Source of the DNA: Thunnus thynnus
Lineage: Eukaryota
Direction of reading: 5' to 3'
NCBI RefSeq assembly: GCF_963924715.1
Contig: NC_089527.1
Location: 28,250,551 to 28,314,550, forward strand
DNA length: 64,000 bases
In this document: positions 1 through 64,000 of the stretch, piece after piece
Position numbering within the stretch: position 1 is the stretch's first letter
Layout: every line of letters begins with the position of its first letter
Notes under the pieces: generated by a model
Told to the model about the DNA's origin: nothing
The model's input: the letters and a program-made list of their open reading frames with translations, nothing else
Database searches by the model: none
Program-made: the position numbers and the translations under genes

Positions 1-600
1 TGCTTGGAGTTTAGTTAACTGATTGGCTTCATCTGGCTTCATTGATAAATATAATTGGGTATCATCTGCATAACAATGAAAATTTATGGAATGTTTCATA
101 ATTTTACCTAAAGGAAGCATATATAAGGTGAATAGTATTGGACCAAGCACAGAACTCCATGTCTAACTTTTGCGTGCATAGGAGATTCATAATGTGTACA
201 AACTGAAATCGATCTGACAAATAGTATTTAAGTCAGCTTAATGTAGTTCCTTTAATGCCAGTTAAATGTTCCATTCTCTGTAATAGGATGTGATAGTCAA
301 TGGTGTCAAATGCACCACTAAGATCTTACAAGACAAGTACACAGAGAAGATCTTGTCCAATGCAATTAGGAGGTCATTTGTAACTTTCACAAGTGCTGTC
401 TCTGTGCTATGATGCACTCTAAATCCTGACTGAAAATTGTCAAATAAACCATTGTTATGTAGAAAGTCACACAACTGATTGGCCACTGCTTTCACAAGAA
501 TCTTATAGCGTTTAATATTTATGTTTGTTAGTACAAATGTAATTTTGAGTATCCAGAGGCATAAGGGCAACCCAGTGTGGGTGTACATGATATTGTTATA
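1..600 (-). mobile_element. Non-LTR (LINE) retrotransposon ORF2 reverse-transcriptase fragment, frameshifted
   Basis: The minus-strand translation contains GFRVHHSTETALVKVTNDLL (ORF 262..588) and, from about 60-180, [12 protein letters not shown], the RT YADD catalytic motif. The two pieces sit in different frames, so the copy is decayed. Confidence 0.7.
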
Positions 601-3600
601 TGTTTATTGAAATGTACTGCTGTAACCTATAGGACGTTACGAACACCGTTGCTCAAAAGATGTACTTATTTTATGCATCTTATTTTATTTATTTTATTTG
701 TAAGGGACCATGTACAGTGTCATAAACATATATGTTACCATTTGATGGTAACATTTTTTTAGAGTTCACTGAATGAAAATACACAAATTCACATAATGGA
801 GGAGAGAAGAAACCATTTAAAATTTTATAAACAAGGGACAAATTTGAATATAATGTAAAATTCTCAAAGCTCAGTATTTCGTCAGTATTCTACAGTGACG
901 ACAATTAATTGGCTTTTTGTCCACAGGATGAAAAGAGTGGACTGGAGTTGACTGTATGAGATATTGTGTAAGACTGAAACATGGATAGCACAGCTACTCT
1001 CACAATTCTAAGGAGATACCTCACATCTTTCTTCTCCCTATACACTCCAGTGTGTATAATAGACAACACTCCCATCGTGTCACGCAAATTAAGAGAATCC
1101 ATAAAATTTGATCAATTTATTCAACATATATAACACATACATGCTTTTGATGGCAATAATAAATATCATAATATCATGAATTAACATAAATTAACAATAC
1201 CATGAATTGGTATTGTTAGCCTACATTGTAACATTTCTGATGTGAGTTTGTTGTCAGAGCTGCTAAGAAGCTGACAGCAGAATTAGAACAGGACATGCAG
1301 GTTTGACTCTGAGCTGAATGATGATGATGATACAGTGATGAAGTTGCAGTGATGATGATGATGATGATGGTGATGATACCATGTTGAAGGTGGAGTGTAA
1401 AAACAGGGAGCACAGGTGGTGCTATGACTGGGTGGTAACTAAAGCCAGATCCACTGAAGGGTGTCCGATAAGAACAAAGCAAATGTCTCTTTATTTTTCA
1501 ATTGTCTTTTATTTATTGCCACACAATCAACACATGCTCATTCTTCCATATAGGTATGTGTGGTCTTCATAAAGACCTGCAAATAATCCATAGACATCAA
1601 ATACAAAATTAAATGAATAGCGTTAAATACATCTGTATCAATAACCTGGATAATTGTACATGGACCTATCCCCTCTTTTTTCAGCTTAGGTCATTATTAA
1701 ATGTATGAAATTCACACTGTCAAACCAAAATGGCCTAAAATATGTGCTGGTAAAACCATTTGATTCATGGATCTCCAGATATAAAATTACAGTGTGGATG
1801 CATTTTTGGCAGACTGGTGAATTATGACTCACCATCTAGTTAAAAATCTATGTTAATTGTACAGGATGAACAACAAAAGAACCACAAACAACTTTCTTCA
1901 TTTATTAGAATGTTTTGGGGTTTTTTTCTATTCATGATCTGTTATTTCGCCCATTAACTTTTATTATGGATAAAATTAAAGTCAGGGTGAGTCTGTCATC
2001 ACAAACACCACAAACAGAAGACCATCCACCCCTGCTGAGGCAAACAAAGACCCGGCTGACAGACAGTTGCGATGGAGCCAACTTTAACACCCACAGGAAA
2101 ACCCTACAGAAGTGTGTCTTGTCTTAGATAAGATAAAAAGGTTTGATCATTTGTCTCCTGCGGAGACAGTCACCACACAGTTTTAGAAACACTTCTCCAA
2201 AAATTATAAAATTAATATTTTCACCTCACCCCCAGATTCGAAATCCTTGTGAAAAATTGTGGAATTTTTCTTCAGTGGGACATAGTGTCACATAATCCAC
2301 CAATGATGCAAATTGTTTGTGTTTGCATATGGGCAGCTGAACACACACAGTTATTTCTTACCATATATCATTCATTTCACACCCGTATTGCTTCCATACA
2401 AACTTTTCACAATTTACTCAGTTAGCGGATAAATGCGGCAACATGTTTCACACAAAAATTGAGTGGATGTGCTGCTGACTGATGGTGTTTTGGGATGTCA
2501 AGCAGCAGCTAGTCGTAAATGTAGCAAAAGTTATGCATTTGAACAAAAAACCAACATGTACTCCAAATTGAATGACCATGTAGGTTGTTTCTACCTGCAT
2601 TCCAGAATGACCCATTGGAGTGAAATATGCCGCTTTACAAAATAGGACCTTAATATGCTGCTTTTCAAAACTGTTTGGTTTTATGGTGTTAGAACATAAT
2701 TACTTTGGCTGCTAGGTGGCGTCTGTTACTCTAACGTAACTATAAGTCGTTCTTGGTGACTGAATTTATGACCTATAGTGTCGTTTTTCTTGGGAGGACA
2801 GGCTCATGAAAAACATATGAGGGTGGATGTAATCTTGATGTGTTTGCTGTGTGTTTGGTTACAGTATATAACATTTATTATCAATATTATCTTGAAAGTG
2901 ACAGTATACTGTAGTATATGAAAGTAAAATCAAGAAGGTGCTTCACAGGAAAAGCGTTTATACAGCAAAAAACACATTCACAAATTCAGTCATTGAAAAG
3001 ATTGCAGGACTACAGCAGAGGTATCATTCTTGCAAGCAGGAGCTGAGAGTGTATTTACAGTATTTGCGTGCATAAAGGTGGAGGAGGGAGCTTGAAAATA
3101 TTTACAAAAATATACAAAAGGGGGGCCCTGCAGCAAAAAGTTTGGGAACCTTTTCAAACTTTTCTTTCAATTACATGTTGTTTCTGGAATATGATAAAGA
3201 AATGTATCCCAATAATTTACAGCTGTGCCCAACTTTACGCATCTACATTTTGCATAAATTATGACATTAAAACTTTAGAGTGGAAGTCAAGAGGGAAGCC
3301 TTCTGCAAAAGAACCAACATTCTACCCTGAACATTGAGCCGTTGCTCAGATCAGAAGGCAAAAGCCCCGCTCAGGCTCGGGTTGGCTGGGCAGCCTGAGC
3401 AGGGTTTCTGCCTTCTAATCAAAAACTCGGAAGACACTCAGGAGCCAGATATTTCTTTGTTCTGTGTTTAAGAGCAGCTGAGATTGATTAAAGGTCAGTC
3501 CACCTTAAGTGTGCCTGGTCAGGTTAGGCTAACCCATTGTTGCTAACTTTGGGGCTAACCCCCTTCCAGTCTTTTCTTGGTCTTGAGTTGCAGCATTTAT

Positions 3601-3861
3601 TAACTGACACACTGTAGCCTGTAATCTACATTTACTGCCATATTGACAACTTACTGCTAACCTTTTCCTCCGCTCCACTTGCATTCACTGTCACTTTTCT
3701 GCCACTCTCTCTCTTTATTCACTCTTCCACACAACTACACACTCACTATGCACACACATTATGCACTGTCCTATTCCTTAATGGAGCTACGCTACTCTTA
3801 TAACAGTACCTTTCACGTAGATGTCCTTTGAAGAATGAGGAGAGGGAGGATGACTCAAAAC

Positions 3862-4724
3862 TAGGGATGCATGATATTGGATTTTTTGCCAATATCCGAA
3901 ATGCCGATATTTCCAACTCATTGTGGCCGACTGCCACTGCTGATACCGATGTATGCACTTTTTTTCCAGCTGGCTGAGGGGACTATTATGCATGCAAGCA
4001 TAGATTGTACAAAGTATAATGAAGAAAGATATGAACGAAGAACTTAGGAAGACTGGAGTTCAGGAACTCTGCATTAAAACTTTAATGAACCTTCCAAGTG
4101 GGTGGAGCAGTAGTTTTCTTTGAGTTTATTAGACAGACAGGATTGATGTGTGGGATTTAATCTCTGGTCCAAACTCCGGAGCAGAAGGTGGCGGTAATGC
4201 ACCTAATACGCTGGTTGCCAACCACCGTTATAAACCAAAAAGAAGGATTTTTTTTTTCCAAACAGAGTGGTACATCCTGTCGGCCAAAGTGTTTCCTATC
4301 TGTGAAGCCGAACATAGCAGTTCCTCGACGGACTGTTTCACCCCGACGGTCACCAGCGGAGGCTAGCTGGCTGTGCTTCCCTCCGGTCATGCTGTGGCTA
4401 ACGCTCCGCTACCCTCTCAGCTAACATCAGCCCCGGCTCTCCATGCGGATCTAACCAGAGAACCGAGCCCCAATTTGTTATTCAGGTTAAAGTGGGAAGA
4501 AGCAGCAGGTCTGACGGGCAGCTGAATGAAGTGGAGCCTGTGGAGGAAGCACTGGGACCATCAGGGTGACACAGTCCGTCGAGGGAAGCACAGCCAGGAG
4601 GCGGAGGAGAAGGCGACATATCGGCCTCTCATAATCGGCAGAATTTGCCGATGCCGATATTTCATTTTAGAGCTTTTATCGACTGATACCGCTGACATCA
4701 TCATCATCATATCATGCATCCCTA
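3862..4724. mobile_element. Non-autonomous hAT-like DNA transposon (MITE), 863 bp, with a perfect 16-bp TIR and an 8-bp TSD
   Basis: The left TIR TAGGGATGCATGATAT is at 3862-3877 and the right TIR ATATCATGCATCCCTA at 4709-4724 is its exact reverse complement. The direct repeat CTCAAAAC flanks it at 3854-3861 and 4725-4732. There are subterminal GCCGATAT repeats and no intact transposase ORF. Confidence 0.75.
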
Positions 4725-4999
4725 CTCAAAACAATTCTACAGTAATGTACGGTATTAACATGCTCGCACAGTTTGTGAGTGAAAATCATTAGTAGCCCAC
4801 TGATATAAATGACCGTTTGAAATTTTAACAGCAGCGCTCATAATTTTGCAGTGGAAGTGCCTTAATATAGGGGAAACACTGCGATAACTCTCCCTGCTTT
4901 TTCATCTGTTTCTATTTTTGGATATATGTAAACTGTAAGGGAACTGGGGGGAGCACCTGACAAAGACTTATTCTGACACCCAGAGGCACGAGCCAGTCA

Positions 5000-7200
5000 C
5001 CATTCTGGATGACATGCCACCAATTCATCCACCTAAGCATGAGATGGACACAAGGCCCCTACATGGAATGAGATGGAGAATGGGCAAGAACAGCATCAGC
5101 CCCAGGGCCCAATGGCATTCCATACAGGTTCAATACATCCTGCAATACCCCTGGAAGCTAATGAAAGTGGCATGGGGGAAAGGATTCATACCTGAGGCAT
5201 GGCAAAGGCTTTTCCCAAAGAAAAAACTCCTCAACCATCACCCAGTTCCGCCAGGTAAGTCTTCTGAAGGTGAAAGGAAAGATTGTCTTTGGTGTGGTGG
5301 CCCAAAGACTCTCAGCATTTTTGCAGAACAACAACTTTGTCGATACATCAGTGCAGAAAGCAGGGATACATGGTTTCTCACGATGTCAGGAACATGCAAA
5401 TATCATCTGGCACCAGATACAAACTGCAAAGAAGGAGAAGAGAGACCTGCATGTGGTTTTCCTAGAGCTGGCCAATGCCTTTGGGGTGGTGCCTCACAAG
5501 ACTTCTTCCAGGTCCCAGAGGGCATCACAAAGCTTGTCAAAGCTTACTTCCAGGATCTCCAGTTATGCATCACAACACAGGACAACACCACTGTCTGGCA
5601 GCACCTTGAGATAGGCATAATGGTGGGCTGTACCATTTCTCCCCCTGGCATTAATCATGGCAATGGAGGTCATCATCCGAGCATCATGATGGGTGGTCAG
5701 AGGAGAATGCTTGAAGAATGGGCTGCGTCTTCCTCCAATCAGGGCATACATGGATGACATGATCACACTAAGAACAACAAAAGCATGCACCAATCGCCTG
5801 CTGGATAAACTTCAGGAAAACATCAAATGGGCACAAATGGAGATCAAACCCAAGTAAATCACTGTGTTCAAAGGCTGGCTCACACACAAAAGGTTCTGCA
5901 TCAACACTGAGCCAATACCAAATGTCCTGGAGAAGCCCATCAAAAGCCTCGGACGATGGTACAACGTATACCTCAAAGATACTGAGCAGGTGGAACAACT
6001 CAGGATGCAATCACTGGCCTCAAGCAAATCAATAACACTGCTCTCCCAGGGAAGCTGAAGCTTTGGTGTTTTCAATTTGGACTGCTACCTTGACTCAGGG
6101 CCAATTACCATTTATGAGGTTACTCTATTTCATGCAATTGACTGAAGAGACTGGTGAATTCACAAGTAAGGAAGTAGCTTAGGCTACGGAGATGCCTCAG
6201 CAGCATAGGGCTTTATGGGAACAGAGCCCTCTCACTGCCAATCCCTAAGCTGGTGGAGGAATACAAATGTGCCAAAGCAAGCCAGACATGATACTCACAG
6301 AATCTTGGAATTCAATCGTAAGAGGCTTTGCTCCAACTCAAACAACAGGGAAGAAATGGACCCCACCCACAGCAATACTGGAAGCAGAATATGCCCTCCG
6401 ACATCAGGATATAGTGGGCCATGTCCAACAAGGCAGAGGGGGCTTTGGCTGGGGAGCAATAAAACCTACTTGGCAAAAGGCTACTCCAACTGAACACTGG
6501 CACCTGGTGGTGGAGGAGGTGTGCCGCCAAGAAGAAGCAGCCAGGTGTGTCAAAGCATTATCCCAAGCCAAGCAAGTCCGCTGGGAGAGGTGGGATGGCG
6601 TTAAGAGGAGGAAAATGGCATGGAGTGAGCTATGGAGCATGGAGTCAAATAGGTTGAGTTTCATCATCAGAGCCACATATGATGTCCTGCCCTTTCCCAC
6701 AAACCTAAATCTTTGGCTGGGAGAGGATCCAGTTTGTCCCCAGTGTGCAGTTCTGGCAACCCTCAAGCACATCTTGGTTGGTTTTAAGACCAGCCTAACA
6801 CAAGGCAGATACACCTGGTGACACAACAAAGTGCTGAGGTGTTTGGCAGCTGAACTTGAGTGCAAGAGATCAACCAGCAATGTCAGGCCTGTCAATGCCC
6901 AGACAACGTTCCCACAACTACCATCCATCATCTGGGAAGGAGAGAAACAGTGGGCTAACTCCTCGCCTCCCAACTCATGCCCACTGAATGCAGCTAGGAA
7001 CCGGGAAATGCATGTTGACCTTGGCCAGAGACTCACCTTCCCATCTGAAAATTTCAACGACCAACCTACAACCAGATCTGGTCCTCTGGTCCAACTCCTG
7101 CTGGCATGTCTTCATCATTGAGCTGACTGTCCTCTGGGAGGATGCTGTGGATAAGGCATATGAACAAAAAAGATTGTGATGGGCCAACCTTGCAGTTGAA
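5000..7200 (+). mobile_element. Degraded LINE/retrotransposon ORF2 (RT plus C-terminal zinc-binding region), multiple frameshifts
   Basis: ORF 5270..5614 has RT-like motifs (QKAGIHGFSRCQEHANIIW...DLHVVFLELANAFGVVPHK). ORF 6267..6821 ends LPFPTNLNLWLGEDPVCPQCAVLATLKHILVGFKTSLTQGRYTW, typical of the RT C-terminal domain of vertebrate LINE-like elements. The coding is broken across three frames. Confidence 0.6.
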
Positions 7201-8520
7201 GCAGAGGAGTGAGGCTGGATCAGACTGCAGTGTGCCTGCCTCAGCTGAGGTTGTCATGTGATAAAAGGCCGAAACACCTAGTGATGTCGACGTACACAAC
7301 TGAAGATGTGTCATAATGGTAGCACCATCATCAGGTGGTCATCTTCAAGAACAACCCCACTCAAGTCAATTGTAGTACAGAAACTTCACTGATACCCGGT
7401 CCTACGAATCAATCTGCTTCCTCATGTTGCTCCCCGTCACCACCAGTATGTGTGTCTTACATTGACATTTGGCAGCTATGTCACCCACCACACAGCAGGC
7501 CACACCAGGCGTCATAGATTTTCAGTCGTATGACATTAGCCTCAGACTACCGCTTCAGTATTACTGCCTGCCCTCTGCTCTATCATCTAAGCTTAACTGA
7601 GCCACAAGAGCAACAAGATGAGAAGATGAAAGTGAGGACGGTGAGGAGAAGAAGCTGTGAGAGAAAGATATCAGCAATCCACATCCAGTTGATGTGACGC
7701 GCATACTGTACAGTAAGAAGAGTGAGGAGAGTACATAACATCAGTGGATGAGAGAAAGAGAGCAGGCAGATGGCAGTGAACAGCAAATGTGATAATAGAG
7801 GAAGCAGAGTGAGCAGGGAAGGAAGCAGGAGGAAGACGAAAGGATGGATAAGGGAAGACAAGCTTTAAAGGAGAACAGGGAGAGCCAGAATTGTGTCAGT
7901 GTTGATGATGTGCTTTTCTTTTTCTGCATGAATGAAATCAATCAGGAGGACAGATGTCTAGTGTCTGAGGTGATGACTAGTATTCAGGGAAATTATGAGT
8001 GGCTGAATGTGTGGCTCCCAAAAAAGGAATGCGAGCAGGATAAAATCCTCACACTAATCACCATCTATTGTCTCTGTGGTCAGAGTGCTTTGGTGTCCTC
8101 ATAGGAGCCAGAGCTCCTCCTGATGGCATGTTTGGGGACTGCAATCCTCTGTGACATGCAAGTACATGAGTGAAATTTAATGCTGTGTTCAGGCCAGCAG
8201 AAAACATATGGGGCTGCATCACTGTGGGCATGTTGCTAAATATACAGATGAACAGATAATATTCAATCCAGGGAGTCCAGTTGGCAAGGCAAGGCAAGTC
8301 TATTTGTATAGCACATTTCAACAACAAGGCAATTCAAAGTGCTTTACATAGAGCATAAAAGGCATCAAGACAGAATATAAAAGCAACACAAGGCGATGTA
8401 AAGAGACATTTAAGCAGTTGGAAGGATTATCAACACAAACACACTGCAGCACTGTGTACTCCTTTGAAGTGAGATCCATGTGGGTCCATGGATGCATGTT
8501 AGTGCTATGTAAAGTGCTTT

Positions 8521-8590
8521 ACAGGTGACTGACAAGCTAATAATATAAATATAATAATAATAATAATGATAATAATAATATAAATAAGCT
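8521..8590. repeat. (TAA/ATA)n microsatellite
   Basis: ataataataataatgataataataata. Confidence 0.8.
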
Positions 8591-8970
8591 AAAGTTAAGA
8601 CATACAGTATAAACTGTAAAACTATTTGACACTAATGAAGAAAAAATGTATAAATATATTAGAGATTAAGATAAAATGGAAAAATTGTGACATTATGATA
8701 AATAAAAGACATTAGAAGCATTTAAAAAAAAAAAAAAAAAACGATTAAAGATTAAAAATCAATGGCCCATTTTAAGTAAAAGCCAGACTAAAGAGAGGGA
8801 TTTTAAATTTATGTTATCAACACTTTTAGCTACTCTTAGATCCTTGGGCGGACTCAAAGCATAAAAACTAAATGTTTGGTAACACTTAAGTCTGCAAAGT
8901 ACAGCCTCATTATGAAAATTTTCAGTGTATTTTTCAATACTGTACTATAATACTATAATGTGTACCAGTA

Positions 8971-9040
8971 CAGTACATACAGATACATGTATACATACAT
9001 ACATATGTACGTACATACATACATACATACATACATATTG
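8971..9040. repeat. (TACA)n tetranucleotide microsatellite
   Basis: atacatacatacatatgtacgtacatacatacatacatacatac. Confidence 0.85.
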
Positions 9041-9644
9041 GTACAAGGGAACAAGATGTGAAGTTAGGGAATAAGGGGGTAATAATGGGAATTTAATCTA
9101 ATCTCTAGGTCCCTATTCTAGTATTCTAGTACACTATGATTTCCTAATCTCCATTGATATGGTGACCATCGTGGAAGACAAATATATCATCTAGTCTGAG
9201 CTTGGCATAAGTATTTTTAACTATTGAGTACCTGTTTTAATATTACGGAGTACAGTATGACAGTATGACAATATTCCAATAATTCAATTAAGCATTGATT
9301 AGACTAGACTGTGATTTAGATAAAGTGTTGTCTGCAAATGCTGGAGTTAGACAAAATGAAACCCTAACCCTTTCCACAAGATGTCCCCTGATTTATGAGA
9401 GATGGCTGCTGTGAGTGCTATGGCATGATTGGGACACGAGCAGATTGGATCTATATTTAGGTATGGTTTGGAATTTCAGTGTCATGCATTGTCTTTCTGG
9501 ATTTGTGGGTGATTTAGATCATTTTCAATTTTATCAGTGATCCTCTCATCTCTCTGCATTTTTCCAGGCACTTTGGTGGCTTCTGTTACCTGATGATGCA
9601 AATCTTGGCAGGCAGAAATGGCAGCAGTGAGAATCCCCACTATG

Positions 9645-9677
<33 letters not shown>

Positions 9678-9692
9678 TGGTGTGTGTGTGGC
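9645..9692. repeat. (TG)n microsatellite
   Basis: tgtgtgtgtgtgtgtgtgtgtgtg. Confidence 0.9.
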
Positions 9693-10864
9693 ATCCGGTG
9701 TTGATTTAACGATTGGCAATCACAGTGAGAGAGGAAACTCTGATTGTGATGAACTTGCCTCCTGCTGTTCTCTCTTGTTGAGTTTCCTTTCCAGCATGAC
9801 TCGTGTAATTATCCTCCAATTTGTTATCCAGATTTTTTTTCTGGACACAACTACTCAAACATCCAGACAAATCACTTGGAATCAAAGAGTGATTATGGTA
9901 GAAAAGGGTCAATGAACTTGTTCCAAGCATCAATGTGACTTCCACTCTTGACACAGGAATGTGGACAGGAGTAATCTCTCCACCACACAACAATGTAGCA
10001 CTGTTTAAATCATCTGTTAGTGATGTCCTGTCCTTATCTTGTATTAAAACTGATGTTCTGTTGCGTCTGCAAAAGGGAGAGAAAACTTTTTTTGTTAATC
10101 AAAAAGAAATTGGTAGAGTCTGATTTCATGTTTCCCTTAAAAAGATGTAAATGTTTAGATTGATTCTATTTATTTTTGCAAAAGGGTCTGAAATTCAAAA
10201 ATTTACTTGAGGTATAGTGCTGTGCATGCCACTGAACTTACCAAAAAGCTTACAGTGGAACAAAAACAATGTGGCAGAGGGGGATGTAGAAGTTACAAAA
10301 GCGTCAGGTGTGTTTCAGCCAACCTTCAAGTCTTCAGGGAGAACTTGACAGTAGAACATATTATCTTTAAATCTTGTGTTAGAATGATATTGATAAACAT
10401 ATCAATTAATAATACTGACTGCTCCAGATACGTGTTATGATGTCATTTGCTTATTCCACAGTCCTGAGTATCCTCGACACTGTTTATTAATGTGTCCTGT
10501 GCTGGCACGTCTTTATTATCTTGGCTTTGTATGTTCAATGAAATGCACAGTAAATTATATGGAGGTATAGCATTAGTGTGTTTGCAGGTCATATTACAGC
10601 AGTGTTCACATCTCCCCTGTGCAGTTAATTGACAGTCCACAGGAAGAACTAGAAGAGTGCATTCAGTAGTGTGTAGATCTCCGCCAAGTGTGTCTGGTGG
10701 CATGTATAGTCTCAGTTTTCTTTAAGATGCATAGAATAGTGTAATGGTATTGTAACTGAGTGTCATCCTGGGTTCACCCAACTATATAAACTTAAGGTAA
10801 CATAAACAGGATGATAAGTCCAAACTCAATTTAAACATTGTTATTTATTTAGAACATTTTGTTG

Positions 10865-11100
10865 TAACCATAGACTGTATAAAAATATGGACGTATTTAC
10901 CGTGACGTCACCCGTTGGTTTCTGAAGAGCGGTTTTGAAGCTCAAAGTGAGCCACTCCGGCCGTCGCCATCTTGGCAGTGCGTGACGCTTCCTAACTCCC
11001 AGCCAATCAAAAATGGGCAAAGAGGCAGGCCGAATGGCTAAAACAAGCCACCTAGTGGCTGGCGGACCTGTCACTCAAAGCAGCCATGTTCTTCATTATG
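10865..11100. mobile_element. Terminal fragment of a long-TIR element family (terminus CATAGACTGTA(A)nATATGGACGT), with a GTGACGTCAC palindrome and a CCAAT motif
   Basis: 10865-10960 matches the termini of the element at 49621-50532 (catagactgtataaaaatatggacgta...gtgacgtcacccgttggtttctgaag vs atagactgtaaaaaaaatatggacgtag...gtcacccattggtttgtggactg). No partner terminus was found nearby, so this is a solo or truncated copy. Confidence 0.5.
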
Positions 11101-14100
11101 CATAACTTTACAGCTCAATAAAATTTAAACGGGCAAGTTATAAAAAAAATTCACCCCCCGTACAGTTATCATGAAAGGGGAAATTAGCTACAGAGACCTA
11201 AACCGTTTTTTGTACCAGGCTGTAAACATGTTTATTTCTGCTGTAAAGTTGGGTATTTTAACATGGGTGTGTATGGGGATTGACTCACTTTTGGAGCCAG
11301 TCTCAAGTGGCCATATAAGGAACTGCAGTTTTTAGCACTTCCGCATTGGCTTCATTTTTCAGCCCTGGAGGTTGCCACTTGGTTGTAACACACCACACAA
11401 AATAAAACCCCTCTCTCTCCCCTACCAAACAAAGAAGAGTTGAATCTCACTGAATTGTCCCTCCCGGCTCCCTTGCATTCAGGATGGCAGCAAACTAAAG
11501 CATGGATTTATTTATCTCGTATTGTGCCTGACTTTAGTGGCTCATAACATATCGGATATGGAATTAATCTGCAGATGCTCCAGTTCAAGATGAGACTAAA
11601 CCTTTCTATGAATGTCAGTTTGTGAGCGATTACAAAGGCCAAAATGTGGCCTGCAACAGACTTGTTTTTAGCCTAGCAGATTGCCAGAAATGCCTTTTGC
11701 TGCAGTTGTTGATCATTTGCAGCCCCTACCAGCCAGTTAAGAGGAGTGAGGAGTCAGTAGTCAATGGTGGTATAAAATGCATTATAAAGTAGGTTTTTCA
11801 GCAATTGTGAATCACTGCAAACACAAGAGGTCTTTGAGCATACAGTCATAAATGTGCACAAATATTAGGCTGATGGGTCCGGTAGTATGTGAGATTAGCT
11901 GTGGACAGATACACACATGCAAACACACATGGACACACACAAACAAACACATGATCTCCTCCAGTCTTATGTCTGGCGGATACAATTACCATTAACACCA
12001 TTACAACCCATTCACGTCTTTGTAAAATGTCAACAGGCATAATGCTGCTGCCAAGTTTATGTTCTCAACCACTGCCTGTGTACATTATATGCATTTTCAA
12101 CAACCTTGTAAGAAAGCTGTCAATTGAACCCCAGTGAACAGTGTGAACCAATGCACCAAGAGTGCCAGAAAATTACTTTCTGCGCCCAAGTGAACATTTA
12201 ATTTTATTTATGGGGAGATCACCATGCAGAGCAATTAAAGGGTTATATGATATGAACTGACATTTAGTGCCAATGCAGGAAATAGTATGGTATTCATATA
12301 GCACAGGGATAATAAGGCTGTGGAGCTCCAGGGATGTGGGTGGATGTACAAAGCGTTTGAGTTTAACATTGGCAGCCATTGTTGATGATCTTAAACCATT
12401 TTCCTGAACTTGCTGTGATTTAAGTTGCCTAAGAGAATAGTCATTTTGGGAAATATTTGTTTTCTTGCCAATAATTAGATGAGAAGATCATACCACTTTC
12501 ATATTTGAGTGCTAAAAATGAAGTTACCTCCAGCAGCCAGTTAGCCTAGCATAAAGAAACAGCTAGCCTAGCTCTATCCAAAGGTAACAAAATCCATCAA
12601 CTAGCACCTCTAAACCTCACAAAACCAAAGCATAAAAAAGGAAAGTTTCTGCTGCCAGTCAATAAATAATTTCTCACATAATCCCATGTAAACACACAAA
12701 TTATTGTTATATCATTCCATTTTCTTTCTTTATGCTAAGCTAAGCTAACTGTCTCCTGGCACCATCTTCAAATTTAGATATGAGATACAGATATGAGAGT
12801 GGTGATATTTATATTTTAAAGATCACCTCCAGACATGTATTAAGACAAATAAAAAAGACATAAAAGCAACAATAATGTCTGTCTGATATGGTTTTCCAAC
12901 CACAAAAAGTATCCTGTAATTACCACTTTAATGTCTTTAAAAAGGCATCTATTCCCTCTTTGTCATTAAAAATTTCAGAATATATGAATATGCAAATATA
13001 TTTAATTTCAGAAGTTTTCCAGTTGGACGCAAGATGTTTCCTACTTAATTGAAAAGTTCAGTATATGTGCACTGGAGGCTTCTAGTTTCAACATCACACT
13101 TGTGTACTTGTGTAAGCGTATTTCCCAAAATGTCAAACTATTCCTTTAACCATTCTGTAGGATCATGTTGAAATAAAGACTTTAATATTCACCATAAACA
13201 TTTTCAGATATGTTATATATGAATGTTTTATCAATATAAACAATAAAATATAACTTAATCTAGGCAGCATTACGTTTCCCCAAAACATATTTTTGCAAAA
13301 TGGTTGCATATGAATGTAGATCAGGCTGGTGTGTGGGCTTTCCTGGCTCTGACAAGGTCGCTTTTTATAGAGGATTATTTAGGGATTTCATCATGTTAAT
13401 GACACATCGCCTGGAATGTGGATTTAATTTTACAAAGATTTTCACACGAGTGACATGTTTCATAAGATGCTGGATATTTATTTTTCTCTTCTTCCATTTA
13501 CAAATAAATTTAAGCAAAAAACTAAGAACATTTGTTAACAAGGCCCAAAGACTCCTCTGAGTAAATAATGTAATAGTCGAAAGGGAAATGACTGCCTGCA
13601 GCAAACTGTTTGCCTGGCATCTGTACGCTCTGACAACCAGCACACAGCCTCATTTTTAATGTTAAACAGCAGCAATTAAAAAGCTATTCAGCTCCAGATA
13701 ATTGAGCTTTGTTTATGTAATGGTCCATCAAGATGTCATGGACACCATACAGCACCAGAGGTACAGTAGCACAGTAGCTTTGAATCACTAACTTTGTTTA
13801 GAATTATATTAGCTTTATACCATTTAACATGCAGATGGTCTGTGGCTCTTAATGAGTCATGAGATAAACAATGTTTAAGGATGCGGACATGCTGAGCAGC
13901 CAAATATTTTTTGTTGACAGTGTGTGGGTGCTGATTTTTTTTTTCTTATATGGAAAGCCTTTTCTATTTTTTTACATTGTTTTTTTTTTTAAACTTGTAA
14001 CTGTATTGTGATTGTGCTCTGGATTTTCGACATACTTGTCATTACGAGAATTAATGTTTTCAGTGTAGACTGTATGGGTTCCAGTGTTCTTTTGTTGATA

Positions 14101-14329
14101 TTTTTTATGATATTTATCATATTTTCTATTTCTATTCTACAGTTGTGTAGTTAGTACTACTGTACAATACTACAAGTAGTCTTTTCTGTGGAACAGTTGT
14201 TTGTTTTTCTGGAATCTTATTGTTAGTCATAATTATTTTCTATTCTGAAACAGATCATTGTTTTTACATTTTATTGGGGAAATTGAGGGAGGTTCACCTT
14301 GGGCCCTATTAGCATGTTTTCATGTTTTT

Positions 14330-14580
14330 CATCACCTCTTTGCAGGTGTAGTTTCTTCTGAAACTGTTGATTTCTTGGAACAAGAGTCCTGCAACAGATG
14401 GTTTGGCTCCACAGAGTCCTGATCTCAACATTATGGAGTCAGTCTGGGATTACATGAGGAGACAGAAGCAGCTGAGACGCCGAAATCCAGAGAAGAACTG
14501 TGGCAAGTCCTTCAAGATGCAGGAGCAACCTGCCAAGTGCCTGAAAAACTGTGTGTAGGTGTATCGAGGAGAACTGCTGC
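14330..14580 (+). mobile_element. Tc1/mariner transposase C-terminal fragment
   Basis: ORF 14367..14558 reads SPATDGLAPQSPDLNIMESVWDYMRRQKQLRRRNPEKNCGKSFKMQEQPAKCLKNCV. This matches the Tc1 transposase C-terminus consensus (WP.QSPDLNPIE.LW..LK...). Only the terminal part is present. Confidence 0.7.
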
Positions 14581-16140
14581 TGTTTTAAAGGCAAAGCTGC
14601 TTTTTGAAAGCATCCTCTCTTTACTTTTAGTGCCTAAAACTTTTGCATAGTACTGTATGTATATTCAGGCTCATTGTCATTTGCTGTGTGAAATGCCTGT
14701 TGAAGGTCGCTTGACTGACACATATACTGAATAAATTTACCAGAAGTGTTGACCGTGTGCAGAAGCTGACGTTTTGTATTTAACTATTGCTTTATACACA
14801 TCTGTATATATACAAGTGTGCATTCTGCACAGCCAAATATTATGAACAGAAATAGGGTAATTTTTCATGTAAGTGCAGAGCTGTTTTAAGTTTTTACAGT
14901 CAAGTCCTAGTTAAAGGATGGACTAACGCACTGTTGGTTTTAGTCCTCTCATGGGATTTGCTGACTACAAACAAAAATCACCAGTCTTATCCTTTAAGTC
15001 TCAGGTCTGTAACAGCAAGTCTCAAGCCAAGTCAGATGTCCTTGAATAAAATCCAAGTCAAGTCATGAGTCTTCAGAGGACAAGTGCAACTCACAATGTA
15101 GTTTCTGAATACTGACCCTTAAAATGTGAAGCCTGCTCTCTCTGGCTTACTGTCTGGATGTATTTTCACTTCTACTAAGGCCAACCTTACTCCATCAAAC
15201 ATAGTACTGCTGCCTTCAACCGCCTCAGAGAAAAGAGGAGCAATACGTTTTAGAAGGACATGATGGGCTGCAACAACTTGGAACGAGATGAATCAACAAT
15301 TTGAAGTATAGATTGCCCTTTTTACTCTGCTTGCCTAACAATGGTGATGTTGTTAATAAGTCCAACATGTTGATACAGAGCAAGATGATTCAACAACCAG
15401 CCAGTCTGTCATTAAATCTACTGTGGATGGTCATGGCCCCCAGAGGATGATATCTAATGTTTTGTACCTCATTTACACCTGACCTGTATCTGGATCTGTA
15501 TGTGATCTGGATAATGCAAGGTGTAAATGTGCTCAGAGCACATTGTGATCAGATCAGCCAGACTGCATCTTGGGTCAGCAAAGTAAGTTGAAAGGTCACT
15601 TAGCTCCATGTCCTCCTGCTAAAGTAAGTCCTGCAAAAGCTACAAGTAGTCTAAGTAGCTAGAAGTCTTCCCTTATATAAAAAAAAAAGAATTATGTCCG
15701 TTCATGGCAGCAGTTTCATTGACCTTGGACGCACCATGTTTGTTGATTCTGCCAACTCTGCCTAGCTAATTTGCATACTGAAATCTGAATACAAAGCATT
15801 TGTATACCAGCTGTAAATGCAAAGATCGGATGTCATTATCCAGATAATGTATCCAGACACAGATCATATGTTAATACCAGGTGTTAATGGGACATTAGGC
15901 TTTGTGACACCTTTTCCTTCTCCTTTTCCTTTTTCCTCTTGTGGCACCATCAGGCCAAATTTTCCAGTTTTACACAAGAAAAATCAAATTCCAAGAGGCA
16001 GATTGTCATGAAATTTAATGAGCACATTTGTATTTCCCTGAAGAGTATGAATGCTTTAAATTTAAATGACCCTCTGACCTTTCCTCCAGCACTGCCCTCA
16101 GGATAAAGCTCCAATTTATGCCTTTATTACAGTAGAAAAA

Positions 16141-16176
16141 TGGTCTGAAGTGAGGGGAGAGAGAGAGAGAGAGATG
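16141..16176. repeat. (GA)n microsatellite
   Basis: gagagagagagagagagag. Confidence 0.85.
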
Positions 16177-18624
16177 GGGAACGACATGTAACAACTGTCC
16201 CTGGCCAGATGCGAATTGGGGACGCTGCAGTTCATGGTTGGTCCTTAACCCCTAAGCCACCAGGGCACCCCAAAGATCACATGTTTTCCACTCCTGCTTA
16301 GATTCTTAGGGGGAAAAAATCAGTGTGTTGTTTATTTGCAGGGTGTTATTATTGCAGCTTTTAGGACAGGGGTTGGCAGGCAGGGCTAGTGTTTTCAGAA
16401 CCGGCCACTGAGGAGCCATCACAGGTTTACAGGAGCAATGACACAGGTATGTATATTTTTATTTGTTTTGTTTGTTTAAATATTTTATTAATCAACTGAA
16501 AATCCAATAACTGGTTTTCTGAAAAAAAATATTTGGATAAAGTTTGAAATCATTTTGCCATTGCTTAAGTGCTGAAGTAGCCCATCTTTGATCTGTAGAT
16601 ACTAAAATATATCCATTTGTACAGTTATGACACATGTAGAAGGATCAGGCTTTAACCTTTCAATTAGTTTATTGGCTTTACCTTTCAACTAGGCAGCAAT
16701 AAAAGCCAGCACCTCCACTCCTGATAAAACCCCATGTGATCTGCTGTGTGTGTGAGTTTTCAAGGGCAGTGATGTTGCTGATTTCTGCTCCGTGTGGCTG
16801 CTTCCCCAAAATGGAAAGCCTTCATAAATCACACATGGAAATTTGAACACCTTGTGCACTTCAATGTAATATCACAGTTATTACAGTATGAAGCCAAAAA
16901 TGCAGCTATGTTTCATTCAAACTGTAGGATTTCTGTCATGTTTATATATACATCTGATCACATATTCATAAAATGTCAAAACCTTTTATAGTGTCTGTGT
17001 ATGGAGTAGAACAAGGCTCATGAAGATTTCACTGTAACGATTAGTACTTTTTTTTTTTATTAGTAGTAGTATTATAAGTGGTGGTTCATTTTAAATGAAG
17101 TCATTTCATAGTATCCAGAGAAACATGAGTCAACATGACTCATGACTCACTTTGCATGACTCAAACTTTTATATTTCAAATGTTCTCAGTAATGTAAAAT
17201 AAGAATTAACATTTCACTTGGACTTTTTTCTGAACAAAATCTCTTTTTTTGTAAAGGAGTCTTACAACAGCAGCAGATACAAAAAACAAACCCCAAATGA
17301 ATTAATATTCAACCTGATTGGTTGAAGAGGAGGACTATTTCAAACCTGAGTCAAAGCCTGATCCTACAACATTTGCTCAAAATGGGTTTTGCTTATTGTT
17401 ACTTCACTTAGAGGTTTGACCTTCACAGTGTGTGACGCTGAAACCTGCAACACATAGCACACATATACTAAAATGGACATCTTGTGCCCTGTAGCGGAAC
17501 TTTTGAAATGAAAAATATTTACATATAGGTTCTGGATTTTACAATGGAGGAGATGCAGTCTTTTGAGAGTTTTTTTTACTATTTATTTAAATTTTTTGTT
17601 GGGATCTTTTAAGAAGAGCAGCACACACACACATACCACAAATTGTCTATCACAGCTGCTCAGTGGCCACCAGCCTCAACTGCACACAGGTTTCTATCCT
17701 TCTGGTTTTGTTTGTAGTACATCTCTCCATCCTGAGGAGGGCAGCAGGCCCTGCAGTGCAGGGCTGTAAACAGAGCAGCCCATGTGAATAACTGGAATCG
17801 CTGCTTTGAACCAGGAAGACAGCTACTCACTGAGTCTGTCAAGTCACAGTAACTGACATCAAGATCACTTCCTGTTTTGTGATCTTCCTTTCATTGTAAA
17901 AGCCAGACAGAAATGGGCCCTTAGTTCGAACAAATTTCAAAAGAGATCTGAGTCGTCGAGCAATTACTATTTATATTTTTATTTATATTCTGACCTGAAT
18001 TCCTTCTTTGTAATTATATGAAACTTTGCTTTCAAAACAACAAAAGAGCAGTTGTTTATTGTTCAGTTTGAACTCTCTTCAAAGCAAGACACAGGTTTAC
18101 TAAGTTTACTACATCCCTGTTTCAAATTTCCAAGGCAGGTTTACAGCAATGTTATCCAGATTGGTAATCATGCTTCTTGGAACAGACTGCCTAAGAGAAA
18201 AAAATGCACCACTTACCATACTATTTTTTTTTATCTTATCAGTTTTAAAACTGCACAAGGAAATATTTCCATATACACATTGAATCAAATGACTTCACAC
18301 GTAAATGCTACTCCTGACAATTCCACTGAGAAACTCAGCTCCACAACAGCAAGCTGTATTTATCCATCTCTGGCCACAAGGGAAAGGAAAACACAGCCGC
18401 CGCCACCATATCACCAACCTATGAAGTTATCAAATAGTCACTGCCCCTTTTATCTTCGTTTTGGTCTCAAAATCAAAAGATGTATTGATGTATGAAATTT
18501 TGATATAGAAACAAATGAATGATAACTTTACAATTTTTCGAACATCAATTGTTTAAAATGTGTTCATTATGACTGTGAAAAGCTGGGAATTAGTTCAAAG
18601 CTTGTTCATTTTCAGCAGGTTTAA

Positions 18625-19280
18625 AGGACAGGTTCACAATTTTTCAAGTCTGTCTTGAACAACAGTTAGGAGCCCAAATAAGTTTTGAAACAGGTTTTTC
18701 TCACTGTAATCATTCCTCCTGTTCATACTGGCCATCAGACGATCCCCTCATAATACACTTAGAGTGTAAGTGATGGGGGACAAAATCCACAGTCCTCCTT
18801 CTGTGCAAAAATATATTTAAAAGTTTATCTGAAGCTAATATGAAGCTTCCGTCCAAATGAGTCAAATCAAGTAGATATCTTTCAATGTTACAGTCTTTTT
18901 AGTGTCAAAGTTCCTCTTTTTGTTACTATACTTCCACCACAGCTCAACAGGGAAACACTGTCCGAGGACACACAAAGAGATGAGAATTTGAAGCTAAAAA
19001 GACTGTAAATGTGGCAGATATGCACTTGATATGACTAACTCAGACTGCTGAAGCCTCATATAAGCTTCACATCAACTTTTTAATGCATTTTTGCACCAAA
19101 TGACTGTGTGGACACACTGTGGATTTCACTCCATCACTTACATTGAATACTTTTTAATAGCCAGTATGAACAGGAGGAATGATTACAGTGAGGAAAAACT
19201 CTGTTCTGGTCTGAAAAACTGTTCATATGGACACCTGACTGTTGTTTTAAGACAGACTTGAAAAATTGTGAGCCTATCCT
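18625..19280. mobile_element. TTAA-flanked foldback/MITE element (656 bp) with ~190-bp terminal inverted repeats; possible piggyBac-type non-autonomous element
   Basis: The left end AGGACAGGTTCACAATTTTTCAAGTCTGTCTT (18625-) matches the reverse complement of the right end ...AAGACAGACTTGAAAAATTGTGAGCCTATCCT (-19280). The arms align for about 190 bp. TTAA lies immediately outside both ends (18621-18624 and 19281-19284). The element sits about 600 bp upstream of the PARP4 ATG. Confidence 0.65.
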
Positions 19281-19610
19281 TTAATATCACAACCTTTATT
19301 TTGAAAACACAAGCCTACAAGCAGATAATGCTGAAAGCTTTTCGCTAGCCTGATAGACACAGCAGTGAAGTCAACAGCAGGAGTGTTGTCTGGATGCCTG
19401 CAGTAAAGTAAGCCTCATTTTCTTTCTTTAATCAGCAATAAGTTAGTGTTGTCACTCATTTAATAGCTGTTGCTTTTATTCGCAAAATAAATGTTACAGA
19501 GAGCTGAGGGCTAAGGACAACTTCACTTTGTTGATTGTTTCATTTTGGTTTGTTATTGTTTTTTGTTTATTATTGTTTTCTTAGTTGTTGAATATGAACA
19601 CATTTAGCGT

Positions 19611-19700
19611 TAGGTGTGTGTGTGTGTGTTTGTTTGTGTTTGTGTGTTTGTGTGTATGTGTGTATGTTAGAGACAGAGAGGGGGGGAGGGGGGTGGGGTC
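19611..19700. repeat. Imperfect (GT)n microsatellite followed by a G-rich tract
   Basis: gtgtgtgtgtgtgtttgtttgtgtttgtgtg...agagggggggaggggggtggggtc, about 180 bp upstream of the PARP4 start codon. Confidence 0.85.
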
Positions 19701-19875
19701 AAGTCAAGTGTGGTTATGTTGGTGATAATTAAAAATCATCACATTTGAGTGTACATAACCAACAGGTCACACCAAAAGAGCGAAAGAGAAGAAAAAACAC
19801 CTACAAACTCAGCAGCTGAAAGCAGCTGATATTGTGTTATAATGGCCTGCTTGGGTGTGTCCTCTCCTCACAGGC

Positions 19876-20001
19876 ATGGCTGTGTTTGAGAGCTGCTCCG
19901 TGCTTTTGGAGCTGAAAAACTTGCCGTTCAAGGAAAAGAAGAAGTTGAAGTCAGCTGTAACAGAGAATGGAGGCAACATCTCCTTTGTGGTCAACAAACA
20001 G
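19876..20001 (+). CDS. parp4: PARP4 (vault PARP) coding exon 1: start codon and BRCT N-terminus
   Basis: MAVFESCSVLLELKNLPFKEKKKLKSAVTENGGNISFVVNKQ aligns with human PARP4 MVMGIFANCIFCLKVKYLPQQQKKKLQTDIKENGGKFSFSLNPQ. The donor is cag|GTcaga. The polypyrimidine tract plus cacag immediately 5' of the ATG suggests an upstream non-coding exon. Confidence 0.8.
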
Positions 20002-20293
20002 GTCAGATGATGTGATCACTCTCCGCTGCCAGTGCCTGGTTAGGCAGGTATCACCCTGTTTGTAGAGATGTCAGTCTGGTTAAGGTCCTTTTATTAAAAA
20101 CAGAATATATCCTTCTACAATATGATTAATGCAAATGCAGCTTGCATGATTATATGTCATCCTAGTGGTACAATCGAGAAAGACGTCATGGCATTCTAGA
20201 TTTGGTCTGCCTCTGCCCGATGGATATACAGTATTCATATACAATATCAAAACTCACAACTTGTTTTCTGATTTCTGTCTACATTTTCAACAG

Positions 20294-20519
20294 TGCTCTC
20301 TGATTGTGACCAATGACATATCCAACCTGAGCTCCAACAGGCTTCGTAGTGTCCAGAAATACCAAACGCCCGTGGTCGGGATGGATTATGTGTACAGCTG
20401 TCTGGGGAGAGGAGTTCTTCTGCCTGTGGATGAATACAAGCTGGATACTTCCTGTCTCTCTGCTTTTTCTCCTGCTCTTTCTCTCTCCTCACCAAGGCGA
20501 GATCCACTCTCACATCAAG
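20294..20519 (+). CDS. parp4: PARP4 exon 2: rest of BRCT domain and start of linker
   Basis: CSLIVTNDISNLSSNRLRSVQKYQTPVVGMDYVYSCLGRGVLLPVDEYKLD... matches human CTHIILDNADVLSQYQLNSIQKNHVHIANPDFIWKSIREKRLLDVKNYDPYKPLD. The acceptor is caacag| and the donor is caag|GTatcg. It ends in phase 1. Confidence 0.7.
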
Positions 20520-23005
20520 GTATCGTCTTTCATAGGCAGAACTGTTTCCGAGAGGCGCACAGACATCCATAAATATTTTGCAACATGTACACTAAAACAG
20601 GAGAAGAACCTCTTGTGCTCTGCTGTGTTGTTTGCTTGTTTTATGTGGACATGACAAAAATACTTTCATCAGATCACCTTTGTCACGTCCACATGAGATA
20701 AAAAAGCAAAACATGCATGTATAGTGTACTGCATGTAGTTATTTGACAGCAGAGTGATGTGGGGAAGTTTTAACTAAAAAAGTGGGAATCAGTTTGGGTG
20801 GACTGAATAGGAATAACATCATATTTCCATGTAAGAAAAATATCATCAGTAAAAAAATTAGGTAACAAAGTTAATCTGTTAAGAAAAAAAATTACTTTCT
20901 TCAGGAAGTTTAGGTGTCCACTTCACAGAGTCTTTATTCATGTATATATTCAAATTCATACATAATTCAGGATTAATTAAAGCAGCTATAATAAATATTT
21001 TTATAGTAACGCTGTGTGATATCTTAGGGTACATGTCATTAGATACGACACTTGTCTTCAGTTGAGCTGGCTTTAATGTACTAACGGCCATAACCACGTT
21101 ATAACATGACCAACATGGGGGTACAACTTCTCTTAGTTACTGCCATAACATTCTGCGTAAGACTGTATATAATCCCTCTTAATGGTAAGTGGTACCAGAG
21201 CCTTCTAGTGGCTCGGGGCTGCAATGACATGCAACAGTCACTTCATGACACGCTGTATCAAATGACAGTGTGTAATGTGAGAGACATCACTCATAGTAAT
21301 GAACCTAAAGCGAATTATCACCCTACTCTGCAGCTCCTTTCGGCTTTACAGAGTTTTACGGCAAGTTTTACGGCACTTTACTGTTTTGTTTCACTCTCAC
21401 CACTCTCACCGCTCTCATAGTGTCATTTTCTGCTGCAGCAGGCAGCTGTTTTTGAGTTAGCGACTAGCTGGTGAACATGGTTGATGGAACATGGTGATGG
21501 AGAATTTGGCAGCTTAAGAGACAGATATTCCACTCAGGAGTTGATAGAGCCAACAAACAGAGCTAAAAGAGACTGAATATTGGACTTAAATTCATCAGGT
21601 GACCAGAAACATGACTCAAATGATAATGTTGCTCTGTAACTACAGGATGTGTAAATAAGCAAGTGTTTGCTGCAATGGGGCTGCAATATAACAAGTTGTC
21701 AGTGTTGTGTTCACAATTTATTTCCACAGCCAAGTGGTCAAAATTTGTTATAATTAAGTTACTGCAGGTTTAAGGGGTCATGTTAATACATGCATACATG
21801 TCTATTTTACTTCTGCCTGTGCTGGATAAAAATAATGCTTACAGGTTTCATGTAATAATGAATTTCACATTTCTAGTTTGGTACATAAAACATAAAAAGA
21901 ATTTGCTATTTACCATAAGTTGCAATAGCTGCAATGGTTGGGTAGGAAAAGAAAATAGCGCCACTTGTAAAAACTCAAAGTACCTCCCAACACCCAAACA
22001 CAAGGAAATCTGACTCTCACCAGCGCTGGCTCCAATTCAGGAGGACTGAATTTGATTGGCTACTGCATTTGACTTCCCCATTGCCAGGCCTGAATATAAT
22101 CCACGCCATATAATTAACAGGTGATATCTGGAAAATGTTGTGCAAAAACACCACAGCAATAAATGCTTAGCATCAAAGTTGGAGACTAAGTAGAAAAACA
22201 CAGATTTGCGGATTCTTTCTTAAAAATAACATACATGTTGGAAAATGAAGTAACTGCAGCAGTAAAGTGAAGGACCATGATGGTGAAGGCCACAGCACGC
22301 CTAACCCTAAACTTGATATTTGTACATGCACGTTATTTAGCTGATAATGTATCATACTTTTATATTAAAGTGCGGACTATGCAGTGTGGATTTGTACTGT
22401 AAACTGTGCAATCAGAGATGTGGGAGTGAAAAATGCCGATCACTCACTTTGTACTCTCTCAGCTAGTTACAGAAGGCAGACAAAAAAAAAAATCAGAATC
22501 AGGACTCCACCCAGTTCCAGCACAATGACTCATGATCCCTCTGTGAACCTGCCTTTAACATTTAGCACAGATACAAGTTACAAGTTCCTTGTGTTTTGGA
22601 CACTGGTCCAGTAGCTTTGTCTCCCCACCTTTGTTTCCGTGATGATATATGGACATGCTGATGAAAAATCCAGTTTACACTCAGTCAGCAGGTTTAAGTG
22701 CAAACAACAGTCTTTTAGTTAGATAAAGGGTGTGTTTGCTCATCTGGTGTGTGCTGCACTCCACATTGTTACACATTCATATTTCTTTAGAGCAAACATA
22801 CCGCAATGAAGTGTCATGAATGATGTGTGTTTGTGATAATCCATTTGTCACCTTATTTACATAGCCGGTGTGTACTGAAGTTTAAATGCATACCAACTCT
22901 AATGCATTTATTGCAGAACATGTGACTTGAGTTTGAGTGTGTTGCTAATGTGTGCGTGTGTGCTCTATCTGTGTATTTTAGTAACTGATATACTGACAAG
23001 TAGAG

Positions 23006-23105
23006 CAGTTGCTGAGCCATCCAAAGGTCAAGCTGAGCCTGTGGACTCTATAAGCCTGACTCAGAGGGTGGAGACTCAAGAAAGGAGTGGAGGCATTCTG
23101 GAAAG
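23006..23105 (+). CDS. parp4: PARP4 candidate acidic-linker exon (NAGNAG acceptor; start 23006 or 23009)
   Basis: (A)VAEPSKGQAEPVDSISLTQRVETQERSGGILE(R) corresponds in character to human linker SSEVKTEGLCPDSATEEEDTVELTEFGMQNVE. The donor is gaaag|GTtcag. It closes the phase gap between exon 2 (phase 1) and the next exon (needs 2 carried-over bases). Confidence 0.45.
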
Positions 23106-23699
23106 GTTCAGGTGTGGATAAGAGTCATCCTCATACAATAACACTGTCAATTGTGCAGATTGTGTACACATCATGAAACTTTCATCATTCTTAAACAGTA
23201 TATAGATTATATATATGTTACTTTGATTTATTGTTATTAATTTCCATGAAAAACTTAATAGCTTTCTCATATGAGGAGAGTAATGCTGTTTGTCCAGATT
23301 TTTTTCTTTTGTCATTACACCATCAGTCAAAGATTTCAAGGATTATAGTATTAAAGAGAGTAGCTTTCTCACAGCCACTGGCAGGGCACGCTTTAAAGGG
23401 AGCAATCCACCATAAAAATAATTTGTTTTGAAAATGTGATTATTTTTTCTATTTGGGAGTTCAAATCCCAAATTTATCCATTCGAAGATGCAGTTAAACC
23501 ACATGTGCCTCCTGAAAAATAACTAGCGCTCACATGGCGGTAGAAACAACTGGGGAAAACACACTGCTGTACAAGAGCTGGAAAACTAAGTCAGCATTTA
23601 GTTTTCATAAACATTTCTGCAGAAAAGTGTATTCTCAAATAATATATAGGAAATGACATTTATCTTTGCATTTTTGTTGTCATTTGTTAAATTTTACAG

Positions 23700-23778
23700 A
23701 ATTTATACTGAAACTGATCATGATATTCCAACATACCCGGATCATTTTCAAGTGGCCAAATATTCCATCTTTGAAAAG
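23700..23778 (+). CDS. parp4: PARP4 exon: linker
   Basis: (R)IYTETDHDIPTYPDHFQVAKYSIFEK matches human EIPHLPQDFEVAKYNTLEKV. The acceptor is ttttacag| and the donor is gaaaag|GTaaag. Confidence 0.75.
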
Positions 23779-23870
23779 GTAAAGCTGCAATTTATTTCTA
23801 GGTTACTGCCACCACTACTGTTACTGTATTACAATGATTACTATCATTTATAATCAACATTTCTCTTTAG

Positions 23871-23975
23871 ATTAACAGCAACACTTGGTGCATTCTGGAG
23901 CTGCAGAGTGCCAAAGGAAAGAAAGGGCGGCAATACCGTGTGGTCAAGTATTGGAAGGACGATATAGGAGCTAAT
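23871..23975 (+). CDS. parp4: PARP4 exon: linker
   Basis: INSNTWCILELQSAKGKKGRQYRVVKYWKDDIGAN matches human AVVVELQCSRDSRDCPFLISSHFLLDDGME. The acceptor is ctctttag| and the donor is ctaat|GTaagt. Confidence 0.7.
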
Positions 23976-24330
23976 GTAAGTCTGTTGTATATTACTGTTT
24001 GTAGTGCATCTCAGCTCACAGATTACCTTATTTGCTTGTTAGCAGTTTGGTAATATTTGATTTCTTTGAGCTAGATAGTAAGGACAAACAAAAAGTAATT
24101 ACAGTAAAATCACCGCTTCAAACTGTGCTATATACATGAGTCAACATTTAGACCATCATAAGACACTAATCTGTCTAAATCCAGACCACATGTGTCCTTG
24201 AGTCAGAGTCATCCAGTTTTAGCTCCAGCAGAGTCATGAGTCAAAATTTGGGGCCCATGACTGGACTTGAGTAGAACAATTTTCATGTTGGAAGAACATA
24301 AAAACATGTACCCTGTCTTTGTGCTAACAG

Positions 24331-24489
24331 AAGGCGGCAGTGAGGGATATGCTGGCATTTCTGTCCACCTCAGAGGAAGCTCTAGAGATGTACCAGGCCT
24401 TGAAAGAGACCCTGCAGGCTTCAGGTCTGCAGCTCAGGACCAGCATCCCTCCGCAGGCCCGTGACCTGGGCTCCCTCCCCCTCCAGCAG
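24331..24489 (+). CDS. parp4: PARP4 exon: start of PARP regulatory (alpha-helical) region
   Basis: KAAVRDMLAFLSTSEEALEMYQALKETLQASGLQLRTSIPPQARDLGSLPLQQ. The acceptor is ctaacag| and the donor is cagcag|GTccga. It is in frame with ORF 24340..24534. Confidence 0.75.
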
Positions 24490-24960
24490 GTCCGACACAC
24501 TCTCTGCACATTGATTCAGCAATTGAGACATTAGCTGACTGCGCTCCAAGTAATAATGAAACGAGTACCATAGCTCAACTAAGTATGCACTGAGTTCCAT
24601 GATTTGCCAGGTTACCAGACCTTTGTGGTCCGCTCCTCATCTCTGCTCGAGGCTAGCGGCCACTAGCATAACACATCTGAATCCCAAATCAAACTGTTGG
24701 CAGTCAAGTTGCATTGTGGGTAACATTGGCGCCAGGTTTTGTCAAGGAAAAAGACTGCATCGTTTTTTTTTCAGTCCTTTTTGTTAAACTGCCCATCATG
24801 AAGCTGACAATGTTAAATGTTAATCAGTGCAGTACTCTTTTAAGGTTGGCTTTGTGTTCTTAAGATATCTGTGCGCTTAGAGTAATTACTGCTGCTGGAC
24901 TTTCATGCTAAATTTAATTAGCTGATCAGTTGATTGACATGTGCCTTGTTTGCCTGGCAG

Positions 24961-25098
24961 CTGCTGCTGGAGGAGAAGCTGAGCACAGGAAGCTTGTCGC
25001 AGGATGTGGGCTTGTTTGTGGAGCTGCTGTGGACCGAGGCCCTGGGTTGCCTTGGCAACATCCTCAGAGTTTCAGTCGACAAACTCAGCCTCAATGAT
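24961..25098 (+). CDS. parp4: PARP4 exon: PARP regulatory domain
   Basis: LLLEEKLSTGSLSQDVGLFVELLWTEALGCLGNILRVSVDKLSLND matches human LLLEEVMNSSTLSQEVSDLVEMIWAEALGHLEHMLLKPVNRISLND. Confidence 0.9.
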
Positions 25099-25240
25099 GT
25101 AAGGCTTCCCCTGTGGATCGTCCTGTGAAATCTCAGTCTGACAGTAGCATCAGCTGTCCCGTCAGCCTGTTGTTTGTTTCACCTTCCAAGAAAGACTGTC
25201 GGATCACAAATCTGATTAGAATCACACCGTTGCTCCATGC

Positions 25241-25244
25241 TGTC

Positions 25245-25276
<32 letters not shown>
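25241..25276. repeat. (TG)18 microsatellite forming the 3' end of a PARP4 intron
   Basis: tgtgtgtgtgtgtgtgtgtgtgtgtgtgtgtag, immediately before the exon at 25278. Confidence 0.9.
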
Positions 25277-25277
<1 letters not shown>

Positions 25278-25445
25278 GTGAGCAGGGCGGAGGGCTTGTT
25301 GATTCAGGCTCAAAGAAAGCAGAGAGAGGGGAATTATGCTGAGGTGATGTCCCTTCTGGATGAGGTTTACACCCTGCTGCCACACAGAGAGCCCCATCCA
25401 CCTCCCAATGCCAAGCTCATCTCTCAGAAACTGGACCTCTGTCAG
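25278..25445 (+). CDS. parp4: PARP4 exon: PARP regulatory domain
   Basis: VSRAEGLLIQAQRKQREGNYAEVMSLLDEVYTLLPHREPHPPPNAKLISQKLDLCQ matches human VSKAEGILLLVKAALKNGETAEQLQKMMTEFYRLIPHKGTMPKEVNLGLLAKKADLCQ. A (TG)18 repeat runs directly into the acceptor: tgtgtgtgtag|GTGAGC. Confidence 0.9.
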
Positions 25446-26959
25446 GTATCACAGGACATATACACATGTGCAAACACGTGGATACCAGCATTCAGTATAA
25501 AACAGGCTAAAAGAGCTAAAAGTGCTATTATAGTTTTAATAAGGCAGATACACATGTATACAGTCATAAAGAACCACATACTGTGTTATAAACACTCTTA
25601 GGGTGTTTTCAAAACTGCTTGTTTAGTGTGGTTGAACTGGACTCTGGTTGGTTTTCTTCTTTGGTGTGATTCGTTTGGGCAGGTCTGAACACAGCAATCA
25701 CACTTGGGTGTGGACCAAAACAACCATACCAAGACCCTTTAAAGGAAGTTGTCTCAGTCTGGTCGAAAACAAATTCTCCTCTGACCCATCTACAAGGCAT
25801 ACTCTGCAAGTTTGAGCTTAAATTGCTCCTGCAGCCAGGTGCGCATACTGGGACACACATTAAAGCGACAGTTGCTAGCAGCTAGCTGGAGAATGAAGGT
25901 CAGACCTGGACTAGCAACAAGGTATGTTGCCTTGATGCTAATTGGGCAAGTAGGACCTTCTTCAGGACCTTCTTCCTGTTTATGTTGAGCGTAGTGAATA
26001 CGAGCGGACTGAATGTTCTTTTTGATTCAATTGAATTTTGTGGGAAAAGAACCAAAGGTAAAACATAACAAGTTTACCAATCATATCATGAAAATCATCC
26101 ACCGATTTGGACTAGAGCAAACAAACCTTAGGTTTGAAAACACACTTAAACACGCACACACTAAAGGCTTGTCTACACAGGAGGCCGAGTTTTTCAGGTG
26201 TCCATTTCATGCATGTCTGGTGGAACAGATAAGCTTCTATACACACACAAGCACAATCCCAAGAGTTATTTTTCACTTCAAGTCTATTTTCTTCAGTTTT
26301 ACGCGTGTCTCTACAGTGTTATTGTATTATTGTGTGTTAGGCTCTGAGCGCTGCAAAACATAGGTGACTTACAATCAATACTGTCCCTTAACCACATCTG
26401 ACAGAAGACTGAAGCTACTGGTACTTACATGCTGCTTGGATATTCTTACTCTGCCATATTGTTTGTGGTGATTTCAATTTGAGGGATTACATGGTTGAAA
26501 AAATTCTGAGACTTCTTCAGCTTAAACCACTGTGATAAACTTAAAAATGTGTTGTGACAGAAATACCATCAGGCTTGTTCTTTTTAGTTCTTGAACATTT
26601 GACATACAGTAAAATAGTTTTTAATTCAACAGTACATGTATAGACATTACATTTTTAAATATGAAGATTTGTGTTCATTGTATTTATTGTTTAGGTATTA
26701 AAACCTGTTAATATCAAAGAGTATAACCAACTTTATCTCATTTTGTCTCACAATAAAACACTATTATTGTTTCACCACAAAACATTACAAATTTACAATT
26801 TACAGCATGTCTCTGCTGACAGCAAAATGTAAAAAAAAAAAATGTAAAAATTGTTGAGTCATCAATACAAACTATTAGCTTATATCCATAAACCCAAGTC
26901 ACTACTGTCCTCTGTGCATGTGCATGCTAATATTAACAAAATAATTTCTTGTTTTCAAG

Positions 26960-27111
26960 TTAATCAGAGATGTTCTGAATGTGAGTGAGATGACCCTGAG
27001 AAGCCCCGCCCCTTCCTGTCTGGGGAAGTATCGTGCTCTGAGGTGCAGCATTGAACTCGTTCCCCCTAACAGTCCTGAGTTTCAGGATGTGACTGCTCTG
27101 CTGCAGGACAG
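26960..27111 (+). CDS. parp4: PARP4 exon: PARP regulatory domain
   Basis: LIRDVLNVSEMTLRSPAPSCLGKYRALRCSIELVPPNSPEFQDVTALLQD(R) matches human LIRDMVNVCETNLSKPNPPSLAKYRALRCKIEHVEQNTEEFLRVRKEVLQN. Confidence 0.9.
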
Positions 27112-27792
27112 GTAACGTACTGCCTCAGAACTAAATTTAAAAAAACACTCAAGTTGCAGATAGAAAAGCACACCACCTGTTATTGATATTATTCCTTTTT
27201 CATTCCATTTAATGTCACAAATCTACCTTAAAGTACCAGAACTGTCACACAATCCAATACTGAATCTTTCCCCTGGTTTAGAGCAACCCCCTCTAGTGGT
27301 ACTATACATGCAACTTGAGGCCTTTTTGACATGCTCTCTCTTCTGCTTAACCATCCACTTTCAACCAACCGATACCATCTCCATTAAGCTATATACAGTA
27401 TGTAATTGTAAAAAAATACAGACAAAATTTGGGGTAAATTCTATGAGAGAGCCCAAAAAATGGCTAAAGCAAAGTGAGTTTGGAGGCATAGAATGCAGTT
27501 TAATCTTAATAAAATACAAAGATGCTACACTAAAAGACACTATACAAGACATGAAGAGAATATCATTGAAATTAACTTCATCATAGAGAAATTGTTCTAA
27601 ATAGTAGTAGTAGTAGTTAGTTACAGAGGTAAATGCCCCCAAATGTCCTAATGCTACAAAACAGTCACTGAGTGTGTTTTAATGGCCTTTTAGTGTAGGC
27701 AGTAGAGTCCATCCATACACTATATAAATAAATGTATATTTGTCAGATGTGTGCGGTGTCTCACTGCCAGTTTTTCCATCTGTGCTTTGCAG

Positions 27793-27924
27793 CGCGGTGC
27801 AGATCCAGCAGGTTCTACGTGTTAGCAGAGGGGTGGAACTTCAGACTTTTAAAAGTGAGCTGAGGAACATTAAGTCCCTCCTCCACTCCTCCAGCCCCAG
27901 CAACTTTGTAGGAATCCTGTCTCG
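27793..27924 (+). CDS. parp4: PARP4 exon: PARP catalytic domain, includes the conserved His
   Basis: (S)AVQIQQVLRVSRGVELQTFKSELRNIKSLLHSSSPSNFVGILS(R) matches human VDVLQIFRVGRVNETTEFLSKLGNVRPLLHGSPVQNIVGILCR. The donor tcg|GTgaga is followed immediately by (AC)~30. Confidence 0.85.
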
Positions 27925-27930
27925 GTGAGA

Positions 27931-27988
<58 letters not shown>

Positions 27989-27992
27989 CCAG
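27931..27992. repeat. (CA)~30 microsatellite starting 7 nt into a PARP4 intron
   Basis: cg|gtgagat-cacacacacacacacaca... Confidence 0.9.
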
Positions 27993-28602
27993 TTCAGTAT
28001 TGGTGTGTTACAGGAAAATATAATATAATAATAATAATAATATAACATACATACATTTACATTTTCAAGATTATTTAATTTCTCTAATCATATCTGTATT
28101 TTTCACATATTATATGGAAAACTTCTGTTATAAAAATTGACCTATCTCTCTGTTCCCAACACGCACACTAAACAAAACTAAACTTACATCTTCACTAATG
28201 TAGCAAGCTGAGATTCAGTCTGTCTTTCAAAATGAAATCCAGTTGTTGGATAGTAACAGGTGTTTTCTCACAAAAAGTTATGAAAGAAAGTAATTGTTGG
28301 AATATAAAAGCCCAACTATCTGTAGTAAGCGAATGCACCCACCAAAGGAACATTATATATTTTCTTTTGGTTTCATTAAAAAAACAAAACAAAACAGTTG
28401 AATCCGAGTTGTAGGCTATCAGTTCAAAAAGTTCACCCTACAGGGTTTCTGGGTAAATAAAGTTTACATTTGCGAGCAGTTATATTCTAATGCTATTAGC
28501 TATTATTTATTATTATACATATAAAATGACAGCCTGACAGGTATAGTGCTATAGTGCTTGTCTATATGTACAACTCAACAATGAACTTTGACATGGATTT
28601 TA

Positions 28603-28627
28603 AATGTTGCTCTCTCTCTCTCTCTTT
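28603..28627. repeat. (CT)n repeat forming the polypyrimidine tract of a PARP4 acceptor
   Basis: tgctctctctctctctctctttag|tggtctg. Confidence 0.85.
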
Positions 28628-28629
28628 AG

Positions 28630-28728
28630 TGGTCTGCTGCTGCCTCGTGTTGGAGTGGAGCATCATGGGATAGAAAGAACAGATGTTGGGAATCTTGGAA
28701 GTGGAATCTACTTTAGCAATGCTGCGAG
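28630..28728 (+). CDS. parp4: PARP4 exon: PARP catalytic domain, Gly/Ser/Tyr motif
   Basis: GLLLPRVGVEHHGIERTDVGNLGSGIYFSNAA matches human GLLLPKVVEDRGVQRTDVGNLGSGIYFSDSLS. The acceptor's polypyrimidine tract is a (CT)n repeat. Confidence 0.9.
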
Positions 28729-29096
28729 GTTAGTAGAATATCTGAAATTAACAAGGTTTATTCCATAAAAATGTGCATTTGTTGTGACATATAACATCCT
28801 CTTCAATACAAAAATGTTTCCACTAAAATGAGACACATTGAGTTCACTTTTTTACTCCTGTGACCTCAATCACTCAAATGTGAGTCACAGGTTACTCTTT
28901 TTTGCTTTGAAACATAAAAAACATATCAAAACCCAAAAGAACTTCAAAAGCTATCTCTATGAAAATTCCTTTTGAGAAAGATGATATTACACTAGCTAGC
29001 CTGCATTCATCATTTCATCATCCAGGAACCCAGATGGCAACAACAAAGTCATCTCTAGTAAGCATGTTTTTAGTTTTCCATATCCTCCACCCACAG

Positions 29097-29280
29097 CACC
29101 AGTCTGAAATACTCCAAACCCAGTGTGACAGATGGTTCTCGGTTGCTGCTGGTGTGTGATGTGGCATTGGGAGGGTGCAAGGCCGTCCACAAGAGAGACC
29201 CCACGCTGACCCAAGCCCCTGAGGGACACGACAGTGTGCATGGGGTCCGCCATACCCCAAACACTCAGTCTGAGTTTGAG
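29097..29280 (+). CDS. parp4: PARP4 exon: PARP catalytic domain
   Basis: TSLKYSKPSVTDGSRLLLVCDVALGGCKAVHKRDPTLTQAPEGHDSVHGVRHTPNTQSEFE matches human TSIKYSHPGETDGTRLLLICDVALGKCMDLHEKDFSLTEAPPGYDSVHGVSQTASVTTDFE. Confidence 0.9.
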
Positions 29281-29725
29281 GTAGGACTCTGCGTGTGTGC
29301 AAATGTAAATAAATAGATCAGCAGACAGATTGCAGATGAATGTTTATTCTTTCTGATGCTAAAGCTGATTTTTCCCTAATATGTGACATAGATCAGTTCT
29401 TTATAGTGACGGTGTGAACTGATCAAATCATGTATGAAGGGGTTTCAGTTGTGATTCTGATTTGCATATTTGGTCGTAAATCAAATACATATGTAACTTG
29501 TAGCAATGCTGCTGCCTCAGTCTGAACCTTTACATCACAACACAATGTCAACACAAAGTTAAAAGCTTTAACTTTACTCTTAAGGAACTAAAAACTAGAA
29601 TAAAAGTGTGGACTACTTAAATATTTTCTTTAATTAAGAATGTATTACAGTTTATAAGATGATTGAGATGAAACTTATGTACACATGTCACTGTGTACTG
29701 ATAACTATTCAATCTGGTGCTCCAG

Positions 29726-29867
29726 GATGATGAGTACGTGGTGTACAGTCCCGATCAGGTGAAGCTGAACTACGTGGTTCAGTTCAGCATCAATGGAGAC
29801 CAAATGCAGGAGTTCAGTCCTTCTATCAACACCTCAGCTGCACCGTGTCTGCCCTCCTGTGACCAAG
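29726..29867 (+). CDS. parp4: PARP4 exon: PARP catalytic domain, catalytic Glu
   Basis: DDEYVVYSPDQVKLNYVVQFSINGDQMQEFSPS... matches human DDEFVVYKTNQVKMKYIIKFSMPGDQIKDFHPS. The catalytic glutamate is retained in the context FE-DDEY. Confidence 0.9.
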
Positions 29868-30130
29868 GTGAACACTGCATACCTGATAAATATACTTTCA
29901 AAGTGCTATTCTCTGGTCCAAATTTTAGTGAGGAATATTTTGCTTTAGATAGCAGAAAAGTTGCAAGGGAGAAAGGAAGGGCTTTTACACCCTGATGACA
30001 AGAGGTCTTTAAAATGTTCAGTAATACAAAAAGAATTTAAGTTTCACATTCAGAGATCACAACTTATTTGGTTTTACATTTTTAAATGTAATTGTAATTT
30101 GTTAAACTTCACCTGCATGTGTGTGTGTAG

Positions 30131-30273
30131 TGATGAGCTCTGAGGATGACAGGACTGAAAGCATTAAAAACCCACTGGAGGATGTGACAGCTGGACTGTT
30201 GGACAGTTCTGGTCAGCAGCTCCCTCTGCAGGCCGTCCATGTGAAGTGCAAACTGATGGATCTGCTCTCTCAG
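30131..30273 (+). CDS. parp4: PARP4 exon: linker into VIT domain
   Basis: VMSSEDDRTESIKNPLEDVTAGLLDSSGQQLPLQAVHVKCKLMDLLSQ matches human ...STKAGLQDASGNLVPLEDVHIKGRIIDTVAQ. Confidence 0.85.
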
Positions 30274-30475
30274 GTGAAAAAAAAAGCTTTAATGACACTA
30301 AATTTGCCAGGCCAGGATGTCCATTCAAGTAACAGTTTCTCTTGCATGGAAATCTTGCATCAACCTCCTAAAATCCATCAGACTATCAGATGTAAATATT
30401 TTACTGATTGCTGAGTTTACTGGCTGACATCTTAAATAAAGCACTGACAGTATATGTCTCTCTGTCCACTTTTAG

Positions 30476-30607
30476 GTCATCATCTTCCAAAAATACACCA
30501 ATCTTAGCTCTGTGCCCATTGAGGCGAAGTACGTCTTCCCATTGGATGATTCTGCAGCAGTGTGCGGATTTGAAGCTTTCATCAATGGGAAACATGTGGT
30601 GGGACAG
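30476..30607 (+). CDS. parp4: PARP4 exon: VIT domain
   Basis: VIIFQKYTNLSSVPIEAKYVFPLDDSAAVCGFEAFINGKHVVGQ matches human VIVFQTYTNKSHVPIEAKYIFPLDDKAAVCGFEAFINGKHIVGE. Confidence 0.95.
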
Positions 30608-30919
30608 GTAACACAGCTTTACATTTTCTGATCAGAGATTTCTGTTCAGCTGTTTTTATTTGTTTGTTTGTTTGTTTACCTCACCTGACTTTAATACTAC
30701 TTACAGTGAGTAATTGACTACACAATTTGTGTGGGGAGAAAAGATTTTTGTCTTTTGGAGTGAAGCAAACTCGAGAATATATTGTAAAATATATTGTAAA
30801 GCTTAGTCAGATATTCTCATGAAAACATTTAAAAGCTGACATTAAGGTGACAACACTAAGGATATAATTAACATTTTTAACCAATTATTCCATGCGTTTT
30901 TTGTCTGTTTGGATCTCAG

Positions 30920-31006
30920 GTGAAGGAGAAAGAGAAAGCTCGCAAGGAGTACAAGCAGGCTATCGAGAAAGGCCATGGAGCCTACCTCATGGACCAGGAT
31001 GCTCCC
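30920..31006 (+). CDS. parp4: PARP4 exon: VIT domain
   Basis: VKEKEKARKEYKQAIEKGHGAYLMDQDAP matches human IKEKEEAQQEYLEAVTQGHGAYLMSQDAP. Confidence 0.9.
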
Positions 31007-31193
31007 GTATGTCCAGCTTCTGCACTCAACCAAACACACATCATCATGCTGATTCAAGCTTGAAGTCAGGCGATCTCTAATTCTTAAATATTAGACTGAT
31101 CGATGAGCATAACAGAATATTTTATAGCCCCTTTTTGTCAAACAAAAATGTATTTGTACACTGATTGTGATGTTGTTTTTGTGCTCCCTGCAG

Positions 31194-31358
31194 GATGTGT
31201 TCACTATTAGTGTGGGCAATCTGCCACCCGGTGCAACTGTCCTCATCAAAGTTACCTTTGTGTCTGAACTGATCGTCAGAGACGAGAGTATTTTTTTCTC
31301 CCTGCCTGGGAGTGTTGCTCCGTGGCAGGAGAGTGCAGCGCTCAACCAGACCACACAA
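31194..31358 (+). CDS. parp4: PARP4 exon: VIT domain
   Basis: DVFTISVGNLPPGATVLIKVTFVSELIVRDESIFFSLPGSVAPWQESAALNQTTQ matches human DVFTVSVGNLPPKAKVLIKITYITELSILGTVGVFFMPATVAPWQQDKALNENLQ. Confidence 0.9.
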
Positions 31359-31808
31359 GTGAGAAGAGCCCAATAAAATCTATACTAAAAAGTCCCAACC
31401 CAAAGTCTCAGTTCCTCCTCTGTCAGCCATCAATAGTGTGAAAAATGGCAAAAGGCCCCCAAGGAAGCAAAAGTCTATTATTGTACAATGTATGCATGTA
31501 CTGTGAATTCTTCAATTCAGTCTCCTTATTTTCCTTCTGGTGGATGATTAACATATGTTTTCATAGTTTAAAGACAAATCAGTGTATGACATAGCTAACA
31601 TATCTGGACTTGTGGTGTGTGGTTCTCAGTTTGAATTTGTAGTTTGCCTATTGTGTTTGTGCATGATTAAGCCATCATTACAGGATAAATTATTAACTGA
31701 GGCCAAGTGTTGGTGATTTTGGTATTTCTCTGCTTCATTAGGCCTGTCTCCTTCTATCTCAGCTTAAGCTCATCTGTGTTTTTTGTGGGTTTCCCTTCGC
31801 TCAATAGG

Positions 31809-31855
31809 TCACTGTGGAGAAAGTGTGTGTGACCGATGAGGCAGCAAGTACAAGG
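31809..31855 (+). CDS. parp4: PARP4 exon: VIT domain (short)
   Basis: VTVEKVCVTDEAAST(R) matches human DTVEKICIKEIGTKQS. The donor is acaag|GTgagc. Confidence 0.8.
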
Positions 31856-31976
31856 TGAGCCATATTCTGTGTTGTTACGATAAAATATTTACATTCCTAT
31901 GGTGTTTTTTTTTATGATGCACGCTGAAATGTGTGCAGCTAGATGCTGTGTTCAATGTGTTACTCTTTCCCCACAG

Positions 31977-32058
31977 AGAGTTCACCCTGGACATGTCAAT
32001 TGAGATGCCCCATGAGATCACCAGCCTGCAATGCATCACTCACAAAGTCAAGATGAAG
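31977..32058 (+). CDS. parp4: PARP4 exon: VIT domain
   Basis: (R)EFTLDMSIEMPHEITSLQCITHKVKMK matches human SFSLTMSIEMPYVIEFIFSDTHELKQK. Confidence 0.85.
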
Positions 32059-32149
32059 GTAACTTTGGTGTTTTCACATTTTGTTAATAATATATTCAGA
32101 TTTTTTTTTTGAAATCCTCAAAAACAAAGACCACCATGGAGAAAACAGA

Positions 32150-32770
32150 CTATTAACCAAAAGAAGCTGCTGCAAAGCTGAACGGAGATGGAGAAAGACA
32201 AGTTAAACCACTGTTTAAAAAAGGCAACACAGATTGTTTTGTCATCACTACATACAGACCAATCTCCAACCTGCCTTTTCTGAGTAAGATATTAAAAAAA
32301 TGTTTTTAAACAGCTGAATGATCTCCTCTGTGGCAACATTGTGTTTGAAAAATTCCAGTCTGGTTTCAGGGCCCATTAGAGAAGGAAACAGTTCTAGTCA
32401 AAGTGATGAATGACCTTATAATGAACACACATGAGAAAAAGCTCTCTGTGCTTGTCCTGTTAGATGTCAATGCTGCATTCGATACTGTAGACCATTACAT
32501 TCTGCTGGACAGACTTGGGTTGGTCTCTCTGGCACGGTTCATAAATGATTCAGGTCTTACTTAACTGGTTGACAGTTCTTTGTGGCCGTGGATGAACGAT
32601 CCTCCAATAAAATAGACCTGACATGTGGTGTCCCTCAGGGCTCTATCTTAAGTCTGTGTTTCTGTAATGTTCAATACCTCACTTTAGTGCTGAGACAATT
32701 ACTTCAGCAGAGAATTTGTTGTAATTATGATAATAGCATTGCTATTTATTTATACGTTTTATTTAAATGT
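32150..32770 (+). mobile_element. Degraded LINE reverse-transcriptase fragment inside a PARP4 intron, same orientation as the gene
   Basis: Across two or three frames the translation shows KPISNLPFLSKILKKCF.QLNDLLCGNIVFEKFQSGFRAH, then VLVLLDVNAAFDTVDHYILLDRLG and NKIDLTCGVPQGSILSLC. The motifs FQSGFR, LLDLSAAFDT and GVPQGS match fish LINE RT. It is interrupted by stops. Confidence 0.65.
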
Positions 32771-33093
32771 ATTTATTCTTGTATTATTCATGTAGAAATA
32801 CTAAACATCAGCTAGTTACAGCTTCACCAAAATATACAGTGTTTTTCTGTGTTGTATATCATTATACTTTGTTTTTGGCTGCTGCTTAGATTGAGGAAGC
32901 AATTTTAAGACTTCACAAATTAGTTAAATTTGACCAACAATTGATCAATCCGACATTTTATACCCTAAGAAAATAATCCAGTCATTGAAAAAATTTCTTA
33001 AAGTTTAATCTTTAAAAAAAAAAATCATGATATACAAACCAAGCCCAGCTTCTTCATTTTCATCCTTTTTTTCTCTCCTGTGTGTGTGTGTAG

Positions 33094-33231
33094 AGAACAG
33101 ACTGTAAAGCCGTGGTGAGCGTGCTGCCAGGAGAAGTGATGGGTCCAGAGGGTTTCCAGCTCCTAGTCACTCTGTCTGAGGTTCACCTGCCCAGGATGTG
33201 GGTGGAGAAACACCCTGACAAGGACAGCCAG
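33094..33231 (+). CDS. parp4: PARP4 exon: VIT C-terminal part
   Basis: RTDCKAVVSVLPGEVMGPEGFQLLVTLSEVHLPRMWVEKHPDKDSQ matches human RTDCKAVISTMEGSSLDSSGFSLHIGLSAAYLPRMWVEKHPEKESE. Confidence 0.95.
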
Positions 33232-33316
33232 GTGTGTCTGTCTGTCTGTCTGTTTGTCTTCCTCTCTTTCTCTCACTGTATTTCTTTTTCTTACTATCTC
33301 TCACTCTCTACTGCAG

Positions 33317-33506
33317 GCCTGCATGTTAGTTTTCTATCCAGACTTTGACGCAACCTCCAGTCCAGCATGTGATGAAGTCATCCTGTTGCTGGACACGTCT
33401 GAGTCCATGAGGGGGGAGTCTCTCCGTACAGCCCAGAGACTCGCCCTGCAGGTCCTCAAAACCCTCGACCATAACCTCAGACTCAATGTCATCTTCTTTG
33501 GCACAG
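33317..33506 (+). CDS. parp4: PARP4 exon: start of vWA domain
   Basis: ACMLVFYPDFDATSSPACDEVILLLDTSESMRGESLRTAQRLALQVLKTLDHNLRLNVIFFGTG matches human ACMLVFQPDLDVDLPDLASESEVIICLDCSSSMEGVTFLQAKQIALHALSLVGEKQKVNIIQFGTG. It contains a MIDAS-like D-x-S-x-S motif. Confidence 0.95.
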
Positions 33507-33883
33507 GTCAGTAGTATCCTTAAAGTTTTTAACCAGACAGAGGAAAAACACAAGTGGGCAAGGTGAGACAAAGTGAAATCGTCTCACTGTTTAAAAGGAA
33601 GCTCAAATTGAAGGTGACAGATGGATAAAGGAATGAACTGGACAACATAAAATTAATAATACTTCTTTGGGTTTGGTGATCTGTTACTCACTTGACATGC
33701 AAGAGTTTGTGAGCACTTAATCTCACACAAGCTGAATATTATAAACATGTAATATTAAGATTATTCTACCTTTACATGAAAGTTGTTATAAACCACACTG
33801 TGTAGATTACTGTACTGATTACTGTCACAAAACTAATGCAGTAAACACATTTTGCAGACTTTTACTGTGTTTTTTTCTATCAG

Positions 33884-33954
33884 ATCATACAGATGCTTTC
33901 CAGACAGCGCAGCCACTTATTGAAGCTCGTCAGGCTGCCGAGAGCTTCATCAAG
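33884..33954 (+). CDS. parp4: PARP4 exon: vWA domain (an alternative acceptor 9 nt downstream, at 33893, is equally compatible)
   Basis: (D)HTDAFQTAQPLIEARQAAESFIK. The acceptor is ctatcag| and the donor is caag|GTgagt. Phase is consistent with its neighbours. Confidence 0.6.
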
Positions 33955-34874
33955 GTGAGTTATTGTCTGATTCTTAAGTTTAACTGTATAACAGCTAACA
34001 AGCTGTATAACATGTTCAAGTGTAAAGTGTATTAGATCTTAATATACTGTTATTTCAACTAAATTACAAAAAATCCCTACTACTGGATTACTATACTGTA
34101 GTAATAGGCACATTTTTATTACAGCACCAAAAGTGTTTTATGCTTCTTTTGCACTTGAATGTGTAATAAACAAATGTTATTTTTCATTAATGTGAAATAG
34201 CTTCAACCTGATGCAGCCATGAAAGGAACTTGATCTTGTGATGATAAAATGTATGCTAAGAAATATTTGTAAGTAGATTTTATCACCATGAAGTAACAAA
34301 CAACACCAGGAAATGATGGTGGAAATGATGACTTTGGTCTGACTGGTCCAGTGAAGATGAATTTCTTATGTGAATGTAGGGATCCCTATAAAAACATACA
34401 GAACAATGCCATATTACATTTAAACAGTAAGTAACTAGTGTTTTATTCATAGAGGTGTTTCTCATAGCTTTGATTTGTTTTGAGTGATTTACATTAAAGA
34501 TAACAAAATCTGAGAATTTCACATCTAGTATGTGTAGACAATCCATCCAAAAGCTAGGTTGAGTAAATTTAGTTATTTAATCGCAGAGGAGATGAAAAGT
34601 ATGTTCTGAATTTACAGTACATACTGTGTTAGATGTAAGTGTTTTAGATGCACATGTACATTTCTGAAATTAGTTTTTTTATTAAATACAATAATTATAA
34701 TAGCCTAATAACAAAAGAAATACAAAAAGTGCTTACTTTAGTGCCCTTATTTAACCTGCACATTTCCATTCTTATTCTGATAAGATGAAAGGTGAATAGG
34801 AAAAAACGCTCTTAGTGTTTTCCATGCCTGTGGCCAGTACACTGGCTCTGAAATGCTCCTCTCCGTCCTATCAG

Positions 34875-35062
34875 CGCTTTTCTCCAGTAGGGGGCAGCAC
34901 TGAGCTGTGGCGGCCCCTGCGAGCTCTCAGCCTTCTGCCTCCATCCCGTGGTGTCAGGAATCTGCTGCTACTGTCGGACGGCCATGTCCAGAATGCGGAG
35001 CTCACCTTGCAGCTGCTCAGAGACAACGCCCAACACAGCCGCCTCTTCACCTGCGGCCTCAG
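34875..35062 (+). CDS. parp4: PARP4 exon: vWA domain
   Basis: RFSPVGGSTELWRPLRALSLLPPSRGVRNLLLLSDGHVQNAELTLQLLRDNAQHSRLFTCGL matches human TMGNTDFWKTLRYLSLLYPARGSRNILLVSDGHLQDESLTLQLVKRSRPHTRLFACGI. Confidence 0.9.
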
Positions 35063-36106
35063 GTCTGAATGGGTCACAGGGGATATGAAAATTAGCTTAG
35101 TGTTGATGTTGATGAGTACCATGCTAGATGGTGCAGCCCCACTGTACGCAAACTGACTGGAAACAAAATCCACACTCATTCATTGTCTATGGGAAGCGAC
35201 TAATTCGCTGCACAAAGCATGCTGGGATACCTGGCGACATGGACCAAGCTGGCGGTGTGACAAGAGGGCAGGAAAAATTCAAACAGTGCTCACATCAAGA
35301 CAGCCTATCAAGCTACAGCACCGGCGACTTTCTGAACAGCTATGTGTACAATCATGAGACACTCCCACCCATGCCCACAGGCGACCAGCGGGGCAGGGAG
35401 GACGCAAGATTATACATACATTATGGTCGTGTAGAGTGGGGCTTCACCATAACACTGTGTGTTCAGACAGAAAGTGATGTGAATTTTAGACGCGGCATGA
35501 CTGCATCCAAAATCAATGGAAGGATGCGATAAGGCACAAATTCGCCCAGGGTTGCGCAAAGTGATGCAAAGACGCATCCGCACAAATTGAAAATGTTCCA
35601 ACTATTTGGCATAACTGGAGGCTTTATGAATTTGCTTCAAAAACAGACATAGACAAGAGGAAAAAGGTTTGAAAAGTCTCCTGTGAGTTCTGAGTTCAAT
35701 CAGAAGCTGAGCTGAACACGGACACACTGGCAAACATCTGCAGTTAGCTAACGTACAGTTGGTGCAATGGTTGTCTGGGGGCGAGACAAAATTAAGATGC
35801 TGACCTATGAGTAAAATTTCCAAATCTATGACGGAAAGACAATTTTGATTGAAGAGGTGAAAAAAACATGTAGGCAGGTTAAGCTCTTCAGAGAGGTTGT
35901 TTAATACTCTGTGATACCTGAGGCCTTACATAACAGTTACATAACAGTTATGTTAAATGTTATACACTGCATTGGTGTACAGTGCTGCAATACTTCACCC
36001 TGTGTGGAGTTAAACCTTCAACAAATATAGCTGCTGTGCTTTGTACTCTGAGATTCTTTTTTACAGACATTTTAAGGTGTGTGTTTATGTATCTCTGTCA
36101 TTTCAG

Positions 36107-36206
36107 CCCGACAGCCAATCGGCACATGCTGAGAGCCCTGGCCCAGGCAGGGGGCGGAGCCTATGAATTCTTTGACACAAAAACCCGACACAACTGGACA
36201 GAGAAG
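36107..36206 (+). CDS. parp4: PARP4 exon: vWA domain
   Basis: (S)PTANRHMLRALAQAGGGAYEFFDTKTRHNWTEK matches human GSTANRHVLRILSQCGAGVFEYFNAKSKHSWRKQ. Confidence 0.9.
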
Positions 36207-36654
36207 GTGAGACTGAAGACCTGATTGTTGGGGCATCTTGTTTACACAAGATACCAAACATGTATTCCACATTGTTGGTTTGAATCCAGACTTAATATCT
36301 TAACACCTATTGAATGGATTGTCATCAAATTTGGTACAGATGTCAATGTTCCTTTCAGGATGAATTGTAATGAATTTAATCAACCCCCGACTTTTCATCT
36401 GGTGCCACCATCAGGTCAAAATATTAATTTGCCCGTGTAAAGCACCTCTTCACACATGCAGCATCATGCCAGGGATGATATACTGGCAATCTTGATCCCG
36501 TGGGCTGCCCCTCCAGACCTGACATATATGTTGGGAACCTTTCTTTGAAATTTTAATGCAAACAACAGCTTTGGGATATGACTAATATGCTTTTAAGAAT
36601 GGGGGAAATAACTACTGCTATTCATCTGCTCATTTGTTTTCTTTTCGGCCATAG

Positions 36655-36825
36655 GTGGCATCTCAGGTGAAGCGTATGGCATCTCCTGGCTGCAGCTCAG
36701 TGGCAGTGAAGTGGCAACAGTTCAACCCAACAGCGCCCCCTCCTGTGCAAGCCCCCAAGCAGCTCCATGCTTTGTTCAATGACTGCCACACTCTAGTCTA
36801 CGGTTTTGTGCCAAACTGCACTCAG
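36655..36825 (+). CDS. parp4: PARP4 exon: vWA C-terminal part
   Basis: VASQVKRMASPGCSSVAVKWQQFNPTAPPPVQAPKQLHALFNDCHTLVYGFVPNCTQ matches human IEDQMTRLCSPSCHSVSVKWQQLNPDVPEALQAPAQVPSLFLNDRLLVYGFIPHCTQ. Confidence 0.9.
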
Positions 36826-37213
36826 GTATGCATTTTATATACATTATTACTAATTGAATAACAGTTTTGATTTGTTTCTTCTTTTTACTTCAGATATTTT
36901 CATATATTTGTTCATATATTTTTCATATAAGTGTGTGTATCATTTTGAATCTCAGTTAAGGCTGCAACTACCAGTGTTTTTTAATCATGAATCAATTAAT
37001 CTGTCGATTTTTTCTTTGTAATTTTTGAGAGCCGAAGGTGATGTCTTCAAATTGCTTTGTTTGTCCAGCCAACAGTTCAAACCCAAAGATATTATATTTA
37101 CAGTGATTAATGATCAATTATTTAAATGATGAATTAATGAGTAATCAAATTGGTTAATCAAAGAGTAATTTCAGCACTAATCTCATCTTGCTTCCTGCCT
37201 TTACTTCATATAG

Positions 37214-37294
37214 GCCACCCTCCTTGGCAACCTGAGTGGTCAGGAGCTGAAAACCATGGTGTCCACCAGTGAGCTGCAGAAATCCAGGGGCACA
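37214..37294 (+). CDS. parp4: PARP4 exon
   Basis: ATLLGNLSGQELKTMVSTSELQKSRGT matches human ATLCALIQEKEFRTMVSTTELQKTTGT. The donor is ggcaca|GTaaga. Confidence 0.85.
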
Positions 37295-37514
37295 GTAAGA
37301 ACACACACACTCATGCTCTGTACATCACAACTGACAGATCTCAACAGTATCTGCTGTATATGTTTAAATAATAACACTGTGAAGAGGTGAAACTTTAACA
37401 TTAATTAACTTTAACTAGTTTACCCTACAGAAACTGATGCATGTTGATGGTGATTGTCATAATCATGAGGATGATGAGGTGATGATTGTAATGTGTATTG
37501 ATGTGTGTGTTCAG

Positions 37515-37595
37515 TTTCTTCACAAGCTCACAGCGAGGGCCCTCATCAGGGATTATGAAGACGGAAGCCTTGATACCAGTGAAGCTGAACATGAG
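37515..37595 (+). CDS. parp4: PARP4 exon
   Basis: FLHKLTARALIRDYEDGSLDTSEAEHE matches human MIHKLAARALIRDYEDGILHENETSHE. Confidence 0.9.
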
Positions 37596-37715
37596 GTGTG
37601 TTTGCGTGTGTCAGAGTGAGACCTAAAGCAACCCCCCCACCATCACCACCACCCCTGGTTTACTTTTCTAGCTTGAGCTTGACATGTTGACATAGATTTT
37701 TGCTTTCTTTTACAG

Positions 37716-37811
37716 GGGAAGAAAGCTGAGCTGAAGTCCTTCATCATTGAGTTAAGCAAAGAGTTCAGCATCCTGTCTCAGTTCACCAGCTTTGTGGCCA
37801 TTGAAGAAAGG
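37716..37811 (+). CDS. parp4: PARP4 exon
   Basis: GKKAELKSFIIELSKEFSILSQFTSFVAIEER matches human KKQTLKSLIIKLSKENSLITQFTSFVAVEKR. Confidence 0.9.
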
Positions 37812-37993
37812 GTTTGTGCATTTTTTCAGGCTCCTTTACATTTATACTGTCATTTGTATTCACTTCTGGAAGCTGTTCAGTACAACCAACCCTCCACCCC
37901 AACAACCAGTCACATTACACCCTGGACTTGAAGGATTTGTCACATCGTATTTTGTAGTTCCCAAACAAACCAAACTCCCCTACATTGTTTTAG

Positions 37994-38152
37994 GACTCAG
38001 ACCAAACAGAGGGCTTCACAGACATCCCCAAGTTAATCGCAGAGGAAGATGTTGACTTCCTCCCCTACATCAGCTGGATGTCTCGTCAGGACTCCAGAGA
38101 GGAAAAGGAAGTGGAGTGTTTTGATGATGCTTGTGACAGTTGGTCTATGGAG
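37994..38152 (+). CDS. parp4: PARP4 exon
   Basis: DSDQTEGFTDIPKLIAEEDVDFLPYISWMSRQDSREEKEVECFDDACDSWSME matches human DENESPFPDIPKVSELIAKEDVDFLPYMSWQGEPQEAVRNQ. Confidence 0.9.
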
Positions 38153-38231
38153 GTAACCTAATGCTGTGTGTAGTGTAATCAGGAGTTTTACCAAGTTCCA
38201 CTTTTATGAGCTGCATTTGTCTCTGTTGCAG

Positions 38232-38294
38232 AAAGTGTTGGTTGGATCGTGTTGGACTGAAGTGGATGGGGCGTCCTCTCTCTCTTCATCCACG
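38232..38294 (+). CDS. parp4: PARP4 candidate small exon (phase 0 in and out, optional to the frame chain)
   Basis: KVLVGSCWTEVDGASSLSSST; the CWTE motif resembles human ...LLDLSWTESCKPTATE. The acceptor is tgttgcag| and the donor is acg|GTtagt. Confidence 0.5.
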
Positions 38295-38906
38295 GTTAGT
38301 CCCCTCAGCATAAACTGTAGCTGCAGATTTGTTATTTAAGGGGTGACAATAAATACATTTTTTAAACAGAGCTGCTTTTTTGTGCATGGACAGTGTAAAA
38401 AATAAACAATCATGTTTCTTTCAAAAGTGCTGGTGTCACAACACCTGTAAAACCCACGGCTGCAACGCGCCTGTCTGGCACAAGCACATATAATTGTCAA
38501 AGCAGGGCAATGCCCAGCGCTCCTTTGCTGTGGTACATTATTCTAAGTCTTCCCACATGTGCTTCACAAAGAATGCATTTTAATGTGAAGCAGGCAGAAG
38601 CAGGCCATTATTGTAAAAGCTACTTTAGGGTGTGTTAACAGCAAGGTCAGCTAAAGGTTTTCGTGATACAATCAATCTAACAACAGATTTAGACATTGTC
38701 CTGCACTTTATGAAGAAGAAGAAGTCGGACACAAAATAATATGTACTACATTTTTGACAACGCACGATGAAGGAAAGTCAGATCAGGAAATGTGATGATT
38801 GATGAACATCAATGAACTTTTAGTTTATAGTTGTTCAGTCTAAATTTGTGAAAAATTAGGCCCTGACTCCCTTTGTGTTTTCTTCATAATTTCTCTCCTT
38901 TTGCAG

Positions 38907-39952
38907 GATTCCTCTTCTCTGGAGGACATTGTTCACAAAAGGAGTCGGAGCATGAGCTTCATGGAAGACGGAGATGAAGTGATGGAATGTCTTTTAGGGA
39001 GAGAGAGTCCAATTGATCTGCACTTGGTGGGAGGTTTCCATCTTCCTGCTCCCCCTCCTCCTCAGGAAAATTCTTCATTTTCCCAACCCCAAGCATCTCC
39101 AGTCCCTCCACCTCCACCTCCCCCTCCTTTAATTCACTCTTCATCCCTGTCATTTGATTGTCTTCCTTCTCCTCCTTGTTTTATGTCTCCTCCTGCACCT
39201 AAAAGTGTTCTTTACCATAATGAAAGGCAACGTGTATTCAGTGAGTCACCACAGATGCACAAGAGTTTCAGGAGCTTAGGGATACCCAGTTGTGGGCAAA
39301 AAATGTCTCATAGTGATGTGCGGGCGGAATACAGATCGCACCACAGATCTTATGTGCCAACTAAGGTGTTGAGACAAAAGCTGTCAGCTAAATTTGCAGA
39401 CACAGAGGAGAGTTCCACTGACTCTGAGGAACACACAGCTGGACCTGCATCTGCTCCAGATGATCACTCAGATGATTTTGCAAGATCAGAGCCATCTCTT
39501 GGAGGCTCAGTGTTCGCAGCTGAAACAAAAAGCTTCTCTTTTGTTGAGGCCAAACCTAATTCTGCAGTTCAACAACAGCAAGCTATGGCAGCAATCTATG
39601 GGAAAAGGGGCAAGTCAATCCAAGTTCAACCCCTTAACCCAGATCATCCAACAGAAGATGGCGCTCCAAGTCCAGTTTACGCACGAACAGCTTCTTATAG
39701 AGAAGCGAGTTTGCAAGGGTGCTCTTTATATACAAATGAATTGATGTCTGAAGCAGACATCGCACCAACAGATTTTTCTTTTGGGGCAAAACTGGCCCAG
39801 AGTGAACCTGCAGCTGGTGGAGGTTTACCTGTTTCATGGGGGAGGACTGCACTATTCAGACTAGATCGCCCTTCAGCTGGGTTCACAGTACAATCAGCAA
39901 CTGCAGTGTCTTTAAGCAAGGAGCATCCTTATCCTCTTCATCTATCCTCCAT
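38907..39952 (+). CDS. parp4: PARP4 long proline/serine-rich exon (1046 nt), the low-complexity region between the vWA domain and the C-terminal MVP-interaction domain
   Basis: ORF 38901..39956, 351 aa: DSSSLEDIVHKRSRSMSFMEDGDE...LPAPPPPQENSSFSQPQASPVPPPPPPPPLIHSS...SPPAPKS.... It is analogous to the human PARP4 Pro/Ser-rich region. The acceptor is ttttgcag| and the donor is ccat|GTgagt. It ends in phase 2. Confidence 0.8.
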
Positions 39953-40274
39953 GTGAGTCTCAAAACAATTATTCATTTTTTAGATTTGCTTCATTTGAGA
40001 AAATCATAATGTAAACACAATTTTACAACAACAAAATATTTTAAATGGTGGCAAGGCTGTGGGTGACAAAATGGATAGTCTGGATCATCTCCCTGTTAAT
40101 TGTTCTGTGTGTATGTGCATCTACATGTATGCAGGTGAAAAGGAGAAAGTCAGCATAAGTGTGTTTATCTATAGTATGTTTACCTGTCTGAATGCATGTG
40201 CTTTATTCATATATAACAGTTGTCACACTATTGTCAATATTTACTAAGACTGTCCTGCTGTGATCATGTTTCAG

Positions 40275-40341
40275 GAACATGTCCGCAGATCCTGAAAAAC
40301 TGAAGCTCAAATGGACAAAGATTTTCCAGATGCAGCATTCA
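40275..40341 (+). CDS. parp4: PARP4 exon: C-terminal region
   Basis: (M)NMSADPEKLKLKWTKIFQMQHS matches human ...QDAVPWTELLSLQTE. The donor is cattca|GTaaga. It restores phase 0. Confidence 0.65.
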
Positions 40342-41845
40342 GTAAGATATGTTAAAATGTCATTGGGTGTGAAGCCAAGGAACAGATCAGTTTTAGATGT
40401 GTGTAGAAAAGATTTGTTTTCATCATGGCTGCATTTTATGCAGATATAGCAGTTCCAGGGCCCTGGTATTGTTGGTATCAAGCTCCTAAATTAAATCTTT
40501 GCTTTTGTTAGCGCCAAGTTCAAATGTTGGCTATATTAGCTATGGTTTATCCAATTCCAATCCTTTCTTTTTTGTAACCCATTGATCTCTGGGACTTCTG
40601 GTTGTCACAAAGGCTCAGTTGTGCTTTCTTTCCAGTGTAAGGTAGTACAGTGGTGGCGTGCGTCAGTAAGCAGTTGCTTTGCGTCTGTTGTAGCAACATT
40701 CCTGTTATGTTCTGCCATAGTTTCAAAAGTACAGTTTAAATTTTTATATAGTCATTTTCATTAGATGTCATGCTTACTTAATGGCTTTTCTTACAATCCA
40801 ACATAGAAAGCATTTTAAGCAGTGTTTTAGAAGTGTTTTTGACCTCCGTCACTTGTGCGTCTCACAGAACAGATATGCTTCCATTTTATTAAATGTATCA
40901 GTCCACACTGAATCCAAGAGACATGCATCTACCCAGGACCCCCTGCATTTTTTTACGCTCTGAGTCGAGTATTTTTTATATCCTCTTCCTCATTTCAAGG
41001 GGTGTAATCTGCACAGTCAGCTGTTCAAATCGCACAAATATCCTGCTGTATATGTGTTTTGAACTTATTAACGGTATCAACATTGATTGATCAAGGCTCC
41101 CAGTCTGTCTGTGAGCTGCCTGTTTCACTCACTCAGGAAGATTCCCCTCACTTGTTCTGGTGGGCAGGGAAATAAAATCAATGAATCAATAAATACAAAC
41201 ACTGTTGATTTCCTCACATGGAGCCGACATGCAAACTATTTTGGTTTAGTACATTTCTGCTGACAGTCAGCCTGGTGAAGACAGACGGCTGCTTCTGTGG
41301 ACAAAGACACTGAACACAGGTCGGAGTCGGTGTGGCTTGAATGGATAAAACATGTTTACGCATGGCTCACTTTCTATGTGGATTCCCAGTTAGCAAACAA
41401 TTTCTGTGCCATTATACATAACGTGTAACATATTACATTGAATTACATTAATTTAGCAGAAGAAACTTACAATAGCTGTGCTCAACTTCAGCATAGGTTT
41501 TTGTCAGGCTGACAAAATATATTGATACACACTTACATGTATCCATACATTTGTCATTTAATATTATGCTCATGTTAGAGCTGGGGAGAAGCTGTGGCTC
41601 TCATCTGTTGCATCTCAGTGTGAATAGATTGTTTGAATGGAAAAGTTTTGGCCTACTGTTTAATCTTTTCTTTGATTAAAAAAAAAACGTTTTAGCTACC
41701 CTATACTATAACCACTCTTGCTGTACTAGCAGTCCACAGGGAAGAGGGACATACTGTATAGTATATATTATACATTCTAGTGGCATTGTTCTTACCACTT
41801 TGCATAGAAAATGACAAATTGTGATATTTGTCTGTATGGTTGCAG

Positions 41846-41948
41846 GCGGGCTACTGGGAGTTAACAACAGAACTGGGGCAATTCATGAATATCAACGTAG
41901 ACCTCTTTGCCAACGTGTTCCTGAAAAACAAGGGCATCTGTTCTCTAG
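41846..41948 (+). CDS. parp4: PARP4 exon: C-terminal MVP-interaction region
   Basis: AGYWELTTELGQFMNINVDLFANVFLKNKGICSLG matches human DGFWKLTPELGLILNLNTNGLHSFLKQKGIQSLG. Confidence 0.9.
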
Positions 41949-42375
41949 GTGAGCATTTCCTCAACCTGTTTCAGGCCTACAGAGTGGAAATAGCTTTGTT
42001 ATTTCTGATCAAGTTGAGTAATTCTAACTTCTTGTTGGGAGTAGAGAATTAGGATGAAGCAGTGATAACAGAAATATTCACATCATTTGCTCAAGTAAAA
42101 CTACCATAATGGAAAATTGCTCAATTACAATTTAGATTTAACATTTTACTTAAAAGCAAAAGACTGTAAGCTTTAAAAGGCCCTGAAAACCTATTTTCTC
42201 ATTCAACTTCTTATCATGATCTACGGGTTCCTACATGAGCACAGCATTTTCTGCTCAAAGAGGTCTGTGGCCTGCCTTTAAAAACTGATACAGATATCTC
42301 AGCCAAAGTCTGAGCTTTGGTTCTCACTAGTTCCAACCAATGTTAAAGACATGCATAAATGTGTATGTGGTCTAG

Positions 42376-42508
42376 GTTTGAGAGCCCATGCTGACATCCT
42401 GAGGCTGGTGGCGACTCTTCTGGTTCTGCAGCTGATGAGGGTGGAGAAGCTGGAGGAAGGAAAACTTCTCCGCACACTTTTCTGCCTGAATGACTCCTCA
42501 CAGCCCAG
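42376..42508 (+). CDS. parp4: PARP4 exon: C-terminal region
   Basis: (G)LRAHADILRLVATLLVLQLMRVEKLEEGKLLRTLFCLNDSSQP matches human VKGRECLLDLIATMLVLQFIRTRLEKEGIVFKSLMKMDDPSIS. Confidence 0.9.
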
Positions 42509-42995
42509 GTCAGTCCACAACAACATGAATAGAGTGAAATTAATTTAAAATGATTAACTTGTTTGCTATTTGTAGAGACACATCAACCGAGTCTAAACTT
42601 GGCACCTAATGAAACTAAAATACAAGTTCAAAACAAGACATGAAGCCTGACTCATGTTAGGTTCAAGTAGAATCACATGTGGGTTACAAAATACAACAGA
42701 TTTAAAACATCATTCAAAAATACAACATAACAAGAAATTCAGAATCCAGCAAAAAAAGTTAGAAGAGGAACTAATCTATACAAGTATCAGCACTTTAGTT
42801 AAACATGACCTTGAATTGCCCAATGCCCTTTAAGGTGCTACTTATAATTTAACTTGCCTTGTTTAACCTAATTTACTAATTTGTGAAAGTATCTTAATTT
42901 ATACTAAGTTTCTTGTCTTAATTATTTTGTGAGCCTAGGTATCACTATTCCCTGAGTGGCTTACTCTTTTGTTAATGACTGACTTTTTCTTTTAG

Positions 42996-43215
42996 GCCTG
43001 AGCGGTGGGAGAAAGTGAAAAGGGCGGTGGACTGGGTATGCTGGGCTGACCAGCAGTACCCGTGTGTCTACAGCCGGTTGGAGTTTGGTTTGAGCTGGGA
43101 ATCCTCCACCCGTCAGCTGCTAGGCTATGAAAGTCTCCTTCCCTTCTCACCTCTCAGTGGTCTGAACCTGCAGGGGACCGCAGCGCCTCTGCTAGTCCAC
43201 AAAGCAGGCCAATAA
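42996..43215 (+). CDS. parp4: PARP4 terminal coding exon with stop codon TAA at 43213-43215
   Basis: (R)PERWEKVKRAVDWVCWADQQYPCVYSRLEFGLSWESSTRQLLGYESLLPFSPLSGLNLQGTAAPLLVHKAGQ* matches human RNIPWAFEAIKQASEWVRRTEGQYPSICPRLELGNDWDSATKQLLGLQPISTVSPLHRVLHYSQG*. There are candidate poly(A) signals AATAAA at about 43557 and about 43737. Confidence 0.9.
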
Positions 43216-43556
43216 TACTGAGGGAGCATGAAGAGAAGATAGTGTCAAAGAAATTGAAGCCTTTTTGAGGGGATGAGATTATCTTTTAGATTTATTTGTA
43301 CATGCATATGCACATATTTCTTTGCCTTATTTAAAGCATTTTGAACCCTCTGTCAGTGTGTTTAAATGCACATCAGTAAGCAGGATATAGTCAGCTTTAT
43401 GCAGTAACGTGATTTCTGAAACAAGTAACCTGTTTTCCTTAATTGGGGTTGTGGATTTGAGAAACCAGATTTCTCCAGCTAGATTTCTCATGGAGAGTTT
43501 CTGTACGGTATATGGGTATCTAGAGTTCTAATTGTCTTTTTACATAAGCACATGCA

Positions 43557-43562
43557 TAATAA
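43557..43562 (+). promoter_or_regulatory. parp4: Candidate PARP4 polyadenylation signal AATAAA
   Basis: catgcataataaagcctt lies about 340 nt after the stop. It is the first canonical hexamer in the 3' flank. Another is at about 43737. Confidence 0.35.
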
Positions 43563-46500
43563 AGCCTTCAGAAACGGAAAGCATAACTGTATGTGCATTT
43601 CCATCCATCTGTTTTACGAGCATTTTCAATTTGAGCAAAAAAAAAAAAGCATGTGAGTGGAAACACTGAAAATCTCATCATTGGCTGATGTAGAAAAGTT
43701 GATGTGTCCATATAAACAAAATGCAACAAAGTGCAAATAAAACAGACTTAGCGAATAAATCAAGTCACATACTGTAAATAAGGTATGAAACATATTTACA
43801 GGGAATATGTATGGAATAGTCTATAGGTGGTGTGACGGCCTTCTGCTGTCAGCTCTATACATTGTGTTATGCTTTCATCATTGTGGTGCAATCTATTCTG
43901 TTTAATTAGAGCTGGGCAATGCTGTAGTGTCACCCATCAGCTGGTGAGGGATTTCCCTCCTTGTCATGGCCTCCAGACTACCTATTTGTATTCTACGTCT
44001 TCAGCTGGTCTTCTCCTCCTTGTCACTGGCATTAACCATCAATCTCAAGCTTGCACGGACAATTGTCTAAACTGATAAATGTCACTCAGTGCAAACACCT
44101 GGGGTGGCTGTGATTTGATCTGAGCAGCATCTTTGTTGTATTATTAACTCAGTTATCCTGTGATAGTTAACCCTGCTGTTGGCTTCAGGCTTGTGTGAAA
44201 TTTGTTGTACGGTTAACTCATTGAGGCACTCGGTTAGCGGCTCTGGGACTGGGCAGTAGGTTTTAGATTGTTTTGTTATTTTCTTACATTTGTTAGCCCA
44301 TGCTCATGCACCACACCTAGTAGCCCGTCTGTCTATTCTGAACACCAGGCTTAAGGGGTGGTTGTTTGTGTTGTACTTCTGTTTTTATAGGTAAGAATAA
44401 TGAAGTCAGACAGGTATTGTTTTGTTTTGTTAACCTGGTTTTCGCATCAGTGAGTTAGTGGGGATCTGTTGGAATAGGAAGTGAAATTTTGTTTTATTTG
44501 TTTCTTTGTTTTGGGTCCACCCGCAGCCCTTTCTTTTGTTGCTTGCCTCAGTTATTTAATCACACTGAGTTTTTTTTTGATTATTTGGTGTTAATGTTTC
44601 AGTTGTAAGTCTGCAAATTCTTTTATTGTGACCGTAAACAATAAACAGTAGTGCCTGCCTGACAACATCAGTGTTTTGTTGCTTCCCTAAGTCTTAATTC
44701 TTTCACTTCTGTAACAGGTGGTAAGTTACTCACATAATGTTAGATCTGCAAAATCACTTTCTGCCACCCAGTTGGCATGTTTTAGCATATACTGCTAGTT
44801 GTGTTTACATGAAGCAACACTGTGAACAATGTATAATGGTTTCTGCCTTAGATAACCGGATACTCCCTGCTAATGTGGACAAGGCACTGGCAGAAGGCTG
44901 TCCTCTACCTCTGACCGAGGTATCGATCACCAGCTGTTGTTGAATCACTCTAGTCAGTAATGCATGACAGCCAAATTACAAAAAAATGTGTGGGTAAAAA
45001 TAGGTGTTGGAGGTTTGAAAGTACTCCAAGTTGACCCTTTAATAGGATATCTCTGGAGGAGGCCCACTCTGCCAGTTGAGGGCGCTCGCCCGGTTTCATA
45101 GGGTGACGTCAATGCCCTGACCCTTACATTTTTTGCCAGTTCAATAGATGTAATAAACCTTTCAATCAATTATGTTTCTTATAGATTCTACACTGAAATT
45201 ATACCTCTCTCACAGGTGCATCAGGTTAATTTCAATTAACAGATCTAGACCTGTCCAAAACTGTTAATCAATAAATATTGCATGTTTATTCTTAGCAATT
45301 CCCATTATAAATTTTCAGTATAAATTAATTTAGATCTCATGTCAGCCATATCTCAGGGGGGGGCGTCTTTCTTACCTTACAGGGACAACCAGAAGACCTC
45401 GCAGATGAGCACAAGCCAGGAACTTTGGTTGGAGTGTATAAAAATACAAACCAGTTTTATTTGGTTTTTACAAAACTGAGTATTACAAAATGTAAAAAGT
45501 AAAATACAAAACTTGAATGCAAAAGTTAAAAAAGAGACAAACCCTCTTTAGGATTTAAAGGGGTCAAAAAGGCCATAGAAGCAAAAAAGAGCAACAAAGG
45601 CCAAAATGCAGAAAAAGCCCCAAGACCTCTTTTATATCATTCATCTTAAAGCATCTACATCTCAAATCTATATATGGTCACCAACCAGAACATCATCAAA
45701 TATTTTCAAGACTTCACGGTCACAGGTCAAGGATGCAGAGTGTCTGTGTCAGGTGCAGACACAGCTTGCTTTGCAGGCCACCAGATTCCTGCTGATCTAA
45801 GCAGGAGTGTTAACGTGCACTTGCACAAAAGTGTAGTTACAATTCAGCTCAACTGACAAAATTTTCCATCATGTATTAGTTAATTGTCAATTTTCATTGA
45901 GTCTTTGCAGAGGATTATTTTAGAGGTAGGTTTGGTTTACTATGAACTATGACTACAAATTACAAGCACAGATAGCACAGATAATATCTGTGCTAATGCC
46001 TATCTTATTGCACACAATAGGTCTTTTAGCACATGATTTTATATTCTGTACAATTATTGTACAATAAACTGTTAATGGGAGCCCATTCATGAATTGGCTG
46101 CACACAAATTGTTTCAAACATCCAGTTTCAAACAAAAGAAACATTGCTTTCATTTATCCCTAAACACAACCACAATGTAAAGCAATGTTTTTGTCTTGTG
46201 ACCCCTTTCAAATGAAGCAACGTCTACTTGTTAGACTAGGTTGACTACTTCAACCAAAGAGCAATTTGTTTTTCTTGTTTTATTATAAAATCCAGGAATT
46301 AACAAGACAAAAGCAAAGATTAAGACCAATAACCAGAATTTATAACCAGTCTTATATGGGTTCAGTGTTCAATTGCAGAAACCCTCAGGGAGCCAGGAAA
46401 AATGCTCCCTAGAAATTGTCTTTACTTACTTTCTCCGTCACGCTGAAGAGAAAACAAACTGGTTGATCTCCTGTTGAGAACCACTTAAGCCTGCTGTACA

Positions 46501-47528
46501 AAGGGGATGCATGTCGTTTACCATCTGAGAGGTGGCCATAGTCACTAATTACATGCACCAGTACTGTCCTTAAATTCCTCACAAATGGGTTTGCAAACAA
46601 AACAAACTGGTAACTAATGCTGCTCCCTTCCAACATCCACAAAAGCACACACTTGTTTAGACTGGTTACTCTAAAGTAACCAGTCTAAACAAAAGAACAA
46701 AAATCTTGGGGGATACTCCCAAAAATTTTAAACCAAAAATACCAAAGGTACTTTAATCAACACTGCTAAAAAGCACCCATTCAATTTAGCATTTAGAAGT
46801 CACAAGTGTCACAAACAAAAATTATCACCAACACCAACTGTCCAATTCAACCAAACTAGCCTAGGTTTAACTTCACCAAAACATTACTCCATTACTCAGG
46901 GTAAAAGTCGAAACATTATTTATTATCTGTTATCAACCAAACAGCAGGTAGCATCTTCTAAGATGTTTTTGTGATTTCACCTCAGGCAAATATTTTATCA
47001 ATCAGAGGACAGAGGACATTTGTTGGACTACAAGAATATCTTTGACGAGACAACTCACTGCTGGAGAAGGGAAAAAATAAAGTTTTGACTTCTCCCTTAA
47101 AGTATGCAAGGGGTCACTATGACACAAAATCACAGATCAAGATGATGAATCTGAATGACTGTGGTGATAAGTCGCCAATCTAACTAAATAGTATGAATAC
47201 TTTCTCAGTTTTCCCTATAATTATCACATTTACATTATATAGTCCATCCCAGAAATCTTCTAAAAACACCTATACTCACAAACTCCATAGGATATCTATT
47301 TCTAGGAAATTATTATAAAACTAAAGCAACTGTCAAATGAGGCTTTTAGACTTCTGTATTTGTTCACGTGACAACAAACTATTTTCATTGCTTCTGAAAG
47401 ATGTGACTTCCTCAACAGTTGATAAAACTGAGAAACTGAAACCACGAGACAGTTTCATCTTCTAGAGTACAAGTACAGCAGCCCATGCTGCACAGCTAAC
47501 CCCCCTAGGAAATAGTTGCTTTTGAACA

Positions 47529-47598
47529 ATGGAAGATGTCTATGTCAATGATGAACCTAAGAAACAAGTTGACTCAGGACCTTCTACAAATCAGACAG
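47529..47598 (+). CDS. C-type lectin (CD209/CLEC4-like, type II membrane) copy 1, exon 1: cytoplasmic tail
   Basis: MEDVYVNDEPKKQVDSGPSTNQT(G). The donor is acag|GTaaat. Confidence 0.75.
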
Positions 47599-47712
47599 GT
47601 AAATTCAGTCAGACAGAGAAGCTGACAGATTGAGCTGTGAATAGTATGCTTTTAATCTGTCATTAGTCCTGTTTTATAATTGATTGGATTCACTGGTCTT
47701 TTCTCTGTTCAG

Positions 47713-47811
47713 GTTTGAGTAGTTCAGAGAAGAGATTTCATGGAGCTGTTCTCTGTCTGGGGCTGCTGACTGTTTTCCTGCTGGCTGGACTCATCGGCCT
47801 CAGTGTCTACT
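47713..47811 (+). CDS. CLEC copy 1 exon 2: transmembrane segment
   Basis: (G)LSSSEKRFHGAVLCLGLLTVFLLAGLIGLSVY; this is a hydrophobic signal-anchor. The acceptor is ctgttcag| and the donor is tact|GTgagt. Confidence 0.8.
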
Positions 47812-48209
47812 GTGAGTCTGGTTTTCATAAATTAACATCAGAGTGAACCTGTTATTTTCAAGAACGTTATTCTACTTTGAAAGATTAACATGTTTTACCA
47901 AAATATTTATTTGACACCCTGGCTTGTCTGTGTTTATCCTCTTTCTTGACTTTTTTCAACCCTTTCCTTTTCTTTCTACTGATGACAGCTGCACAGATTT
48001 CATTCAGTGAGTTTCACTTTAGCCACTGCGTGGAGGTATTTCATAGACTGTATAAGCATACAGTTTGACTTGATTGATGAACATCTTTTATAATTGTGGA
48101 GGAAAACTAAGAAATGTTTTTGATTTGACTCAAAAACAGAAACTAGTTAGTATCAGTATTGATACTTAAGGTATTTTGTGTTTAAGAAACGTATCATGAT
48201 ATATTTCAG

Positions 48210-48347
48210 ACCTTGACTTGGTACGTGGTTTAGCTGAAGAACTCTCCACTATCAAAGCAAATCTGACTGAAGAGAGAGACCTGCTGAATGCCAGCCTCAC
48301 TGAAATAACTGAAGAGCTACACTGGCTTCGGATTTTGTCTGCACAGG
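48210..48347 (+). CDS. CLEC copy 1 exon 3: coiled-coil neck
   Basis: (Y)LDLVRGLAEELSTIKANLTEERDLLNASLTEITEELHWLRILSAQ has heptad-like periodicity typical of a DC-SIGN/CD23 neck. It is in frame with ORF 48218..48478. Confidence 0.75.
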
Positions 48348-49620
48348 GTGAGTCATTGTCTGTGTGGGCACTGAACAGCTGTTTCTTAACACGAAGGTCA
48401 GGACCTGCCACAGCATCACGTATCAAACCCATGATCAGAAAACATGCTCAAATGATACTTATATCCAACACTCTGTAAACTATATTTACTGTCAGTTTGC
48501 CTTGTCCCAGTAACTTAATTGCAACCTTTCAAATTATTCAGGCTTAAAGCACTTATCCCCCTCAGAAATCTAAAGAGTCCTTCCTAAGTCCTGTAAAGAG
48601 GAAGTGACTTTAGTATCACAAGCTGTAACATAACAAAAATAACAGTTTTAGGGACCAAAAGATTAAATAATAGTAAAAATAATAGTATTCATGCAGTTTA
48701 CAGTGAGAGGGAAATATCCGATTATGCTAAGCTAACCACCATCATTTGGTCATTTTGTCAAATATTGGCATAAAATTATAATTTGAAGTTTAATGTGTTT
48801 TTTCTTTTGATTTAAAAAAATGTGAAATTTATAGTGTCAGGACAGATGTGTCAAAAGAATTGCATATGACTTCTTTTACTCTTTCAACGTGTCAGATATT
48901 AGTAAGTTAACGTTAGGCTTGTTCATTCAGCAAGGTTACGCAACAGTTTCACCTGGCAGTTAGTAGGCATAAATCTGGTAACAACTCATCTCTACTTAAC
49001 AACTAGTTTGTGTGGTTCAACCAGTTTTAATTTAGTGATTCATAAATCTGCACTTAGTAAAAACTTACATTATAACCAATATGAACAAACAGGTGGTGCA
49101 TTCGGCTCCTGAAGTCTCAGTCCAAATGTTATGTTTTGAATTGGGCCTAAATTTCTGATAAAAATAAATGTTGTGACTTTGTCTATGTGTAGCTACATTA
49201 CCAGTCGTATGCAGCAGTGACGTCACTGCTAATGTCTTCCCCGTTGAATGTATATAAATATGAACGTCATGACAGCTCCGCAAAAGTGAAGCCAAAATAT
49301 CTCGATCGCCCCTGTGGCTGGCTGCAGTATAGGTCATAAATCCCACCCCCTCCATGTATAGAGATGGGACATGAGCCAAACTAAAAAATCAAGTAGCCTA
49401 CATGTCAAATAAACTTTTCCCAAAGATGGTTTCTGTCATGTTAGGTAGTTTTTATCACGCTCATTTTTCTGATAAGTTTGTTTTTAATTAGTTATTTCAC
49501 TATTTAAAAACAGGGTGTGATGTCATGATTGACAGCTGTGACAGCCACTCTCAAACCTTTGTCAGGCGGTGGAATGGCTGAGGGGGCATGTCCCATGGGC
49601 TGTCATCCCACTGCCCAACT

Positions 49621-50532
49621 ATAGACTGTAAAAAAAATATGGACGTAGCCATCATGGAGTCACCCATTGGTTTGTGGACTGCTGTTTTGAAGTCTTGTAT
49701 TTAGCGATTTGACCGTCACCATCCTGGATTTGACCGTCGCCATCTTTGCCCATTGATGTATTATAAGAGCTGGATAGGGCTCTGTCGCTCAACTTTGCAG
49801 CCAATTTTGCACAGTGGTCACTTGCAGAATGGCAGCAAAAATATCCCCCTGCAGCCCAAAAAGCATTTTCCCCATAGACAACCATTGTAAAATATACGTC
49901 TGTAAAACTGTTGACAGGACACCTTGGACTGCAAACAAGGTCAATTATGACTCTTTCTATTATGATTTTTTGATCCATGGAGGTTTTTTTATTTGTAAAA
50001 CTTTACTCGAGCCGAGAAAAGCGGTAAATATCCGTAATGTTATCACAATGTAAAGTCTATGGACCAAGCAGGAACTCGTGGGCGAGGCTAGCAAGGGAAA
50101 TACCACTGCGCATATTCAGCTAGCTGCACAATACGGAAACAAACCCAGAAGCTAGAAACTTTTTTGGCATATGCGCCAGCTGGGCAATTCTTATTGGACT
50201 GAATTGGTGCCATTTTTGGTCCAGCAGCTCTTATAATGCATCCAAGTTAATGGTTTTAGGCCTGTTTTTCACTAGTGGAAATTAACATTAGCATTATCAC
50301 TGTTAACCATAGATTGTAAATGCACCGTGCTAACCAATTGAGCAGCTAACGTTATGGTCAGCTCCACCCTCTTGTCCAAATATGGTCACTTCTGGCTCCA
50401 AAAATCAAACATGGCGATGGTGAAATCCAAGATGACAATGGTGAAATTGCTAAACTCGAGGATTCAAAACTGCAGTGCACAAACCAGTGGGTGACGTTAC
50501 AGTGACTACGTCCATATTTTTTACAGTCTATG
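49621..50532. mobile_element. Long-TIR non-autonomous DNA element (~910 bp) inside a CLEC copy 1 intron
   Basis: The left terminus ATAGACTGTAAAAAAAATATGGACGTAG... (49621-) pairs with the right terminus ...CTACGTCCATATTTTTTACAGTCTATG (-50532). The subterminal arms remain similar inward for about 130 bp (GTCACCCATTGGTTTGTGGACTGCTGTTTTGAAG vs GTCACCCACTGGTTTGTGCACTGCAGTTTTGAAT). A related terminus is at 10865. Confidence 0.6.
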
Positions 50533-50839
50533 TTTAAGACTCTTTTTATATTGCCTTCAATTGTTCTTATGGGTGTTGTGAAATAATAAGTAACTACTAA
50601 TTTGTCCTAGTATTGGACTTGTATCTGTGAGGAATCATTAGATGAAGCATTAGTCTGGGTTTGATGACACAATTTTATCCTGCTCTTGGTTAAGGCTGTT
50701 TGGATTCATCCTCCATTGTATAAATTATGCACATTAGGGGTTCATGCACTGAAAACAGTTTTCGAAACCAGATATTTACAAGTAGAAGGACATAAACTGC
50801 GTCTACTCTTTAATGTCTCTTGTTTAACATATTTTACAG

Positions 50840-50982
50840 AGAAAACTTGTTCTGCAGGATGGAGTACGTTCAGTTTTACTTGTTATCTCATCTCCACTAA
50901 ATCTGGTTCTTGGGAAAAAGGCAGAAAAGACTGCAGAGCCAGAGGAGCAGATCTGGTGGTCATAGACAGTTATGAAGAACAG
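50840..50982 (+). CDS. CLEC copy 1 exon 4: CTLD part 1
   Basis: EKTCSAGWSTFSFTCYLISTKSGSWEKGRKDCRARGADLVVIDSYEEQ has the canonical CTLD start C-x-x-GW...CY.FS....W..A...C...GA.LV.I.S.EEQ. The donor is followed by a (GT)n repeat. Confidence 0.9.
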
Positions 50983-50987
50983 GTACT

Positions 50988-50988
50988 C

Positions 50989-51029
<41 letters not shown>

Positions 51030-51036
51030 ATTATGT
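50988..51036. repeat. (GT)n microsatellite directly after the CLEC copy 1 CTLD exon 4 donor
   Basis: gaacag|gtactctgcgtgtgtgtgtgtgtgtgtgtgtgtgtg. Confidence 0.9.
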
Positions 51037-51331
51037 TGACTGTCAACCCTGGACTGTACATAAGACATGCATGTCCTGGAAGAGGGTTCCCTCCTTTGCT
51101 GCTCTTTATTTAGGTTTCTCATGTTTTTTTTCTCACCCATCAGTGTTTAGCTTGACTTGCCCTCTAACCCTACTGATTGCTTTATGCACAAATTCCAAAA
51201 AAAAAATGTTTTTCAACTTTTTTAAACGAATCCTTGTCAGAATTGTTCATATTAATCCCTGTAAATTACCTTTATAATATGGTTGAAACTAAATATAAAT
51301 ACAGTGGCTTTCTTTCCTTCACATTGAGCAG

Positions 51332-51435
51332 GAATTCCTCATTAATATTACAAAGCAAGCAAGTTGGATTGGTTTGAGTGACAGAGAAAAAGAGGGAACC
51401 TGGAAATGGACAGATGGAACTCCACTGACTCAGGC
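51332..51435 (+). CDS. CLEC copy 1 exon 5: CTLD part 2
   Basis: EFLINITKQASWIGLSDREKEGTWKWTDGTPLTQ has the WIGL.D...EG.W.W.DG motif. The donor is caggc|GTaagg. Confidence 0.85.
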
Positions 51436-51999
51436 GTAAGGCAGAAATTTTATTCACCTTTTTTTTGAATATAGAGAACATATACAATGATTGCTGTATG
51501 TTCACTGAAGTAGTTTTTTTTTTTATGACAGTCTACATAACAGCCGCTGTTCAGAAATAATCATATTGACTTGTCAGAGTGGAGCCAAATAACCATTTAC
51601 TGTCAACAAAATGGTTAATTTATTTAGTTAACTGACCATCGCTCAGTATAGCATGAACAAAGTGCTGGTATTCGGAGCTAACCAGCCATGAGCAGCTGCT
51701 GTCAGGCTCTCCATGACTGTTAAGCTTTGACAGTCACTAGAAGCACATTCATTGCCCTTTGTAAAAGTTTCTGTGTGGTACCGGTGTTGTAGCTGAGATA
51801 GTGGCTCTACTATGTGAGTATTACTATATCCAGTACGTGTGTGTGTTTTTTTGTTTTTTTTTATGTCATGTTAAGGGAGAGGCCAAAGAATTCAGCTGAA
51901 CTGAATTTTCAAATATAAGCAGACACCATTTGTCAATTAGCTCCACACCTATTTTTGTTTGTTTATTTGTTTTGGTTTTATTGGTTTGTTTGTTTGTAT

Positions 52000-52520
52000 T
52001 ATTATTACTTTAGTATAAAATGTGTTACTATATTATATTTATATTATCTGTCACTATGATAATTATTATTCATTATTATCTATATTATTTAATATTTATT
52101 ATCAATGATGCAACAACAATCATGATGCTTGTCATTGCCATTTTCACTTATCATTCTCATTGTTATAGAAATAGTTATCATTAAAGCTGTTACACATGCC
52201 ATTATTGACATCAGGAGAAGGATGATGTATATTAATATTATTATATAGACAGCTATTATTAATATTATTACACATGTTTATAGAATGATGATTATGATGT
52301 TGATTACTGTGGATAATTTATGTAATAATGGTCAATTTTTGCATAGATTATTATTAGGATGAAAAGATGATACTATTATTATTATTATTATTATTGTCAT
52401 TATTATACATATTAATAGGATGATGATGACAACAATATTATTTATCTGTACTATTTTTAGAATTATTATTATTATTATTATTATTGGCATTCATATTAAT
52501 TTTGATATCATTTTAAGAAT
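52000..52520. repeat. AT-rich low-complexity region / (ATT)n microsatellites
   Basis: attattattattattattgtcattatta, ggatgatgatgac. Confidence 0.8.
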
Positions 52521-52829
52521 AAAGAAACATGTAGTATTTGGTAACAGGCCGGATTTCAGTCTGTTAAGTTCAGTTCAGTTACTGAACTCTGTTCATTTCT
52601 ACCGTTTTACAAGTGTGAGAATACACAGACACCTTCAGGTTCAGACCATACACAGACATACAATTAACAATTACACTGAACCTCCTCACTCAACAACCTA
52701 CTCTATTCACCTACTTCTTCTCTTTTCTTTCTATTCTCACTGTCTCGCTCTCTCGCTATAAATTATTTTTTTATTTATCATTATTGTTATTTTATTTTTA
52801 TTAACTTGTTTACATACTCATTTATCTAT

Positions 52830-54500
52830 CTTTTGTTATGTTTTATTCCGTTATGTTTGAGCCAACCATATCTGAATGATGGGACCACCTCGGACTGAGC
52901 CCTGGTGACTGGGGGAGGGGGACTTGGGGGACTGGACTGGTTTGGGACAGCTTGGAGTCAGAGGACCTGATCCCCACTAAGCCCTTCTCCAAGTAGAAAG
53001 TTGCTCCTCAGACCCAGTTAAACAGACCCCTCCTGTAGATGTGGGGCTGTTCTAAAGGGGATCTGACCTACAACAGGCCAGCCACCTCTTACAGGAGTGG
53101 TGGCAGCCTAAAGACAAAGAAAGCAGGGAAGAGGAGAAGCGGAAAAGAGCTAAAAAATTAAGAATAAAAAAAGAATAAAACAAGCAAATAAACAAAATTG
53201 AAAAGAAAAGAGACAAAGAAAGGGAAAATAAATACATCAAAAATTCTGTCCTGACCTGACCTGCCCCAGATCCACCAGATGGTGCCTGCCCTCTAAGATT
53301 GTGGCTGTGTTATTTTTTTTCTTTTTCTTTCTTGGGGTTAATACGGTCTCTTCCTTTTTGTTCTCTCTACCTTTTTTATCTTTCACACAGAAAACCCACC
53401 CACTCACACAAACACACACCTACCTACACCTACCTAAGTCTAGTTCTCCCACTTGTCTTCTGCTGTCATATGTGTCTTCATGTTGGCCACTTGTATTGCA
53501 CTATGAACAAAAAAAATCTAAGCAGACACAAATAAGCTGATTTTGAGCAGGAAAAAACAGTTTTACACACAATGTGTACTGTTTGAGCATCATATGCCAA
53601 TATAAACCTATGTGTACAGTGTATAAAAATTAGTTCCACGGTAAAACCGCGTTTGTTTTGTTATGTATTTTGGCTAGTTGGGAAGTGGAAAATACAACAA
53701 ACAGAAAACATATTAATTAACCTTTTAAAGTTGTTATGGCGAACTTGGCCAGCAGTTGCCTATTTACACTCTCAGCATACATTGAGCAGTAGAATTCATT
53801 TGGAGTTGTGTTTCTGACAAATGTTACTGTCAGACTCGGGGAAGCAGGAGTGGACCCAAACGCAGAAGCCGGAATGCAGATATGATGAAAAACTCCTTTA
53901 ATTGTGGATGGTCATGGACAGGACAAACAGAGCTGAACAGAACTTGCAGAAGAAACAACACAAAACGATCCAACAAAGACTGAACAGAAAACCAGAACTT
54001 AAAAAAACTGAACTAACAAGGAGATGAGGTGCAGGTGGGGAGATGGGTGGAGAACTCGAGAGGGGAATGAACATACAGGGAGCTGATTGGCTGAGGACAC
54101 ACAGGGAGCGGGGCAGGGCTGACGAGGCTAACACAGGGCAGGTGTGGGGAAGACAGCAGGGCAGGGCTAACGAGTCCAAATGCAGGGCAGGTGTGGAGGA
54201 GTACATGAACACACAAGGGAAACAGAACAAAAACCCAGAAAACAAACTCAATGCCATCTACACTAACCCAGCCAAAACCAACTACAAACACTAACCCAAG
54301 CACACAACCCAACAAACTAATGATGCAGTCCTCTAAAACCCACCACCCAAATCATACAAGAAAACCCTTATGAACCGAGGGACTAAACAGACGTGCAAAA
54401 CCAGGAGACCCCACAGAACACAACATAAGACCAAAAAAACACCCAAAGTCCAGGCAAGATGTGACAGTTACTCCCAAAAAAAAAAATCAAAGTGTTTGAC
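52830..54500. repeat. Unclassified interspersed repeat-like region in the last CLEC copy 1 intron
   Basis: The sequence is low-complexity and purine-rich. It contains segments such as ggaagcaggagtggacccaaacgcagaagccggaatgcag and repeated gggcagggctaacgag blocks. It has no coding potential. The only ORFs are low-complexity ones on both strands. Confidence 0.35.
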
Positions 54501-54686
54501 TTGTTTCCTGCTGTGTTATTGTCCACAGGACAACATTGGGTGTCAGCATGGAAGGTTACAAAGTTTTACAAACCTATATTGTCTCAAAATAATCACAGTG
54601 TGTTGGCACATAACCAAAAACTACAGAAGCTGTGTTTATGACTGTGTTGAGATTGACAGTCATGATTCTCATTCTCATTAACTTAG

Positions 54687-54858
54687 GTATTGGGCGACAA
54701 ACCAGCCTGATAGTGGAGGTGAAGATATGCAGTGGGGAGAAGAAGACTGTGTGACAGTCATACCTCAGTTGCCAACTACATACAGCTGGAACGATCTTTC
54801 GTGTGATGCTCCTAGGCAGTGGATCTGTGAGAAAATCCTTAGCATTGGCGCAAAATGA
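54687..54858 (+). CDS. CLEC copy 1 exon 6: CTLD part 3 with stop codon
   Basis: (A)YWATNQPDSGGEDMQWGEEDCVTVIPQLPTTYSWNDLSCDAPRQWICEKILSIGAK* has the EDCV...WND..C.....WICE motif. The total CDS is 726 nt, giving 241 aa, and every exon junction is phase-consistent. AATAAA lies about 10 nt downstream. Confidence 0.85.
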
Positions 54859-54974
54859 GTTTTGAAATAAATCATATGTTATAAATATACTTTTACAATT
54901 TAAACTACTAGTGCAGTTCCCGTTCAAAACGTGCCTATTGGGAACGGGCTGATTGCTTATTGTTTCTCGAGAGC

Positions 54975-54980
54975 CACATA

Positions 54981-55035
<55 letters not shown>

Positions 55036-55036
55036 G
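54975..55036. repeat. (AT)n / (ATATATAC)n microsatellite
   Basis: atatatatatatatatatacatatatatatatatatat. Confidence 0.9.
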
Positions 55037-56309
55037 TATCAAGTGACAAATGTATTAATAAAAATGATAAGGAACTAATAAATTAAATGGTTTAAATCCA
55101 GACAGAAACTCCAGTGAGACTAAACTGAAGCTGAACTGTAGAAGCACTTTTCATTTGTTTATTCCAAGTTTATTAATATTAAACATGTCGTGTGTCCAAA
55201 TTGCACCATGTAACCATTGTTTGCTTTGTATTTCTCTTTATGCACAGTAAACCTATTCACATTGAACTCTGCCAGCTTCAGATGTATTTTTTGAGTCTTT
55301 CTCTTATAAGTTTTTAGTTGAATGCTAAGTTGTGGGTGACCTGAAGATTTATTGGCCCAACTGAAGATTTCCCACGACATAACCATATAATGTAACATTA
55401 AAAAGGAAGTGGTTCATTTGAAACATCTGCAGCGATCTCTCCCTCAGTGTGTAGAAAGTTTTGGCTTTTGGCCTTGCGGTTGACAAGCTGTGTATGTATG
55501 CATGTGTGTGTGTGTTTGTGCAGATAGTGGTCTGACCAAAGTTCCTGTTGTTTCTGTGGCTGAAGATGACAAGTCGATATAAAGAGTCAAGATGAGGTGC
55601 TGACGAGTCATGTCTCCACAAATTAGACTGTTGTTTGTCATATCAATGTCTGTCTCCATTACAATGTCCTGATGTCAACTCCATTTTTGCAAATATTAAC
55701 AGGCTATGTTTGCATTATTTATTTGTTTCATTGGGTATTATACAGTAGTTTATTGCACTGCATATAGTTTTCTAATGTTAATGTATTGTTGTAATAATTA
55801 TAATTGTTCTTACTGTATTAAACTTTTTTATCTTGATTGACCGTGTTGTTGTAGTTTGTAGATGTACTTTCTGTTTCCTCCCTTAGCTTGTTTTTAAAAG
55901 GCTTTCTCATATAATACACCCATGTTGGGCCTTGGCTACAAGTTTGGCTATCAGCAATAATTAATGATTATCAAAGATAATTATTGATTATTAAAATTAA
56001 TCGAAATTATTAATAAGAATGAATAATAACAGGGCATCACCCTGGAGTCAGGGAAAAAGAAGCCAATTCAGTCTCAAAATTTACTAAGTTATCAATTTTT
56101 AACTCTGATCAATAATTAACTTGATATCTATAACCAAAATTATCATAATAATAGCTAGTTAAAGTATAAGGATTTTAGAGTTCTTTGGCAAAAGGTTGGC
56201 AAAACTCATTCTTGTGCAAAATTAAACAGACAGCATGTATATCCAAAAGCATTTATTTAACAAAAAGGTAAAAGAGAAAAACACACAATATTAATCTAGT
56301 TTAATTTAC

Positions 56310-56343
56310 CTATATACAAGTGTATGTGTGTGTGTGTGTCTAT

Positions 56344-56374
<31 letters not shown>

Positions 56375-56388
56375 GGGTGGGGGACAAT
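56310..56388. repeat. (GT)n followed by a poly-G tract of at least 20 nt
   Basis: gtgtgtgtgtgtctatgtgtgtgtgtgtgtgggggggggggggggggggggtggggg. Confidence 0.9.
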
Positions 56389-57500
56389 GGCAAGATGGCT
56401 GAAGTCACTTGGTGACTGAGCACATGGTATGGAGACAACATGACCGACAGAGACAACTGCAGAGATAAAAGGCCAGACCATGTGGTGTCTTGAACCACAT
56501 GTGCTGTCTAAAGCAAAGTGCAAAGCTAGGTTTTAAACCTCTTAACTGTGGTTCTCTGTTTAAGGCCAATTGGTGTAGGCTAAAGGTGCCAGGTTAGGAA
56601 GAGGTTAGTTGCATGCGAGGCCTAGTTACTGGATGTAACGTGTGTTAAGCATGCTAACATTAACTTAGCAGTGTGGCTATGCAATAACCTGACCGTCACA
56701 GCAAGGACATCACAACAATAGTTCAATGAATAACCTTAGCCAAATAAATACATGTACAGTAAATTGATTGAGTTAAACATTCTTACTTAGCCATGCTATG
56801 CTTCACTATATGTTGCTAGGTTATGCCCAGTTGTTACCAAGTCCATGGAGAAAGAGACCTGGGTCCATGGGGTTTCCCACTTAGGTGCCAACAACCACAG
56901 ACTGTTTCTTTAGGACTCCTGTTGTTTCTTAGAGTCTTGAAACATGTGGTCGGCCAGTGAGACCTAACACCCACCATATAATAACAGCTACATGAGTCTC
57001 ATGTTTTACCTGAAAGACTCGTGTTTAATGCTTTTATTTATCGTTTGTGATGTTAAAACATCACAGAAATAAAAAGTTTGTGTCCTGGTATTAGCACTGT
57101 CTCTGCTGCTGGCTGCTGACAGTGCTGTCAGCTGGAGTGTCAATCAGACTGGATGGTGCGTGTCTGTTTAAACAGGAGTTTAGCCGACTTCACTGCATTT
57201 AACATCGGAGCTGAGAGCATCAGAGCTCAGAGCAGGAAACACAGTCACTCTGCGTCACGCTACTGCTGTCCTCTGATTCCATCATCAGCCAATGAAGAAC
57301 CTCCGATACTCAGTCGGCCGACCAGTGGTGTAACTTCATCACTCACTCACTCACTCACTCAACCGTGGTTATAGGGCTGGTCTGTGGCTGGTCCAGCCAA
57401 ACACTGTGACAGAGAGACAGTGTCATCTTCTACAGTACATGTACAGCAGCCAGTGCTACACAGCTGTCCTTTTAGAAAATACCGTAGTTGCTTTTCAACA

Positions 57501-57546
57501 ATGGAAGAAATCTATGTTGATACCAAACATTCAACAATTCAGACAG
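57501..57546 (+). pseudogene. CLEC copy 2 exon 1: cytoplasmic tail; the copy as a whole looks disabled
   Basis: MEEIYVDTKHSTIQT(G) is paralogous to the copy 1 and copy 3 first exons. Confidence 0.6.
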
Positions 57547-57584
57547 GTAAGAATATTCAGTCAGTCATACTTTTCTCTGTTCAG

Positions 57585-57693
57585 GTCCGAAGACTTCAGA
57601 GAGGAGATTTCATGGAGCTGTTCTTGTCTTGGGGCTTCTTGGGGCTGCTGAGTGTTTTCCTGCTGGCTGGACTCATCGGCCTCGACGTCCAAT
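57585..57693 (+). pseudogene. CLEC copy 2 exon 2: TM exon carrying a 7-bp tandem duplication (CTTGGGG) that frameshifts the TM segment
   Basis: The exon is 109 nt here against 102 nt in copy 3 and 99 nt in copy 1. In the spliced frame the stretch LLSVFLLAGLIGL becomes AAECFPAGWTHRP. The intact TM reading is found only in the unspliced frame (ORF 57384..57707). Confidence 0.6.
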
Positions 57694-59040
57694 GTGAGTC
57701 TGGTTAACATTCAGAAGTTTAAGTCAGACTGAACTCATGATTATAGGAGCTGATTATTCTACTCTGAAAGATGATGTCCTGACTTTGTTCTGGTTTGTGT
57801 TGGTCTTAATTACTGTTTAAATTTGTTAAAGTGTCATAAAAATACAACATTGCTGTTTGTTTGGACAGCAGCATATGGAGATGCATATGTAGAAGGAGGC
57901 AATTACTCCTTAGGTGTGCTGCTTACTGGGAGAAGCACAGTTTTTTGATTGCCATTTAGAGGCTAATCTTTAAGCCTTTTTAAGTTTTCATGCAAGTTAT
58001 TGGTGTAAGTGTGTGTATAGCAAAGGCTGTATTGGTACATGGTGGTAAATAAATACATGAAAACTAGTTTTTACGGAAGATCAATATGTTGCATACAATA
58101 AGAAAATTATGATTGTAGTGGGAAGGTTAACATTTTTTCTTACATTTAATATATGTTATAATTAAGGAAATAGCTAAGATATTTTTATTTTATTTAAAAC
58201 AAAGAATTAGTGATTTACAGTATACTTTTATTGAAGAAGGATGTTTTCTCTTCCACTGGTCCAACGTTACTCAGAAGTACTTCAGACAATCTCTGGTTGT
58301 CTTATTCAAAATAAAGCACTCACAAGTCCAATGTAATGTAAGTGGTGGTATTATGTGAATTTTTGTAGATTAAAACTTTACTTTCATCTGGTGGTGTGGA
58401 AGCTGAGCTTCGTGAGATCCTAAGGCTTTGTAGTATGGTTTAAAGCATGTTGTGACTGGAGACACAAAGTAACTGTGCTGAGAATGGTTTCAAAGCATTT
58501 TATACATTCAAAGGGAGGCATCTGCTGGCCAAAACCTTGGTATTGATCTCATGATCAAATACTGAGCCAATCTAGCTGTCAAAGAAAGTGAGTGGCATAT
58601 TTGAGATTTTGATAAACCCATATGTCTTTATTTCTGTGGTGTCATCCAGTAATAATATCCTGCCTCAAAATCTGACATCAGGACACAGAAAGAATGAGCT
58701 GAAATCAACACATAAAGTTTGTTCCATTATCTTCAAATAAAAACTGATGCCATCAAAATAATTTGAAAGATGCGATAATCACAAAAATTGTATTCATACC
58801 ACAGAACTGCAGCTAAAAATCAGCACCAGAAATGCTCCATAGTTGGTAGAATATCAACAATTCTTTGGTTTTATTTTTTATAATCATCTTTATTTCATTT
58901 CATGCTTTCCACCATGAGGCTTTGCTTACAATCTATTACCAACATAGATATACAATAAGACCTTGATGTGGAACATAATATAGGCCTATCCTATCCTAGG
59001 ATGGTGCCTCGTCCTAACACCTTCAACGTAAGACGCCCAT

Positions 59041-59041
59041 A

Positions 59042-59108
<67 letters not shown>
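59041..59108. repeat. (CA)~34 microsatellite
   Basis: acacacacacacacacacacacac... Confidence 0.95.
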
Positions 59109-59109
<1 letters not shown>

Positions 59110-59695
59110 TACATGCATAACCCTTATTCTATGTCCTGTGTTCTCTACTGGAGTCCCCCCTCCCCCTCCCAGTCATGCCATAAATTCTTTTTAATCTCAT
59201 AGGGCTTCATCTGTGTACTTCCAAATTTCATTGAATTGCTTCAAAGCACAAAATTGGTTCTGTGCTTTCTGTGCTAATTCTGTTCTTAATATGCATCTTT
59301 TTAACCCTCATACTTTGGAAACAGACAGACTTGATTCTTGTCTAATTTCTAATGTTGTGTGTTACAGAGAAAACATCCTCCCTTGAGTTTTAGTGCCTAA
59401 AACTTTTACACAGTACTGTAACTGATGACCAGAACACTATGGGGGTGTTTATTTATACAGGAGGCTCCTTTGTTGCTATTTGATGACTGCAAATTTATAT
59501 TTAGGAAAAATACTACAGTGAACCTGCAGCCCTGTTCAATTCGCTGCTCTATAGCTCAAAACTATACTAAGGCACATCATGCAAGATAGAAGAAATTCCA
59601 TAAATGTGATGTTTGTGAAGAAATATTATTTGTGTGAAGGACTGTGTTCATGTCAGAGATTAAGTATCACGATTCTCGTGTTCACTGACCTGTAG

Positions 59696-59858
59696 GTACT
59701 GGGAGACAAATCAGCCTGATAATAAAGGTGGAGATCCAAAGTGGGTTGAAGAGGACTGTGCACATATGAGGTCTGGCAAGAAAACTAATCTAAACTGGAA
59801 TGATCGGTCATGTGATGCTTCTCTGCGGTGGATCTGTGAGAAAAATGCTGGTGTATAA
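59696..59858 (+). pseudogene. CLEC copy 2 terminal CTLD exon (intact on its own); the neck and CTLD exons 1-2 were not found between 57.7 and 59.7 kb
   Basis: (.)YWETNQPDNKGGDPKWVEEDCAHMRSGKKTNLNWNDRSCDASLRWICEKNAGV*. The acceptor is cctgtag|. Confidence 0.6.
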
Positions 59859-62800
59859 TATGTAAAAATGCTTTTTCAAAGCAAACTATGATTTTGCAAA
59901 AGGCAAATCAGTTTGTATGTGTGTGAATTTAAAACTTTTCTCTGCTGTGCTGATGACCTTTTGCTTCTGTTCTGCCTTTTCAAAGAGATTTCTATAAATT
60001 AGATATTTACAGCTTTTGCCAGAAGAGCTTCATTAACCAATTTCCAATGTTTCAAACAACTAAAAGAAGCAGACAGATAAAACAAATCAAACCTCTGCAA
60101 AATGCAACAGATTCATAAAAACCTTTATTTTGATTAATGTCTTAGCTAAAGATTTCATGATAGTTGAAAGTTGCAAAAAGCCTGATTGAGACCATTTCTT
60201 ATGACATCCCTCATATCATAATTAAACAATGTAATATAGATTTTGTGTAATTATGTCTTACTATATCATCAAAAGACACTTTCCTGAAAATAATTTTTAA
60301 ATGAAGTGTGTTCAGCAGCTGACAGATCTCTTTAGCAGAGGCCATCAGTGTTTGTGAATTTTATTTGATAATTAGTGGTTTCACTCAGGAAACACTTGCT
60401 GTTGTGAGAAAATTATCAAATTATTTTAGATGAAATGTAAACCAAAACTATTCAACAGATGAGTCAATATAAAGTCAGTCAATTACAACATATAAGCACT
60501 GTACTGGAGTCAGACGTTTATGATGTCCTTTGTAATGCTGGTAGCTGATACTGGTTGTGCCTTTTATGCAATTATGAAAATAATTAAAATCTTTTTAAAA
60601 ATTGAATTGAAAAGAAGTTAATGATATGATTTAAAGGTAGGTTTGAGGATTGCTGTGACTCTATAATGATACCCTTGAGTTGGATCACCCAAATCAACAG
60701 ACTGAATCTCAGGTGCTTTGAAAACCTTACAGCAGATAGTTGGTTTAAACAGTATACAGGTTATTATATATTCATTTTTAATAGTTGTTAAATCTATCAT
60801 ATGTCAATTTTAAATATTAATTTTTGTCCCAGATTAATTTTTAAAAATAAGTTAAATCATATTCAAAGTAAGGAGTCAGGCTCTTTATGTGGTTGCACAC
60901 GTGTGCATATGAAAGAGAAAAGAGATAGAGAGCAAGTGCACATACACAACTGTTTATTTTGTCCGTCCGACAAAATAAAACCTACCAAATATAAAACCAT
61001 ATCTACACACTTGGGGGAAAGAGTCCTCGCTGGAGAAGTATGAGGGTAAAGTCACTCTAGGAGGATCTGCAGTGGTTCCGTTATGTGGGTCTGTGTGCAG
61101 GCCTGGTCAACTGCCTTATTTTTTTTCCTACCCGCATTCTGACCCGTCCCTACTGTGCCTCTGATTGGCTCTGATGCTGATATTCTTCCCCTAATCCTAA
61201 CTATCTCACTCCTTATGCCTAGGCATAGGCACCCCATTAGATGGCCATCTAATGGGGGGCGCCAACATAATGAGCCAATTTCACTAAGCGCCAGATCGTA
61301 GCCTCTGCTCTGTCAGTACCACACTTCCAGCCATTCGTTCATACCTAAGCTTATTTGCTAGTTACCTGTTGCTTGTACTCAGTCTGAACTTTATTCCCTT
61401 TTCCCTGCAGGTCCGTCTGCTCTGCCCTCTGGCCCCTGTCTCCTGGACCTCCCCTGTCTCCTGGACCTCGCCTCATCTTGTCTGCTCCATTCTCCCAATC
61501 TGGACCCACAAAGCTCCATACTCCACCTTCGAGATCCGCGCCTGGCTCTGCTGTGAACCATTCCCTGGGTCTCACCTGGCTAACTTAACCCTGCCATTCT
61601 GAAAATAAAACATTGTTTCAGTCCAACCGTGTCTCTGGCCTGTCTGTGTTCACACTATGGTTCACCTGCTTAGCAACCATGTGACAGATTATATTTATGT
61701 ATTTCTTATTTTACCAGTCCGTCAGTGCATTTCTCTCAGTTTCACCAGCCTTCTTGACACTACTGCAACCTCCACAACCTGCTGGCAGGTGAGTGCACAA
61801 CCAGGATCACTTTATAGCTTATAGACATTTATGTTCATTTATGTTCATGCTGCTGTGTTATTATTTGAAAGTATGAAACTATTTCAAATTATTATACCTA
61901 ATGTTGTGTATTGCTGTGATGCTGCTTTACTTTATTAAAATATAACTTTCATGTTTTCTGCATTTAAATGAGGGATAAGGAATATTCAGTGTGAATATGG
62001 AGTGATCTAATTTCCATCCATCTCTGTTTGTGATTGAATGTTTTGATTGTAGGGAATGGTCTCACCTCGGCCCCAGGCTTCATGGAGATAACCAGTGAAT
62101 GGGCTTTCCTGGGCTACAGACTCTCCACCTGTAACACTTAACAAGCTCAGATGCTGCCATTACTTCTAGAAATCTAGAGAAAGTTAGCAGCATCTTTGTT
62201 TCTTGTCATTTAGACTGCTGTAATTCCTTATAAGTTGGTCTTAGTCAGTCTTCCATATCCTGAGTGCAACTTATTTAAAACACTGCTGCTCCTCCGTCAC
62301 TCCTGTGTTGGCCTTTCTTCACTAGTTTCCTGTTCAGCATAGAATTAATGACAACATCTCACTGTTTCTCCTTATATTTCTGACTTTTAAACCTTCCAAC
62401 TGCTCTGGGTCTTTGAAGTCTTCTGATTTAAACCCATAAGTGCCACCATAAACACTGTTTTTTCCATTACACTGTGATATTAGTATGTTATATGGGTTGC
62501 TAGGTGATACTGCTACATCAGTGTTGCTTGTTCTTACACAGCTGATTTTTTACATTGGTGACAGTGGTGTCATGGACACAAGTACCACAAGGCGTTGCCT
62601 TAACTTATCTACTTCCTCAATAATACCCCTGTTGCCACTGTTCTGTGGAACAAATGTATTAGAGAGCAGTTTACAGACATGTAAAACATAAACATTCTGT
62701 GTAAGAATGACAAAAAACAACAGCCATTATTTGTATTATGAAAAACAATATGAATATTTTCTCTACGCGCAAGAAATGAAAATCTCCTTCCAATGAGCTT

Positions 62801-63022
62801 ACTACCAAACAGCATCCATATGTTGATTTCTGTCTAAAAAGTAAAACAAGAGACTCATTAAGTTTTTGTTCCTGTTTCGAGTAATGATCACACATTGTAT
62901 CTATGTTCAGCATATTTGTGTGAGAAACTGAACCCAACAAGAGTTCATCATATGCTATACATGCGTTGTAGCTTGTGCTTCAGAGCCGACCCTTTAGAAA
63001 ATAGTTGGCATCCTTAAGAGCG

Positions 63023-63074
63023 ATGGAGGAAATTTATGCAAATGTTGACTCAATAACTTCAACAAAACAGACAG
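63023..63074 (+). CDS. CLEC copy 3 exon 1: cytoplasmic tail (the gene continues past the window end)
   Basis: MEEIYANVDSITSTKQT(G). The donor is acag|GTaaaa. Confidence 0.7.
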
Positions 63075-63159
63075 GTAAAAATGTTGCACAAAGATCTCAA
63101 TTATCATCTGTTCTTTTTACTGTTGTATCATTGACTGTATTGACTGTTTCTCTGTTCAG

Positions 63160-63261
63160 GTCCGGGGAGCTCACAGAGGAGATTTCATGGAGCTGTTCTT
63201 GTCTTTCTGGGGCTGCTGAGTGTTTTCCTGCTGGCTGGACTCATCGGCCTCGGCGTCTACT
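63160..63261 (+). CDS. CLEC copy 3 exon 2: transmembrane segment
   Basis: (G)PGSSQRRFHGAVLVFLGLLSVFLLAGLIGLGVY has an intact hydrophobic anchor. The ~160-bp downstream intron is about 98% identical to the copy 2 intron at 57694-57850. Confidence 0.75.
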
Positions 63262-64000
63262 GTGAGTCTGGTTAACATTCAGAAGTTTAAGTCAGACTGA
63301 ACTCATGATTATACGAGCTGATTATTCTACTCTGAAAGATGATGTCCTGACTTTGTTCTGGTTTGATTGGTCTTAATTACTGTTTAAATTTGTTAAAGTG
63401 TCATAAAAATACAACATTGACTACAATATTTACAATTTACAATTTTTAAATAGAGATAAAAAGATTTTCCTGAGGAATGTGACTTTTTTTCAAATATTTT
63501 AACAACAATTCACATCTTAGAGAGAAGGAACAATTCTTTTCTCTCCAAGATGTGAATTGAGTGATTGTACAATTTGTATTTTGTCATTGTTTTATCATTG
63601 TACATATTGCCATAAATGTTTGTTGGCAAACTAATGAATGAATGAATGCTCCATAGTACTGTGGTAATAATAGAAAATGACCTACTGTGTGTCCGAGTTG
63701 CACCAGAGATAGAGAGAGAGATATTTAATAGACTGATTTAAAATCATGAGCGTCAGCTGTCGTCATGGGGCAAAATTAGGAAACAATTTGACTTGTGTTG
63801 ATATTGTGTAATATTACATGATGTGAATTTATAAGGTATTTGCTGTTTCACAGACATGTCATGACATTTCAAAGACATGCCTCATTCAGGGTTGACAGGC
63901 TTGTCAGGGACAAGTGGGTTGAGTGGAAGAGAAATTTAGTTGCTCCACTGGACAAGTTAAAGTCATTTAAAAAACGTGTCTTCACGTTATGTGCAGTGTT

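Follow-up and report, generated by a model that had tools for sequence, protein, structure and literature searches.

An intact PARP4 gene of ordinary organization in the bluefin-type tuna Thunnus thynnus

Introduction

Among the closest described systems for the gene considered here is human PARP4, a protein of 1724 aa for which structures have been deposited (PDB 11jf, 9bw6, 9bw7, 8sx1, 8sx2, 8swy, 8swz, 9dfo). Despite its H-Y-E triad, the human enzyme is a mono-ART, owing to the residues of its acceptor site (PMC10711553), and its contacts with the major vault protein (MVP) are made by S1614, K1618, Q1682 and R1689 (PMC12280208). In primates and other vertebrates, functional PARP4 genes display a high dN/dS that is limited to the large exon (PMC4038475).

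Materials and Methods

The gene was modeled in the window, by which we mean the whole 64,000-nucleotide stretch of T. thynnus DNA that was analyzed, by means of a dynamic programme based on splice sites and coding potential, into which homology anchors were fed; the junctions were then curated by hand. Transcript evidence came from five Logan RNA-seq contigs (L001-L005) from five runs of tuna samples. Residue numbers refer to the 1800-aa product unless the 1790-aa version is named.

Results

The PARP4 coding span occupies the + strand from the ATG at 19876 to the last base of the TAA at 43215 (Table 1). Our independently derived model has 35 coding exons, introns that are GT-AG throughout and a lone stop at its end; with exon 3 at 22982-23111, its CDS is 5403 nt long and the 1800-aa product is 100% identical, over the full length, to RefSeq XP_067460380.1, "protein mono-ADP-ribosyltransferase PARP4 [Thunnus thynnus]". 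The interval carries an intact, unremarkable gene for PARP4 (vault poly-ADP-ribose polymerase) from a bluefin-type tuna; as it is already in RefSeq, nothing at this locus is new and a clean fish gene model pre-exists.

Table 1. Positions of the PARP4 features in the window. Evidence: M, independent model; T, transcripts; P, Pfam; S, structure match; A, alignment.
Feature	Position	Strand	Content	Evidence
Non-coding 5' exon (5'UTR)	19365..19407 (5' end approximate)	+	donor AAA/gtaagc, joined to acceptor 19874	T
Coding exon 1	19876..20001	+	aa 1-42, N-terminal half of BRCT; physical exon start 19874	M, T, P
Coding exon 2	20294..20519	+	aa 43-118, remainder of BRCT, start of Ser/Pro-rich linker	M, T
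Coding exon 3	22982..23111	+	aa 118-161, linker	T, RefSeq, fish conservation
Coding exon 4	23700..23778	+	aa 161-187, WGR-like region begins (DHFQVAKY)	M, T
Coding exon 5	23871..23975	+	aa 188-222, WGR-like	M, T
Coding exon 6	24331..24489	+	aa 223-275, WGR-like end, N-terminal helix of catalytic region	M, T
Coding exon 7	24961..25098	+	aa 276-321, HD	M, T, 8sx1_A alignment
Coding exon 8	25278..25445	+	aa 322-377, HD	M, T, S
Coding exon 9	26960..27111	+	aa 378-428, HD to ART transition	M, T, S
Coding exon 10	27793..27924	+	aa 428-472, ART, catalytic His459 (LLHSS)	M, T
Coding exon 11	28630..28728	+	aa 472-505, ART, Asn493, Tyr499 (GSGIYFS)	M, T
Coding exon 12	29097..29280	+	aa 505-566, ART, Thr506 (human T484), Arg538 (human K516), Glu566	M, T, A
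Coding exon 13	29726..29867	+	aa 567-614, ART end, Asp567, catalytic Glu569 (FEDDEYVVY)	M, T
Coding exon 14	30131..30273	+	aa 614-661, linker into VIT	M, T
Coding exon 15	30476..30607	+	aa 662-705, VIT	P, M, T
Coding exon 16	30920..31006	+	aa 706-734, VIT	P, M, T
Coding exon 17	31194..31358	+	aa 735-789, VIT end	P, M, T
Coding exon 18	31808..31854	+	aa 790-805, between VIT and vWA	M, T
Coding exon 19	31977..32058	+	aa 805-832	M, T
Coding exon 20	33094..33231	+	aa 833-878	M, T
Coding exon 21	33317..33506	+	aa 879-942, vWA start, D904-x-S906-x-S908 (LLLDTSESM)	P, M, T
Coding exon 22	33884..33954	+	aa 942-965, vWA	P, M, T
Coding exon 23	34875..35062	+	aa 966-1028, vWA	P, M, T
Coding exon 24	36107..36206	+	aa 1028-1061, vWA end	M, T
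Coding exon 25	36655..36825	+	aa 1062-1118, conserved post-vWA region	M, T
Coding exon 26	37214..37294	+	aa 1119-1145	M, T
Coding exon 27	37515..37595	+	aa 1146-1172	M, T
Coding exon 28	37716..37811	+	aa 1173-1204	M, T
Coding exon 29	37994..38152	+	aa 1205-1257	M, T
Coding exon 30	38232..38294	+	aa 1258-1278, small 63-nt exon	M, T
Coding exon 31	38907..39952 (1046 nt)	+	aa 1279-1627, Ser/Pro-rich; donor CAT/GTGAGT	M, T
Coding exon 32	40275..40341	+	aa 1627-1649, MVP-interaction domain begins (KWTKIFQMQHS)	M, T, A
Coding exon 33	41846..41948	+	aa 1650-1684, MVP-interaction domain, Ser1682 (human S1614)	M, T, A
Coding exon 34	42376..42508	+	aa 1684-1728, MVP-interaction domain, Arg1686 (human K1618)	M, T, A
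Last exon, coding part	42996..43215	+	aa 1728-1800, TAA end; Gln1748, Arg1755 (human Q1682, R1689)	M, T, A
3'UTR, continuous with last exon	43216..44731	+		T

An earlier note on this DNA, made from the sequence alone, had proposed a chain of 35 exons summing to 5373 nt and 1790 aa. Our model reproduces these figures exactly when 23006-23105 is taken as exon 3, and all exons bar this one stand, including the small exon at 38232-38294, whose junctions the transcripts confirm. The five contigs align in 35 or 36 blocks, the same as the model, agreeing with it at every junction and without indels; the CDS of L001 and the spliced CDS of the window are both 5403 nt long and differ by 38 mismatches and 0 indels. 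The count of 35 holds for the coding exons; a further, non-coding 5' exon raises the total to 36. Two contigs (L004, L005) align from 19365 and 19369, respectively, to 19408 and then jump to 19874, and the 11-nt leader of the other three (L001-L003) has a unique match at 19397-19407, with GT next. The 3'UTR measures at least 1.4 kb, with transcript ends at 44521, 44577, 44659 and 44731 and an AATAAA at 44640. Gene structure and expression are thereby directly observed. The spacing of exon 5 agrees with that in a PARP4-like fragment from Electrophorus (P0007).

The linker exon had been misplaced in the earlier note: the true exon 3 extends 24 nt further on the 5' side and 6 nt further on the 3' side, both in frame, so that the product has 1800 rather than 1790 residues. 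That the shorter exon represents a genuine alternative isoform might be considered, since it keeps the reading frame, is flanked by AG and GT, and has its donor at 23105 only 6 nt from that at 23111, a spacing that sometimes yields alternative use. However, all five contigs, from five runs, splice 22982-23111, and RefSeq holds the 1800-aa form only, in three Thunnus species. Moreover, the acceptor at 23006 is without a pyrimidine tract (tactgacaagtagag/C), whereas that at 22982 has one (ctatctgtgtattttag/T), and the residues that would be lost (VTDILTSR and FR) show conservation in an alignment of 14 fish orthologues, with FR found in every one of them. We consequently judge an isoform with the shorter exon to be very unlikely.

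In a search of solved structures, human PARP4 (11jf_P) was the top match (E = 0, 1083 bits), and a chance open reading frame is ruled out because the spliced 5.4-kb ORF matches human PARP4 at this level. Pfam recovered BRCT (aa 3-79, 4.3e-7; BRCT_2, aa 15-90), PARP (2.6e-29; aa 418-577 in 1790-aa numbering, corresponding to 428-587 in the 1800-aa product), VIT (1.6e-37), VWA_3 (2.9e-20) and VWA (9.9e-11), in the order that had been proposed. The C-terminus aligns to human residues 1571-1716 (E = 5.8e-29), and WGR-like_PARP4 (PF26166) and PARP4_MVP-ID (PF26156) are among the precomputed matches recorded for identical or near-identical products, which bears out the MVP-binding region. The protein hence reads BRCT, WGR-like, HD, ART, VIT, vWA, a disordered Ser/Pro-rich segment and a C-terminal MVP-interaction domain, an order in which the earlier note had overlooked the WGR-like domain that separates BRCT from HD. 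The PARP regulatory helical domain (HD) that it had listed draws no match from Pfam PF02877 (PARP_reg) even at E<=10, and the evidence for it is its alignment with 8sx1, a crystallised HD-ART fragment of human PARP4, to chain A of which (catalytic domain, CAT, HD plus ART) exon 7 aligns.

Could the locus be another family member, of PARP1/2/3 or ITIH heavy-chain type, or a lineage-specific paralogue? Homology does link the N-terminal third to PARP1 and the central part to ITIH proteins, though the hits are weak, and genes called "PARP4-like" exist in some teleosts. Against this stand the presence, in collinear order, of BRCT-WGR-HD-ART, VIT-vWA and the MVP-interaction domain, a combination unique to PARP4; the scores of 1083 bits for human PARP4 versus about 45 for PARP1/PARP2 and less than 30 for ITIH proteins, the matches to PARP1, PARP2 and PARP3 being far weaker (about 1e-8 to 1e-11, with about 1e-11 for PARP1 and PARP2); and the name PARP4 given by RefSeq in three Thunnus species. 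Such an assignment is therefore extremely improbable. The sequence comparisons support a PARP4 orthologue; in some other teleosts "PARP4-like" paralogues occur.

Identity and the conservation of key residues are likewise directly observed. All motifs named beforehand were found (LLHSS, GSGIYFS, FEDDEYVVY and D-x-S-x-S). The catalytic triad H459, Y499 and E569 equals human H438, Y477 and E547; at the acceptor site, T506, E566, D567 and N493 equal human T484, E544, D545 and N471, and R538 replaces K516. The earlier note allowed either a mono- or a poly-ART; the conservation in tuna of the human acceptor-site residues (PMC10711553) narrows this to a predicted mono-ART. Among the MVP contacts, S1682, Q1748 and R1755 match human S1614, Q1682 and R1689, and R1686 takes the place of K1618.

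The transcript contigs are about 0.7% divergent from the window and carry 17-20 of the 21 T. albacares-type residues; they are not RNA-seq of the sequenced individual, and on account of this divergence and residue match they probably derive from a sister tuna species. Between transcript and window CDS, overall dN/dS is 0.44. The 12 synonymous and 10 non-synonymous differences outside exon 31 fit constraint; within this exon (S 16%, P 11%), the counterpart of human PARP4 exon 30, non-synonymous differences are in excess (dN/dS about 1.5). Taken alone, the latter value could resemble the relaxed constraint of a decaying or unexpressed copy. Yet the 5.4-kb ORF is intact, all 35 splice-site pairs are canonical, five RNA-seq runs contain spliced transcripts of full length, the catalytic and MVP-contact residues are conserved, and an exon-confined high dN/dS is what functional vertebrate PARP4 displays (PMC4038475). 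We give practically no credence to a pseudogene and regard it as nearly certain that the locus is a single, intact, expressed Thunnus PARP4 gene with 36 exons, 35 of them coding, and an 1800-aa protein; no feature of the sequence speaks against this reading.

Discussion

From homology to human PARP4, we infer that the tuna protein is enzymatically active, localises to vaults and binds RNA. Its C-terminal helical domain would dock it inside the vault cage, on repeats 3-5 of the major vault protein, and its ART domain, with an H-Y-E triad and a presumably disabled acceptor site, would mono-ADP-ribosylate targets using NAD+. Vault RNA is the probable ligand of the BRCT domain, and the fast-evolving, disordered large exon may serve as a pathogen-facing surface.

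XP_067460380.1 differs from the model product at none of its 1800 residues, and the 1790-aa version lacks 10 residues of it, in exon 3; XP_042282849.1 (T. maccoyii) and XP_044222156.1 (T. albacares) differ from the window product at 19 and 21 residues, respectively. ITIH proteins are secreted and have neither a PARP part nor an MVP-binding part. They carry VIT followed by vWA as tuna PARP4 does, and the ITIH1 and ITIH4 chains match weakly (E 2e-6 to 1e-4). PARP1, PARP2 and PARP3 have in common with tuna PARP4 the BRCT, WGR, HD and ART folds and the H-Y-E triad, and it is their catalytic region that aligns at the E-values given above. However, the tuna product is without zinc fingers, has Thr in place of the PARP1 acceptor-site Lys K903 and, unlike the DNA-dependent PARPs, has an HD that escapes Pfam PARP_reg, whereas VIT, vWA, the disordered exon and the MVP-interaction domain, which make up its C-terminal two thirds, are missing from PARP1-3.

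Human PARP4 is about 43% identical overall to the tuna protein, with 50-60% in ART, VIT-vWA and the post-vWA region, falling to about 26% in the large exon; the human sequence used for these figures agrees with the PDB chain wherever the structure alignments display it. The tuna product, encoded by a gene spanning about 25 kb, is 76 residues longer than its human counterpart; the BRCT-to-WGR-like linker and the large exon hardly align at all, and K516 and K1618 are each changed, conservatively, to R. Common to both proteins are the domain order, the H-Y-E triad, the T484-type acceptor site, the vWA D-x-S-x-S motif, one very large disordered exon and a C-terminal MVP-interaction domain with conserved contacts.

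Gene model and transcript evidence

Short open segments follow one another in a long series along the plus strand from 19876 to 43215. When a 233-aa patchwork of ORF pieces was used as query, it retrieved solely fish PARP-, VIT- and PARP4-like fragments together with genomic read-through ORFs; the fish fragments map collinearly onto the window, and, being fragments or read-through ORFs from genomic contigs, the matches of this first search were useless for placing junctions. Our gene model was made independently of the coordinates proposed in the earlier note. A rough exon chain was computed from splice-site weight matrices and codon log-odds by a dynamic programme, and it became better once homology anchors had been added. 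A human PARP4 reference sequence served purely as an exon-finding guide; it agrees with the human PARP4 chain 11jf_P wherever that PDB chain was displayed. Each doubtful junction was checked at the nucleotide level.

Several de novo calls of the dynamic programme had to be corrected against homology. The exons at 25839-25921 and 41137-41159 were spurious and were removed by hand; those at 34875-35143 and 37431-37595 were too long; the exon at 23700-23778 was missed in the first run and extended to 23801 in the second; and the acceptor at 42331 was wrong. The transcripts later agreed with each of these corrections.

The final model comprises 35 coding exons, with GT-AG introns throughout, in frame and with a single terminal stop; this is the one copy of PARP4 in the window, and a pseudogene reading of the locus was considered and rejected. 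When exon 3 is set to 23006-23105, our model reproduces exactly the chain of 5373 nt and 1790 aa that the earlier note had put forward. The 35-exon chain was confirmed and its interpretation as PARP4 is supported; what did not stand is the boundary pair of exon 3, which leaves 10 residues missing from the product. A 35-exon vertebrate gene was recoverable almost perfectly from raw sequence by a first-stage reader, with the boundaries of exon 3 as the sole difference.

A search for contigs encoding the exact RefSeq-identical product found none; the database proteins P0143, P0144, P0147 and P0154, members of its cluster, gave contigs. These Logan RNA-seq contigs of 5.8-7.0 kb encode proteins of 1797-1800 aa in the same 90% cluster as the tuna product, and hence represent spliced mRNAs. 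Aligned to the window, five of these contigs (L001-L005; runs SRR33509398, SRR33509438, SRR33509440, SRR33509385 and SRR33509489) fall into 35 or 36 blocks of 97-100% identity, and the block ends are the exon ends of the model. The L001 coding sequence and the spliced coding sequence of the window are both 5403 nt long and differ by 38 mismatches and 0 indels, with no more than one mismatch in any junction window. At 17-20 of the 21 positions where T. albacares differs, the contigs have the T. albacares-type residue, so their source is probably a sister tuna species.

All five contigs (5/5) place the linker exon, exon 3, at 22982-23111. The shorter version omits VTDILTSR and FR, both of which are found in other fish orthologues, FR being invariant in 14/14 aligned sequences, and its acceptor at 23006 is without a pyrimidine tract; the shorter exon was considered as an alternative isoform and rejected. 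The small exon at 38232-38294, whose junctions had likewise been singled out for checking, is confirmed by the contigs. A non-coding first exon and the 3'UTR fall outside the span originally assigned to the gene (table below). Illumina adapter sequence immediately precedes position 19369 in L005, which suggests that the 5' end of the transcript lies near this position.

(TG)n/(CA)n microsatellites abut the acceptors of exons 8, 14, 20 and 27 (tgtgtgtgtgtgtag directly before the exon), taking the place of the usual pyrimidine tract, and 8 nt 3' of the exon 10 donor there is a (CA)28 run; microsatellite coordinates include 25247-25274 and 27932-27987. The microsatellite-flanked splice sites are used in all transcripts.

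Coordinates of PARP4 exon boundaries, untranslated regions and neighbouring lectin exons (coding exons are numbered; a slash marks the exon end)
Feature	Position	Strand	Remarks
Non-coding first exon	~19365-19407	+	From contigs; donor gtaagc, joined to acceptor 19874, 2 bases before ATG
Exon 4	start 23700	+	
Exon 5	start 23871	+	
Exon 13	end 29867	+	Donor AAG/GTGAAC
Exon 23	end 35062	+	
Exon 27	start 37515	+	
Exon 31 (large)	end 39952	+	Strong donor CAT/GTGAGT
Exon 32	40275-40341	+	67 nt
Exon 34	start 42376	+	
3'UTR	43216-44731	+	From contigs; 1.3-1.5 kb, ends 44521-44731, AATAAA at 44640
CTLD exons, lectin gene 1	50842-50982, 51326-51436, 54688-54837	+	Spliced Lectin_C 8e-23
Lectin gene 2 exon	59685-59843	+	Lectin_C 3e-5

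Identity of the gene and its surroundings

The 1800-aa product obtained with exon 3 at 22982-23111 and RefSeq XP_067460380.1, named 'protein mono-ADP-ribosyltransferase PARP4 [Thunnus thynnus]', are identical strings (100% identity, 100% coverage), so the window comes from T. thynnus or from something that cannot be told apart from it. The PARP4 proteins of T. maccoyii and T. albacares are likewise 1800 aa each, with 19 and 21 residue differences, respectively. The best 120 database matches are fish PARP4, bar a small number of predicted proteins with a wrong name or none. That the gene might encode another member of the PARP or ITIH families was considered and rejected; in a PDB search with the rough product, full-length human PARP4 (11jf_P, 9bw6, 9bw7) was found at E=0 and 1083 bits, PARP1, PARP2 and PARP3 at 1e-8 to 1e-11 (PARP1 and PARP2 at ~1e-11), and ITIH chains at 1e-4 to 1e-6. 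For three Thunnus species RefSeq already contains the gene, its product and its exon structure; this is an ordinary, previously annotated member of a well-characterised family. The PARP4 family is structurally well studied, and the finding matters little beyond bookkeeping; a useful outcome is an exon table, UTR exons included, that has been corrected and verified against transcripts and can serve comparative work.

Among the matches listed, several public PARP4 models from fishes appear to be mis-annotated. The Sarotherodon galilaeus model carries the name 'cell cycle related kinase', the Pholidichthys model (2350 aa, 'low quality') is fused to a small-GTPase gene, and the Scortum model (2223 aa) is lectin-fused.

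Two tandem C-type lectin (CD209/CLEC4-like) genes follow PARP4 on the plus strand of the tuna window, at 48221-54837 and 57384-59843. Because the Scortum barcoo model P0087 fuses PARP4 with a C-type lectin, a lectin neighbourhood downstream of PARP4 would appear to be common to this fish and tuna. Upstream of PARP4 there are probably decayed retroelement pieces; in a Pfam run on the long flank ORFs, the minus-strand ORF 262-588 matched RVT_1 at E=0.01, below the cutoff, and a cluster of ORFs that overlap one another at 5014-7121, GC-rich at 47%, gave no Pfam match. The window is AT-rich (~38-42% GC) and eukaryotic in appearance, and Rfam and tRNA scans over its whole length found nothing.

Domain architecture and catalytic residues

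Pfam, run on the 1790-aa product, found BRCT, PARP catalytic, VIT and vWA domains in the order that the earlier note had described, all of them above the curated cutoffs. BRCT was matched at aa 3-79 (4.3e-7) and BRCT_2 at aa 15-90 (6e-8), and the tuna domain aligns to the crystallised human PARP4 BRCT chains 9dfo and 9dev. The E-values for VIT, VWA_3 and VWA were 1.6e-37, 2.9e-20 and 9.9e-11, and the D-x-S-x-S motif ascribed to the vWA domain is present as D904-T-S906-E-S908. For the catalytic domain (ART), Pfam PARP scored 2.6e-29, and the human chain 8sx1_A, which comprises the helical domain (HD) and ART, was aligned at 1.2e-81. The regulatory helical domain that had been read from the sequence is likewise backed by its alignment to the crystallised 8sx1 chain; PF02877 gave no match there.

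A PF26166 (WGR-like_PARP4) match is recorded for the RefSeq protein that equals the tuna product and for the transcript products, and the region aligns weakly to human residues 141-246. The local Pfam copy yielded no match at aa 100-270, the PF26166 model presumably being absent from it; at E<=10, the WGR-like, HD and MVP-interaction domain (MVP-ID) segments returned no relevant match, and both PF26166 and PF26156 seem to be missing from this copy.

Human PARP4 comprises BRCT, WGR, HD and ART domains and an H-Y-E triad of H438, Y477 and E547 (PMC10711553). T484, which replaces K903 of PARP1, together with E544, D545, N471 and K516 disables the acceptor site, so that human PARP4 is limited to mono-ADP-ribosylation (PMC10711553). 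Tuna H459, Y499 and E569 align with the human triad (numbering from PMC10711553). Four of the acceptor-site positions, T506, E566, D567 and N493, are identical to human, and R538 is a conservative K to R replacement of K516. Where either mono- or poly-ADP-ribosylation had been envisaged, the conservation of these residues narrows the expectation to a predicted mono-ART. The putative WGR-like domain, which had gone unlisted, the mono-ART prediction and the extra non-coding exon are refinements of the original description.

Evolution of the large exon and predicted vault docking

Exon 31 is the long Pro/Ser-rich exon that had been read from the sequence: its 1046 nt encode 349 putatively disordered residues (aa 1279-1627; S 16%, P 11%). 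In primates and bats, the largest exon of PARP4 shows adaptive evolution that has been described as a sign of host-pathogen conflict. In primates, rapid evolution of PARP4 is confined to this exon, human exon 30, which encodes ~360 disordered residues (Daugherty et al., PMC4038475); the human-rhesus dN/dS within it is 1.75, and other vertebrates show this pattern too (PMC4038475).

When the tuna gene is compared with the sister-tuna transcripts, non-synonymous differences number 12 in exon 31 and 10 in the remaining 1451 codons, and synonymous ones 2 and 12 (Fisher p 0.014-0.033, varying by contig); exon 31 accordingly accounts for 12 of the ~22 amino-acid differences and 2 of the ~14 silent ones. 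Nei-Gojobori omega is ~1.5 for exon 31, ~0.2 for ART and vWA, and 0.44 overall. As a sign of positive selection, the contrast of 12:2 with 10:12 is suggestive only, and, with such small counts and non-independent contigs, the tuna pattern is no more than consistent with the published rapid evolution of human exon 30. An in-frame indel of 9 nt (3 aa) lies inside exon 31 at ~39784-39792 (aa 1572-1574) in L002 and L003, and sets products of 1797 aa (P0143) apart from those of 1800 aa.

At the exon 31 donor (39950-39958), the first intron bases complete ATG-TGA. Retention of intron 31 would therefore stop translation at once and yield a PARP4 that ends in the variable segment and lacks the MVP-binding domain; no retained intron 31 was seen in the five contigs. 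That the largest PARP4 exon undergoes localized adaptive evolution among the very young tuna species as well, and that the locus could make a vault-free PARP4, is an idea we regard as rather unlikely.

The C-terminus proposed to bind MVP holds up well: the last 150 residues align to human residues 1571-1716 (E=5.8e-29), the alignment is gap-free over the 32/33 and 33/34 junctions, and PF26156 (MVP-ID) is on record for identical or near-identical products. Human PARP4 contacts MVP repeats 3-5 through S1614, K1618, Q1682 and R1689 (PMC12280208), for which tuna has S1682, R1686 (K to R), Q1748 and R1755. With these contact residues conserved, tuna PARP4 would be expected to dock in the vault as its human counterpart does. 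A teleost has conserved the residues by which human PARP4 is defined as a vault-bound mono-ART, and the large, presumably disordered exon appears to evolve fast even from one tuna to the next.

Follow-up and report, generated by a model that had tools for sequence, protein, structure and literature searches.

The lectin genes in the window (the whole stretch of 64,000 nucleotides of Thunnus thynnus DNA that was analysed, NC_089527.1, positions 28,250,551 to 28,314,550) are the start of a large, already annotated tandem family of membrane sugar-binding immune receptors adjoining PARP4. Of these genes, one is intact, another survives as a decayed relic, and a third is represented by its first two exons. 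Gene families of this kind are known, and such a content is ordinary for fish genomes. Three lectin-type gene starts were found, at 47529, 57501 and 63023, all on the + strand and downstream of PARP4. A preliminary description of this DNA had announced three paralogous CD209/CLEC4-like type II C-type lectin genes in tandem, on the same strand as the adjoining PARP4. The type, the tandem arrangement and the three starts were borne out, but the second copy proved to be an old pseudogene relic. The third copy extends past the window edge, as had been stated, with only exons 1-2 inside. As a whole, it appears very probable that we are looking at the PARP4-proximal end of the array, with an intact copy 1, a relic copy 2, the beginning of copy 3, a tract that is common to a subfamily of units, and PARP4 as a mere flank.

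Gene structure and lectin domain of copy 1

The features of copy 1 are as follows.

47529-54858, + strand: copy 1, whole gene; six exons, encoding a type II receptor of 241 aa whose C-type lectin domain is complete
47529-47598, + strand: exon 1, with the start codon; encodes the cytoplasmic tail (MEDVYVNDEPKKQVDSGPSTNQT), which is the same in T. thynnus protein P0001
47713-47811, + strand: exon 2, transmembrane (TM) signal-anchor; AG/GT boundaries, Kyte-Doolittle 19-residue maximum 2.65
48210-48347, + strand: exon 3, 45-aa neck; aligns to neck exons of tuna paralogues
50840-50982, + strand: exon 4, first CTLD exon (EKTCSAGW...EEQ)
51332-51435, + strand: exon 5, second CTLD exon, with WIGL
54687-54858, + strand: exon 6, third CTLD exon, which carries QPD, WND, the last three cysteines and the stop codon

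With six GT-AG exons, consistent phases and one open reading frame, copy 1 is the complete 241-aa model that had been proposed. Its residues 125-234 matched the Lectin_C profile PF00059 across the full domain (E = 6e-22; positions 3-107 of the 107 in the profile; 78.9 bits, the cutoff being 22.6), which upholds the assignment to the lectins. All of the invariant columns of a 50-sequence family alignment were kept (29/29). The residues invariant in 50 homologues and present in copy 1 include C106, C134, C206, C224, C232, W162, G164 and L165, while C117 and I163, also present, are nearly invariant. Copy 1 has the six cysteines and the WIGL motif of a long-form CTLD, and its Ca2+ site 2 reads NQPD...GEEDC...SWND, i.e. 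it has QPD, the glutamate and WND; P192, E203/E204 and W219-N220-D221 are the invariant family columns in this site (50 homologues). Among the 120 best-scoring homologues from the search with copy 1, QPD was found in 91 and EPN in 14. In the tail, the 50 homologues share N7 without exception and Y5 almost without exception, the two forming a Y-x-N motif. A single signal-anchor TM segment follows the N-terminal tail, with hydropathy maxima of 2.65 in copy 1 and 2.78 in copy 3, starting at residues 30-35. The neck exon is rich in L/E/T. The succession of a tail exon, a TM exon, a neck exon and a CRD spread over three exons is the gene structure of group II lectins, and it was also found in units of Thunnus maccoyii. 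A (GT)n microsatellite starts about 8 nt into the intron that follows exon 4.

Judged from its sequence, copy 1 is intact in structure and probably functional. The receptor would consist of a short tail with the conserved Y-x-N, a signal-anchor TM helix, the 45-aa neck and a long-form CTLD with a QPD...WND Ca2+/sugar site. Because of this architecture and these motifs, it is predicted to lie on leukocyte or endothelial membranes and to bind Gal/GalNAc-terminated glycans in a Ca2+-dependent manner. The architecture and motifs are observed; ligand, expression and signalling are what we infer.

Comparison of copy 1 with its RefSeq model

The T. thynnus RefSeq protein P0001 is identical to copy 1 over exons 1-3 and 5 and over the part of exon 4 that both have. 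Its exon 4 is longer, and at exon 5 the model continues past the donor site to a TAA at 51436-51438, without the last CTLD exon; the splicing of the 3.25-kb intron 5 is therefore a prediction only. Copy 1 might itself be decaying or truncated: the RefSeq model, with its TAA directly after exon 5, implies a product that stops at the end of the second CTLD exon. Intron 5 is repeat-rich, and the copy-1-type units that were seen in T. maccoyii are all pseudogenes, interrupted by an in-frame stop, which casts some doubt on copy 1. The long intron 5 is also found in these T. maccoyii units. We nevertheless consider a truncated product unlikely. The exon at 54687-54858 is open, in the correct phase and preceded by AG, and it provides the conserved QPD, E and WND and three cysteines. 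The longer exon 4 of P0001 would, by our own reading, require a non-AG acceptor on the window sequence, and the six-exon model fits the family consensus junction Q|(K/E)KTC. Thus, the RefSeq model of copy 1 probably lacks its last lectin exon.

Relation to known lectin receptors

The search with copy 1 returned 492 teleost homologues, named CD209-like or CLEC4-like. Teleost genes annotated at NCBI as CD209 antigen-like, CLEC4E-like or CLEC4F-like (e.g. T. thynnus P0001 and P0075, and Scomber scombrus P0006) have an architecture like that of copy 1; the Scomber proteins, with the same architecture, are 64-71% identical to it over the full length, and P0075 has exon 1 of copy 3. The single-domain (CRD-only) solved chains closest to copy 1 were almost all group II receptors (E 1e-24 to 1e-21), the leading CRDs being those of CLEC4E, CLEC4A, CLEC4C, DC-SIGNR, CLEC4F, ASGR2 and CD209; multi-CTLD receptors outscored single-domain chains only by summing many domains. 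The mammalian members of group II (Mincle, DCIR, BDCA-2, CLEC4F, DC-SIGN/DC-SIGNR, ASGR1/2, MGL/CLEC10A and CD23) are, like copy 1, type II proteins with a neck and a three-exon, long-form, Ca2+-type CRD. However, there is no one-to-one orthology with them, the E-values for the seven leading members lying within about three orders of magnitude. There was also no specific affinity for CD209, which scored lower (E = 6e-21) than CLEC4E (1e-24), CLEC4A (1e-23) and CLEC4C (9e-23).

The neck of DC-SIGN is made of 23-aa repeats, and its tail carries LL or tri-acidic motifs. Copy 1 has a single 45-aa neck exon rather than tandem 23-residue repeats, and its tail has Y-x-N, not the LL or tri-acidic motifs of DC-SIGN; some paralogues have two to four repeated neck exons of about 47 aa. 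In the Ca2+ site, QPD...WND is associated with Gal/GalNAc specificity, while EPN is of the DC-SIGN type. Copy 1 and the last exon of copy 2 both have QPD in place of the mannose/fucose-type EPN motif. Copy 1 thus has the QPD...WND site in common with the galactose-type receptors ASGR and MGL (CLEC10A), but is no more similar to these than to mannose-type members; the specificity for galactose is predicted from sequence. The C-type lectin arrays of the mammalian NK complex likewise consist of same-strand tandem units with interspersed pseudogenes and mosaic ancestry, the paralogous blocks in tuna being 94-98% identical. They are, however, of a different lineage, group V as opposed to group II in tuna.

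The lectin array in Thunnus maccoyii and the quality of the assembly

In T. maccoyii, the array covers at least 270 kb and has at least 11 gene starts. We counted 11 TM exons and 12 last exons, all on the + strand, in 191 kb sampled across 27.70-27.97 Mb. The units are 94-98% identical to each other over 2-7 kb, and some members have EPN. The T. maccoyii assembly is collinear with window positions 56551-63301 at 93-98% identity. Positions 56551-59561 found their best match in T. maccoyii locus L001, and 61269-64000 matched a unit in L005, about 150 kb away, at 98.1%. Because the best matches are split in this way between L001 and the distant L005, orthology between the window and T. maccoyii is blurred.

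Arrays with units that are 94-98% identical are hard to assemble, the units are ordered differently in the window and in T. maccoyii, and several units are covered by a single T. maccoyii gene model of 65 kb. These facts could suggest that the lectin copies are assembly artefacts, created by falsely duplicated or collapsed contigs. Yet the three copies differ substantially from each other, the window has 0 Ns, and the collinear T. maccoyii assembly is independent. An artefact, a danger that the preliminary description had itself raised, is in our view extremely improbable.

The array would be shaped by a birth-and-death process in which unequal crossing-over, gene conversion and pseudogenisation take part. 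It is a further example of a lineage-specific expansion of group II C-type lectin receptors, with QPD and EPN members, and an expansion of this sort is expected for pathogen-recognition families. Gene models in the array merge exons from several units, as does the 65-kb model mentioned above, and the significance of the present findings beyond annotation hygiene is small. A literature search found general papers on teleost lectin receptors and nothing on this tuna array or on a linkage between PARP4 and lectins.

Copy 2 is an old pseudogene

Three exons of copy 2 were located.

57501-57546, + strand: exon 1 of the pseudogene, 24 nt shorter than its subfamily counterpart (cf. P0038, P0015)
57585-57693, + strand: TM exon, 109 nt, with a frameshifting 7-nt insertion
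59696-59858, + strand: last CTLD exon, orphaned (QPD, WND, stop codon); found by tblastn, splice site located

The preliminary description had presented copy 2 as a gene with a cytoplasmic exon, a TM exon, a neck and three CTLD exons. This is contradicted by the results of tblastn (permissive E-value, word size 2; three queries, i.e. copy 1 and two tuna paralogues), which recovered only the first exon, the last CTLD exon, and a TM exon whose two parts lie in different reading frames. The neck exon and CTLD exons 1 and 2 were not found between 57694 and 59695, so that copy 2 has 3/6 exons and lacks the group II gene structure. Joining 57693 to 59696 would give it a frame of 105 aa. Window positions 58327-58860 match intron 3 of intact units, after which the match jumps to the last-exon region at 59397. 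The TM exon measures 109 nt, versus 102 nt in copy 3 and 99 nt in copy 1. Since the 7-nt insertion shifts the frame, the hydrophobic segment is destroyed, and its hydropathy reaches 1.55 as compared with 2.65 in copy 1 and 2.78 in copy 3. The last exon gave a partial match to PF00059 (positions 59-107, E = 3.5e-5), and copy 2 matched 0/120 of the best-scoring homologues from the search with copy 1. The same 7-nt frameshift insertion is present in T. maccoyii L001, indicating that the decay is old and preceded the split between T. thynnus and T. maccoyii. Copy 2 is a dead relic, not a gene, and should be marked as a pseudogene in the annotation.

Copy 3 and the near-identical tract that it shares with copy 2

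The part of copy 3 that lies in the window, and the two arms of the tract, are listed below.

63023-63074, + strand: copy 3 exon 1 (MEEIYANVDSITSTKQT), identical to the N-terminus of T. thynnus P0075
63160-63261, + strand: second exon of copy 3 (TM), intact; translation 100% identical to that of T. maccoyii L005 34007-34108
57572-57852, + strand: shared high-identity tract, copy 2 arm; 3' part of the TM exon and first 159 nt of the next intron
63147-63419, + strand: shared high-identity tract, copy 3 arm

The T. maccoyii gene to which the TM exon at L005 34007-34108 belongs continues with two neck exons and three CTLD exons, and copy 3 is the beginning of another gene that is probably intact.

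Positions 57635-57797 are 96% identical to 63203-63365, and 57800-57852 are 100% identical to 63367-63419. The patches are spaced by 5567-5568 nt, and the overall alignment covers 281 nt at 93.6% identity. Identity reaches 91.8% over the 5' part of the TM exon; across exon 1 and intron 1, where there are large indels, it is 66.7%. In the intron after the TM exon, 157/159 of the first nucleotides are identical and the sequences are unalignable beyond. The preliminary description had spoken of introns of about 160 bp that were nearly identical. The identity is real, but it concerns just the first 159 nt of much longer introns. In copy 3, this intron extends over at least 739 nt inside the window, and in its closest T. 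maccoyii unit the distance from the TM exon to the next exon is 5.4 kb. Furthermore, the tract of copy 3 is 96.8-99.1% identical to that of five further units in T. maccoyii. It is therefore a subfamily-wide feature, not one private to copies 2 and 3, and would be due to these two copies belonging to one subfamily of array units, which is young or homogenised and has a mosaic ancestry.

The main reading of the preliminary description was that copies 2 and 3 resulted from a very recent duplication of a unit of about 5.6 kb, with gene conversion as the alternative. Direct repeats with a constant spacing and 96-100% identity over about 220 nt would be in line with such a duplication. However, the similarity is confined to the 281 nt and is lost on both sides, copy 2 has lost three exons and has the frameshift that is old because it is common to T. 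maccoyii, and five other units of the array are equally similar in the tract. We find a recent duplication hardly credible; gene conversion or recombination fits better. A discrete recent conversion of about 160-280 nt, from the pseudogene copy 2 to copy 3 or the reverse, could account for the mosaic profile, in which identity climbs steeply at the TM exon's 3' end, and for the intron of the unit that comes after copy 2 in T. maccoyii (L001 10001), which is different from nt 46 on. It is nonetheless improbable. The T. maccoyii unit most similar to copy 3 (L005 at 34 kb, 98.1%) has the tract already, at 99.1%, other T. maccoyii units reach 97-98% in the tract and are as close as copy 2 (97.2%), and the abrupt 3' end falls where copy 2 has lost its downstream sequence, rather than marking a return to background divergence. 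We also considered the unit at L001 10001 as the orthologue of copy 3, which would have implied a lineage-specific conversion, and rejected it because L005 matches 61269-64000 at 98.1% and has the same tract.

PARP4 and its adjacency to the lectin genes

The exons of the gene upstream of the lectins were partly mapped.

19843-43212, + strand: PARP4 (vault PARP), identified by Pfam order and named homologues
19843-20007, + strand: BRCT-like
27728-27925, 29074-29313 and 29705-29992, + strand: pieces of the PARP catalytic domain
31128-31373, + strand: VIT
33167-33511 and 34800-35153, + strand: vWA
38844-39953, + strand: large open exon
within 41825-42049, 42282-42545 and 42979-43212, + strand: MVP-ID C-terminal exons

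The domains follow the order of PARP4 (BRCT, PARP catalytic, VIT, vWA, MVP-ID), the BRCT match being weak (E = 0.017) and several per-exon matches lying below the Pfam cutoff. The C-terminal exons match PF26156 PARP4_MVP-ID proteins with 81-86% identity, homologues of the gene are named PARP4, and the same exon order is found in halibut (L010). The identity of this gene, and its position upstream of the lectins on the same strand, were therefore as first described.

The preliminary description also saw here an immune neighbourhood deserving of synteny comparison with other teleosts. A functionally linked, conserved association would agree with the proximity of the first lectin start (4.3 kb after the last PARP4 coding exon, same strand), and with the remnants of PARP4 C-terminal exons that lie 3.5 kb upstream of a lectin gene in Pampus, another scombriform and the only other fish compared in which a lectin was seen beside a PARP4-tail remnant. 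It could also be brought together with the rapid evolution of PARP4 in primates (PMC4038475). Against it, neither halibut nor pike showed any lectin exon in the 10 kb that follow the PARP4 stop, and the 10 kb upstream of P0002, the homologue from Scomber japonicus, contain no PARP4 sequence. The synteny loci from Goodea and Austrofundulus end before the 3' end of PARP4. The adjacency found an echo in Pampus and, within the 10 kb covered, none in halibut or pike, and functional linkage is very unlikely. PARP4 would simply be the flanking gene of the array.

A further idea, which we put forward as a long shot, is that the PARP4 tail and the first lectin unit were once co-duplicated in Scombriformes. 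In Pampus, the MVP-ID exon remnants lie between two lectin units. In T. maccoyii, lectin units occur 45-185 kb upstream of the segment that is collinear with the window, and so PARP4 in tuna may border the array, which evolves fast and measures at least 270 kb, or even be located within it. If this were true, the PARP4 and lectin loci, both of them related to immunity and quick to evolve, could share a regulatory or recombinational fate, e.g. if chimeric transcripts were made or if variation in PARP4 hitch-hiked with lectin haplotypes.

A Pfam scan of the long open reading frames in introns, intergenic DNA and the 4.9-7.1 kb region yielded only a weak DDE_3 transposase remnant.

Gene model and predicted product of copy 1

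The DNA of the window is vertebrate and intron-rich (GC ~38%). Copy 1, the first of three lectin-type gene starts 3' of PARP4, was modelled with six exons having AG/GT boundaries and compatible phases.

Exons of copy 1 (+ strand)
47529-47598, exon 1
47713-47811, exon 2
48210-48347, exon 3
50840-50982, exon 4
51332-51435, exon 5
54687-54858, exon 6

The product of this model was 241 aa long, as previously described, and its assignment to the C-type lectins was confirmed by a match to Lectin_C (PF00059; residues 125-234, E=6e-22). A 30-residue tail is followed by a strongly hydrophobic segment (hydropathy 2.65); the neck is 45 aa long, and the C-type lectin-like domain (CTLD) retains six cysteines, WIGL, QPD, an acidic pair before C206, and WND, these motif residues occupying invariant or nearly invariant columns of a 50-sequence family alignment. 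A search with the model returned 492 teleost homologues. The nearest solved single-domain chains (CLEC4E, CLEC4A, CLEC4C, DC-SIGNR, CLEC4F, ASGR2, and CD209; E 1e-24 to 1e-21) were almost all group II receptors, CD209 not being prominent. Orthology with DC-SIGN is disfavoured by the QPD motif and the single short neck, while the label "CD209/CLEC4-like" is fair for the family.

The T. thynnus RefSeq protein matching copy 1 (P0001) also has 241 aa, but this is a coincidence, as the structures differ. P0001 and the window translation agree at every residue of exons 1-3 and 5 and of the portion of exon 4 that both models include. Together with the alignment of a T. maccoyii locus to window 56551-63301, this assigns the window to Thunnus, most likely T. 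thynnus. Exon 4 of P0001 starts 56 codons further 5' (P0001 region, window 50668-51438), which would require a non-AG acceptor in the window sequence, and it ends at a TAA just past exon 5, omitting the 56-codon last lectin exon. Because the six-exon model fits the family-conserved junction Q|(K/E)KTC and brings back the predicted sugar-binding site, we would prefer it to the P0001 structure.

The tail of copy 1 contains a cytoplasmic Y-x-N motif (window 47541-47549; Y5 nearly invariant, N7 invariant), conserved in 50/50 aligned teleost homologues (family alignment A2), mostly as EEIYxNV. It resembles an acidic-Tyr signalling or SH2-docking motif; in YVND of copy 1, the +3 Val is lost. Intron 3 contains a pair of inverted repeats (49621-49748 / 50406-50531, 128 nt, 79% identical), possibly the termini of a non-autonomous DNA transposon.

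Decay of copy 2

Copies 2 and 3 had been described as paralogous lectin genes with the same exon layout, copy 3 continuing past the window edge.

Exons of copies 2 and 3 (+ strand)
57501-57546, copy 2 exon 1
57585-57693, copy 2 transmembrane (TM) exon, 109 nt (copy 3, 102 nt; copy 1, 99 nt)
59696-59858, copy 2 last CTLD exon, found by tblastn
63023-63074, copy 3 exon 1, intact
63160-63261, copy 3 exon 2 (TM), intact

A 7-nt insertion in the TM exon of copy 2 causes a frameshift, and the hydrophobic helix is therefore lost (hydropathy 1.55, vs 2.65 in copy 1 and 2.78 in copy 3). The neck exon and the first and second CTLD exons were not found in copy 2 by tblastn with three queries. In comparison with intact units of T. 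maccoyii, window 58327-58860 matched intron 3 and the next match was in the last-exon region, indicating that the two intervening exons were deleted. The claimed exon layout fits copy 1 but not copy 2. The same frameshift was present in T. maccoyii, so the decay is older than the species split.

The frameshift alters the end phase of the TM exon from 1 to 2, which by chance fits the last CTLD exon. As a result, the three exons left in copy 2 form a continuous open frame of 105 aa (57501-57693 + 59696-59858), whose predicted product would have one third of a lectin domain and no membrane anchor. This frame is probably meaningless and could get annotated as a protein.

Long microsatellites of the (GT)n, (CA)n, and (TA)n types were present at 50990-51027, 58968-59120, and 54976-55040. 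The (GT)n repeat at 50990-51027 starts ~8 nt into the intron 3' of copy 1 exon 4, and the one at 58968-59120 sits where the lost CTLD exons of copy 2 would be.

Tract shared by copies 2 and 3

The preliminary description deduced a very recent ~5.6-kb unit duplication or gene conversion from the nearly identical introns of copies 2 and 3. The repeat is real, but it is limited to the 3' portion of the TM exon and the opening 159 nt of the next intron (157/159 identical in this intron stretch). Further 5' in the TM exon, identity was 91.8%, and it fell to 66.7%, with 55 gapped columns, over exon 1 and intron 1; past the first 159 intron nt, no alignable similarity was found between the two copies. 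This profile rules out a 5.6-kb unit duplication. A conversion private to this lineage had been suggested by the different intron of the gene 3' of the copy 2 counterpart in T. maccoyii (locus L001). We rejected this possibility, since five other T. maccoyii units carried the tract, with 99.1%, 98.2%, 97.7%, 97.7%, and 96.8% identity to copy 3 (97.2% for copy 2). The tract marks a subfamily of array units; recombination or conversion was involved, as an old event not specific to copies 2 and 3.

Copy 3 is represented in the window by exons 1 and 2 only. The best T. maccoyii counterpart of window 61269-64000 (L005 32119-34851; 98.1%, TM exon identical) also has two neck exons, located 5.4 kb downstream, and three CTLD exons. 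Copy 3 has a 5' end from one subfamily joined to a TM-intron segment from another.

Lectin array of T. maccoyii

Four T. maccoyii loci, together 191 kb, were sampled from the 27.70-27.97 Mb interval of OU343201.1. They contained 11 TM exons and 12 last exons, every one on the + strand, and a 28-kb locus aligned with window 56551-63301 at 93-98%. Paralogous blocks of the array were 94-98% identical over 2-7 kb, which argues that recent duplication or homogenisation is a property of the whole array. Recent duplication thus holds loosely, array-wide, but not as a 5.6-kb event between copies 2 and 3. L005 32119-34851 lies ~150 kb upstream of the locus collinear with window 56551-59561 (compare L001 7749-10275); therefore, either unit order differs between the genomes or one assembly is misjoined.

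Copy-1-type remnants occurred four times in the sampled loci, each with its last exon interrupted by an identical in-frame stop (YW.MKQPDKGD*D).

Copy-1-type pseudogene units in T. maccoyii
L001 22788-25519
L005 51459-53276
L006 1366-1524
L006 27792-27950

Copy 1 was the only intact unit of this type seen in the window and these loci. The lectin locus is an ordinary teleost lectin-receptor array, already annotated; the initial observation was partly right and the duplication inference wrong in detail, and the useful outcome is a corrected annotation of the array. The T. maccoyii gene model of the paralogue protein P0015 (L005 10001-74885, 389 aa, four neck repeats, 65 kb) draws exons from several array units and is likely a chimeric annotation.

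PARP4 and its neighbourhood

The position of PARP4 upstream on the same strand was borne out by the order of Pfam domains in exon-sized open frames.

PARP4 domains (+ strand)
19.8 kb, BRCT (weak)
27.7-30.0 kb, PARP catalytic
31.1-31.4 kb, VIT
33.2-35.2 kb, vWA

These pieces matched PARP4-named proteins of sturgeon, killifish, grouper, and birds, and exons at 41.8-43.2 kb matched proteins bearing the PARP4 MVP-ID C-terminal domain PF26156 (81-86% identity). The last coding exon ends at ~43.2 kb, and the first lectin ATG follows 4.3 kb further on the same strand.

Remnants of C-terminal PARP4 exons, of which one contains a stop codon, were found in Pampus (Scombriformes), with a lectin gene 3.5 kb downstream and another lectin fragment on the upstream side, indicating that the junction is older than Thunnus. 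At this P. punctatissimus locus (L002 5506-6636 + 9281-9583), the compacted, stop-containing copy of the C-terminal exons and 3' flank lies between two lectin units, collinear with window 39987-44686 and without the exon at ~41.8 kb. No lectin exon was found in the 10 kb downstream of the last PARP4 exon in halibut and pike, and another lectin, not PARP4, lies upstream of the Scomber japonicus homologue. PARP4 evolves rapidly in primates (PMC4038475). None of these results links PARP4 functionally to the lectins.

Many teleost annotations split the MVP-ID domain off as a small "PARP4-like" gene (146-245 aa), found in halibut 4 kb past the 1271-aa PARP4 model. This is probably an annotation split, not a second gene.

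Other elements in the window

Window 4939-7111 (GC up to 47-48%) contains several long overlapping ORFs on both strands, up to 272 aa, with reverse-transcriptase-like strings, e.g. FLELANAFGVVPH. No Pfam match was found for the three ORFs tested from this region, which probably represents a decayed retroelement. At 14352-14555, there was a weak match (E=0.0019) to DDE_3, a remnant of a Tc1/mariner-type transposase.
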